Shown: positions 1-64,000 of the stretch, one piece after another
Position numbering within the stretch: the stretch's first letter is position 1
Layout of the letters: each line of letters starts with the position of its first letter
Assembly: GCA_964354545.1 (NCBI GenBank)
Contig: CAYHAE010000001.1
Location: 364-64,363 of the forward strand
DNA: 64,000 nt
DNA from: an uncultured Planctomycetia bacterium
GTDB lineage: Bacteria; Omnitrophota; Gorgyraeia; 2-01-FULL-45-10; JAHFGN01
Direction: 5' to 3'
The notes under the pieces: model-generated
The model's input: the letters and a program-made list of their open reading frames with translations, nothing else
Told to the model about the DNA's origin: nothing
Database searches by the model: none
Translations under genes and position numbers: made by a program

Positions 1-2
1 TG

Positions 3-632
3 AAGACTGTTGAGACAGAAGGCGGAGAGGCCCTCCCGTCGTTCAAGAGTACGATCGCGGAGCTCTTCGCATCCTGGCAGGGGAGGAGCATCGTCACGCT
101 TAATATAGAGGCGATCGCCCGCACCATCGCATCGAGGTATCCCGACGCGAAAGATGTTATTGTGAGACGCATGTTTCCCGACAGGTTGTCGGTATCGATT
201 CGCTTGAGGAAGCCCGCTGCCCTCGTCGGCAACGATAAGTATTATCCGGTTGACAGGGACGGCGTCATCTTCCCTCACGCAGACCCTTCTCAATGGCAGA
301 AGCTCCCCGTGATCGTGGGCGTGCACATAAAGGAATCGGACAAGGTCGGTACGAGGTGCGAGTCGGCGTCCCTGCAGATTGCCCTAAAGCTCATCGCCGA
401 AATGGAAAGGTCGAAGATCTCGTCCGACTATATCGTCACCACTATCGACGTGTCGGATCCAAAGAACGTCTCTTTCTTTTTAGAGGACGGCGTCGAGGTC
501 AAAATAGGCCATGAGAATTTCAAAGGGCGCTTAGAGAGCCTGGCCCAAACGTTAAAGAATCCCCGGCTCATTATGAGCCGCATAAAATATCTCGACCTGA
601 GGTTTAAGGACATTGTGATAGGGCAAAAATAG
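3..632 (+). CDS. ftsQ: Cell division protein FtsQ, 3' portion. The gene continues upstream of the window.
   Basis: Frame 3 is open from nt 3 with no stop until 630-632, so the track's M at 162 is internal. The sequence has the FtsQ C-terminal/POTRA-like character. The stop overlaps the GTG start of ftsA by 1 nt. Confidence 0.75.
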   Translation, partial: KTVETEGGEALPSFKSTIAELFASWQGRSIVTLNIEAIARTIASRYPDAKDVIVRRMFPDRLSVSIRLRKPAALVGNDKYYPVDRDGVIFPHADPSQWQKLPVIVGVHIKESDKVGTRCESASLQIALKLIAEMERSKISSDYIVTTIDVSDPKNVSFFLEDGVEVKIGHENFKGRLESLAQTLKNPRLIMSRIKYLDLRFKDIVIGQK

Positions 633-1717
633 TGAAAAAATCTACCGTGATTACGGGGTTGGACATAGGGTCCTCAAAGATCTGCGCCGTATCGGGCGAG
701 GTCGGTTCGGACGGGGCGTGCTCCCTCCTCGGCGTCACCACGGTCCCTTCCCGCGGGGTGGAGCGCGGTACGGTTACCGATCTCAATTCAGCTGTGGAAT
801 CGGTGTCGAGGGCGCTCGAGCGGCTTGAAGAGAGGACCGCGCGGAAGATAGAGGACATTTACGTCAATGTGAGCGGCAGGTCCATAATGGCGCAGAAGGC
901 GCGCGGCATGGTGTCCCTCTCAATGAGCGGCAGGGAGATCACGGAAGAGGATATGAGGCGATGTGTCAACGTTGCGAGCACGATGAGGCTGCCGTTCGAG
1001 AGCGAGATCGTTCATAAGATCACACATTCGTACCTCATAGACGATCAGACTGAATCAAGGAACCCCTTGGGGCTGTACGGCTCACGGCTCGCGGTTGAGA
1101 TCTACGTCATCACCGCGGGCCTCAACCACATACAGAACCTCCACAAGGTCATCAATAACTGCGGCTACGAGGTCAAAGAAGCTGTCTTTTCGGCCCTTGC
1201 GGATACATACAGCCTCTTCGATGACGAAGAGAGGGGAGCGGACGTCGCGCTGGTGGACATCGGCAGCTCCCTCACGGAGATCGCCCTGTGCGAAGAAGGT
1301 GTCGTGAGGTACGTTGAGGTCGTTCCTGCAGGTGCGTCAGACATTCAGGGCAGGCTCGACAAGTGCCCGCCTTTCGACAGTATCGTGGACCGGGTCCGGA
1401 AGGCGTTGGATGACTCCGAAGGACGAGGGCGCGGTAAAGGCTTCCGTGCGAGGTCCGTTATCGTCGCAGGCGGGGGGTCTCTTATGGATGGAGCGGTCGA
1501 GGCCTTTGAGTCGGCCCTCGGGATCCCGGCGAGACCCGGAGTCGTGAAGCACCTCCTGGGGAACGCCTCCTCCGCAGACAGCATTATCGCCACGACAGCC
1601 ATGGGCCTTGTGAGGTACGGGTTCGAGAGACAGACCCCTGGCGTAAGGATCCGGCCAAAGAACCTAGTCAAGCGCCTTTCGTCAACGGTCGTTGACATAT
1701 TCAATAACTACTTCTAG
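632..1717 (+). CDS. ftsA: Cell division protein FtsA (actin-like ATPase).
   Basis: GTG start with the N-terminal phosphate-1 motif GLDIGSSKICAV. The 361-aa length is typical. It sits immediately downstream of ftsQ. Confidence 0.9.
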   Translation: MKKSTVITGLDIGSSKICAVSGEVGSDGACSLLGVTTVPSRGVERGTVTDLNSAVESVSRALERLEERTARKIEDIYVNVSGRSIMAQKARGMVSLSMSGREITEEDMRRCVNVASTMRLPFESEIVHKITHSYLIDDQTESRNPLGLYGSRLAVEIYVITAGLNHIQNLHKVINNCGYEVKEAVFSALADTYSLFDDEERGADVALVDIGSSLTEIALCEEGVVRYVEVVPAGASDIQGRLDKCPPFDSIVDRVRKALDDSEGRGRGKGFRARSVIVAGGGSLMDGAVEAFESALGIPARPGVVKHLLGNASSADSIIATTAMGLVRYGFERQTPGVRIRPKNLVKRLSSTVVDIFNNYF

Positions 1718-1846
1718 GCCCCCGCCATATCCGCTCCCGCGCCTTCGGTCCCCACATATCCGGCACCATTCGACACGAATCAGCGGCGCACGAATGTAAT
1801 ATTATCATAGTTACGTCACAGTCTCCTAAATCCGAAATCCGAATAT

Positions 1847-1874
1847 CGTCCGCCAAAGGCGGACGGATTTTGTG
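1847..1874 (+). terminator. Rho-independent terminator after ftsA.
   Basis: Hairpin CGTCCGCC-AAA-GGCGGACG followed by GATTTTGTG. It is embedded in a larger inverted and decameric TTTCGAATTT repeat region at 1826-1916. Confidence 0.6.
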
Positions 1875-2017
1875 CTTCGGATTTGTTTCGAATTTCGGAT
1901 TTCGAGTTTCGAATTTAAACCTATAGCGGACACCGTAACGCCTCATTTCAAATGGTACGCCACCGGCGTACGAAGGCCTTGCTTTTTACATATATTTGTG
2001 ATAATCTCATAGGTCGC

Positions 2018-2695
2018 ATGATAAGGGAAAATATTGAGGCAGTGAAGGCCCGCATTGCGCGCGCATCGGCGCGGTGCGGCCGGGACCCGCACAGCGTGAA
2101 GCTCGTGTGCGTCACAAAGAATGTGCCGGTCGATGGGATAGAAGAGGTCCTTGCCCTTGGGGTGGAAGATATCGGCGAGAGCCGGGTCCAGGAGGCGGTC
2201 CTCAAACATGGGCGCATCGGGACCAGAGCGGTGTGGCATCTCATAGGGCACCTTCAGACGAACAAGGTGAGGGGTGCGCCGGCGATATTCTCTCTCATTC
2301 ATTCGCTCGATTCCGAAAGGCTCGCGAAGGCCGTGGACAGCGAGGCGCGCACGGGTGGTAAGGTGCAGGACGCATTGGTAGAAGTGAATATATCAGGCGA
2401 GAGCCAGAAATACGGCTTACGGCCTGAAGACGTTCCTGATTTTATCGATACCCTGACCTCCTTTTCCAATCTTCGTGTCGTGGGCCTCATGGGGATAGCG
2501 CCCATCGTTTCACGCCCGGAGCACGCGAGGCCGTATTTCAGGACCCTTAAAGAGATATTTGATGCGGCAGGGGCAGGGCGGATGCCGAACGTTGAGATGA
2601 AGTATCTCTCCATGGGCATGAGCCAGGATTTTGAGGTTGCGATTGAGGAAGGCGCGAACATCGTGAGGATAGGGACGGCGATATTCGGTGAATGA
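2018..2695 (+). CDS. yggS: YggS-family pyridoxal-phosphate homeostasis protein (alanine-racemase-N fold).
   Basis: The sequence MIRENIEAVKARIA...VTKNVPVDGIEEVLALGVEDIGESRVQE...HLIGHLQTNKV is a typical YggS N-terminus. The track ORF starts at 1952, and its 22 extra codons look non-native. Confidence 0.85.
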   Translation: MIRENIEAVKARIARASARCGRDPHSVKLVCVTKNVPVDGIEEVLALGVEDIGESRVQEAVLKHGRIGTRAVWHLIGHLQTNKVRGAPAIFSLIHSLDSERLAKAVDSEARTGGKVQDALVEVNISGESQKYGLRPEDVPDFIDTLTSFSNLRVVGLMGIAPIVSRPEHARPYFRTLKEIFDAAGAGRMPNVEMKYLSMGMSQDFEVAIEEGANIVRIGTAIFGE

Positions 2696-2735
2696 ATTGT
2701 GAAGACCGCTGTGCGCGGAGGTTAGCATAGTTACG

Positions 2736-3551
2736 ATGCCTGCATCAAAAATACGGCTTGGGATAATCGGGTACGGGAATATGGGGGAGGCGATCGTCCG
2801 CCGCCTGCGGGAGACAGCATCCCGGAATTTTTCGATTGCCGTGAGCGAACGAAACCCCAAAAAAAGGAAACGGGTTCAGGCAAGGTACGGGGTGCGGATT
2901 ATCCGGGATAATGCCTCCCTTGCAAGAACATGCGAGGTGATCGTCCTCGCCGTGAAACCTCATGACATCGACGGAGTGCTCCGTGAGATCTCGGGTCCGC
3001 ACCTTGCCTCAAGGCTTATCATATCGATTGCAGCAGGGGTGACTACGCGGAGGATAGAAGGCCTTCTCAAGGCCAGAGCGCCTGTCGTGAGAGGGATGCC
3101 CAACATGCCCGCGCTCGTAGGGGAAGGTATATCGGCGATGTGCGGGGGCAGGTTCGCGAAGGCCCCGCACTTAAAGATAGCGAGGGCCGTCTTCTCGTCC
3201 ATAGGCGATGTGGTGGAGATAGGCGAGGCCTCTATGGATGCGGTGACGGCGGTAAGCGGAAGCGGGCCGGCGTACTTTTTCTATCTCGTCCAGTGCATCA
3301 TCGAGGCGGCAAAGGAGATGGGCCTTCGCGAACGAGACGCGGCAGAGCTCGCGGTAAAGACCGCCCTCGGCAGTGCGCACGTCCTGGACAAGACAGGAGA
3401 ATCCCCCGAGGCCTTGCGGCGCAGGGTGGCGTCGAAGGGCGGAACGACAGAGGCGGCATTTAAGGTATTTGAGTCGAAGGGTCTCAAGGGCATCGTGAAG
3501 GCAGGGGTGAAGGCTGCCCGGGACAGGGCGAGGGAATTGAACGCGAAGTGA
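2736..3551 (+). CDS. proC: Pyrroline-5-carboxylate reductase.
   Basis: N-terminal Rossmann motif IGIIGYGNMGEAI. The 271-aa length is typical, and the gene is adjacent to yggS and yggT as in many genomes. Confidence 0.9.
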   Translation: MPASKIRLGIIGYGNMGEAIVRRLRETASRNFSIAVSERNPKKRKRVQARYGVRIIRDNASLARTCEVIVLAVKPHDIDGVLREISGPHLASRLIISIAAGVTTRRIEGLLKARAPVVRGMPNMPALVGEGISAMCGGRFAKAPHLKIARAVFSSIGDVVEIGEASMDAVTAVSGSGPAYFFYLVQCIIEAAKEMGLRERDAAELAVKTALGSAHVLDKTGESPEALRRRVASKGGTTEAAFKVFESKGLKGIVKAGVKAARDRARELNAK

Positions 3552-3572
3552 AAAAAGAGCGAAAAGCGCAAT

Positions 3573-3685
3573 TTTTAGCGTATAGCGGTTAGTAAAATGG
3601 AGCTGACGGTAGAGTGATATACCAAGGTTTTTCACTATGCGCGCTATACGCTAAACGCTATACGCTGACCGCTAAACGCTCGATA
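3573..3685. repeat. Short copy of a terminal-inverted-repeat element. The arms TAGCGTATAGCGGTTAGTA and CTATACGCTAAACGCTATACGCT are separated by about 45 bp.
   Basis: The arms are reverse complements of each other. Near-identical arms flank a 440-bp insert at 61751-62194. Confidence 0.5.
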
Positions 3686-3703
3686 ACCAACGGCAGGTGA
3701 TAC

Positions 3704-4003
3704 ATGTTCGTCCTCGGCAATTTCGTAAGCGCAGTCGCGGTGATCGTGAATTATGCGTTCATTGTGCTGAATTGGCTTATCATCATCCGGGCACTCATAA
3801 GCTGGGTCAATCCGGACCCCTATAATTTGATCGTGCAGTTCCTCTATGCGACCACGGAGCCGATATTAGAGCCATTCAGGAGGATCGTGCCGACCTATCG
3901 TATCGGCATCGATCTCTCGCCGATCCTTGCCATCGTCGTCATCTGGTTCCTCCAGCGTTTTCTTGTGAAGACATTGTTCGACATCGCGGCGAGGCTCTCG
4001 TGA
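3704..4003 (+). CDS. yggT: YggT-family membrane protein.
   Basis: A 99-aa, two-TM protein with the ISWVNPDPYN motif typical of YggT/Ycf19. Confidence 0.85.
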   Translation: MFVLGNFVSAVAVIVNYAFIVLNWLIIIRALISWVNPDPYNLIVQFLYATTEPILEPFRRIVPTYRIGIDLSPILAIVVIWFLQRFLVKTLFDIAARLS

Positions 4004-4218
4004 AGTACGCGGTGACCGTCCGACCGCGCTCCTCGCAGGATAAGGTGGTGAGAAATTCGGACGGCACGCTGAAGGTCTATGTGAGAGCGGCGCCGGTGGA
4101 CGGGAAGGCGAACGAGCGCGTCCGGGAGGTCCTCGCGGATGATTTCGGCGTGAGCAAGTCCGCGGTGAAGATCGTGAGAGGAGAGCGGTCAAAAGAGAAG
4201 GTGGTAGAAATATGGTGA
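4000..4218 (+). CDS. DUF167 (YggU-family) protein.
   Basis: A 72-aa protein with the pattern ...VRAAPVDGKANE...L..FGV.KS.V.IV.G..S..K.V.I typical of DUF167. It overlaps yggT by 4 nt. Confidence 0.8.
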   Translation: MKYAVTVRPRSSQDKVVRNSDGTLKVYVRAAPVDGKANERVREVLADDFGVSKSAVKIVRGERSKEKVVEIW

Positions 4219-5087
4219 AGGGAAAGATCGGGATCATTGGCGGGAGCGGCCTGTACGATATCGAGGGAATAGAGAACGTGAGGAGCGTGAGGGTGGAGAC
4301 CCCTTTCGGCTTCCCTTCAGATGAGTACACGATCGGGACGCTCGAGGGCAGGGACGTTGTCTTTCTGCCCCGGCATGACAAGGCCCACAGGCTGCTCCCG
4401 AGCGAGGTCAACTACAGGGCCAATATCTACGGCATGAAGAAGCTCGGCGTGGAGAGGATCATCTCCATCTCTGCGGTGGGAAGCCTGAGGAAAGAGCTGA
4501 AGCCGCTCGACATCGTGGTGCCTGACCAGTTCGTCGACAGGACGAATCAGGCGCGGCAGATGACGTTCTTCGGCGGCGGCATCGCGGCCCACATCGCCTT
4601 TGCAGAACCCGTCTGTCCCGTGCTCGCGAAGACGCTCGTCGAATGCGGGAGGTCTGTCGGGGCGACGATGCACGAGAAGGGTACCTACATCAATATGGAA
4701 GGGCCTGCGTTCTCGACAAAGGCGGAATCGTACCTCTACAAGAAGATCTGGGGGATGGACGTCATCGGCATGACGAATATGCCCGAGGCAAAGCTCTCGA
4801 GGGAGGCGGAGATATGTTATGCGACGCTCGCGTGTGTCACCGATTACGACTGCTGGCATCTGGACGAGACAGTCAAGAGCGTATCGATCGACCTCATCAT
4901 ACAGAACCTGCGCAAGAACGTCGAGGTGTCAAAGAGGATAGTAAAAGAGGCCGTCCGGAGGATCCCCGAGGGGAGGGACTGCCTCTGCGCGACGGCGCTC
5001 GAGAATGCGATCGTGACCGCACGCGACAAGATCTCGCCTCAGGTGAAGAAGCGGCTGGACATCATCATTGGACGATACGTCGACTAG
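4212..5087 (+). CDS. mtnP: S-methyl-5'-thioadenosine phosphorylase (PNP/MTAP family).
   Basis: N-terminus [15 protein letters not shown] with ...FLPRHG...[15 protein letters not shown]. This is an MTAP-like purine nucleoside phosphorylase. Confidence 0.8.
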
Positions 5088-5103
5088 AGGACTACTAAAG
5101 GCC

Positions 5104-7899
5104 ATGGACTACAAGGGTACCCTTAATCTGCCGAGAACGGACTTTCCGATGAAAGCGGACCTCCCGAACCGCGAGCCGAAGATCCTGAAGCGGTGGGAGC
5201 AGATTGACGTATACCGTCTTATCAGGCAGCGCGCAAAGGGCTCGAAGAAGTTCGTGCTGCACGACGGCCCCCCGTACGCGAACGGCGATATCCACATGGG
5301 CCACGCGCTGAACAAGATCTTGAAGGACATCGTGGTGAAATACAAGACGATGCGCGGGTTCGACTCGCCCTATGTGCCCGGCTGGGACTGCCATGGACTT
5401 CCCGTTGAGCACCAGCTCTTCAAAGAGCTGAAGATGACAAAGTACGACATCGACCAGGTCGAATTCAGAAAGAAGGCATACGATTACGCGATGAAGTACG
5501 TGGAGATACAGAAGGCCCAGTTCAAAAGGCTCGGCGTCTTCGGCGACTGGGAGAGGCCGTACCTGACCCTGTCGAAGGGCTACGAAGCGGATATCGTTCG
5601 ATCCTTCGGAAGTCTCGTCAGGGACGGGTACATCTACAGGGACCTTAAACCGGTGAACTGGTGCGCGACGTGCGAGACCGCGCTCGCAGAGGCAGAGGTC
5701 GAATACGAGGATAAGACCTCGCCGTCGATCTATGTGAGGTTCAGGCTGAAGCGCGAACATGGCGCCGGGTTGGATCCGCGGTTTGCGGAGGACCGGATCT
5801 ATTTTGTCATCTGGACCACGACGCCGTGGACGCTCCTCGCGAACGTGGCGGTCGCGGTACACCCCGCGCATGAGTACGTCGTCGTGCGTCCCCGCGCCGG
5901 GGAGCTGTATGTGGCGGCGAAGGGCCTCCTCGAAGCGACGATGGCGAAACTGGGCGTGAAAGAGTTCAAGGTCGAGAAGACGGTAAAGGGAAGGGGCCTT
6001 GACGGGCTCGAATGCATGCATCCGTTCATCGATCGGCCCTCGAAGGTCGTCCTCGCAGAGTACGTTTCCATGGAAGAGGGGACAGGGTGCGTCCACACTG
6101 CACCGGGGCACGGCCAGGAGGACTACCTTACGGGTAAGAAATACAATCTCTCCACGATCATGCCGGTCGACTCCAGAGGCAGGTTTGACTCGACATGCGG
6201 CGAGTTCAGCGGCATGCATGTTGATAAGGCTAACGGCGCCATCATCCAAAAGCTGAAGGGATCAGGCGAGCTGTTGCATGATGAAGCAGTGAGCCACTCG
6301 TATCCTCACTGTTGGAGGTGCAAAAAGCCGATCATATTTCGGGCGACGGAGCAGTACTTTATGAACGTCGACCACAGGGCCCTGAGGGGCCGGCTGCTCG
6401 ATTCTATACGCGGAGGGGTGAAATGGATCCCTTCGCAGGGCGAGGCGAGGATACGAGCGATGGTCGAATCGAGGCCCGACTGGTGCCTTTCCAGACAGAG
6501 GTACTGGGGTGTGCCTATCGTCGCGTTCCGCTGCGAGAATCCGCAGTGCAAAGAGGTGCTGCTGGACCACGACGTTATAGAGCACGTCGTAGCCATGGTC
6601 GAGCGCGAAGGTTCTGACATCTGGTTTTCGAAGACAGCCGAAGAGATGCTGCCCGAGGGTGCCCGCTGCAAGAAGTGCGGTTCAACGAAATGCGCAAAAG
6701 AGGACGACATCATCGACGTCTGGTTCGATTCAGGGGTGAGCCACCAGGCGGTGTTGAAGAGGAACGGGGACCTCGACTATCCATGCGAGCTGTATCTCGA
6801 AGGGTCCGACCAGCACCGAGGGTGGTTCCAATCCGCCCTCATCACCTCCATGGCGATCGACGGTATCCCGCCCTACAGGACCGTCCTCACTCATGGGTTC
6901 GTCGTCGACGGCGAAGGCAAGAAGATGTCGAAGTCCCTGGGGAACGTTATATCGCCCCAGGAGGTGATGAGGCGGTATGGCGCTGACATCCTGAGGCTCT
7001 GGGTCGCGTCGAGCGACTATTCCGAAGACGTGAGGCTCTCCGATGAGATACTCACGAGGCTCGCCGACGCGTATCGTAAGATCCGCAATACCTATAAATA
7101 CCTCTTGAGCAACCTCTATGATTTCGACCCTGACGCGGATGGCGTGGGCCGCGAAGACATGGTAGACCTCGACAGGTGGATGCTCTCCAGGCTCAGCCTC
7201 CTCATACGGGAGACGGCGGGATACTACGAAGAGTACGCGTTCCATAAGATTTTCAAGAGCGTCTACAGTTTTTGCATATACGAAATTTCATCGATTTATC
7301 TGGACGTCCTAAAAGATAGGATGTATACTTTCAGGGCGAACTCGAGAGAGCGGAGGTCCGGCCAGACCGCGAGCCACGCGGTGCTCGTCAACCTTCTGAA
7401 GATAATGGCCCCGATCATGCCGTTCACGTGCGACGAGGCGTGGGGCTACCTCAGGGTGAAAAATAAGGCAGAGACCATCCACGCGGAGCGATGGCCTGAC
7501 GAGAAAGAGTATTCCGCGTGGTCCGATGAGGGCCTCCTCGCAACATGGAATGTGCTGCTGGAAACGAGGGAGAAGGTCCTCAAGGCCCTTGAGGAAAAGC
7601 GCCAGGCAGGTGAGATCGGGAGCGGCCTCGAAGCGCGGATCGTCCTCTCGTCGCGCGACGGGAAGATCGCGGCCCTTTTGGAAAAGTACAGGGCGCAGCT
7701 TCCGTACCTGTTTATAGTCTCCCAATTGGAACTCGTTGCGCCGCAAGGCGCGGCGGGGAGCGGGGAGGAGAAGGTCTCTGTCCTCGTAGAGCGTGCGCAT
7801 GGCAAGAAATGCGAGAGGTGCTGGAATTGGAGCGATTCCGTGGGACACAGCGCGCGTCATCCGACGATCTGCTCGCGATGCGTGAGCGCGATAGAATAA
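5104..7899 (+). CDS. ileS: Isoleucine--tRNA ligase.
   Basis: Class I HIGH motif ([13 protein letters not shown]), KMSKS motif and a C-terminal zinc-finger CxxC...CxxC. I chose the MDYKG start at 5104. The track start at 5068 overlaps mtnP. Confidence 0.95.
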
Positions 7900-7970
7900 A
7901 CCCTTCGGCTCATCCCCGGATTTTAAGTAGGGATATTCGCTTAAGGGTTAACTGAGCGGCGCACACTTCT

Positions 7971-8003
7971 CCGTGCCCACGAAGGCACGGTTAGAAATTT
8001 TCG
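7971..8003 (+). terminator. Candidate terminator after ileS.
   Basis: Hairpin CCGTGCC-CACGAA-GGCACGG followed by a T-rich tract that is interrupted (TTAGAAATTTTCG). Confidence 0.45.
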
Positions 8004-8042
8004 AAGATAATTTCATGCGCCGTCGACGTATAAAGGAGGAAT

Positions 8043-8453
8043 ATGGGAAAGATGAAGAAGATAAAGAAGATGACCAAGCAGGAGATGAAGAAGTACAAGG
8101 AGATGCTCATCAAGGACAGAAGCAGGCTCAACGACGAGCTCTTCAATCTGAAGAAAAACAATATCGATAAATCGCAGCGCGATGCCTCCGGCGAGCTTTC
8201 GGGATACACCTACCACATGGCCGATATGGCGACCGACAATTACGATAGAGACTTTTCGATGGGGATCGCGACCGAGGAGCAGAAGAGGCTCTTCGCAATA
8301 GAGGAGGCCCTCAAACGCATAGAAGAAGGCACATATGGAAATTGCCTCGACTGCGGGAAGAAGATACTGAAGAAACGACTCGACGCAGTCCCCTGCACAG
8401 AGCTCTGCATTGAATGTCAGACGAGTCAAGAGAAGAAGAGACCCAAGAGGTAG
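8043..8453 (+). CDS. DksA/TraR-family C4 zinc-finger protein.
   Basis: Coiled-coil N-terminus and a C-terminal CLDCGKKI...CTELCIECQ four-cysteine zinc finger. A strong RBS (AAGGAGG) precedes it. Confidence 0.8.
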   Translation: MGKMKKIKKMTKQEMKKYKEMLIKDRSRLNDELFNLKKNNIDKSQRDASGELSGYTYHMADMATDNYDRDFSMGIATEEQKRLFAIEEALKRIEEGTYGNCLDCGKKILKKRLDAVPCTELCIECQTSQEKKRPKR

Positions 8454-8965
8454 CCCCACACGCGCTCGCGACGGGCGATAAGGCCGCCGGTGCGCGTCAC
8501 GTCTTCGAGAGCAAAAAAAGGACGGGTGCTCTCGCGTGCGCGACCGCCTGCGCCATCGTCATTGCTGACAGGATCACGAAAGCGGCCCTGTGCCGCGCGA
8601 TGCATGAGGGGCAGTCCATCCCCATCCTTCCCAAGATATTTCACCTCACGCTCGTGTTCAATAAAGGGATCGCATTCGGACTTTTTGGCGGCAAGGCGTT
8701 CGTATTCGTAGCCGCAGGTGCCGCGATCATCGCCGCGATGGCGGCCTACGCCGCTCGTACGAAGGCCCGCGACGCGCTCACGGGCATATCCTTTGGCCTC
8801 ATCATCGGAGGCGCTTTAGGGAACCTTGTCGACAGGATGCGGTTCGGATACGTGATAGATTTCCTCGATTTTCGCGTCTGGCCGGTGTTTAATATCGCGG
8901 ATAGCTCGATCACAATAGGTGCGATAGCGCTTGCGTGGGGCATGATTGTAAGCAGGGAAGGCTAA
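8414..8965 (+). CDS. lspA: Lipoprotein signal peptidase II.
   Basis: Motifs FNKGIAFGLF and FNIADSSITIGAIAL. It follows ileS and the dksA-like gene as in many genomes. The start is uncertain. Confidence 0.85.
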   Translation: MSDESREEETQEVAPHALATGDKAAGARHVFESKKRTGALACATACAIVIADRITKAALCRAMHEGQSIPILPKIFHLTLVFNKGIAFGLFGGKAFVFVAAGAAIIAAMAAYAARTKARDALTGISFGLIIGGALGNLVDRMRFGYVIDFLDFRVWPVFNIADSSITIGAIALAWGMIVSREG

Positions 8966-9051
8966 AGAGCCAGGGACTCGCGCGTAAGGACCCACGGTGC
9001 GGTAGTGCGCTCACGCTGTCGTTTCTGGCACATTTCCCCGGGGATATTTCT

Positions 9052-9810
9052 ATGCACCCAGTCCTCGCGAAGATAGGATCTTTCACGGTCTATTCTTACG
9101 GCGTGATGATCGCCCTCGGTTTCGGGCTCGGGATCTATCTCGCCGCGAGGCGCGCTCATATCTTCGGGGTCACACGGGAAGATCTCCTCGACCTCGCGCT
9201 CTTTATCCTGATAGGGGGTATCGCGGGCGCACGGCTCTTCCATGTGGCGCTCAATTACGATTACTTCAAGTCTCGTCCGCTCGAGGTCATCCTCCTCTCT
9301 CGGGGCGGCCTCGCATACTACGGGGCCTTCGCCGGCGGACTCGCGGCAGGGCTCGTGTTCAAGCTTTGGAAGAAGATCCCGTTTTGGAATACGGCGGACC
9401 TCCTCGCGCCCTATGTCGCATTGGGGCAGTCCATCGGAAGGATCGGCTGCTTCTTGAACGGCTGTTGTTACGGCGGGGCCGCCTCCGACGATTTTCCCCT
9501 AAGGGTCCATTTCCCCCACGACACGGTCGCGCGCCATCCCGTGCAGGCCTATTCATCTCTCATCCTCTTCGCGCTGTTCGTGGCTCTCAGATCGCTCCGG
9601 GAGCGGCGCCGTTTCGCGGGCGAGGTCTTTCTCGCCTATGCGATCGCGTATCCTTTTCAGAGGTTCTTCATAGATTTCTTAAGGGACGATACCCCCAGGG
9701 CCGTGTTCGATCTCACCGTCTCACAGCTCATGAGCGTGCCCTTATTCGCAGCAAGCGTCGTTATCTACCTGCTCCTTTATAGGCGATGGAAAAACACTCG
9801 TTCATTGTAA
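9052..9810 (+). CDS. lgt: Prolipoprotein diacylglyceryl transferase.
   Basis: A multi-TM protein with the Lgt signature region G...GR.GCF..GCC.G. I chose the MHPVLAKIG start. The track ORF begins at 8935 inside lspA. Confidence 0.85.
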   Translation: MHPVLAKIGSFTVYSYGVMIALGFGLGIYLAARRAHIFGVTREDLLDLALFILIGGIAGARLFHVALNYDYFKSRPLEVILLSRGGLAYYGAFAGGLAAGLVFKLWKKIPFWNTADLLAPYVALGQSIGRIGCFLNGCCYGGAASDDFPLRVHFPHDTVARHPVQAYSSLILFALFVALRSLRERRRFAGEVFLAYAIAYPFQRFFIDFLRDDTPRAVFDLTVSQLMSVPLFAASVVIYLLLYRRWKNTRSL

Positions 9811-10691
9811 AAGAAAGCGACGAGGGGATGCGGCTGGATAAGTTCCTTGTCCAGCATCTATCGGGCGACATATCCCGTACTTTTATACAGAGGCTCATAA
9901 AAAGGCTCCGCGTCCGCGTCGACGGGGCCCCGTCCAAGGCCCACCATACCGTCGTGGAACGCGAGGTAGTGGACGTGGAGATACCCGACCCCGAGCACTC
10001 AGCGGCGGGCCCGGAGGCGATGGGTCTCGACGTTGTCTATGAGGACGACGACCTCGTGGTGGTCGATAAGCCCCCCGGCATGGTGGTCCATCCGGCGCCC
10101 GGACATCGCTCCGGGACCCTGGTGAATGCGCTGCTCCACCATTGTAAAGGTACGCTGTCGGGCATAGGGGGGATCTTAAGGCCCGGCATTGTCCACAGGA
10201 TCGACAAGGGGACGTCCGGCCTTCTCGTGGTTGCAAAGAATGACAATGCCCACCACGACCTCGTGCGGCAGTTTAAAGCGAGGACGATCAAGAGGACATA
10301 CGTTGCCATTGTCAAGGGCGCCCTCGAGCTCGATCGGGGCACCATCGAACTGCCCATCGGCCGACACAGGCGGGACAGGAAGAAGATGGATGTTGTCTTC
10401 ACGAAATCAAAGAGCGCGGTGACGCGGTATAGGGTCTTGAGACGGTTCAAGGACAGCACCCTGCTCGAGCTTCAGCTGGGCACAGGCAGGACGCACCAGA
10501 TAAGGGTCCACATGGAGCACCTGGGCCATCCTATAGTCGGCGATGAGAAGTATGGGACCAAGGGAATGCTGGGTCGGCCTGCGCTGCACGCGAAGACGCT
10601 CGGTTTCGTCCACCCGAGGACGCACCGCGCGATGGAGTTCGATGCGCAGGTGCCGGAGGACATGCAGGATTTCATAAAAGCGAGGAGTTGA
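9786..10691 (+). CDS. rluD: RluA-family 23S rRNA pseudouridine synthase (RluD-like).
   Basis: N-terminal S4 domain (RLDKFL) followed by the catalytic HRIDKGTSGLLVVAK motif. Confidence 0.85.
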   Translation: MEKHSFIVKESDEGMRLDKFLVQHLSGDISRTFIQRLIKRLRVRVDGAPSKAHHTVVEREVVDVEIPDPEHSAAGPEAMGLDVVYEDDDLVVVDKPPGMVVHPAPGHRSGTLVNALLHHCKGTLSGIGGILRPGIVHRIDKGTSGLLVVAKNDNAHHDLVRQFKARTIKRTYVAIVKGALELDRGTIELPIGRHRRDRKKMDVVFTKSKSAVTRYRVLRRFKDSTLLELQLGTGRTHQIRVHMEHLGHPIVGDEKYGTKGMLGRPALHAKTLGFVHPRTHRAMEFDAQVPEDMQDFIKARS

Positions 10692-11974
10692 TGGCGATGG
10701 GAAGGCCGATCGAACCAAGGAGTTGCGTGAGGGGAGAAGTCGTATTGCCGGGCGATAAATCCATTTCGCACCGCGCGATCATGGTAGGCGCGATCGCGCG
10801 GGGAAAGACCGCTGTGAAGAATTTGTTGGATTGCGATGACTGTAACTTCACCATCCAGGCATTCAAGGATATGGGGGTCCGCATCACCGCGCGTTCAGAT
10901 ACCACGTCGATATACGGCGTGGGCCTAAAGGGGTTGAAAAAGCCCGCGGGGCCGATCTACCTCGGAAGCTCCGGTACGAGCATGAGGATCCTTGCCGGGA
11001 TACTTGCGGGGCAGGACTTCGAGGCCTTACTGACGGGGGACAAGGGACTGCTCGCGCGGCCGATGAGGAGGATCGTTGAGCCGCTCAAGGCGATGGGCGT
11101 GGATGTGCGGGCAGAAGATAACGAGCACCCTCCGATCTTCATCAAGGGAGGAAGACCCTTCCCTGTATGCTATACGATGGAGATCCCGAGCGCGCAGGTA
11201 AAATCCGCGCTCCTCTTCGCCTCGCTGTATGCGCAGGGCCTCACCGTGATCAGGGAGAAGGCCCGCTCGAGAGACCACACGGAGCGGATGCTCGCGTTTT
11301 TCGGAGCGGACATAGAGGTGAAGGATAAGACTATCCGCGTGAAGGGCGGCAGGGAGCTTTCCGGGAAGGGCTTCGCCATCCCGGGGGACATCTCAAGCGC
11401 CTCTTTCTTCATGGCCGCCGCGATGATCATGCCCGGTTCCCGCATCACTCTGCGGTCTGTGTCCATCAACCCGACGCGCGCAGGGATACTCGGTGTATTG
11501 AAGAAGATGGGAGCGCGGGTGAAGATCTCCGCAAAGAAAGACCTCTTTGAGCCCGTGGGAGATATCAGGGTCGAATCGTCCAAGACCCGTGGCATTGCCG
11601 TAAGCGCACATGCGATACCCAAGGTCATCGACGAGATCCCGATACTCATGGTGATCGCGTCGCTGTCGAAAGGGAAGACCGTGATACGGGGGACCGGAGA
11701 GCTGAGGGTGAAGGAGACCGATCGGGTCGAGTCGATGGTGTCGAATTTAAGGAACATGGGAGCCGACATCGGCGTAGAAGGGGATACAATGGTAATACGC
11801 GGCGTAAAAGAGCTCCACGGATCAGAGCTCAAGAGTTACGGAGACCACAGGACCGCCATGGCGATGACGGTCGCGGCGCTCGCCGCAAAGGGGGCGAGCA
11901 CGCTCGACGACCCCGAGTGCGTCTCAAAGTCGTTCCCCCAGTTCTTCGACATGCTCGAACGGCTCACGTGCTGA
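10688..11974 (+). CDS. aroA: 3-phosphoshikimate 1-carboxyvinyltransferase (EPSP synthase).
   Basis: The sequence LPGDKSISHRAIMVGAIA...LGSSGTSMR is the EPSP synthase signature. The 428-aa length is typical. Confidence 0.9.
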   Translation: MMAMGRPIEPRSCVRGEVVLPGDKSISHRAIMVGAIARGKTAVKNLLDCDDCNFTIQAFKDMGVRITARSDTTSIYGVGLKGLKKPAGPIYLGSSGTSMRILAGILAGQDFEALLTGDKGLLARPMRRIVEPLKAMGVDVRAEDNEHPPIFIKGGRPFPVCYTMEIPSAQVKSALLFASLYAQGLTVIREKARSRDHTERMLAFFGADIEVKDKTIRVKGGRELSGKGFAIPGDISSASFFMAAAMIMPGSRITLRSVSINPTRAGILGVLKKMGARVKISAKKDLFEPVGDIRVESSKTRGIAVSAHAIPKVIDEIPILMVIASLSKGKTVIRGTGELRVKETDRVESMVSNLRNMGADIGVEGDTMVIRGVKELHGSELKSYGDHRTAMAMTVAALAAKGASTLDDPECVSKSFPQFFDMLERLTC

Positions 11975-12044
11975 TGGCGAGATGTGCGGCGCTGTCCCCG
12001 GGCGGCCTCAGCAGCGGTTTCGCGCATCGGCCTCCAAGATTTAA

Positions 12045-12073
12045 TTTGACAAACCATATACGATTTGTTAATA
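12045..12073 (+). promoter_or_regulatory. Sigma-70-type promoter for mreB. Layout: TTGACA, 17-nt spacer, TAATAT.
   Basis: The match is at 12045-12073, followed by an AAGGA ribosome-binding site and the ATG at 12095. Confidence 0.5.
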
Positions 12074-12094
12074 TGACACCACAAGGAACGAATC

Positions 12095-13171
12095 ATGATA
12101 TTGAAATCCCTCTTAGGGGCCGGACATAAGCTCATCAACAACGTCCTGGGTCTTTTTGCAAATGATATGGGGATAGACCTCGGCACCGCGACGACGCTTG
12201 TCTACGTGAAGAACCAGGGCATCGTGATGTGCGAGCCGTCGGTAGTGGCGGTTCAGGCGGGGACCACGAACGTGCTCGCCGTGGGGGAAGAGGCCAAGCG
12301 CATGCTCGGCAGGACGCCGGGGAACATCGTGGCCATACGGCCGATGAGACACGGAGTGATCGCAGATTTTGAAATTACCGAATCGATGCTCCGTTATTTT
12401 ATAAGGAAGGTCAATCAGTCAAAGGCCCTCTTCATGAGGCCGCGGATCGTGATCGCGATACCTTCGGGGATCACCGAGGTCGAAAAGAGGGCGGTGAAGG
12501 ACTCGGCCCTTCACGCAGGCGCGAGAGAAGTGTATATGATAGAAGAACCGATGGCGGCGGCGATCGGGGTGGGGCTGCCGATCCAGGAGCCGTCGGGGAA
12601 CATGATAATCGATGTGGGGGGCGGGACAACGGAGATGGCGGTCATATCGCTCGCAGGTATCGTCTTTTCCAAATCCATCAGGATAGGCGGGGACGAGATG
12701 GACGAGGCGATCATCGATTATCTCAAGAAGAACTACAACCTGATGATCGGCGAGAGGACGGCCGAGGACATAAAGATAAAGATAGGGTCAGCATACCCCT
12801 TGGAGCAGGAGCTCTCCATGGAGGTGAAGGGCCGCGACCTCGTTGCGGGTCTTCCGAAGAGCGTCACGGTGACGAGCGAAGAAGTAAGGGAGGCGCTCGC
12901 GGAACCCATCGCACAGATAGTGGAGGCCGTGAGGATCACGCTGGAGCGGACGCCCGCCGAGCTCTCGGCGGATCTGATCGAGAAGGGCATCGTGATGGCC
13001 GGAGGCGGATCCCTCTTGAGGGGGCTCGATAGGCTCATATCGGAGGAGACAGGGCTTCCCGTTCACCTCGCTGAAGACCCTATGACTGCGGTTGCGCTGG
13101 GCACCGGGAAGGTATTGAGCGAGATAAAATATCTCAGGCGTGTCACTATCATGCCTAAGCTGGAACGCTAA
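12095..13171 (+). CDS. mreB: Rod shape-determining protein MreB.
   Basis: Actin-fold motifs [13 protein letters not shown] and [11 protein letters not shown]. The gene order mreB-mreC-mreD-mrdA-rodA supports the call. Confidence 0.9.
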
Positions 13172-13970
13172 CGAAACGGAAAGCCGCTCAGATGTGTACG
13201 TCCCTAGAATAAGGATACTCTCGCTTTTCATTTTGGGCCTCGTTTTTCTCCTCATCATTACAAAACCCACCATGCTCACGACGCAGAGGATCGCATTCGT
13301 TGACCTCACGCGTCCCCTGCTGAAGGCCCTGAAGGACGGCTCCTTCCATGTGAGAAGGCTCATCCCGTTCGCCTCTTACAGGGACGAGATCACACGCTTG
13401 AATTCCACAATAGATATGATGGAGCAGGAGGTCCTCCGGCTCAAGGCGATCGAGGCAGAGAACGAGCGCTTGAGGAACGTGCTCCAATTCAAAAAGCAGC
13501 TCCCGTTCGCGACCGTGCCCGCACAGGTCATCGGCAGAGACCCTTCCAACTGGTCGAATTCCGTGATCATAGATAAGGGCCGCGGGGATTCGGTGAGGCC
13601 GAATATGGCGGTCATTTCCACAAAGGGCCTCGTAGGGAGGGTGATCGAAGCGGGTAGAAGATCGAGCAAGGTCCTGCTCATCACGGATACGAATTCTAAG
13701 GTCGGGGCGATACTGGAGAAGGATAGGCAGGGCGGGATCGTTGTCGGCAGGCCTGACGGAACGTGTAAGATGATATATATCTCCCTTGATACCGACGTGA
13801 CCGTCGGAGAAAAGGTGTTCACTGCCGGCTACGGTGCGATATTCCCCAAAGGGCTCTTGATAGGAGAGGTCATAGGCTCCGGCAAGGAGCCCGGGAGGCT
13901 CTATAGGTATGCCATTGTCAAGACCTCCCAGGACCTCTCGAAGATAGAGGAGGTCCTGTGTATACGGTGA
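13140..13970 (+). CDS. mreC: Rod shape-determining protein MreC.
   Basis: N-terminal TM segment, a coiled coil and the C-terminal MreC beta domain. The real start may be the in-frame GTG near 13194, which has an upstream GGAAAG. Confidence 0.8.
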
Positions 13971-14494
13971 GCCGGCTGAAGATGTACAGCCTCATCGCTC
14001 TCGCAGCGGTCCTCCAGATCACGGTCCTCGGGCGGCTCGAGTTCCTCCACGCTGTGCCGGATATCGTCTTTTCTTTCGTCGTCTTTTTTGGGCTCTTCGG
14101 GACGAAGAAGGTCGCGCTCGAGGCGGGCATATTCGCGGGGCTCCTCAAAGACCTCTTCTCGCTCAATGTGTGCGGCCTCAACATACTTGTCCTTTCTTCC
14201 GTGAGCATTCTCATCAACAGGGTCGCCCCCCGTTTCTACAGGGAATCGAGGTTCACCCAGGGTTTTTTGACGGCCGCGTTCTACATGTTCTCCGGAAGCA
14301 TGTACTACATGCTCACCGTTTTGGCGGGCGGAGCGGGCGGAAGGTCTGTTGTCGCGAGGGATTGTCTCCCTTCGTTTCTCGACCTCCTCGCATCATCCAT
14401 CGTTCCGGGAGCTCTCTATGCGAGCCTCGCCTCGATCGTCGTGTGCGGGACCTTGATGGAGTGGCATAAGGCGAGGGAGCGGTTTCTCTTCTAA
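13958..14494 (+). CDS. mreD: Rod shape-determining protein MreD.
   Basis: A 178-aa polytopic membrane protein in the conserved position after mreC. Confidence 0.7.
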   Translation: MYTVSRLKMYSLIALAAVLQITVLGRLEFLHAVPDIVFSFVVFFGLFGTKKVALEAGIFAGLLKDLFSLNVCGLNILVLSSVSILINRVAPRFYRESRFTQGFLTAAFYMFSGSMYYMLTVLAGGAGGRSVVARDCLPSFLDLLASSIVPGALYASLASIVVCGTLMEWHKARERFLF

Positions 14495-14540
14495 CGCTGC
14501 CAGGTGTAGTCGGAATCCGAGCAGGCAAACCGAGGGACGC

Positions 14541-16301
14541 ATGAGACAGGAGGCACTCACGCTTTTCATCACCATACTGTTCGTCTTTCTTCTGCTGGGC
14601 CTCATCTATGCTCAGGTGCTGAACCACGACGCCTACTACGCTCAATCGCAAAATAATTTCATAAGGATAGTTCCCATCGACGGCCCGCGCGGGAAGATCT
14701 TTGACAGGAACGGCCGCATCATGGTGAACAACAGGCTCTCCCTCGACGTATCGTGCATCTATCAGGAGATAGGCCGCAAGGACCTGTTCATCAAGACGCT
14801 GGGTACGGTGCTTGGTACATCGCCAAGAGGCGTCATTCGGTGTCTGGAAAAGGCGAGCGAAAGGCCCTTTGCCCCCGTGACGCTGCAGGAGGATGTCGAG
14901 AAGGAGCGGGCGATAAGCCTGGAGGAACTCGAACCGGGCGTGCGGGGAGCGGTGATCGAGCCGAAATCAAAGAGGGATTACGTCTACGGATCCGCAGCGG
15001 GGCACATATGCGGATACCTTGGGGAAGTAAATGAAGAAGAGCTCGACCGGCTCAGGGGCTACGGGTACAGGATGCGGGACCTCATAGGCAGGAGCGGCCT
15101 GGAGAAATATTACAATAATTATCTCACGGGTATCGACGGGGGCGAGCAGATAGAAGTAGACGCGAGGGGGAGGCGCGTGAGCCTCCTCGGCCTCAAGGAG
15201 CCAAAGGCGGGGAAAGACCTATGGCTTACCATCGATGCCCGGCTCCAGCAGCTCGCACAGAATCTCCTCGAAGGGAAGACGGGGGCGATCGTGCTGATGG
15301 ACCCGAGGAACGGCGAGGTCCTCGCGCTCGCGAGCAGTCCCGCCTACGATCCCAACACATTTGTGAGGCCGAGAGAATTTGCGGAGCGCATGAGGCTGGT
15401 TGAGGACAGGTCCAAGCCGTTCTTGAACAGGGCGATAGGCGGTGTCTACGCGCCGGGTTCGGTATTCAAGATAGTGACCGCATGCGGAGCGCTCGAAACG
15501 AAAAAGATCTCACGGTATACCCGTTTCACCTGCACAGGAACGTATAAGCTCGGCGGCACTACGTTTCACTGTTGGAAAGAGGGCGGCCATGGGCCCCAGG
15601 ACATCATTGACGCGATCAAAAATTCCTGCAATGTGTTTTTCTATACGGCCGGCAAGAGCCTTGGCGTTGACGCGCTGGAGTCGTACGCGCTGCGGTTCGG
15701 TTTCGGCAAACCAACGGGAATAGACCTGCCTGAGGAGGCCTCCGGCCTTGTCCCCGGCAGGCTGTGGAAGATGCTCGCCAAGAAAGAGGCATGGTACGAT
15801 GGGGAGACGGTCAACTTGGCAATAGGGCAGGGATATCTCATGGTGACGCCGCTCCAGGTGCTCAGGATGACGGCGTGCATCGCGAACGGCGGGAAACTCG
15901 TCCGCCCCTTCATGGTGAAACGCATCGGCCCTGTAGAGGTGGGCAGCTCGCGGCTTCAAGACCTTGGGTTGTCGGCCGAGACCGTAAGGATCATAAAAGA
16001 AGGGATGCTCAAGGTCGTGAACGACGATTCCGGCACGGGCAGGCGCGCGAAAGTGGACGGTCTCGTAATAGGAGGGAAGACGGGAACGGCCCAGAATCCC
16101 CAGGGCGTGCCCCATGCGTGGTTCATCGGGTTTGCCCCAGCGGAAAACCCTTCGTTATCGGTCGTGGTCATGGTCGAGCACGGAGGGAGGGGCGGGTATG
16201 AACCCGCGGAGATCGCCCACGATATATTCAAGGCTGCGCGCGAGATGGGCTATCTGCCCGCTTCAGGTAAGGCAGTATCGGACGTCGCATCGCAGAGGTA
16301 A
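14541..16301 (+). CDS. mrdA: Penicillin-binding protein 2 (peptidoglycan D,D-transpeptidase MrdA).
   Basis: N-terminal TM segment, the PBP dimerisation domain, and transpeptidase motifs SVFK, SCN and KTGTA. Confidence 0.9.
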   Translation: MRQEALTLFITILFVFLLLGLIYAQVLNHDAYYAQSQNNFIRIVPIDGPRGKIFDRNGRIMVNNRLSLDVSCIYQEIGRKDLFIKTLGTVLGTSPRGVIRCLEKASERPFAPVTLQEDVEKERAISLEELEPGVRGAVIEPKSKRDYVYGSAAGHICGYLGEVNEEELDRLRGYGYRMRDLIGRSGLEKYYNNYLTGIDGGEQIEVDARGRRVSLLGLKEPKAGKDLWLTIDARLQQLAQNLLEGKTGAIVLMDPRNGEVLALASSPAYDPNTFVRPREFAERMRLVEDRSKPFLNRAIGGVYAPGSVFKIVTACGALETKKISRYTRFTCTGTYKLGGTTFHCWKEGGHGPQDIIDAIKNSCNVFFYTAGKSLGVDALESYALRFGFGKPTGIDLPEEASGLVPGRLWKMLAKKEAWYDGETVNLAIGQGYLMVTPLQVLRMTACIANGGKLVRPFMVKRIGPVEVGSSRLQDLGLSAETVRIIKEGMLKVVNDDSGTGRRAKVDGLVIGGKTGTAQNPQGVPHAWFIGFAPAENPSLSVVVMVEHGGRGGYEPAEIAHDIFKAAREMGYLPASGKAVSDVASQR

Positions 16302-16813
16302 ATAACGAGGCTCCTATCCGCCTCATGTAAAGCTGTATCGGATGTCGCATCGAAAAGGTAAATAACAAGGCTCCTATCCGCCTCATGTAAAGCTGTATCG
16401 GATGTCGCATTGCGGAGGTAACGCGCGAGGCTCCAGTCCCGACACCAGTGGAAAGCGAAGCGATCCCCGAAATCTTTCAGATTTCAGGGGAGACGTCGCA
16501 TCTCCCTCGACTTCGCTCGGGATGGTTCGTCCCTCGATATAACTCGGGATCGAATCCTGAGCCTGTCGAAGGATTCGAGGGATGGTGAGCAAAGTCGAAC
16601 CAGCAGAGGCAAAGAGCGAGGCTCCTATCCGCCTCCGGCAAAGCTCCATCGGATGTCGCATAGCAGAGGTAAATAACAAGGCTCCTATCCGCCTCATGTA
16701 AAGCTGTATCGGATGTCGCATTGCGGAGGTAACGCGCGAGGCTCCTATCCCGACCCCAGAGGAGTGGCGAAGCGGGATGTCGCATCGCAGAGGCAAAGAG
16801 CGAGGCTCCTATG
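16262..16813. repeat. Tandem array of about five or six degenerate 60-bp units. It runs from the last codons of mrdA to the rodA start codon and is interrupted by a 170-bp structured insert.
   Basis: The unit GTAAATAACGAGGCTCCTATCCGCCTCATGTAAAGCTGTATCGGATGTCGCATCG[CA/AA]GAG appears adjacent at 16300 and 16360, and again at 16610-16800. The copies are all variants of the ancestral mrdA-stop/rodA-RBS junction. Confidence 0.8.
16437..16612. repeat. Hairpin-rich insert (element A) that carries the 27-nt core CCCGAAATCTTTCAGATTTCAGGGGAG.
   Basis: It interrupts one 60-bp unit. Compare the intact unit at 16720-16790. The core at about 16466-16492 is identical to 29608-29634. Confidence 0.5.
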
Positions 16814-17908
16814 ATACGAAGGGAATTGTTGAGGGATTTCGACGCGACGTTATTGCTTGCGGCGCTCTTGATATTTATGACGGGCCTTGTCTTTCTGTCA
16901 AGCGCCACATCGACGAGGTACCAGGAGCTGAACCTCGCGTTTGTGTCACGGCAGGTCACATTTGCGATATGTGCGCTCGTCGTCATGCTCGTTGTCGTCA
17001 ACGTCAATTATCAGAGGTTCATAGATATCGCATGGGTCTTCTACCTCATCAACATCGCGGCGCTTGTTGTCTTGATGTTCGTCGGGCACTCGAGGCTCGG
17101 CGCGCAGAGGTGGTTCGAGGTCGGTTCATTCACGGTACAGCCGTCCGAGTTCATCAAGCTCACGCTCATTATCGTCCTTGCATCGTACATTAACGGAAAG
17201 AAAGGGCAGCTGGGCAGAGTGGAAAATCTGGTCATACCCTTTCTCCTCTTCCTCGTCCCGTTCGCATTGGTGGTCCTGCAGCCGGACCTCGGAACGGCAC
17301 TCCTCCTCGTCCCCATCCTCTTTGCGATGCTCTACGTCGGAGGCGCACGCGGGAAGCACCTCGCCTTCGCAGGAGGAATCGGGCTTCTCTGCATGCCCGT
17401 CTTCTGGCATTTTCTGAGGGACTACCAGAAACAGAGGCTCCTGGTCTTCATCAATCCAAATATAGATCCCCTCGGCGCGGGTTACACAATAATCCAGTCA
17501 AAGATCGCGGTGGGGTCGGGAGGGTTATTCGGAAAGGGGTGGCTTGCGGGGACGCAGAACCAGCTCAATTTCCTGCCCGAGAGGCACACGGACTTCATAT
17601 TCTCAGTCGTCGGCGAGGAGTGGGGTTTTTTCGGCAGCGCACTTCTCGTCCTTATGTACTACTTTCTCATACGGAGGATATTTCGCATTGCGTGCCTCAC
17701 GAGCGATTTGAGCGGGGCATTGATCGCATCAGGCATAGGTATCCTCCTCGCCCTTCAGGTAGCGATAAACATCGGCATGACGATCGGCCTCATGCCGGTG
17801 GTGGGGATACCGCTCGTGCTCGTGAGCTATGGCGGCTCAAGCCTACTCACGACGTTCGCGGCGATAGGGCTCGTCCTCAACGTGGGCATGAGGCGTTCGA
17901 CGTTTTGA
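16811..17908 (+). CDS. rodA: Rod shape-determining protein RodA (SEDS family).
   Basis: A 10-TM FtsW/RodA/SpoVE-family protein immediately after mrdA. Confidence 0.9.
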   Translation: MIRRELLRDFDATLLLAALLIFMTGLVFLSSATSTRYQELNLAFVSRQVTFAICALVVMLVVVNVNYQRFIDIAWVFYLINIAALVVLMFVGHSRLGAQRWFEVGSFTVQPSEFIKLTLIIVLASYINGKKGQLGRVENLVIPFLLFLVPFALVVLQPDLGTALLLVPILFAMLYVGGARGKHLAFAGGIGLLCMPVFWHFLRDYQKQRLLVFINPNIDPLGAGYTIIQSKIAVGSGGLFGKGWLAGTQNQLNFLPERHTDFIFSVVGEEWGFFGSALLVLMYYFLIRRIFRIACLTSDLSGALIASGIGILLALQVAINIGMTIGLMPVVGIPLVLVSYGGSSLLTTFAAIGLVLNVGMRRSTF

Positions 17909-18357
17909 TGCATAAGTTTTCAGCAACTCTACGGCGTTTACTTTTGTGGTCGCCTCCGCTTGCCGCTCGCTCGGATTCGGCATCCTCGCTCGCTGTGACT
18001 AAAATTTCGATGACTGAATCGCCATAAGGTATCGAAATTTTAGACAGTCGCTCCGGCGACGCACAAAAGTTCCGCCGCTGCGAGAAATGAAAGATACACG
18101 GGAGTGCATGCATGTAATAAAAGGGGCGCGATATTTATTCACCTATAATCACACGCTCAACGCGTAAAGCAGACGGGTGACCAAAAAACGATGCATCGCG
18201 TACAAAATTTTCGACCCATCTCTTGAAACAAATTTTGCACACTGCCCTATAGAGGCAGAGATCATTATCTTTACGTCGAACCCCGAGAGGGGAGATTGAG
18301 AGCGGCAGGACCCGAAAAATTTTTGTATCAGCACACGTCATATAGGTCAAAAAAGAG

Positions 18358-20124
18358 ATGAACGAGAAAATCCTTGAACTGCTACGACATGTTCAAAAGC
18401 CGGGGAGATATATCGGCGAAGAGCATAATGCGGTAAGGAAAGACTGGGCCGGGCCCTATCTTCGCGTCCTCCTGGCTTTTCCCGACATATACGAGGTGGG
18501 GATGAGCTATCTCGGTATGAGGATCCTCTATGGGCTTTTGAATGAGAGGAGCGATGTCCTCTGCGAGAGGGTATTTTCACCGTGGCCCGATATGGAGAAG
18601 CAGTTGAGGGATAACGGGCTTTCGCTTTTCAGCCTCGAATCGAAGAGGCCGATCCGGGAATTTGGGATCATCGGATTCAGTCTCGCGTATGAACTGAATT
18701 ATACCAACGTCCTGAACATCTTGGACCTGGGGCGCATCCCCATGAGATCGCTGGATAGGAGCGATGAGGACCCCCTCGTGATAGCAGGGGGTCCCTCGTG
18801 TTATAATCCGGAGCCGATGGCGGATTTCATCGATGCATTTGTAATAGGAGACGGAGAGGAAGCGATCATCGATGTCGTGGAGGCGTGCAAAGATTTTTTT
18901 GATGACGGGCTGAAGAAGATACGCAACAGGGGAGCGCTCCTGAGGAAGCTCGCGACCTTGGAAGGGGTTTACGTACCGCGCCTCTACGACGTTGGCTACA
19001 ACGGTGACGGGACGGTCCGCGTGTTCACGCCCCTCGAAGGAGCGCCGCCGAAGGTCAGAAAGAGGGCCGTGAAGGATTTAGACGCCGCCTACTATCCTGT
19101 CTCGCAGGTCGTGCCCTACATACAGATCGTACACGACAGGATCATGCTGGAGATAATGCGCGGGTGCGCCCACCTGTGCAAGTTCTGCGAGGCAGGCGCG
19201 ACGTGCCTGCCCAGGCGGGAGCGGTCCACGGAGAAGATCGTTGAGCTTGCCATGAGCGCTTACCGCAACACGGGGTACGAAGAGGTATCTCTCATTTCGC
19301 TCTCGAGCGGCGATCATTCCAGGATACGGGAGATATGCAGGGCCCTCCATGATATCTTCAAGGACAAGGGGGTATCGATCTCCATGCCGTCTCTCAGGAT
19401 CGAGGTGATGACCGAAGAGCTTCCCCAGCTCATTCGCGAGGTGAGAAAGGCAGGCATTACCCTCGCGCCGGAATCCGGAAGCGAGCGGCTGCGAAACGCG
19501 ATCGGAAAGACGATCGCCATTGAGAAATTGTCCTCGACGGTCCTCGAGGCGTACAGATTGGGTTGGGACAGGATCAAGCTCTACTTCATGATAGGACTTC
19601 CGACGGAACGCGACGAGGACCTGCTCTCGACGGTTGACCTCATGGACGAACTGTCGGACGCGCGCAGGGCCCTCGGGAAGGGCCCCGGCCAGATCATCGC
19701 TTCCATCGCGCCCTTCGTGCCAAAGCCGCACACGCCCTTTCAATGGTGGGCGATGGAACCGCAGGCGTCGCTCGATGCGCGGCAGGCTTTTTTGAGAACG
19801 CACGTCCTCCACAGGAGCCGGAACCGGAAGAAGGTGAAGCTGGACTTTCACGATCTCGAGAAGAGCATCCTGGAAGGGGTTTTTTCCAGGGGTGACAGGA
19901 GACTCGGACGGGTGATCGAGAACGCGTACGAATGCGGTGCGCGGCTCGACAGTTGGGGAGAGTTCTTCGAGATCGGCCTGTGGCGCAGGGCGTTTGAGGC
20001 GTGCGGCCTGAACCCTGAATTCTACGTCAATAGGGCGCGGCCATACGAAGAGCTGCTGCCGTGGGATTTTATCGATGTGGGCATTCCAAAGGAAGTTCTT
20101 TTGAAGCGGGCTCAGGAGCAGTGA
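18358..20124 (+). CDS. Radical SAM protein of the TIGR03960 type, with an N-terminal B12-binding-like domain.
   Basis: Radical SAM core with the CAHLCKFCEAG cluster motif (CxxxCxxC). The length and N-terminus (PDIYEVGMSYLGMRILY) match the conserved family that normally partners DUF2344. Confidence 0.85.
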   Translation: MNEKILELLRHVQKPGRYIGEEHNAVRKDWAGPYLRVLLAFPDIYEVGMSYLGMRILYGLLNERSDVLCERVFSPWPDMEKQLRDNGLSLFSLESKRPIREFGIIGFSLAYELNYTNVLNILDLGRIPMRSLDRSDEDPLVIAGGPSCYNPEPMADFIDAFVIGDGEEAIIDVVEACKDFFDDGLKKIRNRGALLRKLATLEGVYVPRLYDVGYNGDGTVRVFTPLEGAPPKVRKRAVKDLDAAYYPVSQVVPYIQIVHDRIMLEIMRGCAHLCKFCEAGATCLPRRERSTEKIVELAMSAYRNTGYEEVSLISLSSGDHSRIREICRALHDIFKDKGVSISMPSLRIEVMTEELPQLIREVRKAGITLAPESGSERLRNAIGKTIAIEKLSSTVLEAYRLGWDRIKLYFMIGLPTERDEDLLSTVDLMDELSDARRALGKGPGQIIASIAPFVPKPHTPFQWWAMEPQASLDARQAFLRTHVLHRSRNRKKVKLDFHDLEKSILEGVFSRGDRRLGRVIENAYECGARLDSWGEFFEIGLWRRAFEACGLNPEFYVNRARPYEELLPWDFIDVGIPKEVLLKRAQEQ

Positions 20125-20193
20125 TCGCCTTATGTAATGATTTGCACCTAATAACGATATAAGATATATGCAATTTCGTTCGTTCAGCGTATT

Positions 20194-20494
20194 TTAGTGA
20201 ATGGTGAATAGTGAATAGGCCACCTTATCCGCCTTCGCAGAAGACCACGGATGTCAACCCGTGGATGAATGCGACCAGATGCTTCGGCGGTCGCCACCAA
20301 GGCTTCGGCGACCGTCCGCCGACGATTCAGTGGCGGACGGATGTCACACCTGACGTGCAGGCGGATACCCCCACCGCCTAGATTTACGAAGTAAATCTGG
20401 TGGGGGTAAAGAAAGGGACCACGGGCGTAAGCCCGTGGGGTTCCATTGGCCATATCGCAAAATTATTCACTAATAACCATTCACTATTCACTAA
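20194..20494. repeat. About 300-bp element with imperfect terminal inverted repeats (left TTAGTGAATGGTGAATAGTGAATAGGCCA, right TGGCCATATCGC...CCATTCACTATTCACTAA). The interior is a string of GC-rich hairpins.
   Basis: The ends are mutual reverse complements. Internal stems include CCACGG/CCGTGG, GTCGCC/GGCGAC, CGTCCGCC/GGCGGACG, CCCCCACC/GGTGGGGG and a GTAA tetraloop hairpin CACGGGC-GTAA-GCCCGTG. Confidence 0.5.
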
Positions 20495-20524
20495 TAATCA
20501 AGGATAGCCAAATTCCAAGCTTGT

Positions 20525-20554
20525 TTGACAAATGCATGTATCTTGAGGTATACT
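20525..20554 (+). promoter_or_regulatory. Sigma-70-type promoter of the GGDEF gene. Layout: TTGACA, 18-nt spacer, TATACT.
   Basis: It sits about 40 nt upstream of the RBS (GGGAGGAG) and the ATG at 20595. It shares the block TTGACAAATG...GGTATACTT with the pilin promoter at 28519. Confidence 0.45.
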
Positions 20555-20594
20555 TAATATGTTTACAGCGGATAACGAGTACGGGAGGAGATGG

Positions 20595-22010
20595 ATGAAG
20601 GCCATTTTTAAGAGACGCTCGACCACCCCCGACGGTTTTGGATATAAATTATTGCTCGCGTTCGGCCTTATGTCGGTGATACCCCTCCTGGTCGCCGTCT
20701 ACCTTGCTATCAACTACGTATTTCCCCAATTGAACACTCTTGTCGATATAAGCGTGGTGCTCAGTCTCTCCGCCCTCATTGCGTTTCTCGGATTTATCTT
20801 TGCACGGAAGGTCATCAAGCCGGTAGTCGATATGGCGGTCATGGCGCGGACGATCGCGAGCGGTCACTACGAAAAACAGATCCACATTTCCGGCAACGAC
20901 GAGATCGCGCAATTGGGTGAATCGATAAATGCGATCACGGCGAAGGTGCGGCTCAACATCGAGGAGATGAAGAGCTACAGCCACAAGGCGCAGGAGCTCA
21001 ACGTGGAGATACACAGGAGGATGGTGGTCCTCGCGGGCCTCCTCCAGGTGAGTGACGTGATATTGAGCAGCACCATGGAATTCAAGGATATCCTCGACCT
21101 GCTTGTCTCGAAGGTCTCCCAGGCGTACGATACGGGGTTCGCGGTATTATTTCTATCGAAGGACTCGCCCGAGCTCTTCTATCCTGTCGCACTCTGCAAT
21201 GCGGAGCACGAAGGGTTCGACAAGATCGTCATACGCGAGGGGAAGGGTTTTCTGGGGAAGCTGCTCTTCTCGAGGTCTATCTTAGTGATCGACTCCACTA
21301 TGCGGGAGACGAAGGAGATTGAGGAGTTCAAGAGGGCGCACCATGTGAAAAACCTCGTTGTATTTCCGATATTCTCCGGGAAGGATACGTTCGGGATACT
21401 CTTCGCCGGCAACCGGCTCGATAATTACAAGTTCTCCTCCGATGAATTCGATATCGTGAAGATCTTCGCGAAGCAGATCGCGATCGCCGTTGAGAATAAT
21501 ATCCTCGTGAGAAAGACGAAGGAGCTCGCCCTGAAAGACGACCTCACGAACCTCTTCAACAGGAATTACATATTCCCGAGGCTCGATGAGGAGATCAAGA
21601 GGGCGCTCTTCTTTCAAAGGCCGTGCTCATTCTTAATGATCAACGTGGACGAGTACAGGAAGTTCAGGGATGACTGTGGAGAGATAGCCTCCGAGGAAGC
21701 GCTCAAGAAGATCGCCGACATCCTGAAGGGCTATGTCGAACCGTTCGGGAAAGCGGCAAGGATCGCGGGTGACGAATTTGCGCTCCTCCTGCCGGAAAAG
21801 AATAAGCGGCAGTCGCTGGAGATCGCCGAAGCGATACGGAGGAAGATCGAATCGTCGAGCTTCGCCGAATCTCAAACCAAGCCCTTGACCGTGAGCATAG
21901 GCGTGAGCGAAAACCCGATAGACGGGTCGACGCAGGAAGATATCGCAAAGAGCGCTGCGGCGTTTCTTGCGCACGCAAAAGCGCAGGGCAAGAACAGGGT
22001 CGTTGGTTGA
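20595..22010 (+). CDS. Membrane sensor diguanylate cyclase with HAMP, GAF and GGDEF domains. The active-site motif is AGDEF.
   Basis: Two TM segments, a HAMP domain, a GAF domain and a GGDEF domain (RIAGDEFALLLPE). I chose the MKAIF start with its strong RBS. Confidence 0.85.
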   Translation: MKAIFKRRSTTPDGFGYKLLLAFGLMSVIPLLVAVYLAINYVFPQLNTLVDISVVLSLSALIAFLGFIFARKVIKPVVDMAVMARTIASGHYEKQIHISGNDEIAQLGESINAITAKVRLNIEEMKSYSHKAQELNVEIHRRMVVLAGLLQVSDVILSSTMEFKDILDLLVSKVSQAYDTGFAVLFLSKDSPELFYPVALCNAEHEGFDKIVIREGKGFLGKLLFSRSILVIDSTMRETKEIEEFKRAHHVKNLVVFPIFSGKDTFGILFAGNRLDNYKFSSDEFDIVKIFAKQIAIAVENNILVRKTKELALKDDLTNLFNRNYIFPRLDEEIKRALFFQRPCSFLMINVDEYRKFRDDCGEIASEEALKKIADILKGYVEPFGKAARIAGDEFALLLPEKNKRQSLEIAEAIRRKIESSSFAESQTKPLTVSIGVSENPIDGSTQEDIAKSAAAFLAHAKAQGKNRVVG

Positions 22011-22088
22011 GGAGACCCCCGTGCGCGACGTCGCGGGAGGATAGAGCGCGGACAGGAGCTGGTCGAGCACGTTTTTTATGGAGGATAG

Positions 22089-23153
22089 ATGGCCCACGAC
22101 ATTCAGCGTCTTTTACTGCTCATGAATGAGAGAAATGCGTCTGACCTGCACATCTCCGCGAACGCGACCGTGCAGCTGAGGCTCGACGAGAAGCTCGTTC
22201 CCGTTGATGACCATGTCCTCACTCCGGAAGAGGCGAAAACCCTCACGTACAGCATACTGAATAAGGAGCAGATCGCGAAGTTCGAGAAAGACCTGGAGCT
22301 TGACCTCTCCTTGAGCGTGACGGACTTGAGCAGGTTCAGGGTAAACGTCTTTAAACAGCGGGGAGACGTAGGGTGCGCGATCAGGCTCATACCGTTCAGG
22401 ATAAGGAACTTCGAGGAATGCGGCCTGCCCGTGGACGTCGTGACGAGCCTGTGCAAGAAACCGAAGGGGCTGGTCCTGGTCACCGGCGCGACAGGAAGCG
22501 GTAAATCGACGACGCTCTCCGCGATGATAGATTGGATAAATTCAGAGCGGTACTGTCACATCATCACCATCGAGGACCCGATAGAGTTCGTCCATACCCA
22601 CAAGAAGGCGCTCATTGAGCAGCGTGAGGTCTATAGCGATACGCACTCATTCGGGGAGTCCCTCAAGCACGTCCTGAGGCAGGATCCTGACGTCATCCTC
22701 ATCGGTGAGATGCGCGATCTGGAGACGATAGAGTCGGCCCTCATCATCGCAGAGACCGGCCACCTCGTATTTGCGACACTCCACACATCTGATTGCGTCC
22801 AGACGATGAATAGGATCATAGACGTCTTCCCGGCGTACCAGCAGCAGCAGATCCGGACGCAGCTCTCCTTCGTCCTCGTAGGGATCCTGTCCCAACAGCT
22901 CATCCCGCGGCTCAAAGGGACGGGCAGGGTCCTCGCGACCGAGGTCTTGGTGGTGACACCTGCGGTGCGCAGCCTCGTCCGCGAGGCAAAGATACACCAG
23001 CTCTACTCCGTCATCCAGACGTCGCAGAAAGACGGCATGAAGACAATGAACCAGGCGCTCTTCGAGCTCTATCAGAAGAAGCTCATATCGTACGAAGATG
23101 CGTTCGCGCGCTCGACCGATACCGAAGATCTGAACAGGGTCTTCAATCGGTGA
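22089..23153 (+). CDS. pilT: Type IV pilus retraction ATPase PilT.
   Basis: Walker A GATGSGKSTT, an Asp box and a His box. The 354-aa length is PilT-like and lacks the long N-terminal domain of PilB. Confidence 0.9.
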   Translation: MAHDIQRLLLLMNERNASDLHISANATVQLRLDEKLVPVDDHVLTPEEAKTLTYSILNKEQIAKFEKDLELDLSLSVTDLSRFRVNVFKQRGDVGCAIRLIPFRIRNFEECGLPVDVVTSLCKKPKGLVLVTGATGSGKSTTLSAMIDWINSERYCHIITIEDPIEFVHTHKKALIEQREVYSDTHSFGESLKHVLRQDPDVILIGEMRDLETIESALIIAETGHLVFATLHTSDCVQTMNRIIDVFPAYQQQQIRTQLSFVLVGILSQQLIPRLKGTGRVLATEVLVVTPAVRSLVREAKIHQLYSVIQTSQKDGMKTMNQALFELYQKKLISYEDAFARSTDTEDLNRVFNR

Positions 23154-23181
23154 TCGTCTCGACCGCGGTCACGGGTACCCT

Positions 23182-23640
23182 ATGGCAGCGATTCGAAGGA
23201 TTGTTTCAAAACAATTAGGCGAGCTCCTCCTCGAGAGGAGGCTGATCGATCAATCCCAGCTCGAGTCGGCCCTCAAGCTGCAGAAAGAGAAGGGTGGGCT
23301 CATCGGTCAGATACTCGTCATGCTCGGGTACGTGAAAGAGGAGGATATTGCCCAGGCCATCACCGTCCAGTATGGTTTTCCCTTTCTCTCCCTGGAGAAT
23401 TACGAGATCAACCAGGAAGCACTACAGCTTATACCCGCGAGCGTGGCCCTCCAATACAACATCATACCCGTGGACAAGATAGGGAATATGCTTACGGTCG
23501 CGATGTCGAATCCGCTCAACCTGCAGGCGGTCGAGGACGTGGAGATGATCACCAAATGCCAGGTGCAGGTGTTCGTGAGCACCCTGACCGCCGTCACCGA
23601 AGCAATAAAGAAATATTATGGAGTTATCCCTAAGAGATAG
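23182..23640 (+). CDS. Standalone GspE-N (T2SSE_N / MshEN-like) domain protein.
   Basis: Only 152 aa. The N-terminus QLGELLLERRLIDQSQLESALKLQ matches the MshEN-type LGxxLLxx(x)LIxxxxLxxALxxQ helix pair. The rest matches the GspE-N fold (IPVDKIGNMLTVAMSNPLN). There is no ATPase domain. Confidence 0.7.
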   Translation: MAAIRRIVSKQLGELLLERRLIDQSQLESALKLQKEKGGLIGQILVMLGYVKEEDIAQAITVQYGFPFLSLENYEINQEALQLIPASVALQYNIIPVDKIGNMLTVAMSNPLNLQAVEDVEMITKCQVQVFVSTLTAVTEAIKKYYGVIPKR

Positions 23641-25354
23641 GCTTACCAAGATACTGATAGACGCGAAGCTCATCACCTACGAAGACCTCCTCAAGGCCAT
23701 CACGGTTCAAAAAGATCGCGGGGGAACGCTGGGCGAAACGCTTGTCAATCTCGGGCACATCTCTAAAGACCAGCTCATGCTCGCCATAAGCCAGGGCCTC
23801 GGGATACCCCCGATAAACCTCTCCCGCTATAAGGTAGATCCGAATATCCTAAGGCTGATACCGCCGAAGATCGCCAAGCACTACCAGATCATACCGCTCT
23901 CCAAGATAGGGAACACCCTCACGGTCGTCATGTCTGACCCGCTCAATATATTCGCGATCGACGGCATAAAGGCATTCACGGGCCTGAAGATATCCCCCCT
24001 CATCACTACCGAGCAGGACATAAAGGACGCCATCGCGCAATACTATGAGGAGGATGCGTCTTTGGTCATGGATAAGATCGTCGACGACCTGGGAGGGGGC
24101 GGCGAGATCACGGTGGTCGAAGAGAAGGGCGCTGCCGAAGGAGAGACGTCCACGGAATTGCTCAAGATGACGCAGGATGCGCCCGTAGTGAAATTTACAA
24201 ACGCCATACTCGCGGAAGGCGTTGACGTAAAGGCGAGCGACATCCTTGTGGAGCCTCTCGAGGACCAGATGAGGGTACGGTACAGGGTCGACGGCATTCT
24301 GCATGAAGGAAAGCACGCCCCAAAGGTGATGCACAAAGGCATTGTGTCGAGGCTCAAGGTAATGTCTGAGCTCAACATCGCCGAGCGCAGGCTGCCGCAA
24401 GACGGGCGGTTCAAGATACGCCTCCACAATCGGGAGATCGATTTCAGGATCTCCGTGCTCCCTTCGAAAGAAGGGGAGAAGGTGGCGCTCCGGATACTGG
24501 ATAAAGCGCAGGCGAAGCTCAACATAGAGGACCTCGGTTTTGATGAACATTCGGTCACGGAGATGAAGAAGGCCGCCGCCAAACCCCACGGCATGATACT
24601 CGTCGCCGGCCCGACAGGGTGCGGAAAGACGACGACCCTCTACTCTATCTTAAAGCATGTCGATTCACCCACGCTCAACCTCGTGACAGTGGAGGACCCT
24701 GTCGAGTACCTGTTGGATGGCATCAACCAGGTCACCGCGCGGCCCGACCTCGGTCTGACGTTCGCATCTGCGCTGAGGTCTATCTTGCGGCAGGACCCCG
24801 ACGTCGTGATGATAGGCGAGATAAGGGATTTTGAGACGGTCGATATCGCGATCAAGTCTGCGCTCACAGGGCATCTCGTGTTGAGCACGCTCCATACGAC
24901 GACCGCGCCCGGTTCGGTGATCCGCCTTGTGGATATGGGGGTCGAACCCTTTCTCCTCACGTCCTCCCTCATCCTGGTCGTGGCGCAGCGGTTGGTGAGG
25001 AAAATCTGTATGGTGTGCAAAGAACCGGTGAAATTAGACGACGCGATCGCGGAAAAGCTCAGGCTTGACGCGAATGAGGTGAAGGGCACGTTGTACCGGG
25101 GGAGGGGCTGCGACACGTGTTTAAAGACGGGCTATAAAGGCCGCGTGGGCATTGTGGAGGTGCTGTCCCTTACGCCAAAGGTAAAAGAGCTCATCCTCAA
25201 GGGTGTCCAGGAGTATGAGATACGGGATGAGGCGAGGAAAGAAGGGATGCTGAGCCTGCGCGAGAACGGGATAAAGAAGGTGTTAGAAGGGGCCACGACG
25301 CTTGACGAGGTCTTCCGTGTCACCGTGGGGAACCAGGATCTGGAGCTGAAATAA
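23618..25354 (+). CDS. pilB: Type IV pilus assembly ATPase PilB (GspE family), paralog 1.
   Basis: Tandem GspE-N domains at the N-terminus, Walker A GPTGCGKTTT and the tetracysteine motif CMVCK...CDTC. Confidence 0.9.
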   Translation: MELSLRDRLTKILIDAKLITYEDLLKAITVQKDRGGTLGETLVNLGHISKDQLMLAISQGLGIPPINLSRYKVDPNILRLIPPKIAKHYQIIPLSKIGNTLTVVMSDPLNIFAIDGIKAFTGLKISPLITTEQDIKDAIAQYYEEDASLVMDKIVDDLGGGGEITVVEEKGAAEGETSTELLKMTQDAPVVKFTNAILAEGVDVKASDILVEPLEDQMRVRYRVDGILHEGKHAPKVMHKGIVSRLKVMSELNIAERRLPQDGRFKIRLHNREIDFRISVLPSKEGEKVALRILDKAQAKLNIEDLGFDEHSVTEMKKAAAKPHGMILVAGPTGCGKTTTLYSILKHVDSPTLNLVTVEDPVEYLLDGINQVTARPDLGLTFASALRSILRQDPDVVMIGEIRDFETVDIAIKSALTGHLVLSTLHTTTAPGSVIRLVDMGVEPFLLTSSLILVVAQRLVRKICMVCKEPVKLDDAIAEKLRLDANEVKGTLYRGRGCDTCLKTGYKGRVGIVEVLSLTPKVKELILKGVQEYEIRDEARKEGMLSLRENGIKKVLEGATTLDEVFRVTVGNQDLELK

Positions 25355-27063
25355 TGGAGGCCCTCAAGGATAGGATCCTCAGGGTGCTCATCGATACGCA
25401 ACGCGTGAAGCCGAGCGAGCTCAAGAGGGTCCTCGAAAAGCAGAAGGACAGCCGGACGAGCATGAGCAAGGTCCTGGTCCAGGAGGGTCTCATCTCAGAG
25501 AAGGACCTCATGCTGATCTTGAGCCAGGAACTGAACATCCCTCCCATAAGCCTTTCGAAATATAAGATCGACCAGGCCACCGTACGCCTCATTCCGGAAA
25601 AGATCGCCCGTCAGTTCTTTCTCATTCCGCTTTCGAAGATCGGAAAGGTGCTCACCGTTGCAATGTCCGACCCGCTCAACATCATCGCCATCGACGAGGT
25701 GAAGCTGCTCACGAACTATAAGATAGACCTCGTCATCGCAACAGAGAACGACATCAAAGAGGCGCTCGATGCCTACTATGGTACCGCGACCCTCGAGACA
25801 CAGGAGGCGCTGGATACGCGCGCTGTCGGCGAGGAGCTCGAGATCGTTGAGGGAGAGGAGTTCGATGTCGACAGCATCTCCCAAGAGAGCCAGAAGGCTC
25901 CCATCGTGAAGATGGTGGACGTGATCTTGAACGATGCGCTGAGGAGGCGTTCGAGCGACATACACATTGAGTCGTGCGAGAAGATGCTGCGGATACGGTA
26001 CAGGATCGACGGAGACCTTCAGGAGGTCTTTAAACTCCCGAAGAAGAACCAGAATGCCATCATCGCACGATTTAAGATCATGTCCAAGCTCGACATCACG
26101 GAGACGCGTCTCCCGCAGGACGGGAGGTTCAGGATAAACTTCGAAGGGAAGGAGATAGACTTCAGGGTCTCGGTGCTTCCCATTGCGTTCGGGCCGAAGA
26201 TCGTCTTGAGGGCGCTCGATAAATCGAACTTGAGCGTGGGGCTCGACAAGCTCGGCTTCCTTCCGTATTCCCTCAATGTCTTCAAGGAGGCGCTCAAGCG
26301 TCCGTACGGCATGATACTCGTCACAGGGCCGACGGGGAGCGGGAAGTCGACCACCCTGTATTCCATCATCAATCAACTCAACACGCCCGAGAGGAATATC
26401 GTGACGCTCGAGGAGCCTGTGGAGTACGAGTTGCAGGGCATCACGCAGGTCGAGGTGAGGTCGGATATCGGCCTCACCTTTGCGAACGGGCTCCGGTCCA
26501 TCTTGCGGCAGAGCCCCGATGTGATCATGGTCGGAGAGATCAGGGATTTCGAGACGGCGGATATCGCGATAAAGGCCTCGCTCACAGGGCAGCTCATCCT
26601 GAGCACGCTCCACACGAACGACTCGGTCGGAGCTATTACGAGGCTCGTCGATATGAAGGTGGAACCATTTCTGTTATCATCGAGCCTCATCATGGCATGC
26701 GCCCAGAGGCTCCTCAGGAGGACCTGCCCCCATTGCAGGGCCGAGGTGGACGTGCCCAAAGGTGTCTTGGAGGAATTCGGCATCGATCCGCTTGACGAGC
26801 ACAAGAAGAAGAGGGTCTTCTATGAGGGGAAAGGGTGCGAGAAGTGCAACAGCTCCGGTTACTATGGAAGGTCCGGGATACTTGAGGCGTTCCTCATCGA
26901 TGACACGATGCGCGATATGATCATCAGGAGGGCATCGAGCGACGAACTGAAGGCGCATGCCATGAAAAAAGGGATGAGGACGCTGAGGCAAGAAGCGCTG
27001 GAAAATTTCGTCAACGGTGTCACGACCCTGGAAGAGGTCTTGAGGGTGACCGCGGAGGGGTAA
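25354..27063 (+). CDS. Second GspE-family assembly ATPase (PilB paralog 2).
   Basis: Same architecture as paralog 1: Walker A GPTGSGKSTT and CPHCR...CEKC. Its start overlaps the paralog-1 stop in a TAATG arrangement. Confidence 0.85.
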   Translation: MEALKDRILRVLIDTQRVKPSELKRVLEKQKDSRTSMSKVLVQEGLISEKDLMLILSQELNIPPISLSKYKIDQATVRLIPEKIARQFFLIPLSKIGKVLTVAMSDPLNIIAIDEVKLLTNYKIDLVIATENDIKEALDAYYGTATLETQEALDTRAVGEELEIVEGEEFDVDSISQESQKAPIVKMVDVILNDALRRRSSDIHIESCEKMLRIRYRIDGDLQEVFKLPKKNQNAIIARFKIMSKLDITETRLPQDGRFRINFEGKEIDFRVSVLPIAFGPKIVLRALDKSNLSVGLDKLGFLPYSLNVFKEALKRPYGMILVTGPTGSGKSTTLYSIINQLNTPERNIVTLEEPVEYELQGITQVEVRSDIGLTFANGLRSILRQSPDVIMVGEIRDFETADIAIKASLTGQLILSTLHTNDSVGAITRLVDMKVEPFLLSSSLIMACAQRLLRRTCPHCRAEVDVPKGVLEEFGIDPLDEHKKKRVFYEGKGCEKCNSSGYYGRSGILEAFLIDDTMRDMIIRRASSDELKAHAMKKGMRTLRQEALENFVNGVTTLEEVLRVTAEG

Positions 27064-27119
27064 AGGAGCAAGAGGGGACCGTGAGTCCCTTGAGCGCGAC
27101 ACGGAGCGGAGGACGTGCC

Positions 27120-28334
27120 ATGCCACACTTTCGATATACCGCAAAAGACAGCAAGGGGAATTCGCTCAAAGGCGTGTTAGAGGCCGCCACGAGGCAGGAA
27201 GCGGTGGCCGCCCTCCATAAGCAGGGCGTGTTGATCATATCGCTCGGCGAGGTGAAGGCAAAGCAGGCGGGGCGTTCGGCCGGCCACTTTGCAAAGAAGG
27301 TGAAGATGGACGAGCTTGTCATCTTCTCCCGGCAGCTCGCGACGATGGTCGATGCGGGGATACCTCTCGTAGGCGCTCTCGACATCCTTGGGCAGCAGAT
27401 AGAGACAAAGTCGTTCAAAAACGTGGTGCAGGGGATCCGCGAACGGGTGGAGGCAGGGGAGAGCCTTTCTGACGCCATGTCAAAACACAGGACGATCTTC
27501 TCAGAGCTTTTCGTCAATATGGTGAAGGCGGGGGAGGCGAGCGGCATGCTCGATGAGATACTCGAAAAGGTCGCAGAATATCTTGAAAAGACGAGTGCGC
27601 TGCAGAGGAAAGTTCAGTCCGCACTCATCTATCCGGCGGTAGTGACCTCGATGGCGATCGGCATTACGCTCGTCCTTCTGATCAAGGTGATCCCGGTCTT
27701 CAAAGATATATACTCAGGCTTTGGGGCAGCGCTTCCCAGGCCGACGCAAATCCTCATCTTCGTGAGCGATGCCCTCGGAAAGTATTTCCTCGTGACTACG
27801 ATTGTCCTCGTGCTCGTCTTCATTGCCCTCGGTCGATATCTCCGTACGGAGCGCGGCAGATTTATGTTCGATAGTTTCCTTCTCAGCGTTCCCGTATTCG
27901 GGGTCCTGTTCAAAAAGGTAGCAGTGAGCAAATTCACAAGGACGCTTTCTACGCTCGTGAAGAGCGGCGTCCCCATACTCACCTCACTTGAGATAGTGAG
28001 CAGGACATCGGGCAATAAGGCGGTAGAAGCGGCATTAGAAGTGGTCCGCAAGAATGTGCGCGAAGGCGAGAGGATCGCGGACCCTCTTGCGAAATCGAAG
28101 ATATTTCCTCCGATGGTGGTGAGGATGGTTGCTGTGGGTGAACAGGCCGGACAACTTGAGAAGATGCTCACCAAGATAGCAGATTTTTATGAAACCCAGG
28201 TGGACGCTGCGGTAAGCGGCCTCACGAGCCTTATCGAACCCCTCATTATTCTATTTCTTGGCATCGTCATAGGAACCATTGTCATCTGTATGTTCCTGCC
28301 CATATTCAGGCTCACCTCTGTATTGGGTGGGTAA
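27120..28334 (+). CDS. pilC: Type IV pilus platform protein PilC (GspF family).
   Basis: Two T2SSF repeats separated by TM segments. I chose the MPHFRY start. The track ORF begins 13 codons upstream. Confidence 0.9.
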   Translation: MPHFRYTAKDSKGNSLKGVLEAATRQEAVAALHKQGVLIISLGEVKAKQAGRSAGHFAKKVKMDELVIFSRQLATMVDAGIPLVGALDILGQQIETKSFKNVVQGIRERVEAGESLSDAMSKHRTIFSELFVNMVKAGEASGMLDEILEKVAEYLEKTSALQRKVQSALIYPAVVTSMAIGITLVLLIKVIPVFKDIYSGFGAALPRPTQILIFVSDALGKYFLVTTIVLVLVFIALGRYLRTERGRFMFDSFLLSVPVFGVLFKKVAVSKFTRTLSTLVKSGVPILTSLEIVSRTSGNKAVEAALEVVRKNVREGERIADPLAKSKIFPPMVVRMVAVGEQAGQLEKMLTKIADFYETQVDAAVSGLTSLIEPLIILFLGIVIGTIVICMFLPIFRLTSVLGG

Positions 28335-28518
28335 TGGCAGGATCGTTTGTAAAAAATGAAAAAGCCGGTTAATGCTTTCGTAAACTGCCCGCGCGATGGA
28401 AAGGCCTCCGGGTCCGCTGCGAAAATGCGACTTGTTTCCGACGAGAGATCTGAGGCAATATTTTAACTTATTCGGCGGCTATAAAGCGCCTTTTATGCAT
28501 GTATTCTGCGTGCAGACC

Positions 28519-28546
28519 TTGACAAATGTGCGGCATAAGGTATACT
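28519..28546 (+). promoter_or_regulatory. Sigma-70-type promoter for pilin 1. Layout: TTGACA, 16-nt spacer, TATACT.
   Basis: It lies about 100 nt upstream of pilin copy 1 and shares the TTGACAAATG...GGTATACTT block with the GGDEF promoter. Confidence 0.5.
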
Positions 28547-28648
28547 TTATAATGGAACCCAGTATCTGTTAAAGAGAGGGGGTGGAAAGGGGATAATTTA
28601 AAGACTTTTTTTATCGGACCCATTTTTGGGAAAAAGGAGGGATGAGAC

Positions 28649-28984
28649 ATGGTCAGAAGACATAAAAAGGGATTCACGCTTGTTGAAATCATGATAGTCG
28701 TCGCAATTATAGGTCTATTGGCTGCCATCGCTATCCCGAACTTTGTGAGGGCGAGAGAGACGGCAGAAAGAAATGCGTGTATCGCAAACCTGAAGCAGAT
28801 ACAGGGTGCAGTTCAGGTGTGGGCGATCGACACGAGTGCGGGGTCCACTTCAACGCCAACCGCGACATCAGATCTCGCGAACTACATAAAGACATGGCCG
28901 AAGTGCAAAACAACTACGTATGCGATACCCGCAGTCAGTGCAAACCCCGCGTGTCCAACCACCGGCACTGGACACAACCTCTAA
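28649..28984 (+). CDS. Type IV pilin (prepilin N-terminal cleavage/methylation domain), copy 1.
   Basis: Class III signal MVRRHKKG|FTLVEIMIVVAIIGLLAAIAIP with a Cys pair in the C-terminal region. An RBS (AGGAGG) precedes it. Confidence 0.85.
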   Translation: MVRRHKKGFTLVEIMIVVAIIGLLAAIAIPNFVRARETAERNACIANLKQIQGAVQVWAIDTSAGSTSTPTATSDLANYIKTWPKCKTTTYAIPAVSANPACPTTGTGHNL

Positions 28985-29019
28985 TCTTAAGGGGTAATCC
29001 ATTTTTCGTGCGAGGTGCG

Positions 29020-29057
29020 AAAAGGACGGCTATCGTATTATTGCCGTCCTTTTTGCT
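29020..29057 (+). terminator. Rho-independent terminator after pilin copy 1.
   Basis: AAGGACGGC-loop-GCCGTCCTT followed by TTTTT. Confidence 0.6.
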
Positions 29058-29180
29058 TTGGGTATTTCGAAAATTATTTAATTATTATCAGAGCACAACA
29101 GCTGTAAATGAAAGGGGGTGAGGACCGGCCTAAAGACTTTTTTTATCGGACCCATTTTTGGGAAAAAGGAGGGATGAGAC

Positions 29181-29516
29181 ATGGTCAGAAGACATAAAAA
29201 GGGATTCACGCTTGTTGAAATCATGATAGTCGTCGCAATTATAGGTCTATTGGCTGCCATCGCTATCCCGAACTTTGTGAGGGCGAGAGAGACGGCAGAA
29301 AGAAATGCGTGTATCGCAAACCTGAAGCAGATACAGGGTGCAGTTCAGGTGTGGGCGATCGACACGAGTGCGGGGTCCACTTCAACGCCAACCGCGACAT
29401 CAGATCTCGCGAACTACATAAAGTCATGGCCGAAGTGCAAAACAACGACGTATGCGATACCCGCAGTCAGTGCAAACCCCACGTGTCCAACCACCGGCAC
29501 TGGACACAACCTTTAA
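29181..29516 (+). CDS. Type IV pilin, copy 2.
   Basis: The protein differs from copy 1 at 2 of 111 residues (T to S and A to T). The upstream leader and RBS are also duplicated. Confidence 0.85.
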   Translation: MVRRHKKGFTLVEIMIVVAIIGLLAAIAIPNFVRARETAERNACIANLKQIQGAVQVWAIDTSAGSTSTPTATSDLANYIKSWPKCKTTTYAIPAVSANPTCPTTGTGHNL

Positions 29517-29518
29517 TC

Positions 29519-29715
29519 CTGTTATCAGAGTTCCACGAGCTACGCCCGTGGGTTGCACCCGCGGACGTAGACCGCGGGTGCATGGCGGAGCGGTCCGGGA
29601 TTTAATTCCCGAAATCTTTCAGATTTCAGGGGAGCGGTTGCCGCACAAGGAGAGTATTCAGTGCGGGTACCGCGGGCTGCGTGCCAACGGCAGGCGTACC
29701 CGTGGGGCTCCAGGC
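29519..29715. mobile_element. Structured insert of about 197 bp (element B) in the 3' UTR of pilin copy 2. It carries the same 27-nt core as element A.
   Basis: Copy 1 reads TAATC|TTAAGGGG. Copy 2 reads TAATC[197 bp]TTAAGGGG. The insert is hairpin-dense (TGCACCCGCGG/CCGCGGGTGCA, CCACG/CGTGG, GCCGCAC/GTGCGG) and has the core at 29608-29634. Confidence 0.5.
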
Positions 29716-29749
29716 TTAAGGGGTAATCCATTTTTCGTGCGAGGTGCGG

Positions 29750-29790
29750 AAAGGACGGCTATCATATTATTGCCGCCCTTTTCTTTTTAG
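29750..29790 (+). terminator. Terminator after pilin copy 2 (slightly degraded duplicate of the copy-1 terminator).
   Basis: AAAGGACGGC-loop-GCCGCCCTTTTCTTTTT. Confidence 0.5.
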
Positions 29791-29905
29791 GACAGCGCGA
29801 TAAACGTTTTTCATAATGCAATCGTGATATCGGGGCCACGTATCTGTTGAAGAGTAAGGCGCTTTTTGACTTCACCCGATCCTAGGAGGGAAGGGGGGAT
29901 GAGAC

Positions 29906-30241
29906 ATGGTCAGAAGACATAAAAAGGGATTCACGCTTGTTGAAGTCATGATAGTCGTTGCAATCATAGGTCTATTGGCTGCCATCGCCATCCCCAACTT
30001 TGTAAGGGCGAGAGAGACGGCAGAAAAGAGCGCGTGTATATCAAACCTGAAGCAGATACAGGGTGCGGTCGAAATGTGGGTACTCGATACGAGCGCGGCA
30101 TCTTCGTCAACGGCGTCTGGAACATCAGACCTTGTGAATTACATAAAGGTATGGCCAAAGTGTAAGGCGAGCACATATGCGATACCTGCGGCAGACGGAA
30201 CGCCCGTGTGTCCGAACAGCATAGGCGGACACAACCTCTAA
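29906..30241 (+). CDS. Type IV pilin, divergent third paralog.
   Basis: Same N-terminal domain as copies 1 and 2. The variable C-terminal half is divergent but the Cys pair is conserved. Confidence 0.85.
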   Translation: MVRRHKKGFTLVEVMIVVAIIGLLAAIAIPNFVRARETAEKSACISNLKQIQGAVEMWVLDTSAASSSTASGTSDLVNYIKVWPKCKASTYAIPAADGTPVCPNSIGGHNL

Positions 30242-30275
30242 ACCTACAGCGGGGATCCTTTTCACTTTGGGTACC

Positions 30276-30313
30276 TTGACAATCTCCGATATTTATGATA
30301 GATTTGATATAAT
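30276..30313 (+). promoter_or_regulatory. Promoter candidates downstream of pilin 3. Layout: TTGACA, 17-nt spacer, TAGATT, then an extended -10 TGATATAAT.
   Basis: Consensus-like hexamers at 30276-30281 and 30299-30313 in an AT-rich patch. Confidence 0.45.
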
Positions 30314-30424
30314 ATTATAATATTAGGTATGTACCCTTTATGAGATGGTTTGACTAATTGGAGGAAGATGCGGTTTAGAAGGCAAGGTATCATTTTGACC
30401 GGATGCCTGTTTATAACGGTATGT

Positions 30425-30463
30425 AAAGCACCCTTCTCATTTGTGCGCGGGGTGCTTTTTTCA
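30425..30463 (+). terminator. Intrinsic terminator between that promoter and pilM.
   Basis: AAGCACCC-loop-GGGTGCTT followed by TTTTTC. Confidence 0.55.
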
Positions 30464-30555
30464 TGTCTCGTCCGGCGCGTATGTATGAGCCCTGCGCCTC
30501 ATTTCGATACTTTTAACCCAGAAGACCTGCCTTACGCTCTACCGAGAGGGATAAT

Positions 30556-31563
30556 ATGCCGAAAGCAAGGGTAGAGAAAAAACTGGGTATCGATATCGGA
30601 AGCTACGCCATAAAGTTGGTCGAACTTCACTTGTCCAAGGATGAGAACAGGGTCGCCAGCATTGGAATTAAAAGGATCGAGAACAGCTCCCCGGAAGCCC
30701 TAGCAGGAAAGGTGAGGGAGCTCTGCGAGGAATCAAAAGTGAAGACGAGGGACGTGAGCCTGTCTGTCTCCGGCCCGCAGGTTATCACGCGGCTCATTAC
30801 AATGCCGACAATGTCCGACTCGGAAATGAAGAATGCGCTCGTGTTCGAAGTCGAGAAGACCATCCCCTTTAGTCCCGAAGAGGTTATCTACGATTACCAG
30901 GTGCTCGAGCGAGGGAAAGAGAAGAAGATGGACGTCCTGCTCACGGCGGTCAAGAGAGATTACGTGCAAAAGTACATCCAGATCGCCCAGTCGAGCGACC
31001 TGAGCCTTCGCGTCGTGGACGTGGACTCCCTTGCGCTCGCAAATGCGTTCGTGAAAAACTCCGAAGGCTCCCTCGACCAGAATAAGACGGTCGCGCTTCT
31101 CAATATCGGCGACAGATATACGAACCTCGACATATTGCGCGGAGGGGTCTTGAGCTTCTCCAGGGATATACAGATAGGAGGGCGCGATGTCAATGAGTCC
31201 ATTGCGCGGATACTGAACGTCGACAGCAAGGGCGCGGAAAAGCTGAAGTTCGACCCCAAGGAGCGCGCGGACGAAATAGGCCTTCCCATTAGAATGGTGT
31301 TGGCCAATCTGGCTGACGAGCTGAGGCTGTCATTTGGGTATTTCGAGAATAGATTCGGGAGGAACGTCGATGACCTGTATCTCTCCGGAGGGTCATGCGG
31401 CCTGCTCGGCGTGACCGAATACCTCGAGGAGAACCTTGGGCTCAAGGCGAAGGTGTGGGACCCCCTCAAGGCGTTTAGCATAGATCAGGAAAACGTAGGA
31501 AAAGCACTCTCGAACGAGATGAGGCGCAGCCTCGCGGTGAGCGTGGGGCTTGCCCTGAGATAA
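30556..31563 (+). CDS. pilM: Type IV pilus assembly protein PilM (actin-like).
   Basis: The N-terminus LGIDIGSYAIKLVEL has the actin/HSP70 fold. It is followed by pilN, pilO, pilP and pilQ. Confidence 0.85.
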   Translation: MPKARVEKKLGIDIGSYAIKLVELHLSKDENRVASIGIKRIENSSPEALAGKVRELCEESKVKTRDVSLSVSGPQVITRLITMPTMSDSEMKNALVFEVEKTIPFSPEEVIYDYQVLERGKEKKMDVLLTAVKRDYVQKYIQIAQSSDLSLRVVDVDSLALANAFVKNSEGSLDQNKTVALLNIGDRYTNLDILRGGVLSFSRDIQIGGRDVNESIARILNVDSKGAEKLKFDPKERADEIGLPIRMVLANLADELRLSFGYFENRFGRNVDDLYLSGGSCGLLGVTEYLEENLGLKAKVWDPLKAFSIDQENVGKALSNEMRRSLAVSVGLALR

Positions 31564-31566
31564 CGT

Positions 31567-32289
31567 ATGAACCTAGAGATCAACCTTCTACCGAAAGAGT
31601 TAAGGCCGCGCAAGAAGATACAGCTCCCGCCGATTGCGTTAAAGATCTTCGGCATCTCCAACGTCCGGCCGATCGTCTTGGTGGCGTGGCTCATCGCGAT
31701 CCTTTTTACGCTGCAGATGCTGTTCTCTGCGCTTCAGGTGGTCCAGAGGTCACGCCTCGGCGCCTTGCAGAACAGGTTCTCGAAGCTCAGCCGCGAGAAG
31801 GGCGAGGTGGACGCGATAAAAAAGCAGATCGCGAGCATCACCCAAAAGGTCGCCTCTGTCGGCGAAGGGATACAAAGGCCCTTCAGCCTCGCCGAGAAGC
31901 TCAACGCGATAAGCGATGCCGTCGTGTCGGGGATGTGGCTGACGCAGCTCGCATACGACGAGAAGACTGCCGAGGTGGAGGTTGCGCCGAGCACAGCGGG
32001 CGGGGCAGGCATGAAAAGAGCGCCCGGCGCCAAGGCGGCGCCCGCTAAGCCAACCATAAAACGAGTGACCACGCGGACACTCTCTCTTTCAGGCTATGTC
32101 TACAGCGCGGGCGAGGACTCGACCGCATACCTCAATAGATTTATCGACAACCTGAAAAAGAACGAGGGCTTTTATTTTGATTTCAACAATATAGCGGTGG
32201 TGGAGAACAGGGTCGAGTTTCTCCAATTGGAGAAAGGGGAAGGGCAGGAAGTCACCGCGTTCAGTATCGTCTGCCAGTTCAGGCAATAA
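31567..32289 (+). CDS. pilN: PilN-like bitopic pilus assembly protein.
   Basis: N-terminal INLLPKE motif, a single TM segment and a coiled coil. At 240 aa it is longer than usual. Confidence 0.75.
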   Translation: MNLEINLLPKELRPRKKIQLPPIALKIFGISNVRPIVLVAWLIAILFTLQMLFSALQVVQRSRLGALQNRFSKLSREKGEVDAIKKQIASITQKVASVGEGIQRPFSLAEKLNAISDAVVSGMWLTQLAYDEKTAEVEVAPSTAGGAGMKRAPGAKAAPAKPTIKRVTTRTLSLSGYVYSAGEDSTAYLNRFIDNLKKNEGFYFDFNNIAVVENRVEFLQLEKGEGQEVTAFSIVCQFRQ

Positions 32290-32334
32290 CAGGGCAGGCG
32301 CTGTCCGTCATACGAAAGGCGCAGTCCCGCCCTT

Positions 32335-33012
32335 TTGGGATGCAGGGTTAATACATTATCCAAAAGGGTGGGACGTCCTGCAAGAGGCTATAGAGCAAAG
32401 GACAGCACATCGGTGAACATACCGTTTCTTGAAGAACTTCTGAAAGATAACGAAAAGAGGGCGATCCTCGTGCTCGCGGTCCTCGCTGCGGTGCTCATCG
32501 CGTATCTTTTGTTCGTAGCGGTACCCCAATTGAGAGACCTGATACTCGTGTCGAGCGAGTTCGTCACGCTGGAAAAGGAGATGCGCTCCACCGAACAAGA
32601 GATACAGAAGACGGCATATTACCAGAAGACGTTGAATGAATTGAAAGAAAAGTTTTCTCAATATCAGACGTACCTTTTGGGGCACGAGGGAGAAATACCG
32701 GTTCTCATGGAGAAGGTCTCTCGCATGGCGCGGGAATCGGGAGTGAAGATATTGGGTATCAAACCCGTGAACGTACAGGAAGGGCCTGCGGAGGCGAGGG
32801 GAGCGCTTTGCAGGGAGATCTCGATACTTACGGTCGCGCGGTCGGGATATCATGAGCTCGGCACATTCGTGAACCACATTGAGAGCGCGGATATTTTTTT
32901 GAGGGTTGCGGACCTCAGGTTAAGGTTCAATAAGACTTCCCCTAAGAAACACGACGTGAGCCTCTCGATCGTTTCCTATTTGTTCATGGGGGGAAAGGGT
33001 GGTCTTGAGTAA
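32335..33012 (+). CDS. pilO: PilO-like pilus assembly protein.
   Basis: TM segment followed by a coiled coil and the periplasmic PilO fold, in the conserved position. The start is uncertain. An in-frame GTG near 32412 with an upstream AAGGA is possible. Confidence 0.65.
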   Translation: MGCRVNTLSKRVGRPARGYRAKDSTSVNIPFLEELLKDNEKRAILVLAVLAAVLIAYLLFVAVPQLRDLILVSSEFVTLEKEMRSTEQEIQKTAYYQKTLNELKEKFSQYQTYLLGHEGEIPVLMEKVSRMARESGVKILGIKPVNVQEGPAEARGALCREISILTVARSGYHELGTFVNHIESADIFLRVADLRLRFNKTSPKKHDVSLSIVSYLFMGGKGGLE

Positions 33013-33370
33013 GATCATTGCCGCAGGGTGCGTAGTCCTTCTCGTGGTATGTGTTGCGTATGGAGATGCGCGTGGAGAGGGTACCTTTGCGTACAATTCG
33101 AAGGGGAAGAGAGATCCGTTCATGCCCTTGTTAGGGCATGAACGTCAGGCGGGATCTCCGGAAGACATATCCACGATCGACGATGTGAAGTTGGAAGGCA
33201 TAGCGGTACAGTCGGAAGGTAAGCGGATCGCGATCATAAACGGTATCGTCGCGAAAGAGGGAGACAAGATCGGCGCCCTGCAGGTGAATAAGATTTCGCC
33301 GAAGAAAGTACAGGTCGTCATAGACGGACGTGACTATGAATTGGCCCTGGCAGAGAAAGAGGCTAGGTAG
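32999..33370 (+). CDS. pilP: PilP-like lipoprotein-type pilus assembly protein.
   Basis: RDPFMP motif and a C-terminal beta domain (GIAVQSEGKRIAIINGIVAKEGDKIG). Confidence 0.7.
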   Translation: MVLSKIIAAGCVVLLVVCVAYGDARGEGTFAYNSKGKRDPFMPLLGHERQAGSPEDISTIDDVKLEGIAVQSEGKRIAIINGIVAKEGDKIGALQVNKISPKKVQVVIDGRDYELALAEKEAR

Positions 33371-33383
33371 GAGGTGGAATGCG

Positions 33384-35129
33384 GTGAATAGAAAAAATTT
33401 CGTCAAGTACATCGTGGCAATCTGTCTTGTATGTTCGATGTCGAGCCTATCGGCACAGGAGGCGGCCGTTAAAGAGCAGAGGAAGGCCGAACCTCCGGGT
33501 CAGCCGGTCGAGGGCTCGAAGCTAGGCGTTGCGCCGTCTCAGCCTGGCGGCCCGGCGAGCGCAGCGGGTACAGCGGGCACGGCGAGCACGACAGCCATCC
33601 AGGACACGGGTCAGGCGGGCGAAGCGGGCGAGGAACCGAAAGAGGAGGTAGCCCCGCTTGAACCCGGGAATATCACGGTAAATTTCAAAGGTGCCGACAT
33701 GAGGACGGTATTGAACTATATCGCAGAGGTCGCGGGGATCGATATAGTTCCGGCTCCTGACGTGAAGGGGCCCGTGGACGTACGACTCACCAATAAGCCC
33801 TGGAAGGTAGCGCTCGATATAATCCTGAGGAATTACGGATACGCGTACGAAGAGACCAGCGGCATCATACGCGTTGACACCATCTCTCGGTTGAGAGAGC
33901 AGGAGCCCATCACCCAGACCTATAGCCTCGATTACGCAAGCGCAAAAACGATCGCGGGCGGAATGAAAGACGACAAGAACCTCCCCATCCCGGGCGCGAT
34001 AAAGGACATCCTGAGCGAGAAGGGGAAGATCGCTTTTGACGATAGGACGAACATACTGGTGGTGACCGACGTCCCCTCGAAGATCGATAAGATAAATCAG
34101 GTCATTAAAGACCTCGACGCCGAGACGCCGCAGGTGTTGATCGAGGCCAAGGTCATCGAGACGCAGCTCGAGAAGAACGAGACGATGGGGATCGATTGGA
34201 CCATAAGCGCAACCGTGGCGGGAGCCCAAAGGCCGACGACGATACCTTTCTTAAGCTGGCAAAATCCGCTCGCGCCGCTTGGCGTGAAATTTGACGAGAA
34301 GACGTGGCTGCCTCAGGGAGGTCCCGCCGCCAACTCTGCGAGCACGACACTCCTCTTTCCATCGGGCCCCAGAGACGGCTCTTTTGGATTTCCCTACGCG
34401 TTGCCGGCGGACTTTACGTATGGGACGCTCGACTTTACCTCATTCCAGGCCGTGTTGCAGATGCTGAAGAACAGGACCCGGACAGAGGTCATCTCTGATC
34501 CAAGGGTGGCGACTCTCAACAATAAGCCGGCGTACATAAACGTCGGTGAGACGTTCAACTTTCCGCTGTATGAGCGGAATATGGCGACAGGCAGGATGGA
34601 GATCATCGGATATAGAGCGGAAGACCACGGCATAAAATTGAACGTCACGCCGCACATCAATACGAAAAACGAGATCTGGGTCGAGCTGGCGCCCGAGATA
34701 AGCGAGTTCAAGCGATACGATACGCTCGATGCGGCAAGCGGGATCAAGGCGCCCGTCTTCTCAAAGAGAAAGGCGACGACCCAGGTGCTGGTCAGGGACG
34801 GCGATACGATATTCATCGGAGGCATCATCAAGGAGAACAACACATTCTTTAAGAGCAAGATGCCTATCCTCGGGGACCTCTTCGGAGACATTCCCTACAT
34901 AGGCGGTCTCTTTTCGCAAAAGGCTGACGTCGTGACAAAGGTGGAGCTCATCTTCTTCATAACAGTTCGCGTGTTGGCGCATGACAAAACGCTCAAGGGG
35001 GTGCCGGACAACGCGAGAGCGTATTCGCCTACCTTTTCACTCTATGAGAACTATCACGATCAGGATAGACAAAAGGATAAGAATAATAATAATAAGAATA
35101 ACAATAAGAAGAAGAAAAGGCAAAAATAG
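33384..35129 (+). CDS. pilQ: Type IV pilus secretin PilQ.
   Basis: Signal peptide, N0/secretin-N domains (ILVVTDVPSKIDKINQVIKDLD) and a C-terminal secretin domain (VLVRDGDTIFIGGII...PILGDLFGDIPYIGGLF). I chose a GTG start with AGGAGGTGG upstream. The protein ends in a K/N-rich tail. Confidence 0.85.
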   Translation: MNRKNFVKYIVAICLVCSMSSLSAQEAAVKEQRKAEPPGQPVEGSKLGVAPSQPGGPASAAGTAGTASTTAIQDTGQAGEAGEEPKEEVAPLEPGNITVNFKGADMRTVLNYIAEVAGIDIVPAPDVKGPVDVRLTNKPWKVALDIILRNYGYAYEETSGIIRVDTISRLREQEPITQTYSLDYASAKTIAGGMKDDKNLPIPGAIKDILSEKGKIAFDDRTNILVVTDVPSKIDKINQVIKDLDAETPQVLIEAKVIETQLEKNETMGIDWTISATVAGAQRPTTIPFLSWQNPLAPLGVKFDEKTWLPQGGPAANSASTTLLFPSGPRDGSFGFPYALPADFTYGTLDFTSFQAVLQMLKNRTRTEVISDPRVATLNNKPAYINVGETFNFPLYERNMATGRMEIIGYRAEDHGIKLNVTPHINTKNEIWVELAPEISEFKRYDTLDAASGIKAPVFSKRKATTQVLVRDGDTIFIGGIIKENNTFFKSKMPILGDLFGDIPYIGGLFSQKADVVTKVELIFFITVRVLAHDKTLKGVPDNARAYSPTFSLYENYHDQDRQKDKNNNNKNNNKKKKRQK

Positions 35130-35131
35130 GA

Positions 35132-35434
35132 GTGGGTAGAAGGCTCGGGGCGACGTTCTCGAAAAAAGGCGCGATGGTCTTTATCTCCCACCTCGATCTC
35201 ATGAGATTGTTTGCGCGCGCATCGAGGAGGGCCGGGCTACCTGTAAGTCTCACCAAGGGCTACAATCCCCATCCGAGGATAAGCATCACAAAGGCGCTCA
35301 AGCTTGGAGTCGAGAGCGATTCGCTCGAAGTTGTTTTTTATCTGGATTCAGAGATCGACGCCGCTGAATTCAGGAAGAGGATGAACGCGGAGCTGCCGGG
35401 CGGGGTGGAGATCAAAGATGTCGTCGAATCGTGA
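35132..35434 (+). CDS. DUF2344 (TIGR03936, radical-SAM-linked) protein. It is short: 100 aa against a usual length of about 220.
   Basis: GTG start. The sequence RLGATFSKKGAMVFISHLDLMRLFARASRRAGLPV...GYNPHPRIS is the family N-terminus. The ORF terminates at 35434. Confidence 0.65.
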   Translation: MGRRLGATFSKKGAMVFISHLDLMRLFARASRRAGLPVSLTKGYNPHPRISITKALKLGVESDSLEVVFYLDSEIDAAEFRKRMNAELPGGVEIKDVVES

Positions 35435-35585
35435 AAGAGGCTGCTGAATTACACTGTGCTGATGTTGATGCGCAGATGCTCTTAAGATATGTGATCATCT
35501 GTGAAGGCACTCGCATGCACGGGATCAGCGCAGAACTGTGCACCGCAATGTGAGCATAATTTCATAAACCATCCGAAAGAGGCCC

Positions 35586-37094
35586 ATGAAGAAAGAGATA
35601 TGCATAAACGCAGATTTATTGGAAACAAGGGTGGCGGTTGTTGAAGAGAAGAAACTGGAGGAGTTCTACGTCGAGAGGCATGACGCAGATCGCCTCGTCG
35701 GAAGTTTCTATAAGGGCGTGGTAGAGAGCGTCCTCCCCGGGATGGGGGCGGCATTTGTCGAGCTGGGGCTCGATAAGAACGGTTTTCTCTACGTCTCGGA
35801 TGTCGTGAACTCTGCGGCGGGCCTCGAGGGGCTCTTGGAGCCTCTCGACGAGGATGCGGTCCAGGCGTCTCATAGAGACAGGTCCATGCCGTCGATCGCC
35901 AATCTCCTCAAGAAGGGCGATGAGGTTTTCGTCCAGATCGTAAAGGAGCCCATCGGAACGAAGGGGTCGCGGCTCACCACCCACCTGAGCCTGCCGGGCC
36001 ACTTTCTGGTCCTGATGCCCTTATCGCCGCACATAGGCGTCTCGAAGCGGATAGAGGACCCGAAGGAGCGCGACCGGATCCGGACGATACTCGAGGAGCT
36101 CAAGCTGCCGAAGAATATCGGCATCGTGGCGCGGACCGTGAGCGGGGGTGCGGACAAGTCCGAGCTTGTGCGGGAGGCGAGATACCTCCAGAGGCTCTGG
36201 CACGGCATTCAGGCGAGGGCGAGGAGGGCGAAAGCGCCGAGCGTGGTGTATGAAGAGTATGAACTCATCCTGAGGGTCGCGCGGGACATGATGACGAACG
36301 ACGTCACCCATGTCGAGATCGACGCGAAGTCCGAGTATCGCAAGTTCGTGAAGTTCTTCAACTCCTTCTCCCCGCAAATGAGGTCGAAGGTAAGGCTCTA
36401 CCGGGGGAATGTCCCGCTTTTCGAGAAATACGGGATCGAAGGCCAGATCGGCACGCTCTACGACAGGATCGTCCCGCTGAAGTCGGGGGGCTCCATCATC
36501 ATAGAGCAGACGGAGAGCCTCGTCGCGATCGATGTGAACTCGGGGAGGTTCGTGGGGAGGAAGAATTTAGAGGATACCGCGTTCAGGACGAACGTCGAGG
36601 CGACAGCCGAGATCGCGAGGCAGCTGCGCCTGCGGGATATGGGAGGCATCATCATCATCGATTTTATCGATATGGAGCAGGGGGAGCACAGGCACAGGGT
36701 CTTTAAGGCGCTCGAAGCGGCGCTCGAGAGGGACAAGGCGAAGATGAACATCCTGAAGGTCTCGAGCCTGGGCCTCGTTGAGATGACGAGGCAGCGCATG
36801 AGGAAGAGCATCGAAAGCTCCAATTACGAAAAATGTCCCTACTGCGACGGCCGGGGGATGATAAAATCAGCGTCGACCGTCTCCGTCGAAGCCGCGCGCA
36901 GGCTGGAAAGATTTCTCGCCGGCACAAAGGCGAGGGAGGTCATCGTCTCCCTCCATCCCAATGCCGCCACATACATCTCAGACCCCAAAAAGCGCATCAT
37001 CAATTCCTTGGAGAGGAGGTACAGGGTAAGGATCAGGATCGCTGAAGATCGAAACCTCCACGTAGAAGACGTAAAGATAGATGTGGCGCGCTGA
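35586..37094 (+). CDS. rng: Ribonuclease G/E family endoribonuclease.
   Basis: S1 domain, the DNase-I-like catalytic core and a zinc link (CPYCDGRG). At 502 aa it is RNase G-sized. Confidence 0.85.
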   Translation: MKKEICINADLLETRVAVVEEKKLEEFYVERHDADRLVGSFYKGVVESVLPGMGAAFVELGLDKNGFLYVSDVVNSAAGLEGLLEPLDEDAVQASHRDRSMPSIANLLKKGDEVFVQIVKEPIGTKGSRLTTHLSLPGHFLVLMPLSPHIGVSKRIEDPKERDRIRTILEELKLPKNIGIVARTVSGGADKSELVREARYLQRLWHGIQARARRAKAPSVVYEEYELILRVARDMMTNDVTHVEIDAKSEYRKFVKFFNSFSPQMRSKVRLYRGNVPLFEKYGIEGQIGTLYDRIVPLKSGGSIIIEQTESLVAIDVNSGRFVGRKNLEDTAFRTNVEATAEIARQLRLRDMGGIIIIDFIDMEQGEHRHRVFKALEAALERDKAKMNILKVSSLGLVEMTRQRMRKSIESSNYEKCPYCDGRGMIKSASTVSVEAARRLERFLAGTKAREVIVSLHPNAATYISDPKKRIINSLERRYRVRIRIAEDRNLHVEDVKIDVAR

Positions 37095-37222
37095 CATTAT
37101 GGAAAAGGACTTCCTGCACAGATGATCGCTGATCGAGCGTGAACATGAATGTGACATACGATCCGCGACGATCCGTGTGTCGGATAATCATGGCACGCGC
37201 CGGCGAGATCCGCCGCAAGGCC

Positions 37223-37252
37223 TTGACACAGCGTCATGGGCTGTGGTATAGT
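37223..37252 (+). promoter_or_regulatory. Sigma-70-type promoter for the rplU operon. Layout: TTGACA, 18-nt spacer, TATAGT.
   Basis: It is followed by a 5' UTR of about 120 nt with a GGCAC/GTGCC hairpin before rplU. Confidence 0.5.
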
Positions 37253-37367
37253 ACTTCCCCTGGCACCGCATCACCTGTTCTTGGATATATATCAACACCA
37301 TGAGTGCCGCTGTCAGCAGTAACAATCCTTCTTATGGTTTATGCTTTAGGTTTCCTCAGCATCGTAT

Positions 37368-37697
37368 GTGGAGGTGAATGTGTACGCGATTGTAGTGACG
37401 GGTTCCAAGCAGTATAAGGTTGAGAAAGGCGACATCATCCGCGTGGAGATGCTCGATGCGAAAAAGGGCGATGAGGTGAAATTGGACAAGGTGCTTCTCG
37501 CGAAAGAGGGCAATTCAGTCCGCGTAGGGGACCCTTATGTGAAGGAGGCGTGTGTCGTGTGCGAAGCCCTGGGGTCCGAAAAGCAGCCCAAGGTCATCAT
37601 GTACATGTATAAGAGGCGAAAGAGCGAGAAGAAGAAGATAGGCCATAGGCAGGAGCTCATCAAATTGAAGGTGAAGTCCATAGAGATAGGCGGGTGA
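37368..37697 (+). CDS. rplU: 50S ribosomal protein L21.
   Basis: MYAIVVTGSKQYKVEKGD... The real start is probably the GTG at about 37380, which is preceded by GGAGGTG. Confidence 0.9.
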   Translation: MEVNVYAIVVTGSKQYKVEKGDIIRVEMLDAKKGDEVKLDKVLLAKEGNSVRVGDPYVKEACVVCEALGSEKQPKVIMYMYKRRKSEKKKIGHRQELIKLKVKSIEIGG

Positions 37698-37706
37698 TAA
37701 TACGAT

Positions 37707-38003
37707 ATGGGAAAAGGTTCATCGAGCGGCAAAAATAACAGGGAATCCTGTGCGCAGCGCCTGGGAGTGAAGCGCTATGGCGGCACGCTGGTCAAGGTCG
37801 GACAGATCATAGTGAGGCAGCGGGGCGCACATTTCAAACCCGGCAGGGGAGTCGCCCGCGCAAAAGACGACACGTTGTTTGCACTCATCGAAGGCGCGGT
37901 CACTTTCAGTCACAGAAAGACAGTGAGCATCGCACCGCAGCCTGCCCCTGCCTGCCGCACCGCCGGAGATGGCAGGGCAGGCAAGGATCCATTACGTGCG
38001 TAG
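37707..38003 (+). CDS. rpmA: 50S ribosomal protein L27, with a C-terminal extension of about 12 aa.
   Basis: The sequence [11 protein letters not shown]...IIVRQRG..F.PG is the L27 core. Confidence 0.9.
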
Positions 38004-38060
38004 GCTGCGCGCGCGAGAGCTGTTTTCGCGCTCCGTGGCCCCCGTATCCCGAAGGCACCA

Positions 38061-39035
38061 ATGTTCATAGACCAGGTCAAAATCTATGTGAAAGCGGGAG
38101 ACGGCGGAGACGGCTGCGCGAGTCTTCACAAAGATCGATTCCACCGGTATCCGGTGCCGGACGGCGGTCCTGGCGGCAAGGGCGGGGACGTCATCATCAG
38201 GACTGACGAGAACGTCTCGACCCTCCTGGACCTTCATTTTCAGCAGCACCCCACCGCCGAACGGGGCGGACACGGAAGCTCAAATAACAAGAAGGGTCGC
38301 AGCGGAAAAGATCTGATCGTCCATGTGCCCCGCGGGACGGTTGTGCGCGATGCGCGCGACGGGTCCCCGCTGAGAGACCTTGTGGACAATGACGATGAGG
38401 CGGTTGTCGCGAGGGGCGGAGAGGGCGGGAGAGGTAACACCGGGGGAAAGGAAGCGACAGAAGGCGAAAAGGGAGAATCGAGAGAGATCCTCTTAGAGCT
38501 CAAGCTTATCGCCGACGTTGGAATAGTAGGGTATCCGAACGCGGGCAAATCGACCCTTCTCAGCACGATATCGAGCGCGCGGCCCAAGATCGCGGACTAT
38601 CCCTTTACGACGAAAGAGCCCGTGCTTGGCGTGGTGAGGGTCTACGAAGATAGCCCTCCCATTGTCGTTGCCGATATCCCCGGCCTCATCGAAGGCGCCC
38701 ACGCAGGGAAAGGGTTAGGCGACACCTTTTTGCGGCACATAGAGAGGACCCGCCTCCTCGTACACCTCGTTGATATATCCGGCAGAGAGGGCAGAGACCC
38801 CTATTCTGATTTCTCGAAAGTCAACAGGGAACTTACGCTCTATTCGAAGGAGCTCGCGAAGAGGACGCAGGTTGTCGCCCTCAACAAGATAGACCTCCTC
38901 CCCTCGGAGGAGCGCATCAGGGAGTTCCGCGCGAAGTCGAGGAAAAAGGTTTTTCCCGTCTCGGCGCAGACCGGAGAGGGCATCGAGCGGTTGCTGCGCG
39001 CGGTATATAAAAAATTGACGCACATCACGCGATGA
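38061..39035 (+). CDS. obg: GTPase Obg. No C-terminal Obg-CT/TGS domain.
   Basis: The glycine-rich Obg fold (GGDGG, GGPGGKGG) and a G domain with GYPNAGKST, DIPGLIEGA and NKID. Confidence 0.9.
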   Translation: MFIDQVKIYVKAGDGGDGCASLHKDRFHRYPVPDGGPGGKGGDVIIRTDENVSTLLDLHFQQHPTAERGGHGSSNNKKGRSGKDLIVHVPRGTVVRDARDGSPLRDLVDNDDEAVVARGGEGGRGNTGGKEATEGEKGESREILLELKLIADVGIVGYPNAGKSTLLSTISSARPKIADYPFTTKEPVLGVVRVYEDSPPIVVADIPGLIEGAHAGKGLGDTFLRHIERTRLLVHLVDISGREGRDPYSDFSKVNRELTLYSKELAKRTQVVALNKIDLLPSEERIREFRAKSRKKVFPVSAQTGEGIERLLRAVYKKLTHITR

Positions 39036-40138
39036 GCAAGGCGATAAAAAGGGTTGTGGTAAAGGTCGGGACGAGGACGCTTACGTCCGGCGAGAACGCG
39101 CTCGACAAGCGCGCCATGGAAGAGATCGTCCGCCAGCTCTGCGAGCTTTTCGCAAGAGATATCGAGGCGATCCTTGTCACCTCAGCTGCGATCGCGAGCG
39201 GCATGGGCCTCCTCGGAATAAAGAAAAGGCCCCTCAAGCTCGCGACGCTCCAGGCGATGGCCGCTATAGGCCAAAGCCACCTCATGGATATCTACAGCGA
39301 ACTCTTCAATGCGCGGGGCCGCATCACCGCCCAGATGCTCCTCACCCAGGAGGATTTTAACGACCGCGCGAGGTACTTGAATATCAAGTATACCCTGAAC
39401 GAGCTCCTTGGCCACCGCACGGTCCCCATCATCAACGAAAATGATACGGTGTCGACGGAAGAGATCCGGTGCGGCGACAACGACCGCCTCTCCAGCCTCG
39501 TCGCGGATCTCGCGGACGCCGATATGCTCATCATCGTGACGGACGTCGACGGCCTCTACGGCGAAGACGGGAAGGTCGTGAGCGTGGTCGAGGAGGTCGA
39601 TGAGGCGGTGCTCAAGCTCGTGAAGGCATCCCGCTGCGACGTCTCGCGGGGAGGCATGGCTACGAAGCTCGAGGCGGCGAGGCGCGTCACGCAGGCGGGG
39701 ATAGACTGCGTCGTGGTAAATGGGCGGACGAAGGACGCGATCGTGAAGGCAGCGACCGCTGCGAGCGGAGCGAGCGGGAGCGCGGGCACTTTTTTTAAGG
39801 CACGGAAGTCCCGGCACCTTGCGCGGGAGAGGTGGATCGCCTTCTCTTCAAGGCCGAAAGGCGCACTCGTCGTAGACGCGGGAGCGAAGGACGTGCTCAT
39901 GAAGATGAACAAGAGCCTTCTGCCGTCGGGCATCATCGGCGTCGAGGGAAAGTTTGATTCGAAAGATACGGTGAGCATCGTCGATAGGTCGCTCAAGGAA
40001 TTCGCGCGGGGCATTGTGAATTATTCATCTGAGGAAGTGGAGAGGATCAGGGGAAAGAAGTCGCAGGAGATCTCCAGGACACTGGGCTATAAGGCCCGGG
40101 ACGAGGTCGTCCATAAGGATAACCTTGTCATATTATAG
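39032..40138 (+). CDS. proB: Glutamate 5-kinase with a C-terminal PUA domain.
   Basis: Amino-acid-kinase fold (VVKVGTRTLT) plus a PUA domain. It is adjacent to proA. Confidence 0.9.
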   Translation: MSKAIKRVVVKVGTRTLTSGENALDKRAMEEIVRQLCELFARDIEAILVTSAAIASGMGLLGIKKRPLKLATLQAMAAIGQSHLMDIYSELFNARGRITAQMLLTQEDFNDRARYLNIKYTLNELLGHRTVPIINENDTVSTEEIRCGDNDRLSSLVADLADADMLIIVTDVDGLYGEDGKVVSVVEEVDEAVLKLVKASRCDVSRGGMATKLEAARRVTQAGIDCVVVNGRTKDAIVKAATAASGASGSAGTFFKARKSRHLARERWIAFSSRPKGALVVDAGAKDVLMKMNKSLLPSGIIGVEGKFDSKDTVSIVDRSLKEFARGIVNYSSEEVERIRGKKSQEISRTLGYKARDEVVHKDNLVIL

Positions 40139-41408
40139 AGGAGAGCGATCCGTGAAAGGACAGGGAGAGATCGTCGCGATGTGTCGAAAGGCCAAGGCTG
40201 CCTCGGGCCTGCTCGCGCGTGCGGATACGAAGACAAAGAACGCCGTGCTTGAAGAGATGTCCCGCGCCCTCATCGACGAGAAGGGGTACATACTGCGGGA
40301 AAATGCGAAGGACCTCGCACGCGCAAAGGCGCTCTCGCTTTCGCGCGCGATGATCGATCGACTCCGTCTCGACGACGCGAGGATTGCATCGATGGCAGAA
40401 TCCGCGGCCCAGATCGCCCTGCGGGAGGACCCTGTGGGCGAGATCACGGAACTTCGGAAGAGGCCCAACGGGTTGCTCATAGGCAAGATGCGCGTGCCCA
40501 TCGGTGTTATTTTGATCATCTACGAGTCGAGGCCGAATGTAACGAGCGACTGCGTTGCCCTGTGTCTGAAGTCGGGCAACAGCGTCATACTGCGGGGCGG
40601 GAGCGAGGCGATCAATTCGAATAGAGCGATCTACCGCGTGCTCTACAAAGCGGCCCGCAGGCTCGGCGAAGGAGCGGTCTCCCTGGTCACCGATCCTGAT
40701 AAGAGAATTGTGAAGACCCTCCTCCACCAGTCCGCATCTATAGACCTCGTGATACCGCGCGGAGGTGAGTCGCTCATCGAGGAGGTCGCCCGCGAGTCCC
40801 GGATACCCGTCATCAAGCACTATAAAGGGGTGTGCCATACGTATGTCGATGAGCGGTGCGGCTTAGATATGGCCGAGAAGATCTGCATGAACGCCAAGGT
40901 CCAGAGGCCCGGGGTGTGCAACGCAATGGAGACCATGCTTGTCCACCGCGCGATCGCGAAGAAATTCTTGCCGAAGATCGCGAAACGGCTCAAGGGTGCC
41001 GGCGTCCAGATACGCGGATGTGCGGCGACGAGGGGCATACTTAAAGGCAGGGGTATCAGGGCCGCCACCGAAGACGATTGGTATGCGGAGTATCTGGACC
41101 TCATCCTCGCGGTGCGGGTGGTCGACAGCCTCGATGAGGCCATTTCCCACATCGCCCGTTATGGCTCTCAGCACTCCGACGCGATCGTGACGGAAGACTA
41201 TGGGAATGCGTTGAGATTTCTGAAAGAGGTCGATTCCGCGTGCGTGTACGTCAATGCCTCCACGCGGTTCACGGACGGCAATCAGTTCGGAAAAGGAGCG
41301 GAGATAGGCATTTCCACCGACAAGCTCCATGCGCGCGGCCCGATGGGCCTCGAGGAGCTCACGAGCTACAAGTACGTCGTATTCGGGAACGGACAGATCA
41401 GGGAGTAA
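40125..41408 (+). CDS. proA: Gamma-glutamyl phosphate reductase.
   Basis: ALDH-family member with the catalytic Cys region (NASTRFTDG). The obg-proB-proA-nadD-rsfS order supports the call. Confidence 0.9.
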   Translation: MSYYRGERSVKGQGEIVAMCRKAKAASGLLARADTKTKNAVLEEMSRALIDEKGYILRENAKDLARAKALSLSRAMIDRLRLDDARIASMAESAAQIALREDPVGEITELRKRPNGLLIGKMRVPIGVILIIYESRPNVTSDCVALCLKSGNSVILRGGSEAINSNRAIYRVLYKAARRLGEGAVSLVTDPDKRIVKTLLHQSASIDLVIPRGGESLIEEVARESRIPVIKHYKGVCHTYVDERCGLDMAEKICMNAKVQRPGVCNAMETMLVHRAIAKKFLPKIAKRLKGAGVQIRGCAATRGILKGRGIRAATEDDWYAEYLDLILAVRVVDSLDEAISHIARYGSQHSDAIVTEDYGNALRFLKEVDSACVYVNASTRFTDGNQFGKGAEIGISTDKLHARGPMGLEELTSYKYVVFGNGQIRE

Positions 41409-41420
41409 CGGCAAATAACG

Positions 41421-41452
41421 TTCCGCCGGAGGCGGATCCGCCTTCGGCGGAA
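41421..41452. repeat. Perfect 32-bp palindrome TTCCGCCGGAGGCGGATCCGCCTTCGGCGGAA (REP-like). Copy 1 of 2.
   Basis: Self-complementary. A second copy is at 53810-53841. Both are followed by AAAGTGCAA. Confidence 0.7.
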
Positions 41453-41668
41453 AAGTGCAAAGCGTCCGCTACTAAATCATCAGCGGACGCCCGCCAAAGT
41501 TCGCTACTAATGCTTCAGCGAACCCGCTGATGCATTAATGGCGGGCTTTGTGGCGGGCGAAAAACGAAAAACTGTGGTGTCCCTCCGGGACCTAAATGTA
41601 AAGGTCGCGGGAGCGACTCCACCGTTTTGCGTTTTGCGCTTTTAGTTTTTCGCTGGTATGCGCATATC

Positions 41669-42238
41669 ATGAGAATAGGTATACTCGGAGGAACATTCAA
41701 TCCGATTCACATAGGCCATCTTATCCTGGCAGAGGATGCGATCGGAAAGCTCATGCTTGACAGGGTGATCTTCGTGCCCGCCTATCTGCCGCCCCACAAA
41801 GAGATCGAGGACGGGCCCCGTGCGGCGGACAGGCTCGCGATGGTGAGGCTTGCGATCGAAGGCAATCCCCGTTTTGAGGTCTCCTCCATTGAGATCGACG
41901 CGCGGAAGAAGTCCTACTCGATAGACACGCTCAAGATCTTCAAGGGCATGTACGGCGACGGGGCGAAGCTCTTCTTCCTCACCGGCTCCGACTCCCTGAA
42001 GGACCTCTTCTCGTGGAAGGACGTGGAAGAGATCTTTAAGATATCGAAATTCGTGGTCGCACACAGGCCCGGCTATCCGGTCGAGAACGTTCCGAAGGAG
42101 GTCGAGACCGTTGTGATCACGCCCATCGAGGTCTCGTCGATGGACATCAGGCGGCGCCTCAATGAAAAGAGGTCCATCCGGTACCTGGTCCCCGAACCAG
42201 TGAGGCAGTATATCATCGAGAAGCGGTTGTACAGTTGA
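41669..42238 (+). CDS. nadD: Nicotinate-nucleotide adenylyltransferase.
   Basis: The sequence MRIGILGGTFNPIHIGHL has the (H/T)xGH nucleotidyltransferase motif. The track ORF starts 14 codons upstream. Confidence 0.85.
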   Translation: MRIGILGGTFNPIHIGHLILAEDAIGKLMLDRVIFVPAYLPPHKEIEDGPRAADRLAMVRLAIEGNPRFEVSSIEIDARKKSYSIDTLKIFKGMYGDGAKLFFLTGSDSLKDLFSWKDVEEIFKISKFVVAHRPGYPVENVPKEVETVVITPIEVSSMDIRRRLNEKRSIRYLVPEPVRQYIIEKRLYS

Positions 42239-42359
42239 CTACGTCTTTCGGATATGCTATAATTACGTCACTACATCAGAATACAAACGGAGCGAAGGAG
42301 CGAAAGGCTATCGATGGCCATATGCCCGCATTAACAAAATACGCAAGGAGGTGAGTTGA

Positions 42360-42503
42360 ATGGCAGAGACAGGGTATTGTGTGAAGTGTAAGTCGAAGAA
42401 AGAGATGAAAGACACATCAAAGGTTACGATGAAGAATAAGCGAGAGGCGATGAAAGGCAAGTGCGTAACGTGCGGCACCGGAATGTTCAGGATAATGAAG
42501 TAA
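42360..42503 (+). CDS. DUF5679-type 47-aa zinc-ribbon mini-protein. It is absent from the ORF track because it is shorter than 60 aa.
   Basis: MAETGYCVKCKSKKEMKDTSKVTMKNKREAMKGKCVTCGTGMFRIMK. Two CxxC pairs. RBS AGGAGGTGAG, 8 nt upstream of the ATG. Confidence 0.6.
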   Translation: MAETGYCVKCKSKKEMKDTSKVTMKNKREAMKGKCVTCGTGMFRIMK

Positions 42504-42578
42504 AGGTAGTGCGCATTCTTTGGACGAAGGCGCACCGCCGATAAGAGGTGAGAGCCTATAGAAACCAGCGAAAAACTT

Positions 42579-42965
42579 TTGGCAATAGCCAAAGCCGCCT
42601 CGGAGAAGAAGGCCGTCGATATTGCCATCATAGATATGAGAAAGATGTCCTCGCTCGGAGATTATTTTCTCATCGCGAGCGGGGCATCTGCACCTCAGGT
42701 CAGGGCGATATGCGAAAATATCATTGAGAAGCTGAAGGGTCTCGGCATCAGGCCGTGGCATGTTGAGGGAGATCTAAGAAAACCAACATGGATAGTGCTC
42801 GATTATGGTGATGCGGTAGTCCATATATTTCACGAGGAGACTCGTACGTTTTATAACTTAGAACGCCTTTGGGGAGATGCGCCTCAAAGGCGTTTTAAGC
42901 CTCGGGCGAAGAAGAAGGGCTCGGATGCGAGAAAAAAAGGTTCCGCGCGAAAGGCACGCGCGTAG
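42579..42965 (+). CDS. rsfS: Ribosome silencing factor RsfS (Iojap family).
   Basis: AVDIAIIDMRKMSSLGDYFLIASGASAPQVRAI...DYGDAVVHIF. TTG start in the track. The start is uncertain. The basic C-terminal tail overlaps the next gene. Confidence 0.8.
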   Translation: MAIAKAASEKKAVDIAIIDMRKMSSLGDYFLIASGASAPQVRAICENIIEKLKGLGIRPWHVEGDLRKPTWIVLDYGDAVVHIFHEETRTFYNLERLWGDAPQRRFKPRAKKKGSDARKKGSARKARA

Positions 42966-44058
42966 GTTCAGCCTGGAGAAGTCCCTCAAGACGAAGATCG
43001 AAGAGATCACCGCGCTCTACGAGGTATCCAAGACCATTACCTCTTCGATGAACCTGCGGAAGATGCTCAACCTCATCGTTCGGCAGGTATCGCGCATCAT
43101 GCACTGCACGATATGTATGATACATCTTGCGAAGGGCGGGCGGCTCACCGTGAAGGCCTCGCATGGGCTCACGAAGGGGTATTCGGAGTTGCGGAAAGAC
43201 CTCACGATAAGAAGATCTTTCCTGGGCCTCGCGGTCTCCGAAAAGAGGTCCTACATTGTCAAAGACCTGAGGCCGTATCCCGATGAGGCGTTTTCGCGTA
43301 CCGCGAAGGCGGGGCTGGTCCGGTCGCTCCTCGTCGTTCCGCTCATCGAAAAGGGCATCGTCCTGGGAACCCTGAGCGTATTCGACCACAGCGTCAACGC
43401 ATTCTCTAAGGATGACGAGGAAGAGCTCCAGCTCTTCGCGAGCCAGGTGGCTGTTGCGATAGAGAACGCGAAGCTCCTCGAAGACATGAAGCAGAATTAC
43501 CTTAACGTCATGAACCTGCTCGCGAGCGTGATAGATGCCAAGGACAGCTATACGGAGGACCACTCGGAGAGGGTCATGCGGTTCTCATTGGGTATCGCGG
43601 GTGAACTGGGCATCAACGGCCAGCTCAAGGATAACATAAAGTATGCGAGTTTCCTTCACGACATAGGGAAGATCAACATCGACGCGAGCATCCTGCAAAA
43701 ACCGGGGCCGCTCACAAAAGAAGAGTGGACGAAGATGAGGGAGCATCCGAAGACGGCATCAAAGATAATATCAAAAGCCGGATTCCTCAACGAACTCATC
43801 CCTATCATACTCTACCACCACGTCCGGTATGGGGGAGGGGGATACCCCTCCTGCGCGAAGAGCGGAGATGAGATACCGATCGGATCGAGGATCCTTGCGG
43901 TCGCCGACGCATATGAGGCCATGACGAGCGATCGACCGTACAGGCGCGGCCTCTCAAGGCGAGAGGCGATACAAGAGCTGAGGCGGTGCGCGGGCACACA
44001 GTTCGATCCGAAGGTGGTACATGCATTTACAAGATTCCTCATCCACAAGAAGAAGTAA
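42925..44058 (+). CDS. GAF-domain HD-GYP phosphodiesterase (c-di-GMP hydrolysis family).
   Basis: GAF domain followed by an HD domain with HDIGK and the HHVRYGGGGYP (HD-GYP) signature. The start is placed at MREKK and is uncertain. Confidence 0.8.
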   Translation: MREKKVPRERHARRFSLEKSLKTKIEEITALYEVSKTITSSMNLRKMLNLIVRQVSRIMHCTICMIHLAKGGRLTVKASHGLTKGYSELRKDLTIRRSFLGLAVSEKRSYIVKDLRPYPDEAFSRTAKAGLVRSLLVVPLIEKGIVLGTLSVFDHSVNAFSKDDEEELQLFASQVAVAIENAKLLEDMKQNYLNVMNLLASVIDAKDSYTEDHSERVMRFSLGIAGELGINGQLKDNIKYASFLHDIGKINIDASILQKPGPLTKEEWTKMREHPKTASKIISKAGFLNELIPIILYHHVRYGGGGYPSCAKSGDEIPIGSRILAVADAYEAMTSDRPYRRGLSRREAIQELRRCAGTQFDPKVVHAFTRFLIHKKK

Positions 44059-44059
44059 C

Positions 44060-45733
44060 ATGTTCTCTGGACGGATAGAAAATTCACTCACTGCGCTCAT
44101 TGGCGCGGCCGTTGCGAGCCTCGCGAAAACTTCAGGGCTCGCAGGGTTGTCGCACCTCGATATAGTGCTTGAGATCCCCAAAGACCGCTCCCACGGCGAC
44201 CTCGCGACCAACGTCGCCTTCAGGCTCGCGCCGCACCTCCGTACGAACCCTCTCGAGTGCGCCCGACTTATCGCCGATTCCATCGCGGTGAGCCTTAAAT
44301 CGTCCGAGCTTACAGGAGCCATAGACAGGGTCGAGGTCAAGGAGCCCGGTTTCATAAATTATTTCCTGAGCAGGGAGTATCTCTACAGGGTCATCCTTGA
44401 CATCAAGAGGGAAAAGGCCGGATACGGCAGTTCCGGCATAGGCAGGAAAGAGAAGGTGCAACTTGAATTTGTGAGTGCGAATCCGACGGGGCCGCTCACC
44501 ATCGCACACGCGCGCCAGGCGGCGGTCGGCAACGCCCTCGCGACCATACTGGAGTTCTCCGGCCATAAGGTCACGCGGGAGTACTACATCAACGATGAGG
44601 GGACGCAGATGGACATCCTCGGGAAGTCTATCAGGGCGCGATACCGCACCTTGTGCGGCGTCCAAGAGGAGTTCCCGGAGGACGGGTATAAGGGGACGTA
44701 CATCATGGACATCGCGAAAGACCTGAAAAGACAGTATGGCACCAGGCACTCGACAACGGAAGACCTGCGGCCTTTCGTCCGGTTCGGCTACCGATGGATC
44801 ATGAAGGACATCAGGAAAGACCTGAGAGATTTCGGGGTGAAGTTCAACGTGTGGTACAGTCAGGCGGAACTGAGAAGCGGCGGAAAGGTGAATAGGGCGC
44901 TCGGGCTGCTCAAGGAGAAAGGGTACATAGTCGAGCAGGACGGGGCGACGTGGTTCACGTCAACTCGCTTCGGGGACGACAAGGACAGGGTTGTGATAAA
45001 GTCTGACGGGAGCCTCACGTATCTGGCGACGGACATCGCGTACCACCTCGATAAATATAAGCGGCGGTTCAGGAGGGTGATAGACATCTGGGGGCCGGAT
45101 CACCACGGCTACATCCCGCGGATGAAGGCTGCGGTGAGGGCGCTCGGGTATGACTCTGCCGCGCTCGATGTCTTGATCGTGCAGCTCGCGACGCTCATAC
45201 GGGAAGGTAAGCAGGTATCCATGTCGACGAGGGCAGGGGAGTTTGTGACGCAAAGAGAGGTCATCGACGAGATAGGAGGGGATGTCGCAAAATTCATTTT
45301 CCTGTCGCGAAAGCTCGACAGCCACCTCGACTTCGATCTGGATTGCGCGAAGAAAGAGTCATTAGAAAATCCCGTCTACTATATTCAGTACGCCCACGCG
45401 CGGATCTGCAGCATACAGCGATACGCAAAGTCCATAAAACGGGAGACCTTTAATTCGAAGCTCCTCGTGGAGCCTGATGAGCTTGAGCTCGTGAGGCTCC
45501 TGAGACAGTTTCCCATGGTGGTGCACCAGAGCGCCAAGAATCTGGAGCCGAACGGCATCACCGTGTATCTTCAGAACCTCGCCGCATGTTTTCACAATTT
45601 CTATAACAAGGTGAGGGTGGTGAGCGACGACAAAACGCTCACGATGGCGAGGCTCGTGTTAGTGGATTGCGTGAGGATAGTCCTTGCCAACGGTCTCAGG
45701 TTGTTGGGGGTATCGCTGCCGAAGAAGATGTAG
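44060..45733 (+). CDS. argS: Arginine--tRNA ligase.
   Basis: SANPTGPLTIAHAR (HIGH-type) motif and the DALR anticodon-binding domain. I chose the MFSGRIE start. Confidence 0.95.
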   Translation: MFSGRIENSLTALIGAAVASLAKTSGLAGLSHLDIVLEIPKDRSHGDLATNVAFRLAPHLRTNPLECARLIADSIAVSLKSSELTGAIDRVEVKEPGFINYFLSREYLYRVILDIKREKAGYGSSGIGRKEKVQLEFVSANPTGPLTIAHARQAAVGNALATILEFSGHKVTREYYINDEGTQMDILGKSIRARYRTLCGVQEEFPEDGYKGTYIMDIAKDLKRQYGTRHSTTEDLRPFVRFGYRWIMKDIRKDLRDFGVKFNVWYSQAELRSGGKVNRALGLLKEKGYIVEQDGATWFTSTRFGDDKDRVVIKSDGSLTYLATDIAYHLDKYKRRFRRVIDIWGPDHHGYIPRMKAAVRALGYDSAALDVLIVQLATLIREGKQVSMSTRAGEFVTQREVIDEIGGDVAKFIFLSRKLDSHLDFDLDCAKKESLENPVYYIQYAHARICSIQRYAKSIKRETFNSKLLVEPDELELVRLLRQFPMVVHQSAKNLEPNGITVYLQNLAACFHNFYNKVRVVSDDKTLTMARLVLVDCVRIVLANGLRLLGVSLPKKM

Positions 45734-45825
45734 CGTTCGCCCTCGAAAGACAGCGAATCCTTCGCATCACACCAGTGTCCATCCGTCTCACGCCATAGGT
45801 CTCGCTGCCGCGCCTGGGGCCGCGC

Positions 45826-47859
45826 GTGCCCAAAGGTCAGTGTGGCCTCCCCCGCGCATTCTGTCCCAGCTCCTGTCCGTATAACGGCGGAAGGAACGTC
45901 ACGGCCTCCGGCGCATGCAGTATCGGTTCGGTCGGACATCCTCATGGGGTTCATATGTTTGAGGCGATAAAGATCTACATAAACGTTGAGATCGACCTTG
46001 AGAAGCTCTCTCGGCAGCTCGTCGAGTATGGATACAGGGCATGTAAACGCGTGACCGAGGAGGGTGATTTCTCGCGGCTCGGCGATACGATCACCGTCTA
46101 TCCCGTCACGTTCCAATATCCCGTGAGGATCGGCCTCTCTGTGAACCGGGTCGAGTCCGTTTGCTCTTTGGACCCGGCCACCAATGACATACTCGATTCA
46201 CACAATGTCGCTATCATCCTTCCCCTCAAGGGGATGGCAGGTCATCTGCCCCCGAAAAAAGCCTACCCTTTCGAGTCGGGGGAGTCCCCCATCGATAATT
46301 TCGTCGATATAGACCCCGGCGACTACGTAGTGCACGTAGACCACGGGATCGCTGTCTACAAAGGGATGAAGCCGCTCAGGGCGGGTGCCCGATATGTCGA
46401 CCATCTCGTCCTCGAATACGCCGACGGCGACACCCTCTATGTCCCTTATGCCGAGATCAATAAGATCCAGAAGTACATAGGTCTCGACAGGCGCCGGCCG
46501 AAGATCTACCGGCTCGGGTCAAAGCTCTGGAAGAGGGCAAAGGAGCGCGCGTCGAGGGGCGTCGCGCGTGTTGCCCTGGAACTCCTGGAGCTCCAGGCGA
46601 AACGCTCGAGCGAGTCGGGATTCGCATTCTCAGCCGATACGGAGTGGCAGGCGGAACTTGAGCGCTCATTCCCTTATCAGGAGACGAGGGACCAGGCGAA
46701 CGCGACGCTCGAGGCGAAGAAGGATATGGAGTCCCCGAGGCCGATGGACCGTTTGCTCTGCGGGGATGTGGGCTATGGCAAGACGGAAGTCGCGCTGAGG
46801 GCAGCGTTTAAGGCAGTGATGGACAATAAGCAGGTCGCCATCCTCGTCCCTACGACGATACTCGCGGAACAGCATCTCACGACGTTCAGGGCACGGATGA
46901 AGAAGTACCCCGTTACCATAGAGATGCTCTCCAGGTTTCGCACGGAACATGAGCAGAAGGCCATCCTCGAGGGCATCACGATCGGCGCAGTCGATATCGT
47001 GATAGGGACGCACAGGCTCCTCTCTCCGGACGTGCGCTTCAAGGAGCTCGGGCTCGTCGTGATAGATGAGGAGCAGCGGTTCGGCGTGCGGCACAAGGAG
47101 AAGCTGAAGCGTTTGAGGCTCATCGTCGACGTGCTCACGCTCACCGCAACCCCCATACCGCGGACCCTGTATCTCGCGCTCATGGGCGGCAGGGACATCT
47201 CCACCATCAACACGCCTCCCTTGAACAGGCTGCCGGTAGAGACCCGCGTCGGCGAGTATGACGAGACCGTCATACGGGACGCGATCGTGCGCGAACTAAA
47301 GCGCGAAGGCCAGGCCTATTTCGTCAATCACCGGATCGCCGGCATAGAGAAGATCCGTGACCGCCTTGCAAAGATGGTTCCCGATGCGAGGATCGACGTT
47401 GCGCACGGCCGGATGCCGGAGAAGCTCCTCGAAAGGACGATGCTGAGATTCATTAAGGGCGAGATCGACGTGCTCGTATCGACGACCATCATAGAATCCG
47501 GCATCGACATACCGAATGCGAATACCCTGATCGTGAACAGGGCAGACATGTTCGGCCTCGCAGACCTCTATCAGCTCAGGGGCCGTGTAGGACGATTCGA
47601 CAGAAACGCCTTCGCGTACTTTTTGGTGCCAAAATCCTTTGTGCTCCCGGGCGATGCCCAGCGCAGGCTCGGGGCGATCAAGAAACACCAGGACCTTGGA
47701 TCCGGTTTCAAGATAGCGATGGAGGACCTCCAGATAAGGGGTGCGGGTAATTTGCTCGGGGTCGAACAGCATGGTTTCGTACAATCCGTAGGGTTTGACC
47801 TCTATTGCAGGCTCCTGAAAGAAGCCGTCGCCGCGTGTAGAGGAGCCGCGTCTCGCTAA
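45826..47859 (+). CDS. mfd: Transcription-repair coupling factor Mfd. It is truncated at both ends: no D1a/D2 UvrA-binding module and no C-terminal D7.
   Basis: RNAP-interacting domain (GDYVVHVDHGIAVYKGM...LEYADGDTLYVPYAEI) and SF2 translocase motifs (GDVGYGKTEVA, DEEQRFG, QLRGRVGR). It is only 677 aa. The start may be MFEAIK at about 45955. Confidence 0.8.
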   Translation: MPKGQCGLPRAFCPSSCPYNGGRNVTASGACSIGSVGHPHGVHMFEAIKIYINVEIDLEKLSRQLVEYGYRACKRVTEEGDFSRLGDTITVYPVTFQYPVRIGLSVNRVESVCSLDPATNDILDSHNVAIILPLKGMAGHLPPKKAYPFESGESPIDNFVDIDPGDYVVHVDHGIAVYKGMKPLRAGARYVDHLVLEYADGDTLYVPYAEINKIQKYIGLDRRRPKIYRLGSKLWKRAKERASRGVARVALELLELQAKRSSESGFAFSADTEWQAELERSFPYQETRDQANATLEAKKDMESPRPMDRLLCGDVGYGKTEVALRAAFKAVMDNKQVAILVPTTILAEQHLTTFRARMKKYPVTIEMLSRFRTEHEQKAILEGITIGAVDIVIGTHRLLSPDVRFKELGLVVIDEEQRFGVRHKEKLKRLRLIVDVLTLTATPIPRTLYLALMGGRDISTINTPPLNRLPVETRVGEYDETVIRDAIVRELKREGQAYFVNHRIAGIEKIRDRLAKMVPDARIDVAHGRMPEKLLERTMLRFIKGEIDVLVSTTIIESGIDIPNANTLIVNRADMFGLADLYQLRGRVGRFDRNAFAYFLVPKSFVLPGDAQRRLGAIKKHQDLGSGFKIAMEDLQIRGAGNLLGVEQHGFVQSVGFDLYCRLLKEAVAACRGAASR

Positions 47860-47947
47860 CGCCCCGCATTTTGCCTAAGGGCAAAAAATGCCGGGCTTGC
47901 AATTATATACTTAAAATGCTATAATGCCAAGGAAATATGGAGAAAAT

Positions 47948-48847
47948 ATGAGGAAAATCAGACCGTATATAATGCTCTACGGCGCGGTTGCTCTCATCAC
48001 ATCGGTCTCAGGGTGCGCAAAGAAAGATGATACAGCCGTCCTCGCCATGGTAGGGGACAGGGTCATATCGTCGAGGGAATTCACGAGCAGGATCGCGAAA
48101 CTGCCTTCCTACTATCAGACGGTAGTAGCGAGGAACAGGGAGAAGTTCCTGGATGACCTCATCGTCGAGGAGATATTCTATGAAGAGGCGGTTCGGACGG
48201 GCCTCACGAGGGATAGAGAGACCCAGGATGTGATAAAAGAGGCAAAGAAGAAGATACTCATCGCGCGGTTGTTAAAGAAAGAGGTCGAGGATAAGATACG
48301 GATCGACGAGAGCGAAGCGAGGAAATATTACGAGGAGCACAAGGATGAGTTCAAGTCTCCCGAGATGTGGCGCGCATCGCACATCCTTGTAGCGACGGAG
48401 GCCGAGGCGCAGGAGATACAGAACGGCATCGCTGCCCTGGGGTGGGATTTTGAGGAGATGGCGAAGGCCCGCTCGAGGGATGCGACGGCGAAGAGGGGCG
48501 GGGATATAGGCATGTTCACGAAGGGGCAGCTCGTCCCCGAGTTTGAGGAGGCGTGCATGAAACTCGAGGTCGGAAGCCCCTGCGAGATCGTGAAGACGCA
48601 ATTCGGATACCATGTCATCAAAGTGACCGAGAAGGTTCCCACAATGGCGGAAGAGTTCGGAAAGGTGAGGAGTTCCATCGAAGATCAGCTCAGGCGCGCG
48701 AGGAGAAAGATCCTCTTCAATGAGCTCATCGCGAACCTGAAGAAGAAATATAACGTAAAGGTTGAGACGGACGCGCTGAAGGAGATGGCAGAAAAGTCAA
48801 AGCCGGCAAAGGAAAAGGCGCCTCCCGGGAACACGACGGCGCCTTGA
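47948..48847 (+). CDS. Parvulin-type peptidyl-prolyl isomerase (PrsA/SurA-like), probably a lipoprotein.
   Basis: Lipobox-like LITSVSGC, a SurA-N-like chaperone region and a PpiC domain (ASHILV...GGDIGMFTKGQLVPEFE). Confidence 0.75.
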   Translation: MRKIRPYIMLYGAVALITSVSGCAKKDDTAVLAMVGDRVISSREFTSRIAKLPSYYQTVVARNREKFLDDLIVEEIFYEEAVRTGLTRDRETQDVIKEAKKKILIARLLKKEVEDKIRIDESEARKYYEEHKDEFKSPEMWRASHILVATEAEAQEIQNGIAALGWDFEEMAKARSRDATAKRGGDIGMFTKGQLVPEFEEACMKLEVGSPCEIVKTQFGYHVIKVTEKVPTMAEEFGKVRSSIEDQLRRARRKILFNELIANLKKKYNVKVETDALKEMAEKSKPAKEKAPPGNTTAP

Positions 48848-48854
48848 GTGACTG

Positions 48855-49835
48855 GTGAGGTGTAAGGGTATGGTTCGAAGGCACAGCACATGGTGCATGG
48901 CCGCTCTTTTCGGCGTCCTTATGATGGGCGCGGGGACAGGAGCCGCCGAGGTGGTCGATAAGGTCGTCGTTGTCGTGAACGATGAGGTGATCACGCTCTC
49001 AGAGGTCGACCAAAGGCTCGGCCCTCTATACCAGGAGTATCAGAACATTTACAGAGGCGCGGACCTCGCGAAGAAGGTGGAAGAGGCGCGGCAGAAGGTC
49101 ATCGATGAGCTCATCGACCAGAAGCTTCTCCTGGGAGCCGCGAAGAAGGAGGCCATAGAGGTGAAGGATAAGGAGGTCGAAGAGCGGCTCGAGGAGCTGA
49201 GGAAGAAATTCGGCTCGCGGGAGGATTTGGAGAGGGCGCTGATACGCGAGAATACCACGGTAGGGGAGATAAGGAAGAGGCTTAAAGAACAGATCGCGGT
49301 GAAAAAATTTATAAATAATAGGATCATCTCGAAAATAACAGTCTCCCCTGTTGAAGTGCGCGATTACTATGAGGCGCACCGCCATGAGTTCGGGGAACCG
49401 GAGAAGGTCAAGATGAGGGATATCCTCATCAAGATAAAGGACGGGGGAGGGTCAAACGAAAACCCTGCCGTGCTTGCCGCAGAGGTCGCGAGGAGGTTGA
49501 GAGAGGGGGGCGACTTCGCGGGGCTGGCGAAGGCCTACTCCGAAGGGCCCGGCGCGGATGAAGGCGGCTCTATGGGGTATGTGAAGAAAGGCGACCTGAA
49601 GAAAGAGATAGAGGATGTCGTCTTTGCGCTGAAGCCGGGAGAGTGTTCGAATGTCATCCGGACAGATCTGGGCTGCTACATATTTAAAGTCGAGGAAAAG
49701 GTCCCCGCCAGGGTACGGGAGCTCTCCGAGGTTCGCGTTGATATCGAAAACTTTTTGTTCAACAACAAGGCGGGAAGAAGCCTCAGAGAGGTTGCGAAAG
49801 ACCTCAGGAAGAATGCGTACATCGAGTTCAAATGA
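48855..49835 (+). CDS. surA: SurA-like periplasmic chaperone/PPIase.
   Basis: Signal peptide, SurA N-terminal domain and a parvulin domain (MRDILIK...GGSMGYVKKGDL). It is followed by pdxA and rsmA as in the E. coli surA-pdxA-ksgA operon. Confidence 0.75.
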   Translation: MRCKGMVRRHSTWCMAALFGVLMMGAGTGAAEVVDKVVVVVNDEVITLSEVDQRLGPLYQEYQNIYRGADLAKKVEEARQKVIDELIDQKLLLGAAKKEAIEVKDKEVEERLEELRKKFGSREDLERALIRENTTVGEIRKRLKEQIAVKKFINNRIISKITVSPVEVRDYYEAHRHEFGEPEKVKMRDILIKIKDGGGSNENPAVLAAEVARRLREGGDFAGLAKAYSEGPGADEGGSMGYVKKGDLKKEIEDVVFALKPGECSNVIRTDLGCYIFKVEEKVPARVRELSEVRVDIENFLFNNKAGRSLREVAKDLRKNAYIEFK

Positions 49836-50865
49836 GGACCGGCCTGTCCTCGTGACCATGGGTGACCCGTCCGGAATAGGCCCGGAGGTCATCGTGAAGG
49901 CGTTCGCGGAGGCGAGAGGGCGCGCGTTAAGATCATTTTTGCTCCTCGGCGATGCCTTTGTCATCTCCAAAACGCTCTCCGCAACAAAGACGCAGCTCCC
50001 TCTCAACCCCCTGCGAAGGTCTTCTCGGCTCATGCTGCGAAATAACGCGGTAAACCTGATCGACTTCGAGAATGTCCCCCGGAAGGGATTTGAATTCGGA
50101 CGGGAGGACAGTCGATACGGAAAGGCCTCCCTCGAGTACATCGATGAGGCCCTCAGGCTCCTCGCGGATGGAACGGGGGCCTCTCTTGTGACGGGACCCG
50201 TGAATAAAGCATCGATCGCGGGCTCCGGTGTTCCGTTCGTGGGACACACGGAGCACATGGCGGAGAGGACGGGGACGAAGCGCTATGCGATGATGCTTCT
50301 AGGCGGGACGCTCAGGGTCGTTCTCGTCACGAGGCACATTGCGCTCAAGGACGTCGCGCGCCTGCTCTCCGTTGATTCGATATGCTCCGCGATCGGGTTG
50401 ACGTACGAAGCGCTCACGAAGTATTTCAGACTGAAGGCCCCGCGGATCGGCGTGGCGGGCCTGAACCCGCACGCGGGCGATTCGAGCCTCTTCGGAAAAG
50501 AGGAAGAAGAGATCATAAGGCCCGCGATAGAGAGGGCTTCGCGCACGGTCCCTCACATCGTCGGCCCAAGGCCTCCTGACGTGATATTCTATGAGGCCTA
50601 TCGCAATAGATACGATGCGGTCGTTGCCATGTATCACGACCAGGGGCTCATCCCGCTCAAGATGCTCTATTTCGACGAAGGCGTAAACCTTACCCTCGGC
50701 CTCCCCTTCGTACGGACGTCGCCGGACCACGGAAGCGCGTTCGATATCGCCGGGCAGGGCATCGCGCACCCGCGCTCGATGCAGGAGGCGATGAAACTGG
50801 CCGTCACACTTTCCCATGCGCGACAGATAACGGGATCGCGCATGTCAATGTTCTTGCGCACATGA
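49813..50865 (+). CDS. pdxA: 4-hydroxythreonine-4-phosphate dehydrogenase.
   Basis: The sequence VLVTMGDPSGIGPEV matches the N-terminus of the PdxA family. The track ORF starts at 49651 inside surA. I chose the MRTSSS start. Confidence 0.85.
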   Translation: MRTSSSNEDRPVLVTMGDPSGIGPEVIVKAFAEARGRALRSFLLLGDAFVISKTLSATKTQLPLNPLRRSSRLMLRNNAVNLIDFENVPRKGFEFGREDSRYGKASLEYIDEALRLLADGTGASLVTGPVNKASIAGSGVPFVGHTEHMAERTGTKRYAMMLLGGTLRVVLVTRHIALKDVARLLSVDSICSAIGLTYEALTKYFRLKAPRIGVAGLNPHAGDSSLFGKEEEEIIRPAIERASRTVPHIVGPRPPDVIFYEAYRNRYDAVVAMYHDQGLIPLKMLYFDEGVNLTLGLPFVRTSPDHGSAFDIAGQGIAHPRSMQEAMKLAVTLSHARQITGSRMSMFLRT

Positions 50866-51007
50866 GTCAGAGATGCCGTGCATCAGCGATCATCTGCGAA
50901 GCCGCGCATGTGCGCGCGATAAGTGTTCATCTGAAACACCGGCGTACATGGATCTGCGCCGATCTATGAAATTAAAGCCGCATAATTCCTGACATAAGCA
51001 CCTGCAT

Positions 51008-51853
51008 ATGCACTCCAAAAAGGAACTCCTGGGGCTCTTCTCGAAGTACCGTATAAGACCCCTCAGGCGATTAGGGCAGAATTTCCTCATCGACCGTACC
51101 GCGAAGGACAGGATCATCGAGTCCGCTGCGCTGGCGAAGGACGACGTCGTCCTCGAGATAGGGCCCGGTTTCGGCGCGCTTACCTTCGATCTTGCCGCGC
51201 GCGCGAAGAGCGTGATCGCCGTTGAAAAAGATAAGTCGCTCTGCCGGTTCCTTGAGGAAGAGGCCCGCCGCAGGGCCGCAGACGTGCGCGTGGTACAAGG
51301 TGACATAGTGGACTTCGACATCTCCGCGGTGGCGCCTTCGAGAAAGATCAAGGTTATCGGCAACCTTCCTTACTATGTGACGACACCGATACTCACGCAC
51401 CTGGTCGAGGGCCGTCGATCCATTGAGTGCGCGGTGATCACAGTACAGAAGGAGGTCGCCGAGAGGCTCACGGCGCTGCCCGGAGGCAAGACATACGGCG
51501 CCCTTACCTGTTTCGTCCAGTACCATGCGGAGGTGCGCCCTCTCTGCCGCATCGATCGAACCTCGTTCTATCCCGAACCGGAAGTCGATTCCAGCCTTAT
51601 CCGCCTCGACGTACGCGGGTCACCGCCGGTTGACGTACGCGACGAAGAGCTGTTCTTTCGCGTGATACGGAAGGCGTTCAATCAGAGGAGGAAGACCATA
51701 CTGAACTCGCTCACGTCCAAGGCGCTCGGTGATATCGGTTCACGGGAGGCCGTCTCAGAAACGCTGTCGAAGGTTTCCATCGATACGCGCGTGCGGCCCG
51801 AGATGCTCAGCCTGCAGGATTTTGCGAATATCGCGAACGCGCTCACGCCGTAG
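51008..51853 (+). CDS. rsmA: 16S rRNA (adenine1518/1519-N6)-dimethyltransferase.
   Basis: LGQNFLID motif with a SAM-binding fold (VLEIGPGFGALT). Confidence 0.9.
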   Translation: MHSKKELLGLFSKYRIRPLRRLGQNFLIDRTAKDRIIESAALAKDDVVLEIGPGFGALTFDLAARAKSVIAVEKDKSLCRFLEEEARRRAADVRVVQGDIVDFDISAVAPSRKIKVIGNLPYYVTTPILTHLVEGRRSIECAVITVQKEVAERLTALPGGKTYGALTCFVQYHAEVRPLCRIDRTSFYPEPEVDSSLIRLDVRGSPPVDVRDEELFFRVIRKAFNQRRKTILNSLTSKALGDIGSREAVSETLSKVSIDTRVRPEMLSLQDFANIANALTP

Positions 51854-51931
51854 TTTATACCGTTTGAGAATCGCATCGGCAACGTGTTCCCGAGTTGAGA
51901 TCCCACCTGCTCCCAACGACCGCACTACGCC

Positions 51932-51966
51932 ATACGCAATACGCGATACGCAATACGCAATACGAA
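51932..51966. repeat. Five tandem heptamers ATACGCA / ATACGCG / ATACGAA.
   Basis: Direct reading. It lies in the rsmA-gatC spacer. The motif resembles the CGCTATACGC repeat arms seen elsewhere in the window. Confidence 0.6.
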
Positions 51967-52036
51967 TTATGCTGCACCACTGAGTCGAGCCGAAGGGTTG
52001 ACTTTTCAATGGGTATATGGTAATTTATTTAATATT

Positions 52037-52330
52037 ATGATAGATAAAAAGACCGTAGAGCGTGTGGCACTCCTCTCCAGGCTCAGGCTCAACGAAGACG
52101 AGCTCGAGCTCTACAGCCGGCAGTTGGCATCCATCGTATCGTATATCAGTAAATTGAATGAGCTGGATACGAAGGATACGCTTCCGACAAGCCATGCCCT
52201 GTCGACCCTTAAGAATGTCTTCAGAAGCGATCGCGGGAGGGCATCGCTTCCCATCGAGGAAGTCTTGAGCAATGCGCCGGCCAGAGAAGGGGACTTCTTC
52301 AAGATCCCAAAAGTGATAGAGGGGAAATAG
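52037..52330 (+). CDS. gatC: Glutamyl/aspartyl-tRNA amidotransferase subunit C.
   Basis: MIDKKTVERVALLSRLRL..DELE. The 97-aa length is typical and gatA and gatB follow. Confidence 0.85.
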   Translation: MIDKKTVERVALLSRLRLNEDELELYSRQLASIVSYISKLNELDTKDTLPTSHALSTLKNVFRSDRGRASLPIEEVLSNAPAREGDFFKIPKVIEGK

Positions 52331-52336
52331 TCTTCA

Positions 52337-53791
52337 ATGGAAGCGCTCTACAACCTCACCGCTCACCGCTTACGCGATAGGCTGCGCCGAAAAGAGATCA
52401 GGCCTTCCGACATCGTCTCGGACGTCGTTGCGAGGATCGCGGGCGTGGAGGAAAAGGTCCACAGCTATGCTGCGCTCAACGAGTCGGGCGCCCGAAAGGC
52501 CGCACATGCGCTGGACGCGACTGCTGCCGGGGGGGCCCTCTACGGCATCCCGGTCCTCGTGAAAGATAACATATGCGTCAAGGGCGAAGAGACGACGTGC
52601 TCGTCGAGGATATTGAAGGGATTTGCCCCTCCGTACGATGCGACGGTGGTAAGGAAATTGAAGGAGGCGCACGCAGTGCTTTTGGGCAAGGCGAATATGG
52701 ATGAGTTCGCCTTCGGCTCTTCGTGTGAAACGTCATGTTATGGGCCGACGCGCAATCCCTGGGACCTCGAGAGGATCCCCGGCGGATCGAGCGGCGGTTC
52801 GGCCGCGGCGGTCGCGTCGGGAGAAGCGACCCTGGCGCTCGGTTCAGACACGGGCGGTTCTATACGGCAGCCTGCGGCAATGTGCGGGGTCGTCGGGATG
52901 AAGCCGACCTACGGAAGGGTTTCAAGGTACGGGCTCATCGCGTTCGCCTCAAGCCTCGACCAGATCGGCCCGATCGCGAGGGACGTCGAAGACGCGGCGC
53001 TCCTCCTGAACGTGATCGCGGGCTACGACGAGATGGACTCCACCTCGGTCGATATCCCCGTTCCTGATTACGGGAAATCGCTCGTCGACGACGTCAGGGG
53101 CATCACGATAGGGGTCCCGCGAGAGTACGTCGGTAAAGGCGGGATAGACGCGGGCGTCTTGAAGGCGGTGAGGGAGGCGATAGACGAGCTGAAGGGCCGC
53201 GGCGCGGGCGTGAAAGAGATCTCACTTCCGCACACGGACTACGCGGTGAGCGTATACTATATCATCGCGCCCGCAGAAGCGAGCTCCAACCTCGCGAGGT
53301 TCGACGGCGTCCAATACGGCTTCAGGGCTGAAGACGCAAGAGATCTCATCGATATGTATATCGAGACCCGGTCCAGGGCGTTCGGAAATGAGGCGAAGAG
53401 GAGGATACTGCTCGGGACGTATGTCCTTTCAAGCGGCTACTATGAGGCGTACTACCTGAAGGCGCAAAAGGTGAGGACAAAGATAAAGGAGGATTTCGAT
53501 AATGCCTTCAAGGTCGTCGACTGCATTATTACCCCCACCGCACCGACGGCAGCCTTTAAGATAGGGGAAAAGACGGCAGACCCCTTAAGCATGTACCTCT
53601 CCGATATATTCACGATACCGGCTAACCTCGCCGGTATTCCCGGGCTGTCTCTCCCGTGCGGATTTACACAGGCGGGACTTCCGATAGGGATGCAGCTCCT
53701 GGGGAAGCCGTTTGGCGAAGAGATGCTTTTCAGGGTCGCGTACACGTACGAACAGCACACGGACTGGCACACGAGACGGCCGGCGTTGTGA
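52337..53791 (+). CDS. gatA: Glutamyl/aspartyl-tRNA amidotransferase subunit A.
   Basis: Amidase signature with [12 protein letters not shown] and the catalytic Ser-cisSer-Lys context. Confidence 0.95.
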
Positions 53792-53809
53792 CGGCAAATG
53801 CAGGAAGTG

Positions 53810-53841
53810 TTCCGCCGAAGGCGGATCCGCCTTCGGCGGAA
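53810..53841. repeat. Second copy of the REP-like palindrome TTCCGCCGAAGGCGGATCCGCCTTCGGCGGAA.
   Basis: Matches 41421-41452 at 31 of 32 positions. Confidence 0.7.
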
Positions 53842-53879
53842 AAGTGCAATGTGTAAAGTGTAAGATGTGATCAGATACC

Positions 53880-55310
53880 ATGGAATATGAACCTGTCATA
53901 GGACTAGAGGTCCACCTCCAGCTCTCGACCGAGACGAAGGCGTTCTGCGGCTGCTCGACGCGTTTCGGGCAGAGGCCGAACTCTCAAACATGCCCTGTCT
54001 GTCTTGGTTTTCCCGGGGCACTGCCCGTCTTCAACGAGAGGGCATTTCGCTATTCGCTCAAAGTGGCCCTTGCCTTGCGCTGCGATATCCAGAAGTATGT
54101 GAAATTTGACAGGAAGAACTACTACTATCCTGATTTGCCGAAGAATTACCAGATATCGCAATTCGACAAGCCGCTTGCCTATAACGGCACGGTGGGGATC
54201 GCCTCCGAAGGCTCCCCCAAAGAGATCCGCGTCAGGAGGGTGCATATCGAAGAAGATGCGGGCAAGCTCATCCACGAGACGCACGGTAACTTCAGCGTCG
54301 CGGATTACAACAGGGCAGGTATCCCCCTGCTCGAGATCGTGACGGAACCGGACCTCAATTCTCCTGAAGAGGCATATGAGTACCTTGTGAGGCTCAAATC
54401 GATCTTGGAGTATTTGGACGTCTCTGACTGCGATATGGAGAAGGGGAGCCTGCGCTGCGATGCGAACATATCCGTGCGGCCTAAAGGGGAGGCCTCTCTC
54501 GGCACAAAGGTTGAGTTGAAGAATATGAACACCTTCAAAGGCGTGAGAAGTGCGCTCGCGTATGAAGTGGACAGGCAGCTCGAGGCGGCCTCATCAGGAG
54601 AGGCGCTCGTCCAGGAGACGCGCCTGTGGGATGCCGGGAAGGGCGTGACGGCCTCAATGAGGTCAAAGGAAGAGGCCCATGATTACAGGTATTTCCCCGA
54701 ACCCGACCTCGTCCCGTTCGTCGTGGCAGAGGCATTGATCGGCGAGATCCGGAAGGAGCTGCCCGAACTTCCGGACCGGAGGGCACGGCGGTTCACAGAG
54801 ACCCTCTCGCTCTCCGAGTACGACGCCCGCGTCCTGACGAGCGATAGGAGGCTGGCAGATTACTTCGAGGAGTGCATCGGCCTCTACAATAAGCCGAAGG
54901 CGCTCGCGAACTGGATAATGGGCGATATGCTGAGCCAGATGAACGAGAGAAAGGTCGATATCGCGGGGCTCGCGCTCAGGCCCCGTGATCTCATCGGCCT
55001 CATGCAGATGATAGACTCGGGCGAGATAAGCGGGAAGATCGCGAAAGAGATATTCATCGAGATGGTAGAGACCAAGAAGGCGCCGCAGGACATTGTGAGA
55101 TCCAAGGGGATGTTCCAGATCCGGAGCGCCGAAGAAGTGGACCGCGCGGTGAGGGCCGTGGTGGAGAAGAACAGAAAATCGGTGGAAGACTATAAGGCGG
55201 GGAAGAGAAATGCGTTCACGTATCTCGTCGGCCAGGTGATGAAGGAGACGAAGGGGAGGGCGAACCCCGCGCTTGCGAATGAGATATTGAAAAAGATCTT
55301 GGGAGAATAA
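53880..55310 (+). CDS. gatB: Glutamyl/aspartyl-tRNA amidotransferase subunit B.
   Basis: MEYEPVIGLEVHLQL..TKAFCGCS. The 476-aa length is typical. Confidence 0.95.
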   Translation: MEYEPVIGLEVHLQLSTETKAFCGCSTRFGQRPNSQTCPVCLGFPGALPVFNERAFRYSLKVALALRCDIQKYVKFDRKNYYYPDLPKNYQISQFDKPLAYNGTVGIASEGSPKEIRVRRVHIEEDAGKLIHETHGNFSVADYNRAGIPLLEIVTEPDLNSPEEAYEYLVRLKSILEYLDVSDCDMEKGSLRCDANISVRPKGEASLGTKVELKNMNTFKGVRSALAYEVDRQLEAASSGEALVQETRLWDAGKGVTASMRSKEEAHDYRYFPEPDLVPFVVAEALIGEIRKELPELPDRRARRFTETLSLSEYDARVLTSDRRLADYFEECIGLYNKPKALANWIMGDMLSQMNERKVDIAGLALRPRDLIGLMQMIDSGEISGKIAKEIFIEMVETKKAPQDIVRSKGMFQIRSAEEVDRAVRAVVEKNRKSVEDYKAGKRNAFTYLVGQVMKETKGRANPALANEILKKILGE

Positions 55311-55311
55311 T

Positions 55312-56619
55312 ATGAAGACAGGAAGGATCCGTTCATTGTTCATGGCGGTGGTTCTCATCGCGGCGGCGGGATTTGTGGTGAAAGGCATATGCGGACAGGA
55401 GGCCTTACACGGGCCCCAGACAAAGGCGGTCAAGCCCAAAGAGGACCTCTACGTCCAGATGGAGCTTTTCGCCGATTCGTTGAGCGTGATACAGTCCGAC
55501 TATGTGGTTGACGTAGATACGAAGAAACTCATTTACGGCGCGCTCAAAGGCATGCTCGCCTCCCTCGACGACTACAGCCAGTTCATGGAACCCAGCGAGT
55601 ATAACGAGATAAAAGTGGAGTCGAAGGGCGAATTCGGCGGCATCGGGATCGAGATGAACCTCAAGGACGGCATCCTCACCGTTATCTCTCCGATATCGGG
55701 TTCCCCTGCGGACAAGGCCGGCGTCATGGCGGGGGACAGGATCATAAAGGTGAACGGGAAGATCACCAAGAAAATGACGATGGACGACGCGGTGAAGGAA
55801 TTGCGGGGAGAACCGGGGACCATGGTGGGCCTCACGCTCTGGCGCGAGAAGGAAGAAAGAATAGTGGACGTCTCGATCAAGAGGGACATCATAAAGATCG
55901 AGAGCATAAATGAGGCAGATCTCCTCGAGGACAAGATCGGGTATATACGGCTCATTGAATTCCAGGAGAATACGCCCCGCGATCTCGAGGAAGCGGTCGC
56001 GCGGCTGAAGAAGGAAGGGATGGATTCCCTTATCTTCGATCTGCGGAACAATCCCGGCGGCCTCCTCGACGTCGCCATCGCGGTCTCGGAGAAATTCCTG
56101 CAGAAGGGCAGCCTCATCGTGTCAACGAAGTCGAGGGTCGCTTCCCAGAATGTCGAGTTCAGGGCGAAAAATGAGAAGCCCTACACCGATTTTCCCATGG
56201 TCATTCTCGTGAACGAGGGTTCGGCGAGCGCCTCGGAGATCGCCGCAGGGGCGATCCAGGATAATCGACGCGGTATCGTGGCGGGGACAAAGACGTACGG
56301 GAAGGGTTCCGTCCAGACCGTGATGCCGCTCAAGGATGGCTCCGCGCTCCGGCTCACGACCGCCTCGTACCTTACTCCGAGCGGAAGGTCTATCAGCGGT
56401 GAGGGGATCATCCCGGATGTCTTTGTAGAGCAGGTGCAGTATCAGGAAGAGCCAAAGGCCAAGAAGGAAGACATCTTTAAGAAACTGGAGACAAAGAGCG
56501 AGGAGAAGAAAGAGGGGAAAGAGCCCCGGGTGAAGAAGGAGAAGGTGCGGGACTATCAGTTGGAACGCGCGATCGACATCATAAAAGGGATAAAGGCCTA
56601 TAAGAAGATAACGGCGTGA
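55312..56619 (+). CDS. S41-family carboxyl-terminal processing protease.
   Basis: Signal/TM segment, a PDZ domain and the S41 core (LIFDLRNNPGGLL, GSASASEI). Confidence 0.85.
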   Translation: MKTGRIRSLFMAVVLIAAAGFVVKGICGQEALHGPQTKAVKPKEDLYVQMELFADSLSVIQSDYVVDVDTKKLIYGALKGMLASLDDYSQFMEPSEYNEIKVESKGEFGGIGIEMNLKDGILTVISPISGSPADKAGVMAGDRIIKVNGKITKKMTMDDAVKELRGEPGTMVGLTLWREKEERIVDVSIKRDIIKIESINEADLLEDKIGYIRLIEFQENTPRDLEEAVARLKKEGMDSLIFDLRNNPGGLLDVAIAVSEKFLQKGSLIVSTKSRVASQNVEFRAKNEKPYTDFPMVILVNEGSASASEIAAGAIQDNRRGIVAGTKTYGKGSVQTVMPLKDGSALRLTTASYLTPSGRSISGEGIIPDVFVEQVQYQEEPKAKKEDIFKKLETKSEEKKEGKEPRVKKEKVRDYQLERAIDIIKGIKAYKKITA

Positions 56620-56656
56620 GACGCATCTCCTCACGCAGCGGGGCTTCTAAAGGGGA

Positions 56657-57766
56657 GTGGACCGTATGAGACCAAAAACGCTTGTGATCGGCGCGATCGT
56701 AATCGCCGCGTTCATCGGCTCCGTTCTCTTTCTCAGGAGCGCGGTGACCGTGCTCGACAAGTCCGAGGAACTGGACCGCGCGCTGTCACCGGTATTCTCA
56801 AAATTCGATATCTCCGGGACGAACATGGCGAAGGAAGCCCGCGCGGAGGCCCGGCGAGGCATACGGCGGTACGTCCACGTGCACAGGGACTACGAGACGA
56901 GGGGCGTCAATTTCAGGAATTTCACAAAGGCGCTTGAGGCAGGGCTCAAAAAGAGGGGTTTCGCGGTCTCGAAGAGCGATTACTCGGCGGCACAGGGTGT
57001 CGAGGAGGCCTCTTACGCCGTTACGTTCAGGGGGCTCGACGTCATGTCGATAAGGCTCTCGCAGAGGCGCGCCGCGAAGCGGCCGGCGATCAAGAAGGTC
57101 TACCCGAACCCGAGGGTCGCCATTGTCCTCGATGATTTCGGATATAACAATGAGAACCTCGCGGCCCTCTTTGAAATGGGCATCCCGGTCACCTTTTCCG
57201 TATTGCCAAACTTGAAATATTCCTCTACGATCTCACGCGCGGCGCGCTCGAAGGGATACGAAGTCATCCTCCACCTCCCTCTCGAACCGCACAGGAAGAA
57301 CGTGAAGGAGGAGGTCAATACGATAAATTCGAGGCTCCCCGAGAGCGAGATCCTTGCGCGGCTCGACAGTGACATCAAGAGCGTCCCCGGCCTGGTCGGC
57401 GTATCAAACCATATGGGTTCTCAGTCGACCGAGGACCCGAAGCTCATGGGCATCATATTGCGGGCGCTTGAGGCGCGAAGGCTTTTCTTTCTCGACAGCA
57501 TGACGGCGAGCAAATCGGTCTGCGAAGAGGCCGCAAAGGAAGCCGGCGTGAAGTTCGCCAAGCGGAGCGTCTTTCTTGACAATACGCCCGGCGCGGACAA
57601 GATCAGGGATCAGATATATCTCCTGGAGCAGCGCGCCTTCGCCACCGGAGCGGCGATCGCGATAGGCCACGACAAAAAGGTCACGGTGAAGGTCTTGAGC
57701 GAGGAGCTGCCCGCGCTCGCACGCGAAGGGGTTCGTTTTGTGACGGTGGCGGAGCTCGTGAAGTGA
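56657..57766 (+). CDS. Divergent polysaccharide deacetylase-family protein (YibQ-like).
   Basis: N-terminal TM segment. The sequence VAIVLDDFGYN...PVTFSVLP...ILHLPLEP...VSNHMGS matches the YibQ/DUF610 family. Confidence 0.75.
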   Translation: MDRMRPKTLVIGAIVIAAFIGSVLFLRSAVTVLDKSEELDRALSPVFSKFDISGTNMAKEARAEARRGIRRYVHVHRDYETRGVNFRNFTKALEAGLKKRGFAVSKSDYSAAQGVEEASYAVTFRGLDVMSIRLSQRRAAKRPAIKKVYPNPRVAIVLDDFGYNNENLAALFEMGIPVTFSVLPNLKYSSTISRAARSKGYEVILHLPLEPHRKNVKEEVNTINSRLPESEILARLDSDIKSVPGLVGVSNHMGSQSTEDPKLMGIILRALEARRLFFLDSMTASKSVCEEAAKEAGVKFAKRSVFLDNTPGADKIRDQIYLLEQRAFATGAAIAIGHDKKVTVKVLSEELPALAREGVRFVTVAELVK

Positions 57767-57971
57767 TGGCGGTAATGTATGCAGCATGCGCAGATGACCA
57801 CAGACTTCACGTGCATCGGCATATTCACTGATGATCACAGATGCCGCGGATCAGTGATGATCAGTGAACCCGTGAGTCTTTCATGCGATCCGTGATCATC
57901 TGCGGAAGATCAACGGTGTGCGCGATTTCGCATGAGCCGAGTTTAAAAAATGTCTGTTATAAAGGCCTAAC

Positions 57972-59018
57972 GTGATCACGCTCGGTATAGAGACCTCGTG
58001 TGACGAGACGGCCATCGCGGTGACGGATGGGAGGCGGGTCCTTTCAAACTGTGTGACGTCGAGCGTCCACCTCCACTCCCGATACGGAGGTGTGGTCCCG
58101 GAGATCGCGACGAGGCACCATGTTGAGTACATCAGCCAGGTCCTCTCGTGCGCGCTGCGGCACGCCGGCAAGAAGGCTAAGGATATCGAGCTCGTCTCGG
58201 TGACGAGGGGGCCGGGGCTCGTCGGGGCGCTTCTCATAGGGGTCTCGATGGCGAAGGCGATGAGCTACGCGCTCGGGATCCCGCTCGTGGGGGTCAACCA
58301 CGTCCTCGCCCACATGTACAGCGTATTCTTTACCGAGAAGGCCCCTCCCAGGTTTCCGTTCGTGGGCCTCGTGGTCTCCGGGGGCCACACGAGCCTCTAC
58401 CTGTGCAGGGATTTCCTGCGCACGGAGCTCTTGGGCCAGACGCAGGACGATGCGCTCGGTGAGGCCTATGACAAGGTCGCGAAGATATTGGCCCTGGGTT
58501 TTCCGGGAGGGCCGGTCATCGAGAGGGCCGCAAGGCTTTCGAAGGGTGAGCACCGGGTCAGGTTTCCTCGAAGTTACCTGAGCGAAGATTCTTTAGATTT
58601 TAGTTTCAGCGGAGTGAAAACTGCGGTATTATATTATATCAGGCCCCCCGCGCATGCCCGCGCGCGGAGCATACATGTCCGGGGGAGGCCGCGGCAGCGG
58701 ATGGACCGCGGCGCGATAAACGATATATGCCACGCGTTTCAGGAGGCGGTCCTCGATGTCGTCGTCGAGAAGACGGTACGCGCGTGTGAGCAGAAAGGCG
58801 TCAGGGCGGCGGTTGTCGGCGGCGGGGTCAGTGCAAACGGCCGTCTGAGGGAGAATCTTACATGTGCCGCTGCCTCTCGGGGCATACGGGTATATTTCCC
58901 GACAATGGAGTTCTGCACTGACAACGGCGCGATGATCGGCGTGCTGGGCGAAGGGCTTTACAGGCGGGGCTTTGAGTCGGACCTTTCTATGACCGCGGAC
59001 CCGAACCTGACACTGTGA
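57972..59018 (+). CDS. tsaD: tRNA N6-adenosine threonylcarbamoyltransferase TsaD.
   Basis: LGIETSCDETAIAV and the Kae1/TsaD metal-binding His pair. It contains a GC-rich insertion of about 25 aa (RPPAHARARSIHVRGRPRQRMDRGA). GTG start. Confidence 0.9.
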   Translation: MITLGIETSCDETAIAVTDGRRVLSNCVTSSVHLHSRYGGVVPEIATRHHVEYISQVLSCALRHAGKKAKDIELVSVTRGPGLVGALLIGVSMAKAMSYALGIPLVGVNHVLAHMYSVFFTEKAPPRFPFVGLVVSGGHTSLYLCRDFLRTELLGQTQDDALGEAYDKVAKILALGFPGGPVIERAARLSKGEHRVRFPRSYLSEDSLDFSFSGVKTAVLYYIRPPAHARARSIHVRGRPRQRMDRGAINDICHAFQEAVLDVVVEKTVRACEQKGVRAAVVGGGVSANGRLRENLTCAAASRGIRVYFPTMEFCTDNGAMIGVLGEGLYRRGFESDLSMTADPNLTL

Positions 59019-59104
59019 GGAAAGACACCGGTTGCACAGATATTCTTTCTGTCATTGCAATGACACGGGTTCACACTTAAAAGAAACGATGAGGAGAGAT
59101 ACGA

Positions 59105-59776
59105 ATGATCACTGATTGGCAGATCTTCTTTCGCTTAATACTGGCAGGAATTTTGAGCGGTCTGGTGGGGTTTGAAAGGGAGTACCACGGCAGGGCTGCC
59201 GGTCTCAGGACGCATATATTAGTATGCCTCGGTTCGACCCTCGTGATGCTCACGTCGCTCCACATGTGCGATATGTCGGTGGGTAAGTTTCCGTCCGATC
59301 CCGGCAGGATCGCGGCAGGGGTGGTGACAGGCATTGGATTTTTAGGCGCAGGTACGATAATGCAGTTCAAGGCCTCTGTGAGAGGGCTCACCACCGCCGC
59401 AAGCCTATGGGTCGCCGCGGGGTTAGGCCTTGCAGTGGGGTCGGGATTGTACTTCGCCGCGATCCTTACCACCATAATCACATTGGTCGCGCTCCTCTTC
59501 TTCTCCCGCATAGAGCACGCCCTTATACGGAAGGACTGGTATAAAGTGCTGGCGATCGAATCGGCCGCGGAGGTGGATAACCTCATCCAGATACGGGAGG
59601 CGCTCGCAAATTATGAAGTGGAGGTAAAGGATTTTGACATGACGAAGATGAAGGACGGCACAGCCGTGACCTGGCGCCTGAGCCTGAGGCTTGGCACTTC
59701 GAGCAACGACGCGAACATTATTTCCGATATAGGGCAGATACAAGGGGTGAAGAAGGCGCGCTGGGAGGTGAGCTAG
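59105..59776 (+). CDS. MgtC/SapB-family membrane protein.
   Basis: MgtC N-terminal membrane domain (ILAGILSGLVGFERE..GR.AGLRTH) and a C-terminal ACT-like domain. Confidence 0.8.
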   Translation: MITDWQIFFRLILAGILSGLVGFEREYHGRAAGLRTHILVCLGSTLVMLTSLHMCDMSVGKFPSDPGRIAAGVVTGIGFLGAGTIMQFKASVRGLTTAASLWVAAGLGLAVGSGLYFAAILTTIITLVALLFFSRIEHALIRKDWYKVLAIESAAEVDNLIQIREALANYEVEVKDFDMTKMKDGTAVTWRLSLRLGTSSNDANIISDIGQIQGVKKARWEVS

Positions 59777-59875
59777 ATCGCCTTGCGGGGTATGAAAGGT
59801 CACATGCTTGGCAGAACACGGTAACGTTCCGCGCGAAATAAGGCACGGTGCGGACGAGACGGGGAGGGGGCGCAT

Positions 59876-60421
59876 ATGAAGCTGCGGAAGGAGAAAAGAG
59901 AGGCTGAAGAGAAGGTCCTCGATGTCGATGCGACGATGCAGGGGACGCTCACGTTCAAGGACGCGGTAAACTTGAGGATAAACGGCGGGTTCGAGGGCAA
60001 CCTCAACACGAAGGGCAACCTCATGATAGGCGAGCACGCCACTGTCAATGCCGACGTCATAGGTGAGACGATAATCGTCGCGGGAAAGGTCAACGGGACA
60101 CTCATCGCGGTGAAGGAGCTGAAGCTCGTAGCTCCGGCGGTCGTCGTCGGTGAAATACGGACGCCGCGTCTGAGCATTGCGGAGGGTGCGATATTCGAGG
60201 GTACCTGCCACATGCTGAAGGCGGGGAGGGCCGAGGAGACGAATTCCCCGGTATCGACGCTCATGTCGCTCGATGAGCTCGCGAAATATCTGGAGCTGGA
60301 AGCATCTCTCGTGAGAGAGTGGGCGAGTTCCGGGAAATTGCCCGGCGTAAGGGCGGGCGAGTCGTGGACGTTCGACCGTACCAAGGTTGACGAGTGGGTC
60401 GCGGCGGGGAAGATAAAGTAA
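59876..60421 (+). CDS. Bactofilin domain fused to a C-terminal excisionase-type (HTH_17) DNA-binding domain.
   Basis: The N-terminal 120 aa match the bactofilin/DUF583 beta-helix (GEHATVNADVIGETIIVAGKVNGTL...LSIAEGAIFEGTCHM). The C-terminal 50 aa are a winged HTH of the excisionase/MerR-like type (MSLDELAKYLELEASLVREWASSGKLPGVRAGESWTFDRTKVDEWV). Confidence 0.75.
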   Translation: MKLRKEKREAEEKVLDVDATMQGTLTFKDAVNLRINGGFEGNLNTKGNLMIGEHATVNADVIGETIIVAGKVNGTLIAVKELKLVAPAVVVGEIRTPRLSIAEGAIFEGTCHMLKAGRAEETNSPVSTLMSLDELAKYLELEASLVREWASSGKLPGVRAGESWTFDRTKVDEWVAAGKIK

Positions 60422-60423
60422 GA

Positions 60424-60524
60424 GGTTACATAAGGTTCCATCAGGTTACATAACGTTACATAAGGTTACGAAAGTGGGCAACCTTATGGAACATGAGGGA
60501 ACCTTACGTAACATTATGGAACGT
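60424..60524. promoter_or_regulatory. Periodic array of 13-bp sites with core GTTACATAAGGTT: three direct copies and two or three inverted copies at 10- and 20-bp spacing.
   Basis: Direct sites start at 60424, 60444 and 60454. Inverted sites AACCTTATGGAAC and AACCTTACGTAAC start at 60480 and 60500, with one more at 60514. The array fills the spacer between the two HTH_17 genes. Confidence 0.6.
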
Positions 60525-60532
60525 TTAAAACT

Positions 60533-60934
60533 ATGCCCGAAAGCCTGCTCACAATAAAGGACGTAGCCCGGTATCTCGGTCTGCCCGAGGAAGAGGTGAA
60601 GCGCCTCGTTGATGAAGGGGAGATCCCCGCCTATAAGATCGGGGGGACGTTCCTGCGGTTCAGGAAGGAGCAGATCGAGGCGATAAAAAATGAGATCCGC
60701 ACCCTGGAAGAGAAGGAACCGGAACGCGCGAAGGCCCACCTTGACTCGAAAGGCCGCCCCTCCCGTCCCTACACCGACCTTGAGCGAGAGATAAAGAGAA
60801 GAGAGCCCATGACCCGGCAGTACGACTACACCTTTCCGGAGAGGATCAAGGATTTTTGGTACTTCTGTAATTTCTATGTCCTCTCCACGCTCTTCATTGT
60901 GCTCATCCTGTACATCATTATCCTGCAGACATGA
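60533..60934 (+). CDS. Excisionase-type HTH (HTH_17) protein with a C-terminal transmembrane anchor.
   Basis: N-terminus LLTIKDVARYLGLPEEEVKRLVDEGEIPAYKIGGTFLRFRKEQIEA, then a charged linker, then the hydrophobic FWYFCNFYVLSTLFIVLILYIIIL. Confidence 0.65.
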   Translation: MPESLLTIKDVARYLGLPEEEVKRLVDEGEIPAYKIGGTFLRFRKEQIEAIKNEIRTLEEKEPERAKAHLDSKGRPSRPYTDLEREIKRREPMTRQYDYTFPERIKDFWYFCNFYVLSTLFIVLILYIIILQT

Positions 60935-61014
60935 TGCTGCCTTCGTCCCGGCGAGAAAATGGTGTTTTGAAAAGGAAGCGTGCGAGAGTCTTTGCGCGAA
61001 TTCGGGAATAATCG

Positions 61015-61750
<736 letters not shown>

Positions 61751-61755
<5 letters not shown>

Positions 61756-62194
61756 CGTATAGCGGCTAGTACACTAACATCGCTTATAATATCCATAGTC
61801 CACAGACCACAGACAATAGACCATAGACTGTGAAACGCGGACCATATGCTAAACACCAAAATATCCAGTCACGCATCAGTTTTACGTGTTGAGTGTGTGG
61901 TACGATGAAGGGGTGGACGGATCCAGGGCATAAAAGCGCCCGGGGCCCCCGAGGGGCGGCATTGAGCGGGACGTAAAAATCGCGAGCGGGCACGGATCCC
62001 GAGCCCGCTAAAAGATGTATGCGAGGGAGAGCGAGCGATTTTTCTCGAGTGCAATTTTCCTCGCCGGGGAAAATTGCACGTTCCCGCGAAATGACGACCC
62101 GAGAGGGGGCAAGAGCTTGCAATGAAGGAGGTGGGTGGCATGCTGTATAGGATGCTCAATCCTATACGCTAAACGCTATCCGCTATACGCTATT
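61751..62194. repeat. About 440-bp element flanked by TAGCGTATAGCGGCTAGTA and CTATACGCTAAACGCTATCCGCTATACGCT. It is the long version of the 3573-3685 element.
   Basis: The arms are nearly identical to those at 3573 and 3650. The interior holds a 12-bp-stem hairpin GTGCAATTTTCC/GGAAAATTGCAC. It separates larB from larC. Confidence 0.5.
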
Positions 62195-63367
62195 ATGAAG
62201 ATCGCCTACTTCGACTGTTTTTCAGGCATCAGCGGTGACATGGTCCTCGGGGCTTTTCTGGACGCAGGGCTCGATATCAAGATCTTGCGGAAGGGCCTCG
62301 CGCGGCTGAAGTTGACGGGGTATGAGATCAAGGCAAAGCGGGTGAAGCGCTCGAGCCTCGTGGGAACGAAATTCACGTGCGCCGTGAAAAAGGGCCGGGG
62401 CAACGGCCATTCGCACTCCACCCTCAGCTCCATTCTGGATCTCATCGGGAAAAGCAGCCTTCCCAAGGGCGTCAGGGACCTCTCGAGTCAGATATTCCTC
62501 ACGATCGGCAACGCGGAGGCGAAGGTCCACGGTGAGAGATTGGAAGACGTCCGTTTTCACGAAGTAGGGAACATCGATTCGATCGTCGACGTCGTCGGAT
62601 GCGCGCTCGCGATCGACGCAATGGGGATCGAGAAGTTCTATTCATCCGACGTCGTCCTGGGGAAGGGGTATGTCTACACCCAGATAGGGACCCTGCCTGT
62701 CCCGAGCCCGGCGACGGCGGTCCTCATGAAAGGGGTACCCGTGCGGATGTCGAGGGTAGAGGCGGAGCTCGTGACCCCGACAGGCGCAGGTATTTTGCGG
62801 GGCGTACACGCCCATTTCGCACCCATGCCCGGCATGCGCATGGAGAGGATCGGCTATGGAGCGGGGACCGCGGATTTTGCCGGAACGCCCAACATGCTCA
62901 GGGTTATTGTGGGAGAATCAGGCGACGCTTACGAGCGGGACAGCGTGTACGTCGTCGAAACGAATATTGACGATATGAGCCCGCAGGTCTTCGATTACCT
63001 TTTTGAACGGCTCTTCAAGGTAGGCGCTCTCGACGTCTACGTCACTCCCATCCAGATGAAGAAATCCCGGCCGGCGTTCCAGTTGAGCGTGCTCGCGGAA
63101 GAGCCCTTGTTGGATAAGATCGGCGCAGCGATATTCGAGGAGACGACCTCGATCGGATTAAGGTGCTATAGGGTTGACAGGGTCAAGCTCTCGAGAAAGA
63201 TCGTGAGCGTCCGTACAAAATACGGCAGGATCAAAGTGAAGATCGGCCTCGGCCCCGGACGCATAAGGATCGTCTCTCCCGAATACGAGGACTGCGTGGC
63301 CATCGCGAAGAAGATGAAGGTGCCGCTCAAGGTCGTGTACGACGAGGCGAAGAGGGTTTTGAGATGA
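62195..63367 (+). CDS. larC: LarC (DUF111 nickel insertion protein).
   Basis: MKIAYFDCFSGISGDM and the DUF111 core. I chose the MKIAYF start, which abuts the right arm of the repeat. Confidence 0.85.
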   Translation: MKIAYFDCFSGISGDMVLGAFLDAGLDIKILRKGLARLKLTGYEIKAKRVKRSSLVGTKFTCAVKKGRGNGHSHSTLSSILDLIGKSSLPKGVRDLSSQIFLTIGNAEAKVHGERLEDVRFHEVGNIDSIVDVVGCALAIDAMGIEKFYSSDVVLGKGYVYTQIGTLPVPSPATAVLMKGVPVRMSRVEAELVTPTGAGILRGVHAHFAPMPGMRMERIGYGAGTADFAGTPNMLRVIVGESGDAYERDSVYVVETNIDDMSPQVFDYLFERLFKVGALDVYVTPIQMKKSRPAFQLSVLAEEPLLDKIGAAIFEETTSIGLRCYRVDRVKLSRKIVSVRTKYGRIKVKIGLGPGRIRIVSPEYEDCVAIAKKMKVPLKVVYDEAKRVLR

Positions 63368-63483
63368 TAAATGACGGTCATTGTGAGGGGTCCCGAAGTT
63401 TCGGACGCGACGAAGCGATCTATCCGCAGCAGCGCTTTAGATTAAGATTGAGATTAAGATTGAGAAATACACGAAGCAGGGGA

Positions 63484-64000
63484 TGAACCTAGAGATGACA
63501 CCAGCCTTACGCAAGACATTTCGCCCGTCGGTCTATGGTCTATGGTCTTTAGTCTTTAGTCTTGCGTCGCTAGTCGTTGGTCTATGGTCCATAGTCTTTA
63601 GTCTTTTTCTGGCCTTCGGTCTCTCCACCGCACGCGCCGACACCGTCATAAAGCGAGACGGCCGCGAGCTGAAGGGGATCATCGTCGAGGATTACTACGA
63701 CAGGATCGTCCTCTCAACGCCTGACGGCGAGGTCCAGGTCCTGAAGTCCGATGTTCGGGAATTATCGTACGACTCTGAAGAAGACAATCTGATAAAACTC
63801 GGAGACCTCGCAAAAGAGAGGAGCAATTACGAAGCCGCCTACTCATACTATGAAAAAGCATTCAACATGAATCCCAATTCGAAACCCGCAAAAGACGGAA
63901 TGATGTACCTCAAGGGGTTCCTCTTCCGAAAAGAAGAGGCGAAGAAGGAAGAGGACATTAAGCGCCGCACAGAGTTCGAACGATACCAGGTTGCCGGGAT
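63484..64000 (+). CDS. 5' part of a secreted or membrane protein (hydrophobic leader, then a possible TPR-like region). It runs off the window end.
   Basis: ATG at 63484. The leader LWSLVFSLASLVVGLWSIVFSLFLAFGLSTARA precedes a soluble region. The frame is still open at 64000. Confidence 0.45.

Follow-up and report, generated by a model that had tools for sequence, protein, structure and literature searches.

How did a tandem repeat come to separate mrdA from rodA in this genome, and does the repeat act on the two genes? The locus lies within a 64,000-nt stretch of DNA, referred to here as the window, in a co-directional gene run of mreB-mreC-mreD-mrdA-rodA; all features below are on the plus strand unless stated otherwise. 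The mrdA open reading frame (14541-16301) encodes a PBP2 of 586 aa with the Pfam domains PBP_dimer and Transpeptidase, and that of rodA (16811-17908) encodes a 365-aa protein with the domain FTSW_RODA_SPOVE. A sequence-only reading of this locus had noted a tandem array of 60-bp units at the mrdA-rodA junction, and this observation was confirmed in part: TRF detected a 60-nt-period array sitting exactly between the two genes, and a repeat search found seven in-register copies of a 38-nt core at 16257-16811. The insert occupied by the array is 555 nt long, corresponding to 185 codons.

TRF reported the array as two calls, one at 16258-16421 (2.7 copies, score 258) and one at 16602-16812 (3.5 copies, score 218). 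The seven units, c0 to c6, replace the earlier count of five or six; five of them measure 60 or 61 nt, one measures 63 nt, and one is split by approximately 128 nt of hairpin DNA. Two core motifs each matched nine times at ≤2 mismatches, where about 2.5-2.8 matches were expected and none of 100 shuffles gave nine, and all close matches to both motifs in the 64-kb window fell inside the array. The units follow the higher-order order A-A-B-C*-A-B-C, and the segments 16292-16462 and 16603-16774 are 89.5% identical. Pairwise identity among the unit copies ranges from 77 to 97%, no two being the same. Because all seven units differ and a higher-order duplication is superimposed on them, comparison of the copies indicates that the array was duplicated over several rounds and diverged afterwards. 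The GC content of the array is similar to that of its flanks.

Unit c0 (type A, 61 nt, 16257-16317) contains the mrdA tail and its TAA stop (16299-16301). It is followed by c1 (type A, 60 nt, 16318-16377), with an ATG-TAA pair at 16325-16330 and a mini-ORF at 16342-16365, and by c2 (type B, 60 nt, 16378-16437), with an ATG-TAA pair at 16385-16390. Unit c3 (type C, 191 nt, 16438-16628) resembles c6 and is the copy split by structured DNA, here two separate inserts, and c4 (type A, 60 nt, 16629-16688) has CCGGCAAAG in place of the ATG-TAA pair. Unit c5 (type B, 60 nt, 16689-16748) is identical to c2 at 58/60 positions and carries its pair at 16696-16701; c6 (type C, 63 nt, 16749-16811) is the source of the rodA translation-initiation region. 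Every unit contains the codons ‘(S)DVA..R-stop’ and a GAGG/AAGG-CTCC(T/A)(A/G)T motif, and the blocks GGAYGTCGCAT and AGGCTCC are identical in 7/7 units while the remainder varies. This invariance could reflect selection instead of shared descent or gene conversion.

We then compared the junction with those of related genomes. In all six independent relatives, whose RodA proteins are 64-77% identical to that of the window (77% for the closest RodA found), mrdA and rodA overlap by 4 nt, and the array is absent from each of them. Their PBP2 proteins are 572-579 aa long and, in the four relatives for which the junction was aligned, end in ...GY(L/I) or ...GLV. The terminus FKAAREMGYL (16227-16256) is colinear with these ends and represents the functional mrdA terminus; the insertion begins directly after CTG, its last codon. 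In silico removal of 16257-16811 produced a junction identical at every base to that of the four aligned relatives (...CTG|TGATAC), and rodA begins at a start homologous to theirs. Because the relatives share the 4-nt overlap and deleting this segment restores it, the repeat is an insertion, 185 codons long, that is specific to this lineage. TRF found no long-period array in 78 kb of fetched loci that included the relatives. In exact-protein look-ups, neither the RodA nor the PBP2 of the window had an identical record, and both are singleton clusters.

These comparisons bear on the proposal that each unit reproduces the last codons of mrdA. The last 15 codons of mrdA (16257-16301) lie within c0 and comprise 14 sense codons, PASGKAVSDVASQR, plus the TAA stop. 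The corresponding codons do recur in each unit, but they are part of the repeat, into which the mrdA reading frame now extends, and the ending ...SDVASQR-stop is not a copied ancestral end because the PBP2 proteins of the aligned relatives end differently. A trace of the ancestral terminus is found at the opposite end of the unit. In an anchored alignment, the final ~24 nt of the rodA-proximal unit (CAGAGGCAAAGAGCGAGGCTCCTA, 16788-16811) matched the mrdA terminus of relative locus L005 (...GGCAAAGGAGCTGGGCTACCTG|TGATA) at 19/24 positions with two 1-nt gaps. The alignment score of 10, equalled against locus L011, was reached by 13 of 21,014 background windows, a moderate similarity (p ~6e-4 per test, with ~21 tests at 24 nt and 63 over three lengths). 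This segment is probably what remains, in decayed form, of the ancestral mrdA terminus, and now acts as untranslated leader of rodA. For the other ~40 nt of the unit, no match was found to the 3' region of mrdA or the 5' region of rodA (p > 0.05 in all comparisons except one). The notion of a junction copied into itself is thus supported in part, by the similarity of the last ~24 nt of the unit. A by-eye match of ‘SDVAS’ to ‘AEIAH’ was also tried and failed the statistical test.

The two inserts in c3 differ in character from the units themselves. The first, at 16463-16491, is a 29-nt hairpin, CCCCGAAATC-TTTCA-GATTTCAGGGG, and a second copy of it lies at 29605-29634 in a structured spacer of 216 nt that separates tandem pilin genes (29/30 identical, E ~4e-6). 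The other, at 16503-16601, is 99 nt long and folds into a long imperfect, REP/MITE-like stem-loop. The segment 16455-16605 folds strongly on both strands (z = -3.8 on the plus strand and -3.7 on the minus strand). Both inserts resemble REP/BIME and MITE-like elements in being strongly palindromic and intercistronic, and one of them recurs in the window; REPs in intercistronic positions are able to stabilise the mRNA upstream of them. The 60-nt units, in contrast, are direct repeats with no inverted repeat and no excess structure, and the palindromic arrangement of REP and MITE elements was found solely in the c3 inserts. Over the whole array, the plus-strand RNA was no more structured than shuffles (z = 0.2), whereas the minus-strand RNA folded better than shuffles (z = -2.78). 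Rfam 15 yielded no match, either to the window at the gathering score or to 16200-16900 at E <= 10. Further small dispersed or inserted structured elements were observed elsewhere in the genome.

Several other classes of repeat were considered and set aside. A CRISPR array was excluded: the whole 60-nt unit repeats, with no unique spacers. A diversity-generating retroelement was excluded as well, the differences between units not being adenine-specific. A CsrA-type sponge of GGA sites is speculation; AUCGGAUGU occurs in the units, and no hairpin context in support of such a sponge was observed.

The insertion has changed how rodA can be translated. With the mrdA stop now 509 nt upstream of rodA, the two enzymes would no longer be coupled directly through an ATGA/GTGA overlap. 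As the sequence-only reading had proposed, the last copy supplies the real rodA start: c6 provides a Shine-Dalgarno GAGG (16802-16805), the ATG following 5 nt further on, together with the A of that ATG, and this site is free of stable hairpins. A small ORF of 33 codons spans c5 and c6 in the mrdA frame (16713-16814), and its TGA overlaps the rodA ATG as ATGA, so that the mrdA frame picks up again at the rodA start. At the upstream end, the ATG nearest to the mrdA stop is at 16325, and no repeat-borne ORF overlaps that stop. Short ORFs cover most of the mrdA-rodA gap, with 11-39 nt between them. A scan of the plus strand of the array revealed no promoter-like or terminator-like site.

A decoy ribosome-binding site and a start-stop pair had been attributed to every copy. 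The Shine-Dalgarno-like motif does occur in all units, as GAGG in five and as AAGG in two. The ATG-TAA pair (CCTCATGTAAAG) is confined to three of the seven units (c1, c2 and c5; ATG at 16325, 16385 and 16696). In these three the ATG is followed directly by TAA, as in start-stop minimal ORFs; the resemblance is limited by their occurrence in 3/7 units, by the 14 nt that separate the ATG from GAGG/AAGG, and by their position at the foot of a GAGGC-N8-GCCUC hairpin. By the usual spacing rule for Shine-Dalgarno sequences, 14 nt is too distant. The same hairpin (-5.7 to -11.4 kcal/mol) holds four of the six internal GAGG/AAGG motifs and leaves two unsequestered. Use of the start-stop pairs and a regulatory role for the decoys are accordingly unsupported, although the coupling itself has been structurally altered from an overlap to a gap.

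Of the functions that had been suggested for the array, the fallback, a slippage-prone repeat, fits best. We consider it reasonably likely that the array is an intergenic minisatellite specific to this lineage and similar in kind to the MIRU-VNTRs of mycobacteria (Supply et al. 1997, 2000), which include the rnc-fpg1 repeat VNTR3239/ETR-F. Like MIRU-VNTRs, it consists of direct tandem units of 40-100 bp, separates two co-oriented genes of one operon and shares their direction, mixes unit types in a complex array, and represents lineage-specific growth of a junction that is just a few bases long in related species. In M. tuberculosis, the rnc-fpg1 gap holds 279-358 bp of complex repeats reaching up to the fpg start, whereas the other mycobacteria listed there have a gap of 1-54 bp (PMC2734929). 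The passage of PMC12548453 that cites Supply 1997 describes MIRUs as inserting at start codons and retaining -4 coupling; in the present array, the stop of the repeat ORF at 16713-16814 overlaps the downstream start codon in the same way (-4), but no repeat ORF start overlaps the mrdA stop. The array further differs from MIRU-VNTRs in its phylum (Omnitrophota) and host locus, and in that the mrdA terminus looks like a local source for part of its unit; no similarity to the MIRU consensus would be expected. MIRU-VNTRs are dispersed over many loci and vary in copy number among strains, and the present case concerns one locus in one genome.

On the minisatellite reading, the ancestor would have had the 4-nt overlap found in the relatives, …GGC TAT CTN TGA containing the rodA start NTG, with translation of RodA coupled to that of PBP2. 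A short mrdA terminus including the rodA ribosome-binding region would then have been duplicated together with ~40 nt of filler. We infer that this gave a unit of ~60 nt (20 codons), which slipped-strand or unequal recombination then multiplied, presumably as single units first and as a three-unit A-B-C block next, and that small palindromic elements invaded one unit later. The array may have been tolerated because each unit is self-sufficient, with its own stop and start signals: the mid-unit TAA in the mrdA frame would limit the gain of PBP2 to a 14-aa tail, and the unit 3' end provides GAGG-N5 plus the base that rebuilds ATG, so that the last unit could act as the rodA initiation region. 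Termination-reinitiation between PBP2 and RodA would have given way to independent, Shine-Dalgarno-led initiation, possibly aided by the 33-codon repeat ORF. The locus thus compares in two ways with coupled overlapping gene pairs that use ATGA or GTGA: this was the ancestral state of the junction, and the last small ORF of the array makes an ATGA overlap with rodA anew, but mrdA itself ends far upstream. The array DNA is probably near-neutral, which we assume here, and not a regulator.

Two alternatives give the repeat a role or a mobility of its own. An adaptive device that uncouples RodA from PBP2 and sets their ratio through decoys, start-stop mini-ORFs, a relay of short ORFs and/or the c3 hairpins as an mRNA stabiliser or processing site is rather unlikely. 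The tiling of the gap by short ORFs ending on the rodA start, the sequestration of most internal Shine-Dalgarno-like motifs while that of rodA is free, the invariant blocks and the strong fold of the c3 insert would all suit such a device. For fpg1 of M. tuberculosis, expression correlates with the length of the repeat that precedes the gene (PMC2734929). The distances between the short ORFs nevertheless argue against a relay, as coupling drops sharply with distance increases of <20 nt (PMC12548453), and the scarcity and poor placement of the start-stop pairs, the two exposed internal motifs, a plus-strand fold no better than shuffles and the absence of the array from all six relatives count against regulation more generally. 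It is also improbable, to a slightly greater degree, that the unit is a mobile, dispersed MIRU-like element that targets 4-nt stop/start overlaps with its own stop and ribosome-binding site, making this locus one of many. The precise placement of the insertion between the final sense codon and the stop/start overlap, the -4 coupling of a repeat-borne ORF downstream as in MIRUs (PMC12548453), the ~40 nt without a local source and the presence of other small inserted elements in the genome would be expected of such an element. Yet no second copy of the unit was found in the 64-kb window, where 15 of 50 gene junctions overlap. Scans of sequence collections with the pattern GTCGCATN5AGGNAAN6AGGCTCC gave single hits only, one in genome contigs, three in metagenome contigs and none in viral contigs, which is about the chance expectation, in collections that do not include the source genome; by blastn, the sole similarity of the matched loci L007-L010 to the array was the 19-nt pattern match in L009. 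The six-frame translation of the insert had no match at E <= 1 among 5.8 billion proteins, blastn against plasmids and phages returned no match, and the unit 3' end looks locally derived.

The remaining explanations question whether the array is real or lies on the correct strand. The contig comes from a metagenome-assembled genome with no second assembly of the organism for comparison, and the array contains an exact 79-nt repeat that exceeds the k-mer size of some assemblers, so a misassembled repeat, or strain variants joined in tandem, had to be weighed. We regard this as very improbable. The copies are not identical and one of them bears an independent insertion; because the units are distinct and their unit-to-unit junctions unique, each unit needs its own read support. 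A path swap across the 79-nt repeat would, we infer, leave an unattached cycle, so the reported order is the sole linear path that uses all units. Least probable of all is a product of the minus strand, either a repeat protein or an antisense RNA. Long minus-strand ORFs (16383-16796 and 16477-17007) do cross the array, and that strand has one terminator-like site besides its fold signal, but any stop-free 60-nt repeat is expected to give open frames, no homologue was found for the translations, the scan gave no promoter-like site, and the fold signal stems mostly from the c3 palindromic insert, which is equal on both strands.

Taken as a minisatellite, the locus has practical and biological consequences. 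It is likely to be a site of breakpoints or copy-number errors in short-read assemblies, and the repeat is the source of both the C-terminal tail of PBP2 and the long ORFs that cross the array in antisense. RodA and PBP2 function as a complex, and this junction appears to be a natural case in which their coupling is broken by 555 nt of repeat with both genes intact. Junction repeats of this ‘self-sufficient’, MIRU-like type are perhaps not limited to mycobacteria. A bolder possibility, which we hold to be a long shot, is that the unit belongs to an Omnitrophota family of mobile minisatellites at 4-nt stop/start overlaps, equipped with a stop, a Shine-Dalgarno sequence and a start-restoring base, for which no description was found in the literature, or that the array is a copy-number-variable tuner of the RodA:PBP2 ratio. 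If either were true, the MIRU principle would extend well beyond mycobacteria, and the locus would offer a natural system for SEDS-bPBP uncoupling.

The mrdA–rodA junction lies within a co-directional run comprising mreB (12095-13171), mreC (13140-13970) and mreD (13958-14494), identified from the ORF list, gene order and the Pfam labels of relatives' loci, together with mrdA, encoding PBP2 (14541-16301), rodA (16811-17908) and a radical-SAM gene (18358-20124), identified from the ORF list, Pfam and relatives' loci. The best database matches of the window RodA are annotated as Candidatus Omnitrophota/Omnitrophica, and its sole 100% match is a singleton. We compared the junction with those of six independent relatives, represented by RodA proteins P0002, P0003, P0004, P0006, P0007 and P0010 (64-77% identical). 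mrdA and rodA overlap by 4 nt in all six, and the relatives' PBP2 measures 572-579 aa where complete. Among four aligned relatives, PBP2 terminates in ...(E/D)(M/L/A)G(Y/L)(L/I/V)-stop, with the TG of the rodA start (ATG or GTG) common to the TGA stop. With 16257-16811 taken out, the window reads ...GAG ATG GGC TAT CTG joined to TGA TAC GAA..., exactly the relatives' architecture. Because this deletion restores the overlap, the comparison indicates that the 555 nt (185 codons) is an insertion specific to this lineage, placed after the final sense codon of mrdA and before the shared stop/start. The mrdA frame now continues for 14 added codons (PASGKAVSDVASQR) into the first repeat unit and ends at that unit's TAA, while a unit-borne GAGG lies 5 nt upstream of the rodA ATG. 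The A of this ATG is the final base of the insert, bearing out the sequence-only reading that the last copy provides the real rodA start. The structural result is that the direct PBP2-to-RodA overlap is lost.

The insert is repetitive throughout. TRF detected a 60-nt period at 16258-16421 (2.7 copies, score 258) and 16602-16812 (3.5 copies, score 218), the only long-period arrays in the 64-kb window, and a repeat search recovered seven in-register copies of a 38-nt core at spacings of 60, 60, 191, 60, 60 and 64 nt. Two core motifs are restricted to the mrdA–rodA gap, with counts far above those of shuffles. The tandem 60-bp copies described earlier are thus present, numbering seven instead of five or six: c0 (16257-16317), c1 (16318-16377), c2 (16378-16437), c3 (16438-16628), c4 (16629-16688), c5 (16689-16748) and c6 (16749-16811). 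They fall into three sequence types in the order A-A-B-C*-A-B-C, where C* is an interrupted C unit, and the second half of the array is a higher-order duplication of the first (16292-16462 versus 16603-16774, 89.5% identical). The interrupted unit, c3, consists of a c6-like unit plus a 29-nt hairpin insert (16463-16491) and a 99-nt long stem-loop insert (16503-16601), which jointly fold far better than shuffles on both strands (z ~ -3.8). An SD-like tetramer does occur in all seven units, as GAGG in five and AAGG in two; the ATG-TAA pair, formerly ascribed to every copy, is found in only three.

The same anatomy makes it unlikely that the array was created during assembly. No two of the seven units are identical (the five 60-nt units share 46-58 of 60 positions pairwise), each unit-to-unit junction is unique in sequence, and c3 carries an independent insertion. 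The longest exact repeat within the array is 79 nt, and a path swap across it would produce an unattached cycle. The array itself is real; in anatomy and origin it differs in part from what was first proposed.

Regarding origin, the unit had been regarded as a copy of the mrdA end together with the rodA leader. Comparison with relatives demonstrates that the 'SDVASQR-stop' codons are repeat sequence and not ancestral mrdA; the copying proposal probably holds for the rodA-proximal 24 nt. These final 24 nt before rodA (CAGAGGCAAAGAGCGAGGCTCCTA followed by TGATAC) align with the ancestral mrdA terminus in relatives' loci L005 (AAGGGGCAAAGGAGCTGGGCTACCTG followed by TGATAT) and L011, with 19 matches and two 1-nt gaps against L005. 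The similarity score was equalled or exceeded in only 13 of 21,014 background windows, corresponding to ~0.01 after correction for the 21 comparisons at that length and ~0.04 for all 63 (three lengths). Given this rarity, the unit probably owes its 3' end to a second copy, since decayed, of the mrdA terminus, a stretch that also contained the rodA ribosome-binding region. For the other ~40 nt, neither the mrdA 3' region nor the rodA 5' region nor the rest of the window offered a convincing match.

Over its full length, the plus-strand RNA of the gap is no more stably folded than shuffled sequence (z = 0.2). Predicted local folds place GAGGC-N8-GCCUC hairpins (-5.7 to -11.4 kcal/mol) at four unit boundaries, sequestering the internal GAGG/AAGG and adjoining the start-stop ATG, which lies 14 nt from that tetramer; the hairpin is absent at two boundaries and at the real rodA leader. 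Short ORFs cover a large part of the gap (16342-16365, 16402-16542, 16582-16701 and 16713-16814), the last having 33 codons in the mrdA frame and a terminal TGA overlapping the rodA ATG. These ORFs are separated by 11-39 nt, and because even a distance increase of less than 20 nt strongly reduces translational coupling (PMC12548453), ribosomes would be relayed only inefficiently through them from mrdA to rodA. Independent initiation at rodA is plausible from sequence context, because a GAGG-type Shine-Dalgarno precedes 16 of 51 window genes, versus 14% of background, and GAGG sits at -9 in both mrdA and rodA. The regulatory readings, namely decoy sites, start-stops and hairpin stabilisers, are possible but have no specific support.

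No further unit copy occurs elsewhere in the 64-kb window. A pattern of 19 specified bases, matching six of seven units, returned only single matches from genome, metagenome and viral collections, approximately the number expected by chance; among these loci only contig L009 resembles the array, over a 19-nt stretch that is the pattern match itself. The six-frame translation of the insert had no match among 5.8 billion proteins, nor did the array match plasmid and phage collections or Rfam, even at E <= 10. The c3 hairpin does recur (16463-16492 versus 29605-29634, 29 of 30 identical), within a structured spacer separating tandem pilin genes, and further intergenic gaps of the window also contain structured inserts. 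Small non-coding elements readily accumulate in this genome.

That spacer (29515-29730; 216 nt, fold z = -6.0, without an Rfam match), which holds the 30-nt hairpin shared with c3, separates the second from the third of three tandem 111-aa type IV pilin-like genes with an N-terminal methylation motif (28649-30241). Copies 1 and 2 are 99% identical in DNA and copy 3 ~80%. The trio belongs to a type IV pilus/type II secretion cluster, preceded by two tandem T2SSE/PilB-type ATPase paralogues (23618-25354 and 25354-27063) and a T2SS protein F homologue (27081-28334), and followed by PilM (30556-31563). The intergenic space after the radical-SAM gene holds a ~310-nt element (20190-20500) with ~25-nt inverted heptamer arrays at its flanks (TAGTGAA... 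/ ...TTCACTA), a GC-rich multi-stem core, a fold of -148 kcal/mol (z = -10.6) and no Rfam match; the corresponding gap in relative L001 is only ~95 nt. Candidate identities for the element are a MITE-like insert and a structured RNA not yet described. The gap from rodA to the radical-SAM gene is 449 nt, where the relatives L001 and L003 have only 46-126 nt, and includes a 13-bp perfect inverted repeat at ~17998-18042 (CTAAAATTTCGAT...ATCGAAATTTTAG). A 32-nt near-perfect palindrome (TTCCGCCGAAGGCGGATCCGCCTTCGGCGGAA) directly past a gene end at both 41421-41452 and 53810-53841 is a possible REP-like element or, alternatively, a terminator hairpin common to the two sites. Numerous short tandem arrays with a 7-nt unit (1824-1916, 3642-3680, 51921-51964, 61800-61828, 62162-62193 and 63530-63606), intergenic by a rough gene map and in some cases inverted pairs (1824-1843 versus 1886-1916), look like a genome-wide habit.

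Taken together, the evidence best supports a MIRU-VNTR-type minisatellite specific to this lineage. The unit would have arisen when the mrdA terminus/rodA leader was duplicated along with filler, and slippage or unequal recombination would then have multiplied it. MIRUs are described as inserted at start codons, with the repeat-borne ORF remaining coupled at -4 (PMC12548453, citing Supply et al. 1997); the 33-codon ORF of the array overlaps the rodA start as the ORFs in that description do. A close documented parallel is the rnc-fpg1 junction of M. tuberculosis, where complex repeats totalling 279-358 bp run up to the fpg1 start, versus a gap of only 1-54 bp in the other mycobacteria listed, and repeat length correlates modestly with expression (PMC2734929). 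In the present lineage the array would be tolerated because each unit brings a stop for the upstream mrdA frame, together with a Shine-Dalgarno sequence and a start-restoring base for rodA downstream.

Follow-up and report, generated by a model that had tools for sequence, protein, structure and literature searches.

A dispersed double-hairpin module, probably REP-like, and its fragments in two spacers of an Omnitrophota sequence

The described REP sequences fall into two super-families, marked by a GTAG or a CGTC tail (PMC3733652). REP dimers inserted in long palindromes have been documented, and so have REP singletons as the remnants of dimers (PMC3733652, Di Nocera et al. 2013). In Pseudomonas, REPINs have been described that are mobilised by RAYT transposases (PMC3116915, PMC3337134). 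Members of IS200/IS605 move by single-strand 'peel and paste' transposition carried out by the Y1 HUH enzyme TnpA (PMC6006769). A further kind of double-hairpin element comes from the mitochondrial DNA of Allomyces (Paquin, Laforest and Lang 2000, as cited in PMC2800124).

The repeat described here is a module of 63-66 nt that consists of a hairpin (HP1), a 7-nt linker with the sequence ACTWAGT, and a second hairpin (HP2). Its second arm is a 27-mer, CCCGAAATCTTTCAGATTTCAGGGGAG; the 64-kb window, the whole stretch of DNA that was analysed, has two exact copies of it on the + strand, at 16466-16492 and 29608-29634. A literature search found no description of such repeats in Omnitrophota.

A comparison of this module with REPs and BIMEs reveals extensive similarity in form. 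Both consist of imperfect palindromes of 20-40 bp that are extragenic, the module, like REPs, appears to be multi-copy, and both occur mostly as close inverted dimers that fold either separately or as one long hairpin. In both, dimers are embedded in longer palindromes, singletons are remnants of dimers, and repeats of different kinds mix in clusters. With a length of 26-29 nt, a stem of 11 bp and a single bulged base, the hairpin of the module has the size and shape of a REP palindrome (20-40 bp). In contrast to REPs, however, the module has no unpaired GTAG or CGTC tail, neither tag being found on either strand of the module copies, and its units are joined by the fixed 7-nt linker ACTWAGT. 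Its hairpin is identical in many different MAGs rather than within one genus, and its copy number is low in this window (2 in 64 kb). The module has the structural features of REPs, REPINs and BIMEs, yet it should not be filed in the described REP super-families, because it has neither a GTAG/CGTC tail nor a demonstrated RAYT.

The similarities with REPINs concern the organization of the unit. In each case two inverted units appear to make up the replicating unit, compensatory change keeps the hairpin, singlets are decayed doublets, and the element is non-autonomous. The module differs in its inter-unit spacer, which is 7 nt rather than tens of nt, in the prominence of insertion into the loops of other hairpins, and in that no RAYT gene was found in the loci examined. 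With miniature derivatives of IS200/IS605 it shares imperfect hairpins at the ends, each with an unpaired base, and the absence of a target-site duplication. Unlike those derivatives, it has no conserved target tetranucleotide evident at the two clean insertion sites, it is only ~65 nt long, with two hairpins and nothing between them, and no TnpA was seen in the loci examined. The resemblance to the Allomyces elements (PMC2800124) is one of form only: two adjacent hairpins, intergenic dispersal, and evidence of mobility without flanking duplications. Elements of that type differ in belonging to the organelle genomes of fungi and sponges, and no mechanism is known for them either.

The 27-mer and the double-hairpin module

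The preliminary description of this DNA proposed that a 27-nt hairpin is common to two otherwise different inserts, and the comparison of the two sites confirms this. Apart from the two exact copies, the window contains no match to the 27-mer with 3 or fewer mismatches, and none of 100 shuffled controls contained any match, the chance expectation being 0. The sites are similar over 37 nt, from 16463 to 16499 and from 29605 to 29641, with 33/37 positions identical (89%), and outside those 37 nt the two inserts do not align. The stem was first given as GAAATCT/AGATTTC with a 3-nt loop; the loop is as proposed, and the stem is longer, with 11 bp formed by CCCC and GAAATCT on one side and AGATTTC, a bulged A and GGGG on the other. 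Folded as DNA, the hairpin has a dG of -9.6 kcal/mol (z -5.6). On its 3' side the window reads AGACGTCG or AGCGGTTG. Two other identities were considered for the hairpin and rejected. As an intrinsic terminator it has no T run after it, and terminator scans make no call there; an integron attC or dif-like site was likewise dismissed.

A family scan of one genome per species with the pattern CCGAAATCTNNNAGATTTCAGGG, the hairpin with a free loop, yielded 22 stretches. In 20 of them the similarity goes beyond the hairpin. The other two (L001 and L017) share the hairpin alone and are probably chance matches. In those 20 stretches the hairpin is the second of two in tandem, in the order HP1, linker, HP2. 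HP1 reads CCYN-(A/T)-GRAATT..loop..AATTYC-NRGG and HP2 reads CCCS-GAAAW..loop..WTTTC-(A/T)-SGGG; HP1 is approximately the reverse complement of HP2. HP2 is flanked by ACTWAGT, ATTAAGT or ATTTAAT on one side and by AAAC, AG or GC on the other. The exact 27-mer lies at seven further places in metagenome contigs, and a single MAG, DAOVKU01, has six exact-HP2 sites on five contigs. Confinement of the 27-mer to two places with flanks that share nothing had been named at the outset as the result that would count against an element family; the 22 genome and 7 metagenome places, at almost all of which the hairpin is the second one of the module, show the opposite.

R1, a covariance model of the 63-nt module, finds extra copies in the same loci that do not contain the searched sequence and are in this sense non-ascertained. 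In these copies the HP2 stem covaries, with CT/AG, CC/GG, TT/AA and TC/GA combinations, and the foot of the stem is either CCCC/GGGG or CCCG/CGGG. The compensatory changes could also come from templated repair of one arm by the other rather than from selection. A bulged base is kept in both hairpins. A stricter rule, by which an A would bulge from the same strand in both, was discarded, as non-ascertained copies have A or T. R1 also scores both strands (for example, 90.6 and 69.5 bits), and because the opposite strand is scored nearly as well, HP1 and HP2 are best understood as inverted relatives of one imperfect palindrome. The two can alternatively pair with each other as one long hairpin, as in the minimum-free-energy fold of L005:178-310.

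Copies of the module are scattered between the genes of Omnitrophota and of some further MAGs, the latter assigned by record title. Its apparent spread to Planctomycetota, Ratteibacteria and others is likewise based on MAG titles. On the contig titled 'Scalindua rubra', the nearest named relatives of DnaK are labelled Dehalococcoidia and Deltaproteobacteria, which leaves the planctomycete label unconfirmed. The 27-mer hairpin had no match in viral contigs.

Insertion, nesting and placement of the module

Two loci show the module with precise boundaries. In L002, a complete 66-nt module lies between GCGA and AAAATTT inside a conserved non-coding element of ~450 nt ('type D'), and the same insertion point is empty in seven other copies of that element. 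In L007, a 65-nt module splits an HP1 at its loop, and L013, L020 and L021 have this HP1 intact. Both inserts begin with the first C of HP1, end with the last G of HP2 and have no target-site duplication. The clean insertion sites, GCGA^AAAA and TTCG^TAGA, are two only, and no conserved target tetranucleotide is evident in them. Single hairpins also appear as indels in the alignment of the ~450-nt element. A precise gain of the module is formally indistinguishable from the precise loss of a palindrome.

The module is also nested within other hairpins. In L016 and L020 it lies inside the loop of an HP2-like hairpin, and in nine copies, termed type A, it sits at the tip of an outer helix of ~19 bp. 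This helix shows compensatory changes in 12 of its 19 pairs and contains a conserved tandem G-A internal loop, and the type A copies fold as a 125-nt three-way junction. For 11 of 23 modules the flanks pair better than the 5th percentile of controls with mismatched flanks, a control that is inflated by the resemblance of type A flanks to one another. G-T and C-A mismatches are about equally frequent in the outer stem, so that neither strand is favored and the strand test is uninformative. A comparison with plasmid and phage records by blastn gave no match for a type A element. Comparison with Rfam by means of a covariance model had been proposed in the preliminary description; the model was built, and Rfam 15 at the gathering score gave no relevant match in the window and 20 loci, only a tmRNA and a tRNA elsewhere; at E up to 1 both inserts and one type A copy matched nothing.

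Modules lie between genes, in either orientation; among those flanked by co-directional genes, 10 run with the genes and 6 against them. The genes beside them are ordinary housekeeping genes, together with one HNH+AP2 ORF that lies between two modules. Pfam detected no transposase in 10 ORFs beside modules, nor, in 107 further ORFs, among the families present in at least 2 ORFs (the 25 commonest of 128 families). A regular-expression search for HUH/Y (RAYT-like) motifs across the window and the fetched loci found none.

Two side observations concern these neighborhoods. A syntenic Vsr pair was the only recurrence noted in the Pfam scan of the 107 further ORFs, again among the 25 commonest of 128 families. 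In addition, two hairpin types of the window recur in the Omnitrophota locus L008: CCCTCGNCTTCGCTCGGG, at 16504-16521 of the window, and the double hairpin CCGCCnnAGGCGGATC, found elsewhere in it. The first is present twice in L008, at 5919-5938 and 5965-5983, and both types adjoin modules there.

Two fragments in derived host sites

The preliminary description placed the two 27-mers in + strand spacers, one between mrdA and rodA and one behind the second copy of a pilin gene, and the gene assignments agree with this. Site 1 lies between PBP2 (14541-16301) and RodA (16811-17908), and site 2 belongs to a cluster of three pilin genes with the N_methyl motif, located between PilC and PilM. Relatives of RodA bear Omnitrophota or Omnitrophica names, which places the window in that phylum. 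Both host sites are derived: the spacer at site 1 is absent in relatives and the insert at site 2 is absent behind pilin copy 1.

At site 1, the 510-nt mrdA-rodA spacer is wholly lineage-specific: the two nearest relatives found (RodA 77% and 72% identical) have no spacer but a 4-nt overlap of the two genes. Tandem Repeats Finder detects a tandem array of 60-nt units on the + strand at 16258-16812 (repeat family D4), in which the sequence where the 3' end of mrdA meets the rodA leader is repeated. An affine alignment of 16395-16630 with the uninterrupted sister unit at 16706-16815 scores 139 with two gaps and 88 with the best single gap. The first gap is a 28-nt insertion in one array unit (16462-16489, + strand, bounds ambiguous by ~3 nt) that carries a lone hairpin. 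It is followed by 13 retained array bases at 16490-16502 (+ strand), where GAGACGTCGCATC matches GGGATGTCGCATC of the sister unit at 11/13 positions. The second gap, at 16503-16602 (+ strand), is an unrelated 100-nt palindromic insertion; its ends, CGACTTCGCTC and GAGCAAAGTCG, pair with each other (centroid fold), and it carries the hairpin CCCTCGACTTCGCTCGGG at 16504-16521. Two gaps with 13 array bases between them mean that the supposed 176-nt host consists of two adjacent, unrelated insertions. The mrdA-rodA array is indeed interrupted, as had been proposed, but not by a single 176-nt element at 16437-16612: the alignment yields pieces of 28 nt and 100 nt. The bases from 16437 to 16461 are part of a variant array unit that also exists insert-free, and the 176-nt stretch folds only modestly better than its shuffles (z -2.7). 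The first 27-mer (16466-16492, + strand) is an exact HP2 with the 11-bp stem and A bulge; R1 scores it at 36 bits, matching the HP2 half only. Likeness to other genomes at this site, by nhmmer and blastn, extends from 16463 to 16495/98, or 33-36 nt.

At site 2, comparison of the DNA behind pilin copies 1 and 2 defines a composite palindromic insert of 197 nt (29519-29715, + strand) that copy 1 does not have. The insert lies 3' of the stop codon at 29514-29516 and 5' of a terminator-like hairpin at 29746-29789 (+ strand), read from the sequence as an A-tract, stem and T-tract. This hairpin is common to both pilin copies and behind copy 1 corresponds to inverted repeat I9, and the conserved 84-nt tail is repeat D8. 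The insertion point is the loop of a weak hairpin, ACCTCT-AATC^TTA-AGGGGT. The insert folds as a closed multi-branch structure (dG -106.7, z -6.1) whose ends, CCACGAGCTACGCC and GGCGTACCCGTGG, pair. The palindrome would have been gained after the pilin duplication, or apart from it.

The module piece is located mid-insert. It comprises 40 nt at 29595-29634 (+ strand; nhmmer match), namely the final five bases of HP1 (CCGGG), the linker ATTTAAT, HP2 and AG. Over these 40 nt it shares 97.5% identity with L008 and L029, and it lacks the 5' half of HP1. The second 27-mer (29608-29634, + strand) is the exact HP2 within this fragment, with an R1 score of 45 bits. Among the remaining parts of the two inserts, one 20-nt hairpin, shared with L008, was the only one that recurred in the window or the fetched loci. 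The rest of the 197-nt insert does not recur there, and a putative terminal repeat, CCACGNNNTACGCC, is unique, no second occurrence having been found. The two inserts are packed with further stems, as originally noted, but they are not two members of one element of 170-200 bp; the hosts are mosaics of different small palindromes.

Both window copies are solo or truncated arms of the module, since no more than 33-36 nt at site 1, and 40 nt at site 2, resemble the family. A search of the window with R1 and no filters found only these two known sites, the next match scoring 10.8 bits (E 0.7), and when the 450-nt type D element was used as an nhmmer profile, it matched the window only at the 33-nt and 40-nt pieces. 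With two copies in 64 kb, the family may be rare or extinct in the source genome.

Origin of the module and what it offers

These comparisons present a model, to which we assign a probability of about 0.6, where the 27-mer is one arm of a dispersed double-hairpin repeat resembling REPs, REPINs and BIMEs, a small non-autonomous insertion unit of which the window holds two remnants. The double-hairpin family, its precise insertions and its nesting support the idea of a REP-like or small non-autonomous mobile element that had been put forward from the window. The module would often enter the loop of a pre-existing hairpin and so generate nested, mosaic palindrome clusters, as in BIMEs. It would move as folded single-stranded DNA under the action of a trans-acting transposase of the HUH/Y1 type (a RAYT or an IS200/IS605 TnpA-like enzyme), since elements with hairpin ends and no target duplication are known to move in this way (PMC3116915, PMC6006769).

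The evidence has to be weighed against a role in RNA, in which the hairpin or module would bind a protein or block nucleases in 3' UTRs and intercistronic regions, or else form the core of a small structured ncRNA. REPs are known to act as RNA hairpins (PMC3733652), and both window copies lie on the sense strand within transcription units, with no promoter- or terminator-like site between gene and insert. The stems covary, and the 125-nt three-way junction of the type A copies has 12 covarying outer pairs and conserves a tandem G-A/A-G internal loop. A functional RNA is nonetheless an unlikely explanation of the family. Module copies point either way with respect to the genes beside them, R1 matches either strand almost equally, the balanced G-T and C-A mismatches of the outer stem favor neither strand, and the module is nested in copies of itself and appears as clean indels. 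The window copies, moreover, are truncated and unable to form the module. The orientations, the two-strand scores and the lack of an Rfam match, whether at the gathering score or at E up to 1, also weaken the structured-ncRNA family that had been offered as an option in the preliminary description.

A double-stranded DNA site bound by a dimeric regulator or recombinase, such as a palindromic operator or a recombination site, would suit the near-perfect palindrome GAAATCT-TTC-AGATTTC and its identical sequence in many genomes. This possibility is very unlikely: most copies are found between genes or downstream of them, not at promoters, covariation in the stem is unexpected for a base-specific operator, a bulged base is kept in both hairpins, and nesting and clean indels would be left unexplained. 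It is extremely improbable that the motif is a solitary CRISPR-repeat-like unit. Each public stretch contains one match and never an array, there is no periodic spacing in the window, and the window copies end in GGGGAG rather than the GAAAC that follows the type A hairpin. The proposal draws on HP2 copies that read GTCCCC...GGGGAAAC, on that GAAAC and on the ATTAAG that follows HP1; this HP2 form presumably resembles a Cas6-type repeat, a likeness in form only. Chance or local copying (for example, gene conversion) with no wider family might be suggested by the presence of only two copies in 64 kb with unrelated flanks, yet its probability is close to nil. The chance expectation is 0, the external matches exceed the 27-mer and do so to differing extents (33-36 nt against 40 nt), and the family is well documented elsewhere in genomes and metagenomes. 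The genome and metagenome copies and the external matches of each copy already refute it.

The REP/REPIN/BIME-like insertion unit may be extended one step further. The module could be the mobile unit of an undescribed class of tiny elements, with no target duplication, a preference for hairpin loops and an unknown enzyme, spread among Omnitrophota and other uncultured phyla, some of whose derivatives have perhaps been recruited as functional structured nucleic acids. This extension is speculative and, taken whole, rather doubtful. Candidates for such recruitment may be the type D element, conserved and non-coding over ~450 nt, and the 125-nt type A three-way junction with its conserved tandem G-A loop. 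As both window sites are inside transcription units, the hairpins would also form in mRNA, where effects on decay or on mrdA-rodA or translational coupling are possible.

For the uncultured Omnitrophota, whose non-coding DNA is essentially undescribed, the module provides a concrete, searchable repeat with two handles: the model R1, and the motif CCCS-GAAAW..WTTTC-W-SGGG, in which ACTWAGT joins the units. It offers a way to recognize recent insertions and to search for the mobilising enzyme, and it can account for unusual structured spacers, as seen here between mrdA and rodA and downstream of the pilin gene. Within this window the consequence is modest, namely two leftover hairpins in transcribed spacers, one in an essential operon for cell shape and one in a pilin cluster. 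If insertion is indeed targeted to hairpin loops without duplication, the module would be a compact system for studying single-strand transposition.

Larger elements surrounding the module

The module, a 63-66-nt double-hairpin palindromic repeat, lies within larger non-coding elements at several of the loci from other genomes and metagenomes. Copies of one of these, the type A element, each comprise a unit of ~125 nt and are found at L003, L004, L005, L010, L011, L012, L015, L018 and L019, with five copies in a single metagenome-assembled genome (MAG). The module is carried on a 19-bp outer helix, which shows compensatory changes in 12 of its pairs and contains a conserved tandem G-A/A-G internal loop. 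The L015 contig is labelled Candidatus Scalindua rubra. The nearest named relatives of its DnaK (1518-3407) are labelled Dehalococcoidia and Deltaproteobacteria, with no planctomycete among them; the contig may be mis-binned, or its DnaK gene may be an atypical paralogue.

The type D element is a conserved non-coding sequence of ~450 nt that encloses the module at L002, L008 and L025-L029, with hairpin indels that differ from copy to copy. It has no match in Rfam, and its tail, TTGCGGCGGCGAAAAATTTATAAAAGG, looks promoter-like. The Omnitrophota locus L008 holds two copies (1-200 and 5380-5800), mutually inverted and 5.4 kb apart. At L014, a coding sequence occupies the space between modules: an ORF of the homing-endonuclease type with HNH_3 and AP2 domains (3912-4547, within 3817-4661) is flanked on both sides by modules, the two being in direct orientation.

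Tandem duplications at the window sites of the module fragments

Two fragments of the module are located in the window, one in the mrdA-rodA spacer and the other behind pilin copy 2. The spacer is made up of some eight 60-nt units in tandem (window 16258-16812), each a copy of the final codons and stop of mrdA followed by the rodA leader, in which the Shine-Dalgarno sequence is retained and ATG has become ATC. The spacer is absent from the two nearest relatives, where mrdA and rodA overlap by 4 nt. The three pilin genes are likewise in tandem (window 28599-30241); the first two copies share 100% identity across 300 nt but only 88% in the tails downstream of them, and copy 3 shows 80% identity.

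Other palindromic repeats and a segment occurring in both orientations

A second double-hairpin repeat, GTTCCGCCGGAGGCGGATCCGCCTTCGGCGGAAAAGTGCAA, is present in the window as two copies (41420-41465 and 53809-53854) that are 93% identical to each other. Its motif, as CCGCCnnAGGCGGATC, occurs twice in L008 (5827 and 6118), both times adjoining modules. Near the window end, short repeats in tandem and inverted arrangement are clustered at 60423-60522 and 63531-63606; they comprise the 10-nt unit AGGTTACATA, which has inverted arms of 43 nt, and GTCTTTA units of 7/21 nt.

Window positions 32324-32374 form an inverted repeat, GTCCCGCCCTTTTGG-N21-CCAAAAGGGTGGGAC, whose motif CCCGCCCTTTTGG is also found at L005 (299-311) and L018 (230-242 and 3338-3350). 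These two external loci also carry a ~120-nt segment that is present in either orientation. In the MAG DAOVKU01, this segment of ~120-150 nt (L003 ~2668-2820, L005 ~277-427 and L018 ~3285-3405) adjoins type A elements and is 87-92% identical between loci at which its orientation is opposite. Short inverted repeats, GCTCTTTTGGC and GCCAAAAGAGC, mark its limits. The segment may be invertible, or it may represent a further small palindromic element.

Follow-up and report, generated by a model that had tools for sequence, protein, structure and literature searches.

Separation of a radical SAM gene from a half-size DUF2344 partner by type IV pilus genes in an Omnitrophota gene order

The 64,000-nucleotide stretch of DNA analyzed here, referred to as the window and placed in the candidate phylum Omnitrophota by its named homologs and shared gene order, raises the question of why a radical SAM gene and its DUF2344 partner gene lie 15 kb apart, with type IV pilus and c-di-GMP genes between them and with a DUF2344 protein of half the usual size. 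An initial annotation described DUF2344 as shortened and suggested that the pilus block had been acquired or relocated into this site. Very probably, this arrangement is explained by an old, conserved Omnitrophota gene order that includes the half-size DUF2344, together with a proposed RNA-directed role of the pair. The genes and the element named in that annotation are all present where it placed them, and the region reads as follows:

16811-17908, + strand: rodA, FtsW/RodA/SpoVE family (PF01098, E 1.5e-101)
18358-20124, + strand: TIGR03960 B12-binding-type radical SAM protein, 588 aa, tail-less Omnitrophota form
20190-20505, no strand assigned: lineage-specific structured element of ~300 nt (inverted repeats and RNA fold)
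20525-20554, + strand: sigma-70-like promoter match TTGACA-N18-TATACT (11 of 12 consensus positions; a consensus match only)
20559-22010, + strand: HAMP-GAF-GGDEF diguanylate cyclase-type protein (PF00990, E 2.4e-30; PF01590; PF00672)
22089-23153, + strand: pilT-type retraction ATPase, 354 aa (PF00437, E 3.3e-45)
23182-23640, + strand: stand-alone MshEN-domain protein, 152 aa (PF05157, E 1.8e-21)
23618-25354 and 25354-27063, + strand: two tandem PilB-like assembly ATPases (both with PF00437, E near 2e-133, and PF05157)
27081-28334, + strand: pilC platform protein (PF00482, two domains, E 3.2e-64)
28649-28984, 29181-29516 and 29906-30241, + strand: three tandem 111-aa pilin genes (PF07963)
30556-35129, + strand: pilM, pilN, pilO, a pilP-like gene and the pilQ secretin gene (PilM_2, PilO, weak PilN, weak T2SSB, TIGR02515)
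35132-35434, + strand: half-size TIGR03936/DUF2344 protein, 100 aa, single TruA-like lobe (TIGR03936)
35586-37094, + strand: rng, RNase G/E family (TIGR00757, E 1.8e-150)
37368-37697, + strand: rplU, L21 (PF00829)
37707-38003, + strand: rpmA, L27 (PF01016)
38061-39035, + strand: obg (PF01018 with PF01926)

The radical SAM protein contains the Radical_SAM_N2 and Radical_SAM domains and scores 701.5 bits against TIGR03960 ("rSAM_fuse_unch"; cutoff, 462.3), matching profile positions 2 to 577 of 605. Like other members of this family, it is encoded after rodA, a position directly 5' of the radical SAM gene that is kept in the Omnitrophota loci L008, L009, L017, L022, L026, L039, and L049 and also in many outgroup loci. 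Unlike the typical TIGR03960 protein, it has c-di-GMP and pilus genes rather than DUF2344 encoded after it, and it lacks the Cys-rich C-terminal tail. This tail comprises the last ~28 profile positions (~30 residues) with the motif T..DCR..C..CG.C. Of 74 outgroup proteins, 69 carry it, as does every one of the 120 fused Desulfuromonadales proteins. The proteins of all 8 Omnitrophota loci and all 119 top hits that could be scored are without it; its loss in Omnitrophota is a new observation of this analysis. The AF2 model of the tail gives no confident structure (pLDDT below 50), and any role assigned to the tail is a guess.

DUF2344 belongs to the pseudouridine-synthase clan of Pfam, a clan with a tandemly duplicated domain (PMC7955657). 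In the model of a fused protein, the DUF2344 part aligns with TruA or Pus3 in full, over 240 to 280 columns, and the radical SAM part matches MgmA, TsrM, MiaB, and MtaB. TruA, Pus1, and Pus3 are the best structural matches, and the short DUF2344 matches one of their lobes; sequence identity, however, is 12 to 16%, and the window protein is half the size. A weak profile match also leads from DUF2344 to residues 142 to 174 of yeast Pus1 (E 0.04). No residue of DUF2344 could be assigned as the catalytic Asp of the pseudouridine synthases, and the likeness implies no pseudouridine-synthase activity for this family, for which the literature found to mention it gives no function.

MiaB and MtaB modify RNA and carry a separate domain for binding it. 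Among solved folds, these methylthiotransferases and the B12-type methylases MgmA and TsrM come closest to the fused relative's radical SAM part, but the window protein scores far below the cutoffs of the NCBIfam models for these families, and the RNA-binding module of the DUF2344 pair would be TruA-like and not TRAM. Given the TruA/Pus1 fold of full-length DUF2344 and the MiaB/MtaB-like radical SAM part, the pair most likely forms an RNA-directed radical SAM system, with DUF2344 as the putative RNA-binding or positioning module. Its constant neighbors, rng, L21, L27, and Obg, suggest a part in the maturation of ribosomes or RNA. As a single lobe or homodimer, the half-size protein probably keeps the binding or positioning role, and it would be co-produced with RNase G, perhaps from a transcript starting at the pilus promoter. 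A further promoter-like site lies ahead of rplU (positions 37223 to 37252).

In a different assignment, judged unlikely here, the half-size DUF2344 has stopped working with the radical SAM enzyme and is an RNase G accessory, for example, an RNA-binding adaptor, and the tail-less radical SAM protein acts alone or with another partner. The immediate upstream position to rng is shared with full-length DUF2344 elsewhere, and DUF2344 stays by rng where the radical SAM gene is separate, as in Omnitrophota, the Brocadiaceae locus L054, and contig L170. An overlap of 23 nt with rng is present in most short forms, its extent from the rng start to the DUF2344 stop being the same in 28 loci; this differs from the window, where a 151-nt spacer precedes rng. 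An accessory role would also fit the loss of parts in both proteins of the lineage, the C-lobe and the Cys-rich tail. Against it, the radical SAM gene is kept and conserved in Omnitrophota (column identity averaging 68% across 20 sequences), fusions elsewhere show physical cooperation of the two proteins, and the retained N-lobe carries the most conserved motif of the family, SHLDLxRxxxRAxRRA. The accessory assignment and the RNA-directed pair are inseparable by sequence data.

Outside Omnitrophota, the two genes are indeed normally adjacent or fused, as the initial annotation stated. The 74 non-Omnitrophota loci comprise 64 adjacent and 6 fused pairs, 2 loci cut by a contig end, and 2 exceptions, both from anammox Planctomycetota (Brocadiaceae L054 and Scalindua L059). 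The adjacent or fused pair, with rng-rplU-obg behind it, prevails in Bacillota, Desulfuromonadales, Desulfobacteraceae, Sumerlaeota, and Ignavibacteria. Since the pair is adjacent or fused in 70 of the 72 informative loci from other phyla, the split arrangement is derived, and the suggestion that genes entered this site is to that extent borne out. The ancestral state would be a radical SAM gene that adjoins, or is fused to, a DUF2344 of full length with both lobes, and then rng, as kept in several other phyla. In the ancestor of the sampled Omnitrophota, other genes would then have come between the partners while DUF2344 stayed with rng. Two further changes would have become fixed in the lineage: DUF2344 lost its C-terminal lobe, leaving a single lobe of 100 residues, and the radical SAM protein lost its Cys-rich tail of ~30 residues.

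The reverse polarity, with the split order ancestral, adjacency and fusion arising later elsewhere, and no insertion ever occurring in the Omnitrophota line, is improbable. The pair is also apart in the two further PVC-type lineages of L054 and L059, and L170, a non-Omnitrophota contig that is probably planctomycete-like, carries pilMNOPQ immediately ahead of a DUF2344 of full length (207 aa). However, adjacency with rng-rplU-obg, often after rodA, is common to the distant phyla named above, and Omnitrophota retain both ends of the unit, rodA-radical SAM and DUF2344-rng, so genes placed inside an older unit are the simplest explanation. The L170 arrangement further means that pilQ adjacency and DUF2344 shortening are separable.

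This derived order is an old one. None of nine related Omnitrophota loci has DUF2344 right after the radical SAM gene; in eight, GGDEF and/or pilT-MshEN-pilB-pilB-pilC follows, and in the ninth, L039, an HD-GYP regulator (motif identified by eye, without a domain search). The HAMP-GAF-GGDEF gene comes next in L008, L009, L010, L017, L022, and the P0104 contig. L008, L009, and the P0104 contig (56 to 69% radical SAM identity) match the window gene for gene between ileS and the pilins, the radical SAM gene included, and relatives at just 44 to 71% radical SAM identity have the order in common from ileS, by way of rodA and the radical SAM gene, into the pilus block. The short DUF2344 gene has rng directly 3' in 64 of 66 metagenome loci and pilQ directly 5' in 51 of the 57 with room upstream, and on 49 metagenome contigs it lies between the two. 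On contig JBGGHK010000003.1, where L008 and L005 overlap, the radical SAM gene and a 101-aa DUF2344 gene are 15.5 kb apart. The standard order of the lineage, which the region shows, runs ileS-dksA-lspA-lgt-rluD-aroA-mreBCD-pbp2-rodA-radical SAM, GGDEF-pilT-MshEN-pilB-pilB-pilC-pilins-pilMNOPQ, and DUF2344-rng-rplU-rpmA-obg-proB-proA-nadD. The full 15-kb arrangement is not universal, since sugar-nucleotide enzymes and a pilin precede the short DUF2344 in L101 and no pilB or pilC lies within 10 kb of it in L001 and L003.

The block resembles type IVa pilus clusters under c-di-GMP control via MshEN ATPases in containing pilT, pilB, pilC, pilins, and pilMNOPQ, in being headed by a GGDEF gene, and in carrying MshEN domains with a c-di-GMP motif on both PilB copies (each with an N-terminal MshEN domain) and on the stand-alone protein (NF053729 motif, E 1.3e-16). 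Unlike in known clusters, the window PilB and PilQ score below the equivalog cutoffs: the first PilB copy, the one covered by the NCBIfam scan, reaches 636 bits against TIGR02538 (slightly under the cutoff of 675.65), and PilQ reaches 242.8 bits against TIGR02515 (cutoff, 284.35). Traits of this lineage are the duplicated PilB, the MshEN-only gene, and the placement of the block between radical SAM and DUF2344-rng; the pilT position is kept in relatives, and a gene of 144 to 206 aa occupies the place of the MshEN-only gene in every Omnitrophota locus reaching that far. Each pilin has the PF07963 N-terminal methylation motif (E 2e-10 to 6e-10). PilM_2 (2.7e-53) and PilO (1.3e-9) are matched and PilN weakly, and the pilP-like call is a 123-aa ORF with a weak T2SSB match.

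Nothing in the composition of the block (20.1 to 35.1 kb) looks foreign. Neither GC3 nor synonymous-codon likelihood sets it apart from the flanks (p = 0.3 to 0.97), and GC skew runs unbroken across the region; the pilin region has the lowest GC of the block (0.495 to 0.50). The one sign of a recent mobile insertion is the separate 300-nt element at 20190 to 20505, which has the inverted ends reported earlier (arms at 20194 to 20218 and 20464 to 20500). Inverted arrays of the heptamer GTGAATA form its two ends, around a core of GC-rich hairpins, with RNA fold z-scores of -10.9 (+ strand) and -9.1 (- strand). It has no Rfam match and no second copy in the window or among 171 loci. The spacer between the radical SAM and GGDEF genes measures 434 nt here compared to 53 to 205 nt in relatives. 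The sigma-70-like match stands ahead of the GGDEF and pilus genes, and its hexamers, read by eye, recur in the closest relative, L171.

A recent acquisition or move of the block between the partners, with DUF2344 clipped as a side effect, is therefore very improbable, being contradicted by conserved order, a single selected clade, and native composition. The adjacency in outgroups, the DUF2344 start 2 nt past the pilQ stop, and the inverted-end element at the left edge of the block speak for it. But the same arrangement occurs in distant relatives, pilQ precedes most short DUF2344 genes, and in L170 pilMNOPQ stands before a DUF2344 of full length; the element, for its part, is missing from relatives that already carry the block and does not bracket it. 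Of the initial proposal, the derived split thus stands and its recency does not.

The short form is the norm in this lineage. The DUF2344 ORF, with a GTG start, scores 123.3 bits against TIGR03936 (cutoff, 71.9) and is above both curated cutoffs, TIGR03936 and PF10105, yet the alignment covers positions 4 to 96 of 209, less than half, in agreement with the earlier length estimate. On a profile of 227 positions derived from 69 full-length outgroup proteins (205 to 248 aa), it spans positions 6 to 99, the N-terminal lobe. The C-half profile matches 70 outgroup ORFs but nothing in the window, the spacer before rng included, or in 11 Omnitrophota loci. All 101 best homologs of the short protein are 84 to 142 aa long, and in a neighbor-joining tree (103 columns, no bootstrap), 101 of the 110 short sequences fall into a single clade that contains no long ones. 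With a median dN/dS of 0.10 (maximum, 0.27; 374 pairs), the short DUF2344 is under purifying selection, and half length is the normal, selected form in Omnitrophota. Its AF2 model has TruA 1dj0_A as the best PDB match (E 7e-4; TM score, 0.75; rmsd, 2.4 Å) and matches TruA, Pus1, and Pus3 across about 106 columns. A decaying, functionless pseudogene, as the missing C-half might suggest, is hardly credible and is contradicted by a length of ~101 aa kept over >100 clusters, an alignment of 61 sequences with 15 columns invariant and 17 nearly so, the low dN/dS, a confident and compact model (pLDDT 88.7), and the conserved overlap with rng. In L083 (Defluviitaleaceae), a tail-less radical SAM protein stands beside a full-length, 227-aa DUF2344, so tail loss and C-lobe loss are without strict linkage.

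On the + strand of the window, the ORF listing and domain searches show a long series of genes, all in the same orientation. The order described in the initial annotation, a radical SAM gene followed after about 15 kb by a short DUF2344 gene, rng and rplU, is accurate in every detail.

Genes and intervals of the region between rodA and obg
16811-17908, + strand: rodA
18358-20124, + strand: TIGR03960 radical SAM protein (701.5 bits; cut-off, 462.3)
434 nt: intergenic spacer separating the radical SAM and GGDEF genes
20559-22010, + strand: HAMP-GAF-GGDEF protein
22089-23153, + strand: pilT
23182-23640, + strand: MshEN-only protein of 152 aa with a c-di-GMP-binding motif
23618-25354 and 25354-27063, + strand: two PilB-like ATPases
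27081-28334, + strand: pilC
28649-30241, + strand: three pilins of 111 aa each
30556-35129, + strand: pilM, pilN, pilO, a pilP-like gene and the secretin gene pilQ
35132-35434, + strand: short DUF2344 ORF of 100 aa, above the TIGR03936 and PF10105 cut-offs
35586-37094, + strand: rng, followed by rplU, rpmA and obg

The radical SAM gene and the short DUF2344 gene are 15,007 nt apart, and the start of the 100-aa ORF follows the pilQ stop after a gap of 2 nt. The PilQ C terminus, encoded just 5' of this start (35060-35126), is a low-complexity Asn/Lys tail (DQDRQKDKNNNNKNNNKKKKRQK). A spacer of 151 nt (35435-35585) separates the DUF2344 gene from rng, and no ORF or remnant of a C-terminal half was found in it. 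The gene directly 3' of rplU is rpmA and not the gene for the Prp protease. An origin in Bacillota, considered in view of the rodA...rng-rplU order, was rejected for this reason and because the close homologs are all from Omnitrophota. The spacer between rodA and the radical SAM gene measures ∼450 nt in the window (17909-18357), where Rfam gives no match, and ∼470 nt in the Omnitrophota locus L008 (9533-10000); in locus L009, a MazG-domain gene and an 89-aa ORF occupy this interval.

Species-representative genomes were scanned with an alignment of radical SAM homologs, which gave 80 loci whose ORFs were compared with the window proteins. The proposal that the two partners are normally adjacent or fused holds for the loci outside the Omnitrophota: a full-length DUF2344 gene (205 to 270 aa) lies directly 3' of the radical SAM gene in 64 of 74, and in 6 the two are fused into proteins of 824 to 902 aa. 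Two of the remaining loci end at a contig edge, and the pair is apart in the last two, both from anammox Planctomycetota. These outgroup loci span many Bacillota lineages, Geobacteraceae, Desulfobacteraceae, Sumerlaeota, Ignavibacteria and others. The order after the pair is usually rng-rplU-obg, often with rodA on the 5' side, and the window retains both ends. The TIGR03960/TIGR03936 pair is very widespread, with 8309 cluster representatives on the DUF2344 side alone.

Within the Omnitrophota, the split arrangement is the ordinary one. The close homologs of the short DUF2344 and the radical SAM protein all come from this phylum; the best 120 radical SAM homologs are unfused proteins of 552 to 630 aa, and those with a name belong to Candidatus Omnitrophota or Omnitrophica. 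Three homolog contigs (56 to 69% identity) repeat the window order ileS-dksA-lspA-lgt-rluD-aroA-mreBCD-pbp2-rodA-radical SAM-GGDEF-pilT-MshEN-pilB-pilB-pilC-pilins, and three assemblies show pilMNOPQ-short DUF2344-rng-rplU-obg-proB-proA-nadD. On one contig of GCA_041643025.1, represented by the overlapping loci L008 and L005, the radical SAM gene lies 15.5 kb 5' of a 101-aa DUF2344 gene. Six more Omnitrophota loci from the genome scan carry c-di-GMP and/or pilus genes 3' of the radical SAM gene, and none of the six has DUF2344 after it. In one of them, locus L039 (11790-14020), a response-regulator-like HD-GYP gene, recognized from motifs by eye, replaces the GGDEF gene and is followed by a 382-aa ORF.

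A metagenome scan with an alignment of the short form added 80 further loci, with neighbors counted only where the contig has room. Here, pilQ is found directly 5' of the short DUF2344 gene in 51 of 57 loci and rng directly 3' of it in 64 of 66. In 28 loci, the end of the DUF2344 gene overlaps the start of rng, always by an identical 23 nt, and most others show a gap of <10 nt. The radical SAM gene stands directly 5' of a short DUF2344 gene in none of 57 loci, whereas long forms in the same scan do have it there.

The GC3 and codon choice of the block equal those of its flanks, which fits an old arrangement. GC3 is 0.68 in the block compared to 0.70 in the rest of the window, and neither GC3 nor the synonymous codon likelihood is different (p 0.32 to 0.97). 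Total GC is 0.54 compared to 0.57, with the drop mainly in the pilins, and the GC skew is positive throughout the region and fluctuates no more than elsewhere. The comparison of GC skew and codon usage between block and flanks yields no foreign signature, and the search for an empty site shows that all relatives examined have the block and that none has DUF2344 after the radical SAM gene. The initial annotation had the pilus block inserted between the partners; as a derived arrangement in the deep evolutionary sense this stands, and as a recent event it does not, since relatives share the order and the composition matches. The block is therefore not to be treated as an island, nor DUF2344 as a damaged gene.

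A mobile element or genomic island of 15 kb was also considered and rejected, since the block shows no foreign composition, flanking repeats or patchy distribution among the relatives examined, and the scanned block ORFs contain no integrase or transposase domain. The only inverted repeat is a span of 300 nt at one block edge.

This span, an element of ∼300 nt (20190-20505) between the radical SAM and GGDEF genes, carries at its two ends GTGAATA heptamer arrays that are inverted relative to each other. The spacer of 434 nt that contains it compares with 53 to 205 nt in relatives, and the closest relative, L171 (71% identity), is without the element. Its core consists of GC-rich hairpins, with two UUCG tetraloops and one GUAA tetraloop on the + strand, and its predicted structure is much more stable than that of shuffled sequence (z = -10.9 for the + strand and -9.1 for the - strand). 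Rfam gives no match for the whole window at gathering thresholds or for 20050-20650 at E <= 1, and no further copies of the element were found in plasmids, the window or 171 loci. A pattern scan of viral contigs returned two matches, among which L173 shares a 36-nt hairpin and its flanks with the element and not the whole of it. In L173 (IMGVR_UViG_3300027896_005848, 5560-5660), two adjoining hairpins resemble those of the element, the first with the same flanks (GCAGAAGACCACGG..GT.A.CCCGTGG.TGAATGC) and the second leading into a T-run that resembles an intrinsic terminator. A short module of related hairpins may occur elsewhere. The element is a small, separate, lineage-specific insertion, perhaps a MITE-like repeat or a structured RNA, and does not bracket the pilus block.

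The DUF2344 protein of the window is a member of a half-size subfamily. It scores 123.3 bits against TIGR03936 (cut-off, 71.9) and 120.3 bits against PF10105 (cut-off, 23.8) and matches only profile positions 4 to 96 of 209, in a family whose norm is two lobes and about 210 to 250 aa. The best 101 homologs of the short protein measure 84 to 142 aa, mostly about 101, and in an alignment of 61 of them 15 columns are invariant and another 17 nearly so; these include the motif SHLDLMRLFxRAxRRA. Among the 8309 family representatives, the majority of the best 150 have 200 to 250 aa, making the short form a minority subfamily. In a neighbor-joining tree of the N-terminal regions, without bootstrap, a single clade without long members holds 101 of 110 short sequences, and pairwise comparison of the short genes (374 pairs) gives dN/dS values of up to 0.27, with a median of 0.10. 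The C-terminal halves of 69 outgroup proteins were made into a profile that matches 70 outgroup ORFs; searched in all six frames against the window and 11 Omnitrophota loci, this profile finds no such half (best E 0.38), so the half has not been relocated within the sequence covered. The two halves of full-length DUF2344 show no detectable similarity to each other (hhalign probability, 0.7%). The suggestion that the insertion had shortened DUF2344 as collateral damage is contradicted by this conserved and selected gene of a single clade. The half-size TruA-like DUF2344 proteins are a new, monophyletic and selected subfamily, and annotation should not mark the 100-aa Omnitrophota form, a real selected gene, as a fragment. 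In P0222, a protein of 1727 aa from the representative library, 15 separate stretches match the 100-aa lobe, forming an array of repeated lobes.

The placement next to pilQ and the shortening are separable. The full-length protein closest to that of the window, P0224 (207 aa; 57% identity over the N-terminal lobe; clear C-terminal lobe), is encoded on the metagenome contig L170 in the order hpf-ptsN-HPr-pilMNOPQ-DUF2344-rng-rplU-rpmA-obg; a pilMNOPQ set is thus able to precede a complete DUF2344. Because the rng and DUF2344 products of L170 have their closest counterparts in the Brocadiaceae locus L054 (51% and 45%), its source is probably planctomycete-like and not Omnitrophota. In L054, 6.6 kb separate the radical SAM gene from a full-length DUF2344 gene (205 aa), with folK, an lptF/G gene, a nitrilase-type gene, a comF-like gene, hpf, ptsN and ptsP in between. 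The two arrangements indicate that the pair became separated either early or repeatedly in this wider group. Without exception, DUF2344 remains with rng here, a constant linkage that is new. The intervening housekeeping genes (comF-like, hpf, ptsN, HPr or ptsP) are partly shared between L054 (2000-8600) and L170 (1-10000).

The radical SAM partner has lost a part in the same lineage as DUF2344, which is likewise new. The window protein matches Radical_SAM_N2 (PF19864, 2.2e-61) and Radical_SAM (PF04055, 1.3e-18). The aligned C-terminal extension beyond its end has a median of 30 residues in the outgroup and 1.5 in Omnitrophota. In the outgroup, it carries a Cys-rich motif (C-x2-5-C-x2-C...), as EDCRNGNCTACGVCDF in Geobacteraceae and DCRxxCxGCG...C in Clostridia; the window protein terminates ahead of the motif with ...KEVLLKRAQEQ. 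With a relaxed pattern, the motif is recovered from 69 of 74 outgroup proteins and 120/120 fused Desulfuromonadales proteins; it is absent from 8/8 Omnitrophota loci and 119/119 scorable top matches. This Cys tail may plausibly hold a metal or iron-sulfur site, and in a model of a fused protein the tail has a pLDDT below 50. In locus L083 (Defluviitaleaceae), a tail-less radical SAM gene is followed directly by a full-length 227-aa DUF2344 gene, showing that tail loss occurred independently of C-lobe loss and that the two losses are not strictly linked. The radical SAM proteins of L083 and L063, from the same family, are without the Cys tail, like those of Omnitrophota.

Structure models place the short protein as one lobe of a TruA-like fold. 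The model of the short DUF2344 (pLDDT 88.7) shows a beta-alpha-alpha-beta-beta-alpha-beta unit for which TruA, Pus1 and Pus3 are the top-matching solved structures, over ∼106 columns (1dj0_A: E 7e-4, TM 0.75, rmsd 2.4 Å). The fused Geobacteraceae protein (model pLDDT 82) has this unit too, with a second alpha/beta lobe after it. In the fold search, its DUF2344 part matches whole TruA or Pus3 over 240 to 280 columns, and its radical SAM part matches MgmA, TsrM, MiaB and MtaB. The predicted fold agrees with Pfam, which places DUF2344 in the pseudouridine-synthase clan, the domain of which is a tandem duplication with two dissimilar moieties (PMC7955657). A profile search of PDB sequences gives a weak match to residues 142 to 174 of yeast Pus1 (E 0.04), and Pfam PseudoU_synth does not match the window protein at E <= 0.001. 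The likeness to TruA-type pseudouridine synthases is in fold only: the window protein corresponds to one lobe, in contrast to their two-lobed catalytic domain, identity is 12 to 16%, and a catalytic Asp is not identified in it.

No functional study of DUF2344, TIGR03936 or TIGR03960 was found in the literature. The radical SAM enzyme and DUF2344 probably form an RNA-directed system in which DUF2344 would be the RNA-binding or positioning module. In Omnitrophota, one lobe would be enough, perhaps as a homodimer, and would be made together with RNase G. A bolder reading, less likely than not, would see in Omnitrophota a naturally minimized form of this widespread radical SAM system, with no Cys tail, a single-lobe partner that maybe dimerizes into the two-lobed fold, production together with RNase G and a transcript possibly starting at the c-di-GMP-linked pilus operon. 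The constant neighborhood of DUF2344 comprises rng and the genes for L21, L27 and Obg; that the short form now serves RNase G instead of the radical SAM enzyme is a less likely alternative. If the minimized system is real and works, the pair would be the minimal functional core, tied to RNase G-dependent RNA maturation. The TruA-like partner fold, the constant rng linkage and the one-lobe, tail-less lineage narrow the hypotheses toward RNA modification or maturation and also indicate a conserved core.

By Pfam, the type IVa pilus set is complete, with PilB, PilT, PilC, a pilin with the N-methylation motif, PilM, PilN, PilO and the PilQ secretin. The equivalog models fall slightly under their cut-offs for PilB (636 compared to 675.65) and PilQ (242.8 compared to 284.35), and the PilN match is weak (E 0.0037). 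Promoter-like near-consensus sites lie 5' of the GGDEF gene (20525-20554), with hexamers also recognizable by eye in the closest relative, and 5' of rplU (37223-37252). Cotranscription of the pilus genes with DUF2344-rng is possible at the level of consensus sites, because no strong terminator-like site was found between pilQ, DUF2344 and rng. Literature searches on Omnitrophota with type IV pili found nothing on this gene order. A c-di-GMP-controlled pilus cluster fixed inside a string of housekeeping genes is a marker of this lineage, and the conserved placement suggests that the pilus genes belong to the core genome of these bacteria. Within the region, GC reaches its minimum (about 0.50) at the three tandem pilins. 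The MshEN-only gene overlaps the first pilB start by 23 nt and adjoins two PilB paralogs that also contain MshEN; every Omnitrophota locus reaching that far has a gene of 144 to 206 aa at its position.

Follow-up and report, generated by a model that had tools for sequence, protein, structure and literature searches.

A hairpin-rich intergenic element clamped by facing heptamer arrays upstream of a GGDEF gene, possibly a lineage-specific mosaic repeat

Heptamer SSRs are over-represented in bacteria; in Xanthomonas, 70-75 convergent pairs of GGGAATC arrays are able to form stem-loops, with no link to IS elements and no known function (PMC4692102). TAACTGA arrays, found in Beggiatoaceae, Cyanobacteria and Bacteroidetes, carry stops in three frames and are often located directly next to start codons (PMC4679880). 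Heptamers are the most over-represented long SSRs in bacteria, and there is no agreed function for them. For the published arrays (Xanthomonas GGGAATC, cyanobacterial STRR and TAACTGA), the formation of G-quadruplexes and the binding of proteins in 5′ UTRs have been discussed, but not the clamping of inserts. Structured intergenic repeats form a second group. The BIMEs/REPs of enterobacteria and the BOX elements of S. pneumoniae are intergenic and non-coding, and consist of a variable number of short palindromic modules; in BOX, the terminal modules boxA and boxC pair. They usually lie at 3′ ends or between genes of one operon, and are thought to act as transcript stabilisers or attenuators. 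Correia (NEMIS) and ERIC elements are bacterial MITEs that are present in tens to hundreds of near-identical copies with fixed TIRs, flanked by TA duplications in the case of Correia. They are inserted next to promoters, co-transcribed and folded within the mRNA into a long hairpin, which is cut by RNase III or RNase E.

We analysed a 64,000-nt stretch of bacterial DNA (hereafter the window), in which a 300-bp element with inverted ends and consecutive hairpins had been predicted from the letters alone, at positions 20194-20494. This element is real: it has 25-nt arms and at least nine helices, and its RNA fold is exceptionally stable (z = -10.55). It combines two known and poorly understood kinds of sequence, a convergent heptamer SSR pair and a modular intergenic repeat of the BIME, BOX or Correia type; what differs from the known kinds is the combination, together with the size of the clamped core. 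Like BIMEs, REPs and BOX, it is an intergenic, non-coding mosaic of short palindromic modules whose terminal parts pair, but its sequence is unrelated to theirs, its arms are SSR arrays and its hairpins have loops of 11 nt or 3 nt. Its size is within the 100-300 bp range of Correia and ERIC elements and its inverted ends are of similar length (~25 nt), whereas its arms are heptamer arrays rather than fixed TIRs, and neither further copies in the 64-kb window nor a clear TA duplication could be shown. We give about even odds (a probability of roughly 0.5) to the reading that the element is a lineage-specific, non-coding mosaic repeat made of heptamer SSR arms and REP-like hairpin modules.

A repeat search gave 25-nt arms with 84% complementarity at 20194-20218 and 20470-20494; in another register, 20195-20217 pairs with 20464-20486 (91% complementary). 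Alternative registers arise because both arms are period-7 arrays. On the + strand, the left arm (20194-20222) consists of 3.4 copies of TRGTGAA (TAGTGAA TGGTGAA TAGTGAA TAG; TRF period 7 at 20195-20218) followed by GGCCA. The right arm (20447-20500) begins with UGGCC and a 12-nt bulge, and continues with 4.3 TATTCAC-type heptamers (TATTCAC TAATAAC CATTCAC TATTCAC TAATAAT; TRF period 7 at 20464-20493). The element is a convergent heptamer SSR pair, with facing, opposite-strand arrays of 3.4 and 4.3 copies in an intergenic position. The terminal inverted repeats of the original prediction are therefore present as inverted ends, but they are facing TRGTGAA heptamer SSR arrays rather than the fixed ends of a transposon. 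As in the published heptamer arrays, the unit is 7 nt long, intergenic, present in 2-10 copies and over-represented relative to other periods. Unlike those arrays, the unit here is TRGTGAA, and the pair encloses a 240-nt multi-hairpin core instead of a short spacer. Read towards the core, both arms have stops in frames 0, 1 and 2: TAG/TGA in the left arm (+ strand) and TAG/TGA/TAA in the right arm (- strand). On their exit sides, the arms have stops in one frame only.

The + strand of 20190-20500 (311 nt) has a predicted RNA folding energy of -148.2 kcal/mol, compared with -93.1 +/- 5.2 kcal/mol for dinucleotide shuffles, and none of 100 shuffles equalled it. The - strand of the same interval reaches -146.1 kcal/mol (z = -8.4), and folding as DNA gives -85.1 (z = -10.6). 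Perfect hairpins of at least 8 bp number four within the 300-bp element, versus ~25 across the other 63.7 kb of the window. In the minimum-free-energy (MFE) fold, the arms form an AU-rich closing stem of ~29 bp, built from helices 20194-20208/20480-20494, 20209-20217/20464-20472 and 20218-20222/20447-20451, to which the left arm contributes the 5′ half and the right arm the 3′ half. The stem encloses a core of GC-rich hairpins arranged in three domains, A, B and C. Watson-Crick pairs make up 99 of the 102 predicted pairs (97%) and G-U pairs the other three. We conclude that the predicted structure is a set of DNA-level palindromes that would fold equally on either strand. The scarcity of G-U pairs, together with palindromes that read on both strands, is more in keeping with young repeat modules than with an old functional RNA.

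Domain A (20226-20367, + strand, as are all the features of the core) is closed by a 9-bp long-range helix, TATCCGCCT/AGGCGGATA, which bounds a multiloop of five hairpins. Hairpin A1 (20235-20274) pairs UCGCA with UGCGA and continues as CCACGG-AUGUCAAC-CCGUGG; A1 and the domain C hairpin are related as direct repeats (82%). A1 is followed by a two-hairpin module (20287-20344), which comprises h1 (20288-20314; CGGTCGCC and GGCGACCG around the 11-nt loop ACCAAGGCTTC, with UUCG inside) and h2 (20312-20340; CCGTCCGCC and GGCGGACGG around another 11-nt loop), and then by a small hairpin predicted by the fold (20341-20356; AUGUCA-CACC-UGACGU). Domain B (20366-20408) is an 18-bp interrupted hairpin, with 10 bp between UACCCCCACC and GGUGGGGGUA and a further 8 bp in AGAUUUAC-GAA-GUAAAUCU. 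Domain C (20415-20444) is a GNRA-loop hairpin that combines GGGACC/GGUUCC with CCACGGGC-GUAA-GCCCGUGG; this is the GTAA tetraloop hairpin that had been noticed earlier, present in the DNA as CCACGGGC-GTAA-GCCCGTGG at 20419-20438.

We found no Rfam match in the whole window at gathering thresholds. Relaxing the threshold to E <= 10 for positions 20000-20700 gave only four chance-level matches (11-14 bits, E = 4-9), none to a riboswitch family. The GEMM c-di-GMP riboswitches had been singled out for a check in view of the GGDEF gene downstream, and neither GEMM-I nor GEMM-II matched in this interval at that threshold. Readings as a riboswitch or a known RNA were dropped accordingly. None of the three ORFs in the element, one of 89 aa on the - strand and two on the + strand (56 and 41 aa), has a Pfam match; the 89-aa ORF, which spans the element, has no homologue among 5.8 billion proteins. 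Judged by these searches, the element appears to be non-coding. No + strand hairpin within 19900-20700 is followed by a T-run, so the element is not an obvious intrinsic terminator; a single weak terminator-like site lies on the - strand. A scan for promoters upstream of the element found none.

Neither blastn-short nor nhmmer detected a second copy in the 64-kb window, and distant blastn searches of phages and plasmids returned only 27-51-nt matches with E-values of 0.03-0.9; the further copies that the original prediction proposed to look for were found in none of the three. A metagenome scan with the hairpin-loop consensus TCGCYACYAAKGCTTCRGCGA gave 30 matches, none with hairpin stems and none related to the element. 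About two thirds of them have near-identical flanks, which we take to be one conserved protein-coding gene with an ExbB/TolQ-like AEALVATA stretch.

These results bear on the possibility that the element is an independent structured small-RNA gene on the + strand, freed from a longer transcript by RNase III acting at the closing stem, which we consider unlikely. Its multi-domain fold (z = -10.5) is what such a gene would have. Both UUCG loops, as C(UUCG)G, and the one GUAA loop are on the + strand, whose fold is 6.4 kcal/mol better than its - strand mirror, and the ~29-bp closing stem would be a plausible RNase III substrate by analogy with rRNA processing stems and Correia elements. Yet there is no matching Rfam family, no homologue in the phage, plasmid, protein or metagenome searches and no promoter of its own in the scan; close relatives do without the element (see below), 97% Watson-Crick pairing is unusual for an old functional RNA, and the interiors of orthologous elements of this type change fast. 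On the preferred reading, the element is not a riboswitch and not a conserved RNA gene either. Annotators should note that regions of this type can reach extreme folding z-scores although they are not conserved RNA genes.

The gene upstream of the element (18358-20124) encodes a TIGR03960-type B12-binding radical-SAM protein, whose named homologues all come from Candidatus Omnitrophota MAGs (best non-self match, 71% identical). Downstream lie a gene for a HAMP-GAF-GGDEF protein and then pilT-like, MshEN and pilB-like genes. All genes around the element are on the + strand, and nothing terminator-like is found between the radical-SAM gene and the element. The GGDEF promoter, TTGACA-N18-TATACT at 20525-20554 on the + strand, matches 11 of 12 positions and lies outside the element: the heptamers of the right arm (20464-20500) end 25 bp before the -35 hexamer. 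The same hexamers precede the orthologous GGDEF genes in two relatives, L001 and L122. The placement of the element upstream of the GGDEF promoter thus held up, and so did the view that it is not the GGDEF 5′ UTR, since the gene has a conserved promoter downstream of the element. A cis-acting leader or riboswitch of the GGDEF gene, responding to c-di-GMP or another ligand and transcribed from an upstream start, has in its favour only the position upstream of a diguanylate cyclase gene and the strong structure. It is effectively refuted by the intervening near-consensus promoter, by the lack of any GEMM-I/II or other riboswitch match at E <= 10, and by orthologues that have no element.

The gene order mreC-mreD-pbp2-rodA-radical SAM-GGDEF-pilT is kept in three relatives. 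The spacer between the radical-SAM and GGDEF genes is ~470 bp here, compared with ~107 bp in one relative (contig P0003), 108 bp in L001 and 205 bp in L122. Neither a heptamer array nor a cluster of GC-rich hairpins was found in this spacer in L001 or L122, both of which keep the promoter. Absence of the element from the orthologous spacer in three syntenic relatives marks it as lineage-specific extra DNA. The simplest reading of the compared spacers is that it was probably gained in this lineage rather than lost in the relatives.

Period-7 arrays recur across the window. TRF reported 15 such rows, 13 of them intergenic. Across 20 dinucleotide shuffles the number of rows averaged 1.4 and never exceeded 3, which corresponds to ~10-fold enrichment. 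In L001, one marginal heptamer array was found in the syntenic 9.7 kb. Five sites in the window follow one plan, in which a left array, one or more GC-rich hairpins and a complementary right array succeed one another, with the arrays paired as a closing stem in the MFE fold. At 1824-1916 (+ strand), ATCCGAA and TTCGGAT, TTCGAAT arrays clamp a terminator-like hairpin after ftsA, CGTCCGCC-AAA-GGCGGACG. At 3575-3680, TAGCGTA and TACGCTA arrays enclose ~45 nt; at 20194-20500, the TRGTGAA and TTCACYA arrays of the element enclose 240 nt; at 41556-41655, CGAAAAA and GTTTTGC arrays enclose ~50 nt; and at 61753-62194 (+ strand), TAGCGTA and TACGCTA arrays clamp a structured interior of ~390 nt. The arms at 3575-3680 and 61753-62194 are near-identical, and the interiors are unrelated. 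This genome therefore uses at least four different heptamers in the facing-array architecture, and the arrays form AT-rich islands in a genome of 56% GC.

We considered whether the element might act at the DNA level, as a regulatory platform on which a protein that reads 7-bp repeats binds the heptad arrays, or through cruciform extrusion of the palindrome. The ribbon-helix-helix omega repressor of pSM19035 reads WATCACW heptads, which the heptad ATTCACT resembles, and by this analogy a similar reader might bind here. Judged from the promoter hexamers, GGDEF transcription would start ~60-100 bp downstream of the right array, which stops 25 bp before the -35 hexamer; the stability of the DNA fold (z = -10.6) and the AT-rich arrays would likewise suit such a platform. 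However, relatives keep the same promoter without the element, several heptamers are in use within one genome, no regulator gene is linked to the arrays, and a platform of this kind gives no role to the GC-rich hairpin core. We regard it as quite improbable.

The core of the element is itself related to other spacers. The two-hairpin module at 20287-20344 has paralogues at 41494-41551 and 1744-1797. The stem CCGTCCGCC/GGCGGACGG at 20312-20340, said in the original prediction to be common to the element and the ftsA terminator, does recur as the same 8-bp stem at 1847-1865, where CGTCCGCC/GGCGGACG lies ~130 nt 3′ of the ftsA stop, is followed by ATTTTGTG and scores as terminator-like. A related stem that had been reported near 41463 was located as GCGTCCGCT/AGCGGACGC at 41462-41490. 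Hairpins h1 (20288-20314), h2 (20312-20340), h3 (41462-41490) and h4 (41494-41520) have in common stems of 7-9 bp and an 11-nt loop; h1 and h4 share the loop ACYAAKGCTTC, and among the four stems three positions are changed on both sides, for example from G-C to U-A, as expected of compensatory change. A covariance model built from h1-h4 found only two further candidates in the window, at 41521-41551 (E = 0.012) and 1843-1869 (E = 0.04), both in spacers with heptamer arrays, which brings the total to six hairpins at three intergenic sites. The spacer at 41409-41655 (+ strand; z = -11) holds h3 and h4 in addition to the array-clamped hairpin at 41556-41655.

With the whole core as a single query, nhmmer matched 41426-41500 on the - strand (E = 3e-4). 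When the copies at 20287-20344, 41494-41551 and 1744-1797 were combined into a two-hairpin nhmmer profile, it recovered these three source copies and no others in the 64 kb. In Smith-Waterman comparisons, the core scored above 299-300 of 300 shuffles against the related spacers and a 60-bp tandem-repeat region (16258-16812); this line is weak because one of four control regions scored similarly. No significant similarity was detected between the core and the other large interior, at 61776-62161. Although the similarities between modules are short, we conclude that the core is, as far as sequence comparison indicates, partly built from a small dispersed family of hairpin modules that is present in two other spacers as well. 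CGTC-tagged REPs have an unpaired terminal CGTC tag, an 8-9-bp stem starting with A-T, a 4-5-nt loop and a CCA tail (PMC3733652). We rejected assignment to this class: in the hairpins described here CGTC is part of the paired stem, loops measure 11 nt (3 nt for the hairpin at 1847) and the leading A-T pairs are absent.

A genome scan with the arm motif TTAGTGAATRGTGAATRGT found at least 120 arrays, and the hosts among the matches listed include Bacteroidota, Atribacterota, Cyanobacteria, Mesorhizobium, Firmicutes, Planctomycetota and others. Many of the listed matches have a complementary array 10-400 nt away, around interiors that are unrelated in length and sequence. Among the 95 listed arrays with complete flanks, 30 have a convergent partner (5′-GTGAAT...ATTCAC-3′) and none a divergent one. 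Convergent and divergent pairs would form the same hairpin, and hairpin formation alone therefore does not explain the polarity. In the TAGTGAA unit, TAG and TGA fall in all three frames after three copies, and in the convergent arrangement the stops face whatever enters from either side. Clustering of proteins encoded near the 120 listed arrays gave no recurrent gene family beyond one that is common to nine loci, and a literature search for the arm sequence found no relevant paper. In two orthologous Atribacterota spacers, the right arm is kept (four versus two copies) and the interiors are entirely different, which indicates rapid turnover of such regions. A 1.66-kb duplication in Petroclostridium sp. 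X23, 95% identical, ends exactly at an array.

A MITE, an RNA gene and a regulatory platform had been offered as the candidate identities of the element. What stands of that proposal is a discrete, non-coding unit that resembles an insertion, has inverted ends and is missing from three relatives; there was no match in Rfam, and no second copy was found in the window, phages or plasmids. A classical MITE would be a non-autonomous transposon that had inserted upstream of the GGDEF promoter and whose ends, the heptamer arrays, each offer several transposase-binding sites. The 25-nt inverted ends, the length of ~300 bp, ORFs (89, 56 and 41 aa) without a Pfam match and the three orthologous spacers that lack the element all agree with such an origin. 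The strict outside-to-inside polarity of the arrays across phyla is what transposon ends would show, and the Petroclostridium duplication, which ends at an array, could be read in the same way. TA dinucleotides also flank GTGAAT...ATTCAC, but these flanks (TA/TTA only) are self-complementary and themselves part of the palindrome, and are for this reason indistinguishable from an extension of the inverted repeat; the relatives' spacers are too diverged to define an empty site, and the anticipated target-site duplication could not be recovered in any interpretable form. Further points against a MITE are that no second copy was found in the 64 kb, that at least four heptamers serve the same architecture in this genome, that the two TAGCGTA-armed elements have unrelated interiors of ~45 and ~390 nt, and that no recurrent gene family accompanies the 120 listed arrays. 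In addition, arm copy number varies between sides and between orthologues, which looks like slippage. We consider an origin as a MITE improbable.

The preferred reading, a fast-evolving, lineage-specific mosaic repeat, would place the origin of the element in heptamer slippage together with duplication or insertion of REP-like modules, within a spacer that is 107-205 bp long in relatives. Given that the genes are all on the + strand and that no terminator follows the radical-SAM gene, the element is probably transcribed as a 3′ tail, most likely that of an mreCD-pbp2-rodA-radical-SAM message. Its RNA would then fold into a compact, self-contained body that could serve as a barrier or insulator. 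The compact fold might block 3′-to-5′ exonucleases, offer a long double-stranded stem to RNase III, or both. The outward-facing three-frame stops would halt ribosomes arriving from either side and so keep the fold from being melted, and the clamp may keep the insert from disturbing the GGDEF promoter downstream.

A broader reading, which we advance only tentatively and regard as doubtful, is that facing stop-phased heptamers, (TAG-N4)n and here TRGTGAA, could be a cross-phylum, functionally constrained and always-inward device around fast-changing structured inserts, either a class of bidirectional insulators or the ends of a kind of mobile element, neither of them yet recognised. Ribosomes or polymerases that arrive from either side would, on this doubtful view, meet three-frame stops and then a long clamp stem, and the 300-bp element might be one of the examples with the largest cargo. 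What could matter is the wider pattern: a polarity that is strictly convergent in different phyla, units phased on stop codons, and clamps that run exactly from a stop to the next start codon. If the polarity reflects selection, the arrays would be a general way for bacteria or selfish DNA to insulate inserts from translation and from neighbouring promoters.

At this locus, heptamer repeats are seen as paired clamps around structured inserts in otherwise conserved operons. The site at 61753-62194 is the clearest case of a stop-to-start clamp: the first TAG of the left array is the stop codon of larB, and the right array ends at the ATG of larC (MKIAYFDCFSGISGDM...; Ni_insertion family, E = 1e-134), such that the clamp fits exactly from the stop codon of one gene to the start codon of the next. 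In abutting a start codon, the larC array resembles the TAACTGA arrays (PMC4679880).

A second large heptamer-armed element of the window, 440 bp in length, separates the AIRC-family gene larB from the Ni_insertion-family gene larC, at 61753-62194. The TAGCGTA array on its left starts with the larB stop codon; the TACGCTA array on its right ends at the ATG of larC, and no Shine-Dalgarno sequence stands between this array and the ATG. In the predicted fold, which has a minimum free energy (MFE) of -180.8 for 61750-62196, the arms pair with each other around a GC-rich structured interior of ~390 nt; this interior also contains a CCACAGA x4 array. Rfam returned no match for 61753-62194. A small element with nearly identical arms lies between proC and yggT, at 3575-3680 (TAGCGTATAGCGGTTAGTA, as compared with TAGCGTATAGCGGCTAGTA in the larB/larC element), and its interior of ~45 nt is unrelated to that of the larger one.

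The most structured spacer of the window (folding z-score against dinucleotide shuffles, z = -11) is at 41409-41655; it has an aldehyde-dehydrogenase-family gene on one side and, on the other, a cytidylyltransferase-like gene (Pfam PF01467), which from its N-terminus we take to be NadD. Within this spacer are a perfect UUCG/GAAG palindrome, one hairpin clamped by CGAAAAA and GTTTTGC arrays, and three members of the h1-h4 hairpin family, which is also represented in the core of the element upstream of the GGDEF gene. A repeat of ~40 nt with a 14-bp perfect palindrome, GTTCCGCCGRAGGCGGATCCGCCTTCGGCGGAAAAGTGCAA, is found at 41420-41460 and again at 53807-53848, in both cases directly after a gene end; an array of the heptamer AAAGTGT comes after the second copy, at 53841. 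A heptamer-clamped, terminator-like hairpin (1846-1866) is located in the spacer after ftsA. In this region (632-2695) the gene next in line after ftsQ and ftsA is not ftsZ but a yggS-like PLP-binding gene of the Ala_racemase_N family. Two further heptamer arrays, CGCAATA x6.3 (51921-51964) and TRGTCTW x9 (63530-63606, near the window end), have no inverted partner in view.

Expansion in this lineage affects several spacers of the mre/rodA/radical-SAM operon. Whereas pbp2 and rodA overlap by 4 nt in the syntenic relative L001, they are separated in the window by ~510 bp, which a 60-bp tandem repeat fills in two blocks, at 16258-16421 (2.7 copies) and 16602-16812 (3.5 copies). Both TATCCGCCT and CGGATGTC occur in the 60-bp unit and also in the 5′ portion of the core of the element upstream of the GGDEF gene. 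The spacer from rodA to the radical-SAM gene (17909-18357) is 449 bp long, as compared with 126 bp in L001, and is unremarkable in structure (z = -1.2).

Outside the window, the Atribacterota spacers found with the arm heptamer of the element upstream of the GGDEF gene (L025 2228-2386, L102 3931-4307, L092, L111, L116 and L084) are mosaics of several heptamer arrays, including TAGTCGT, TAGTGAA and TAACCAG, with short GC hairpins common to different genomes. Between the orthologous spacers L025 2228-2386 and L102 3931-4307, one arm is kept and the interiors are unrelated. Petroclostridium sp. X23 carries a 1.66-kb duplication (L091 1-1641 and L114 2608-4268; 95% identical) that holds tandem units of ~80 bp and in both copies stops precisely at an (ATTCACT)3 array.

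Two repeats of other kinds were seen in the window. A ribosome-binding site and gene start (MVRRHKKGFTLVEIMIVVAIIGLLAAIAIPNF...) is present in two near-identical copies, at 28590-28776 and 29132-29320, suggesting tandem duplicated genes; by their N-terminus, these presumably resemble type IV pilins or pseudopilins. After a small ORF, at 60423-60522, a 10-bp repeat, AGGTTACATA x4.7, precedes an inverted repeat of AACCTTAYGGAAC, and the arrangement looks like an iteron or operator.
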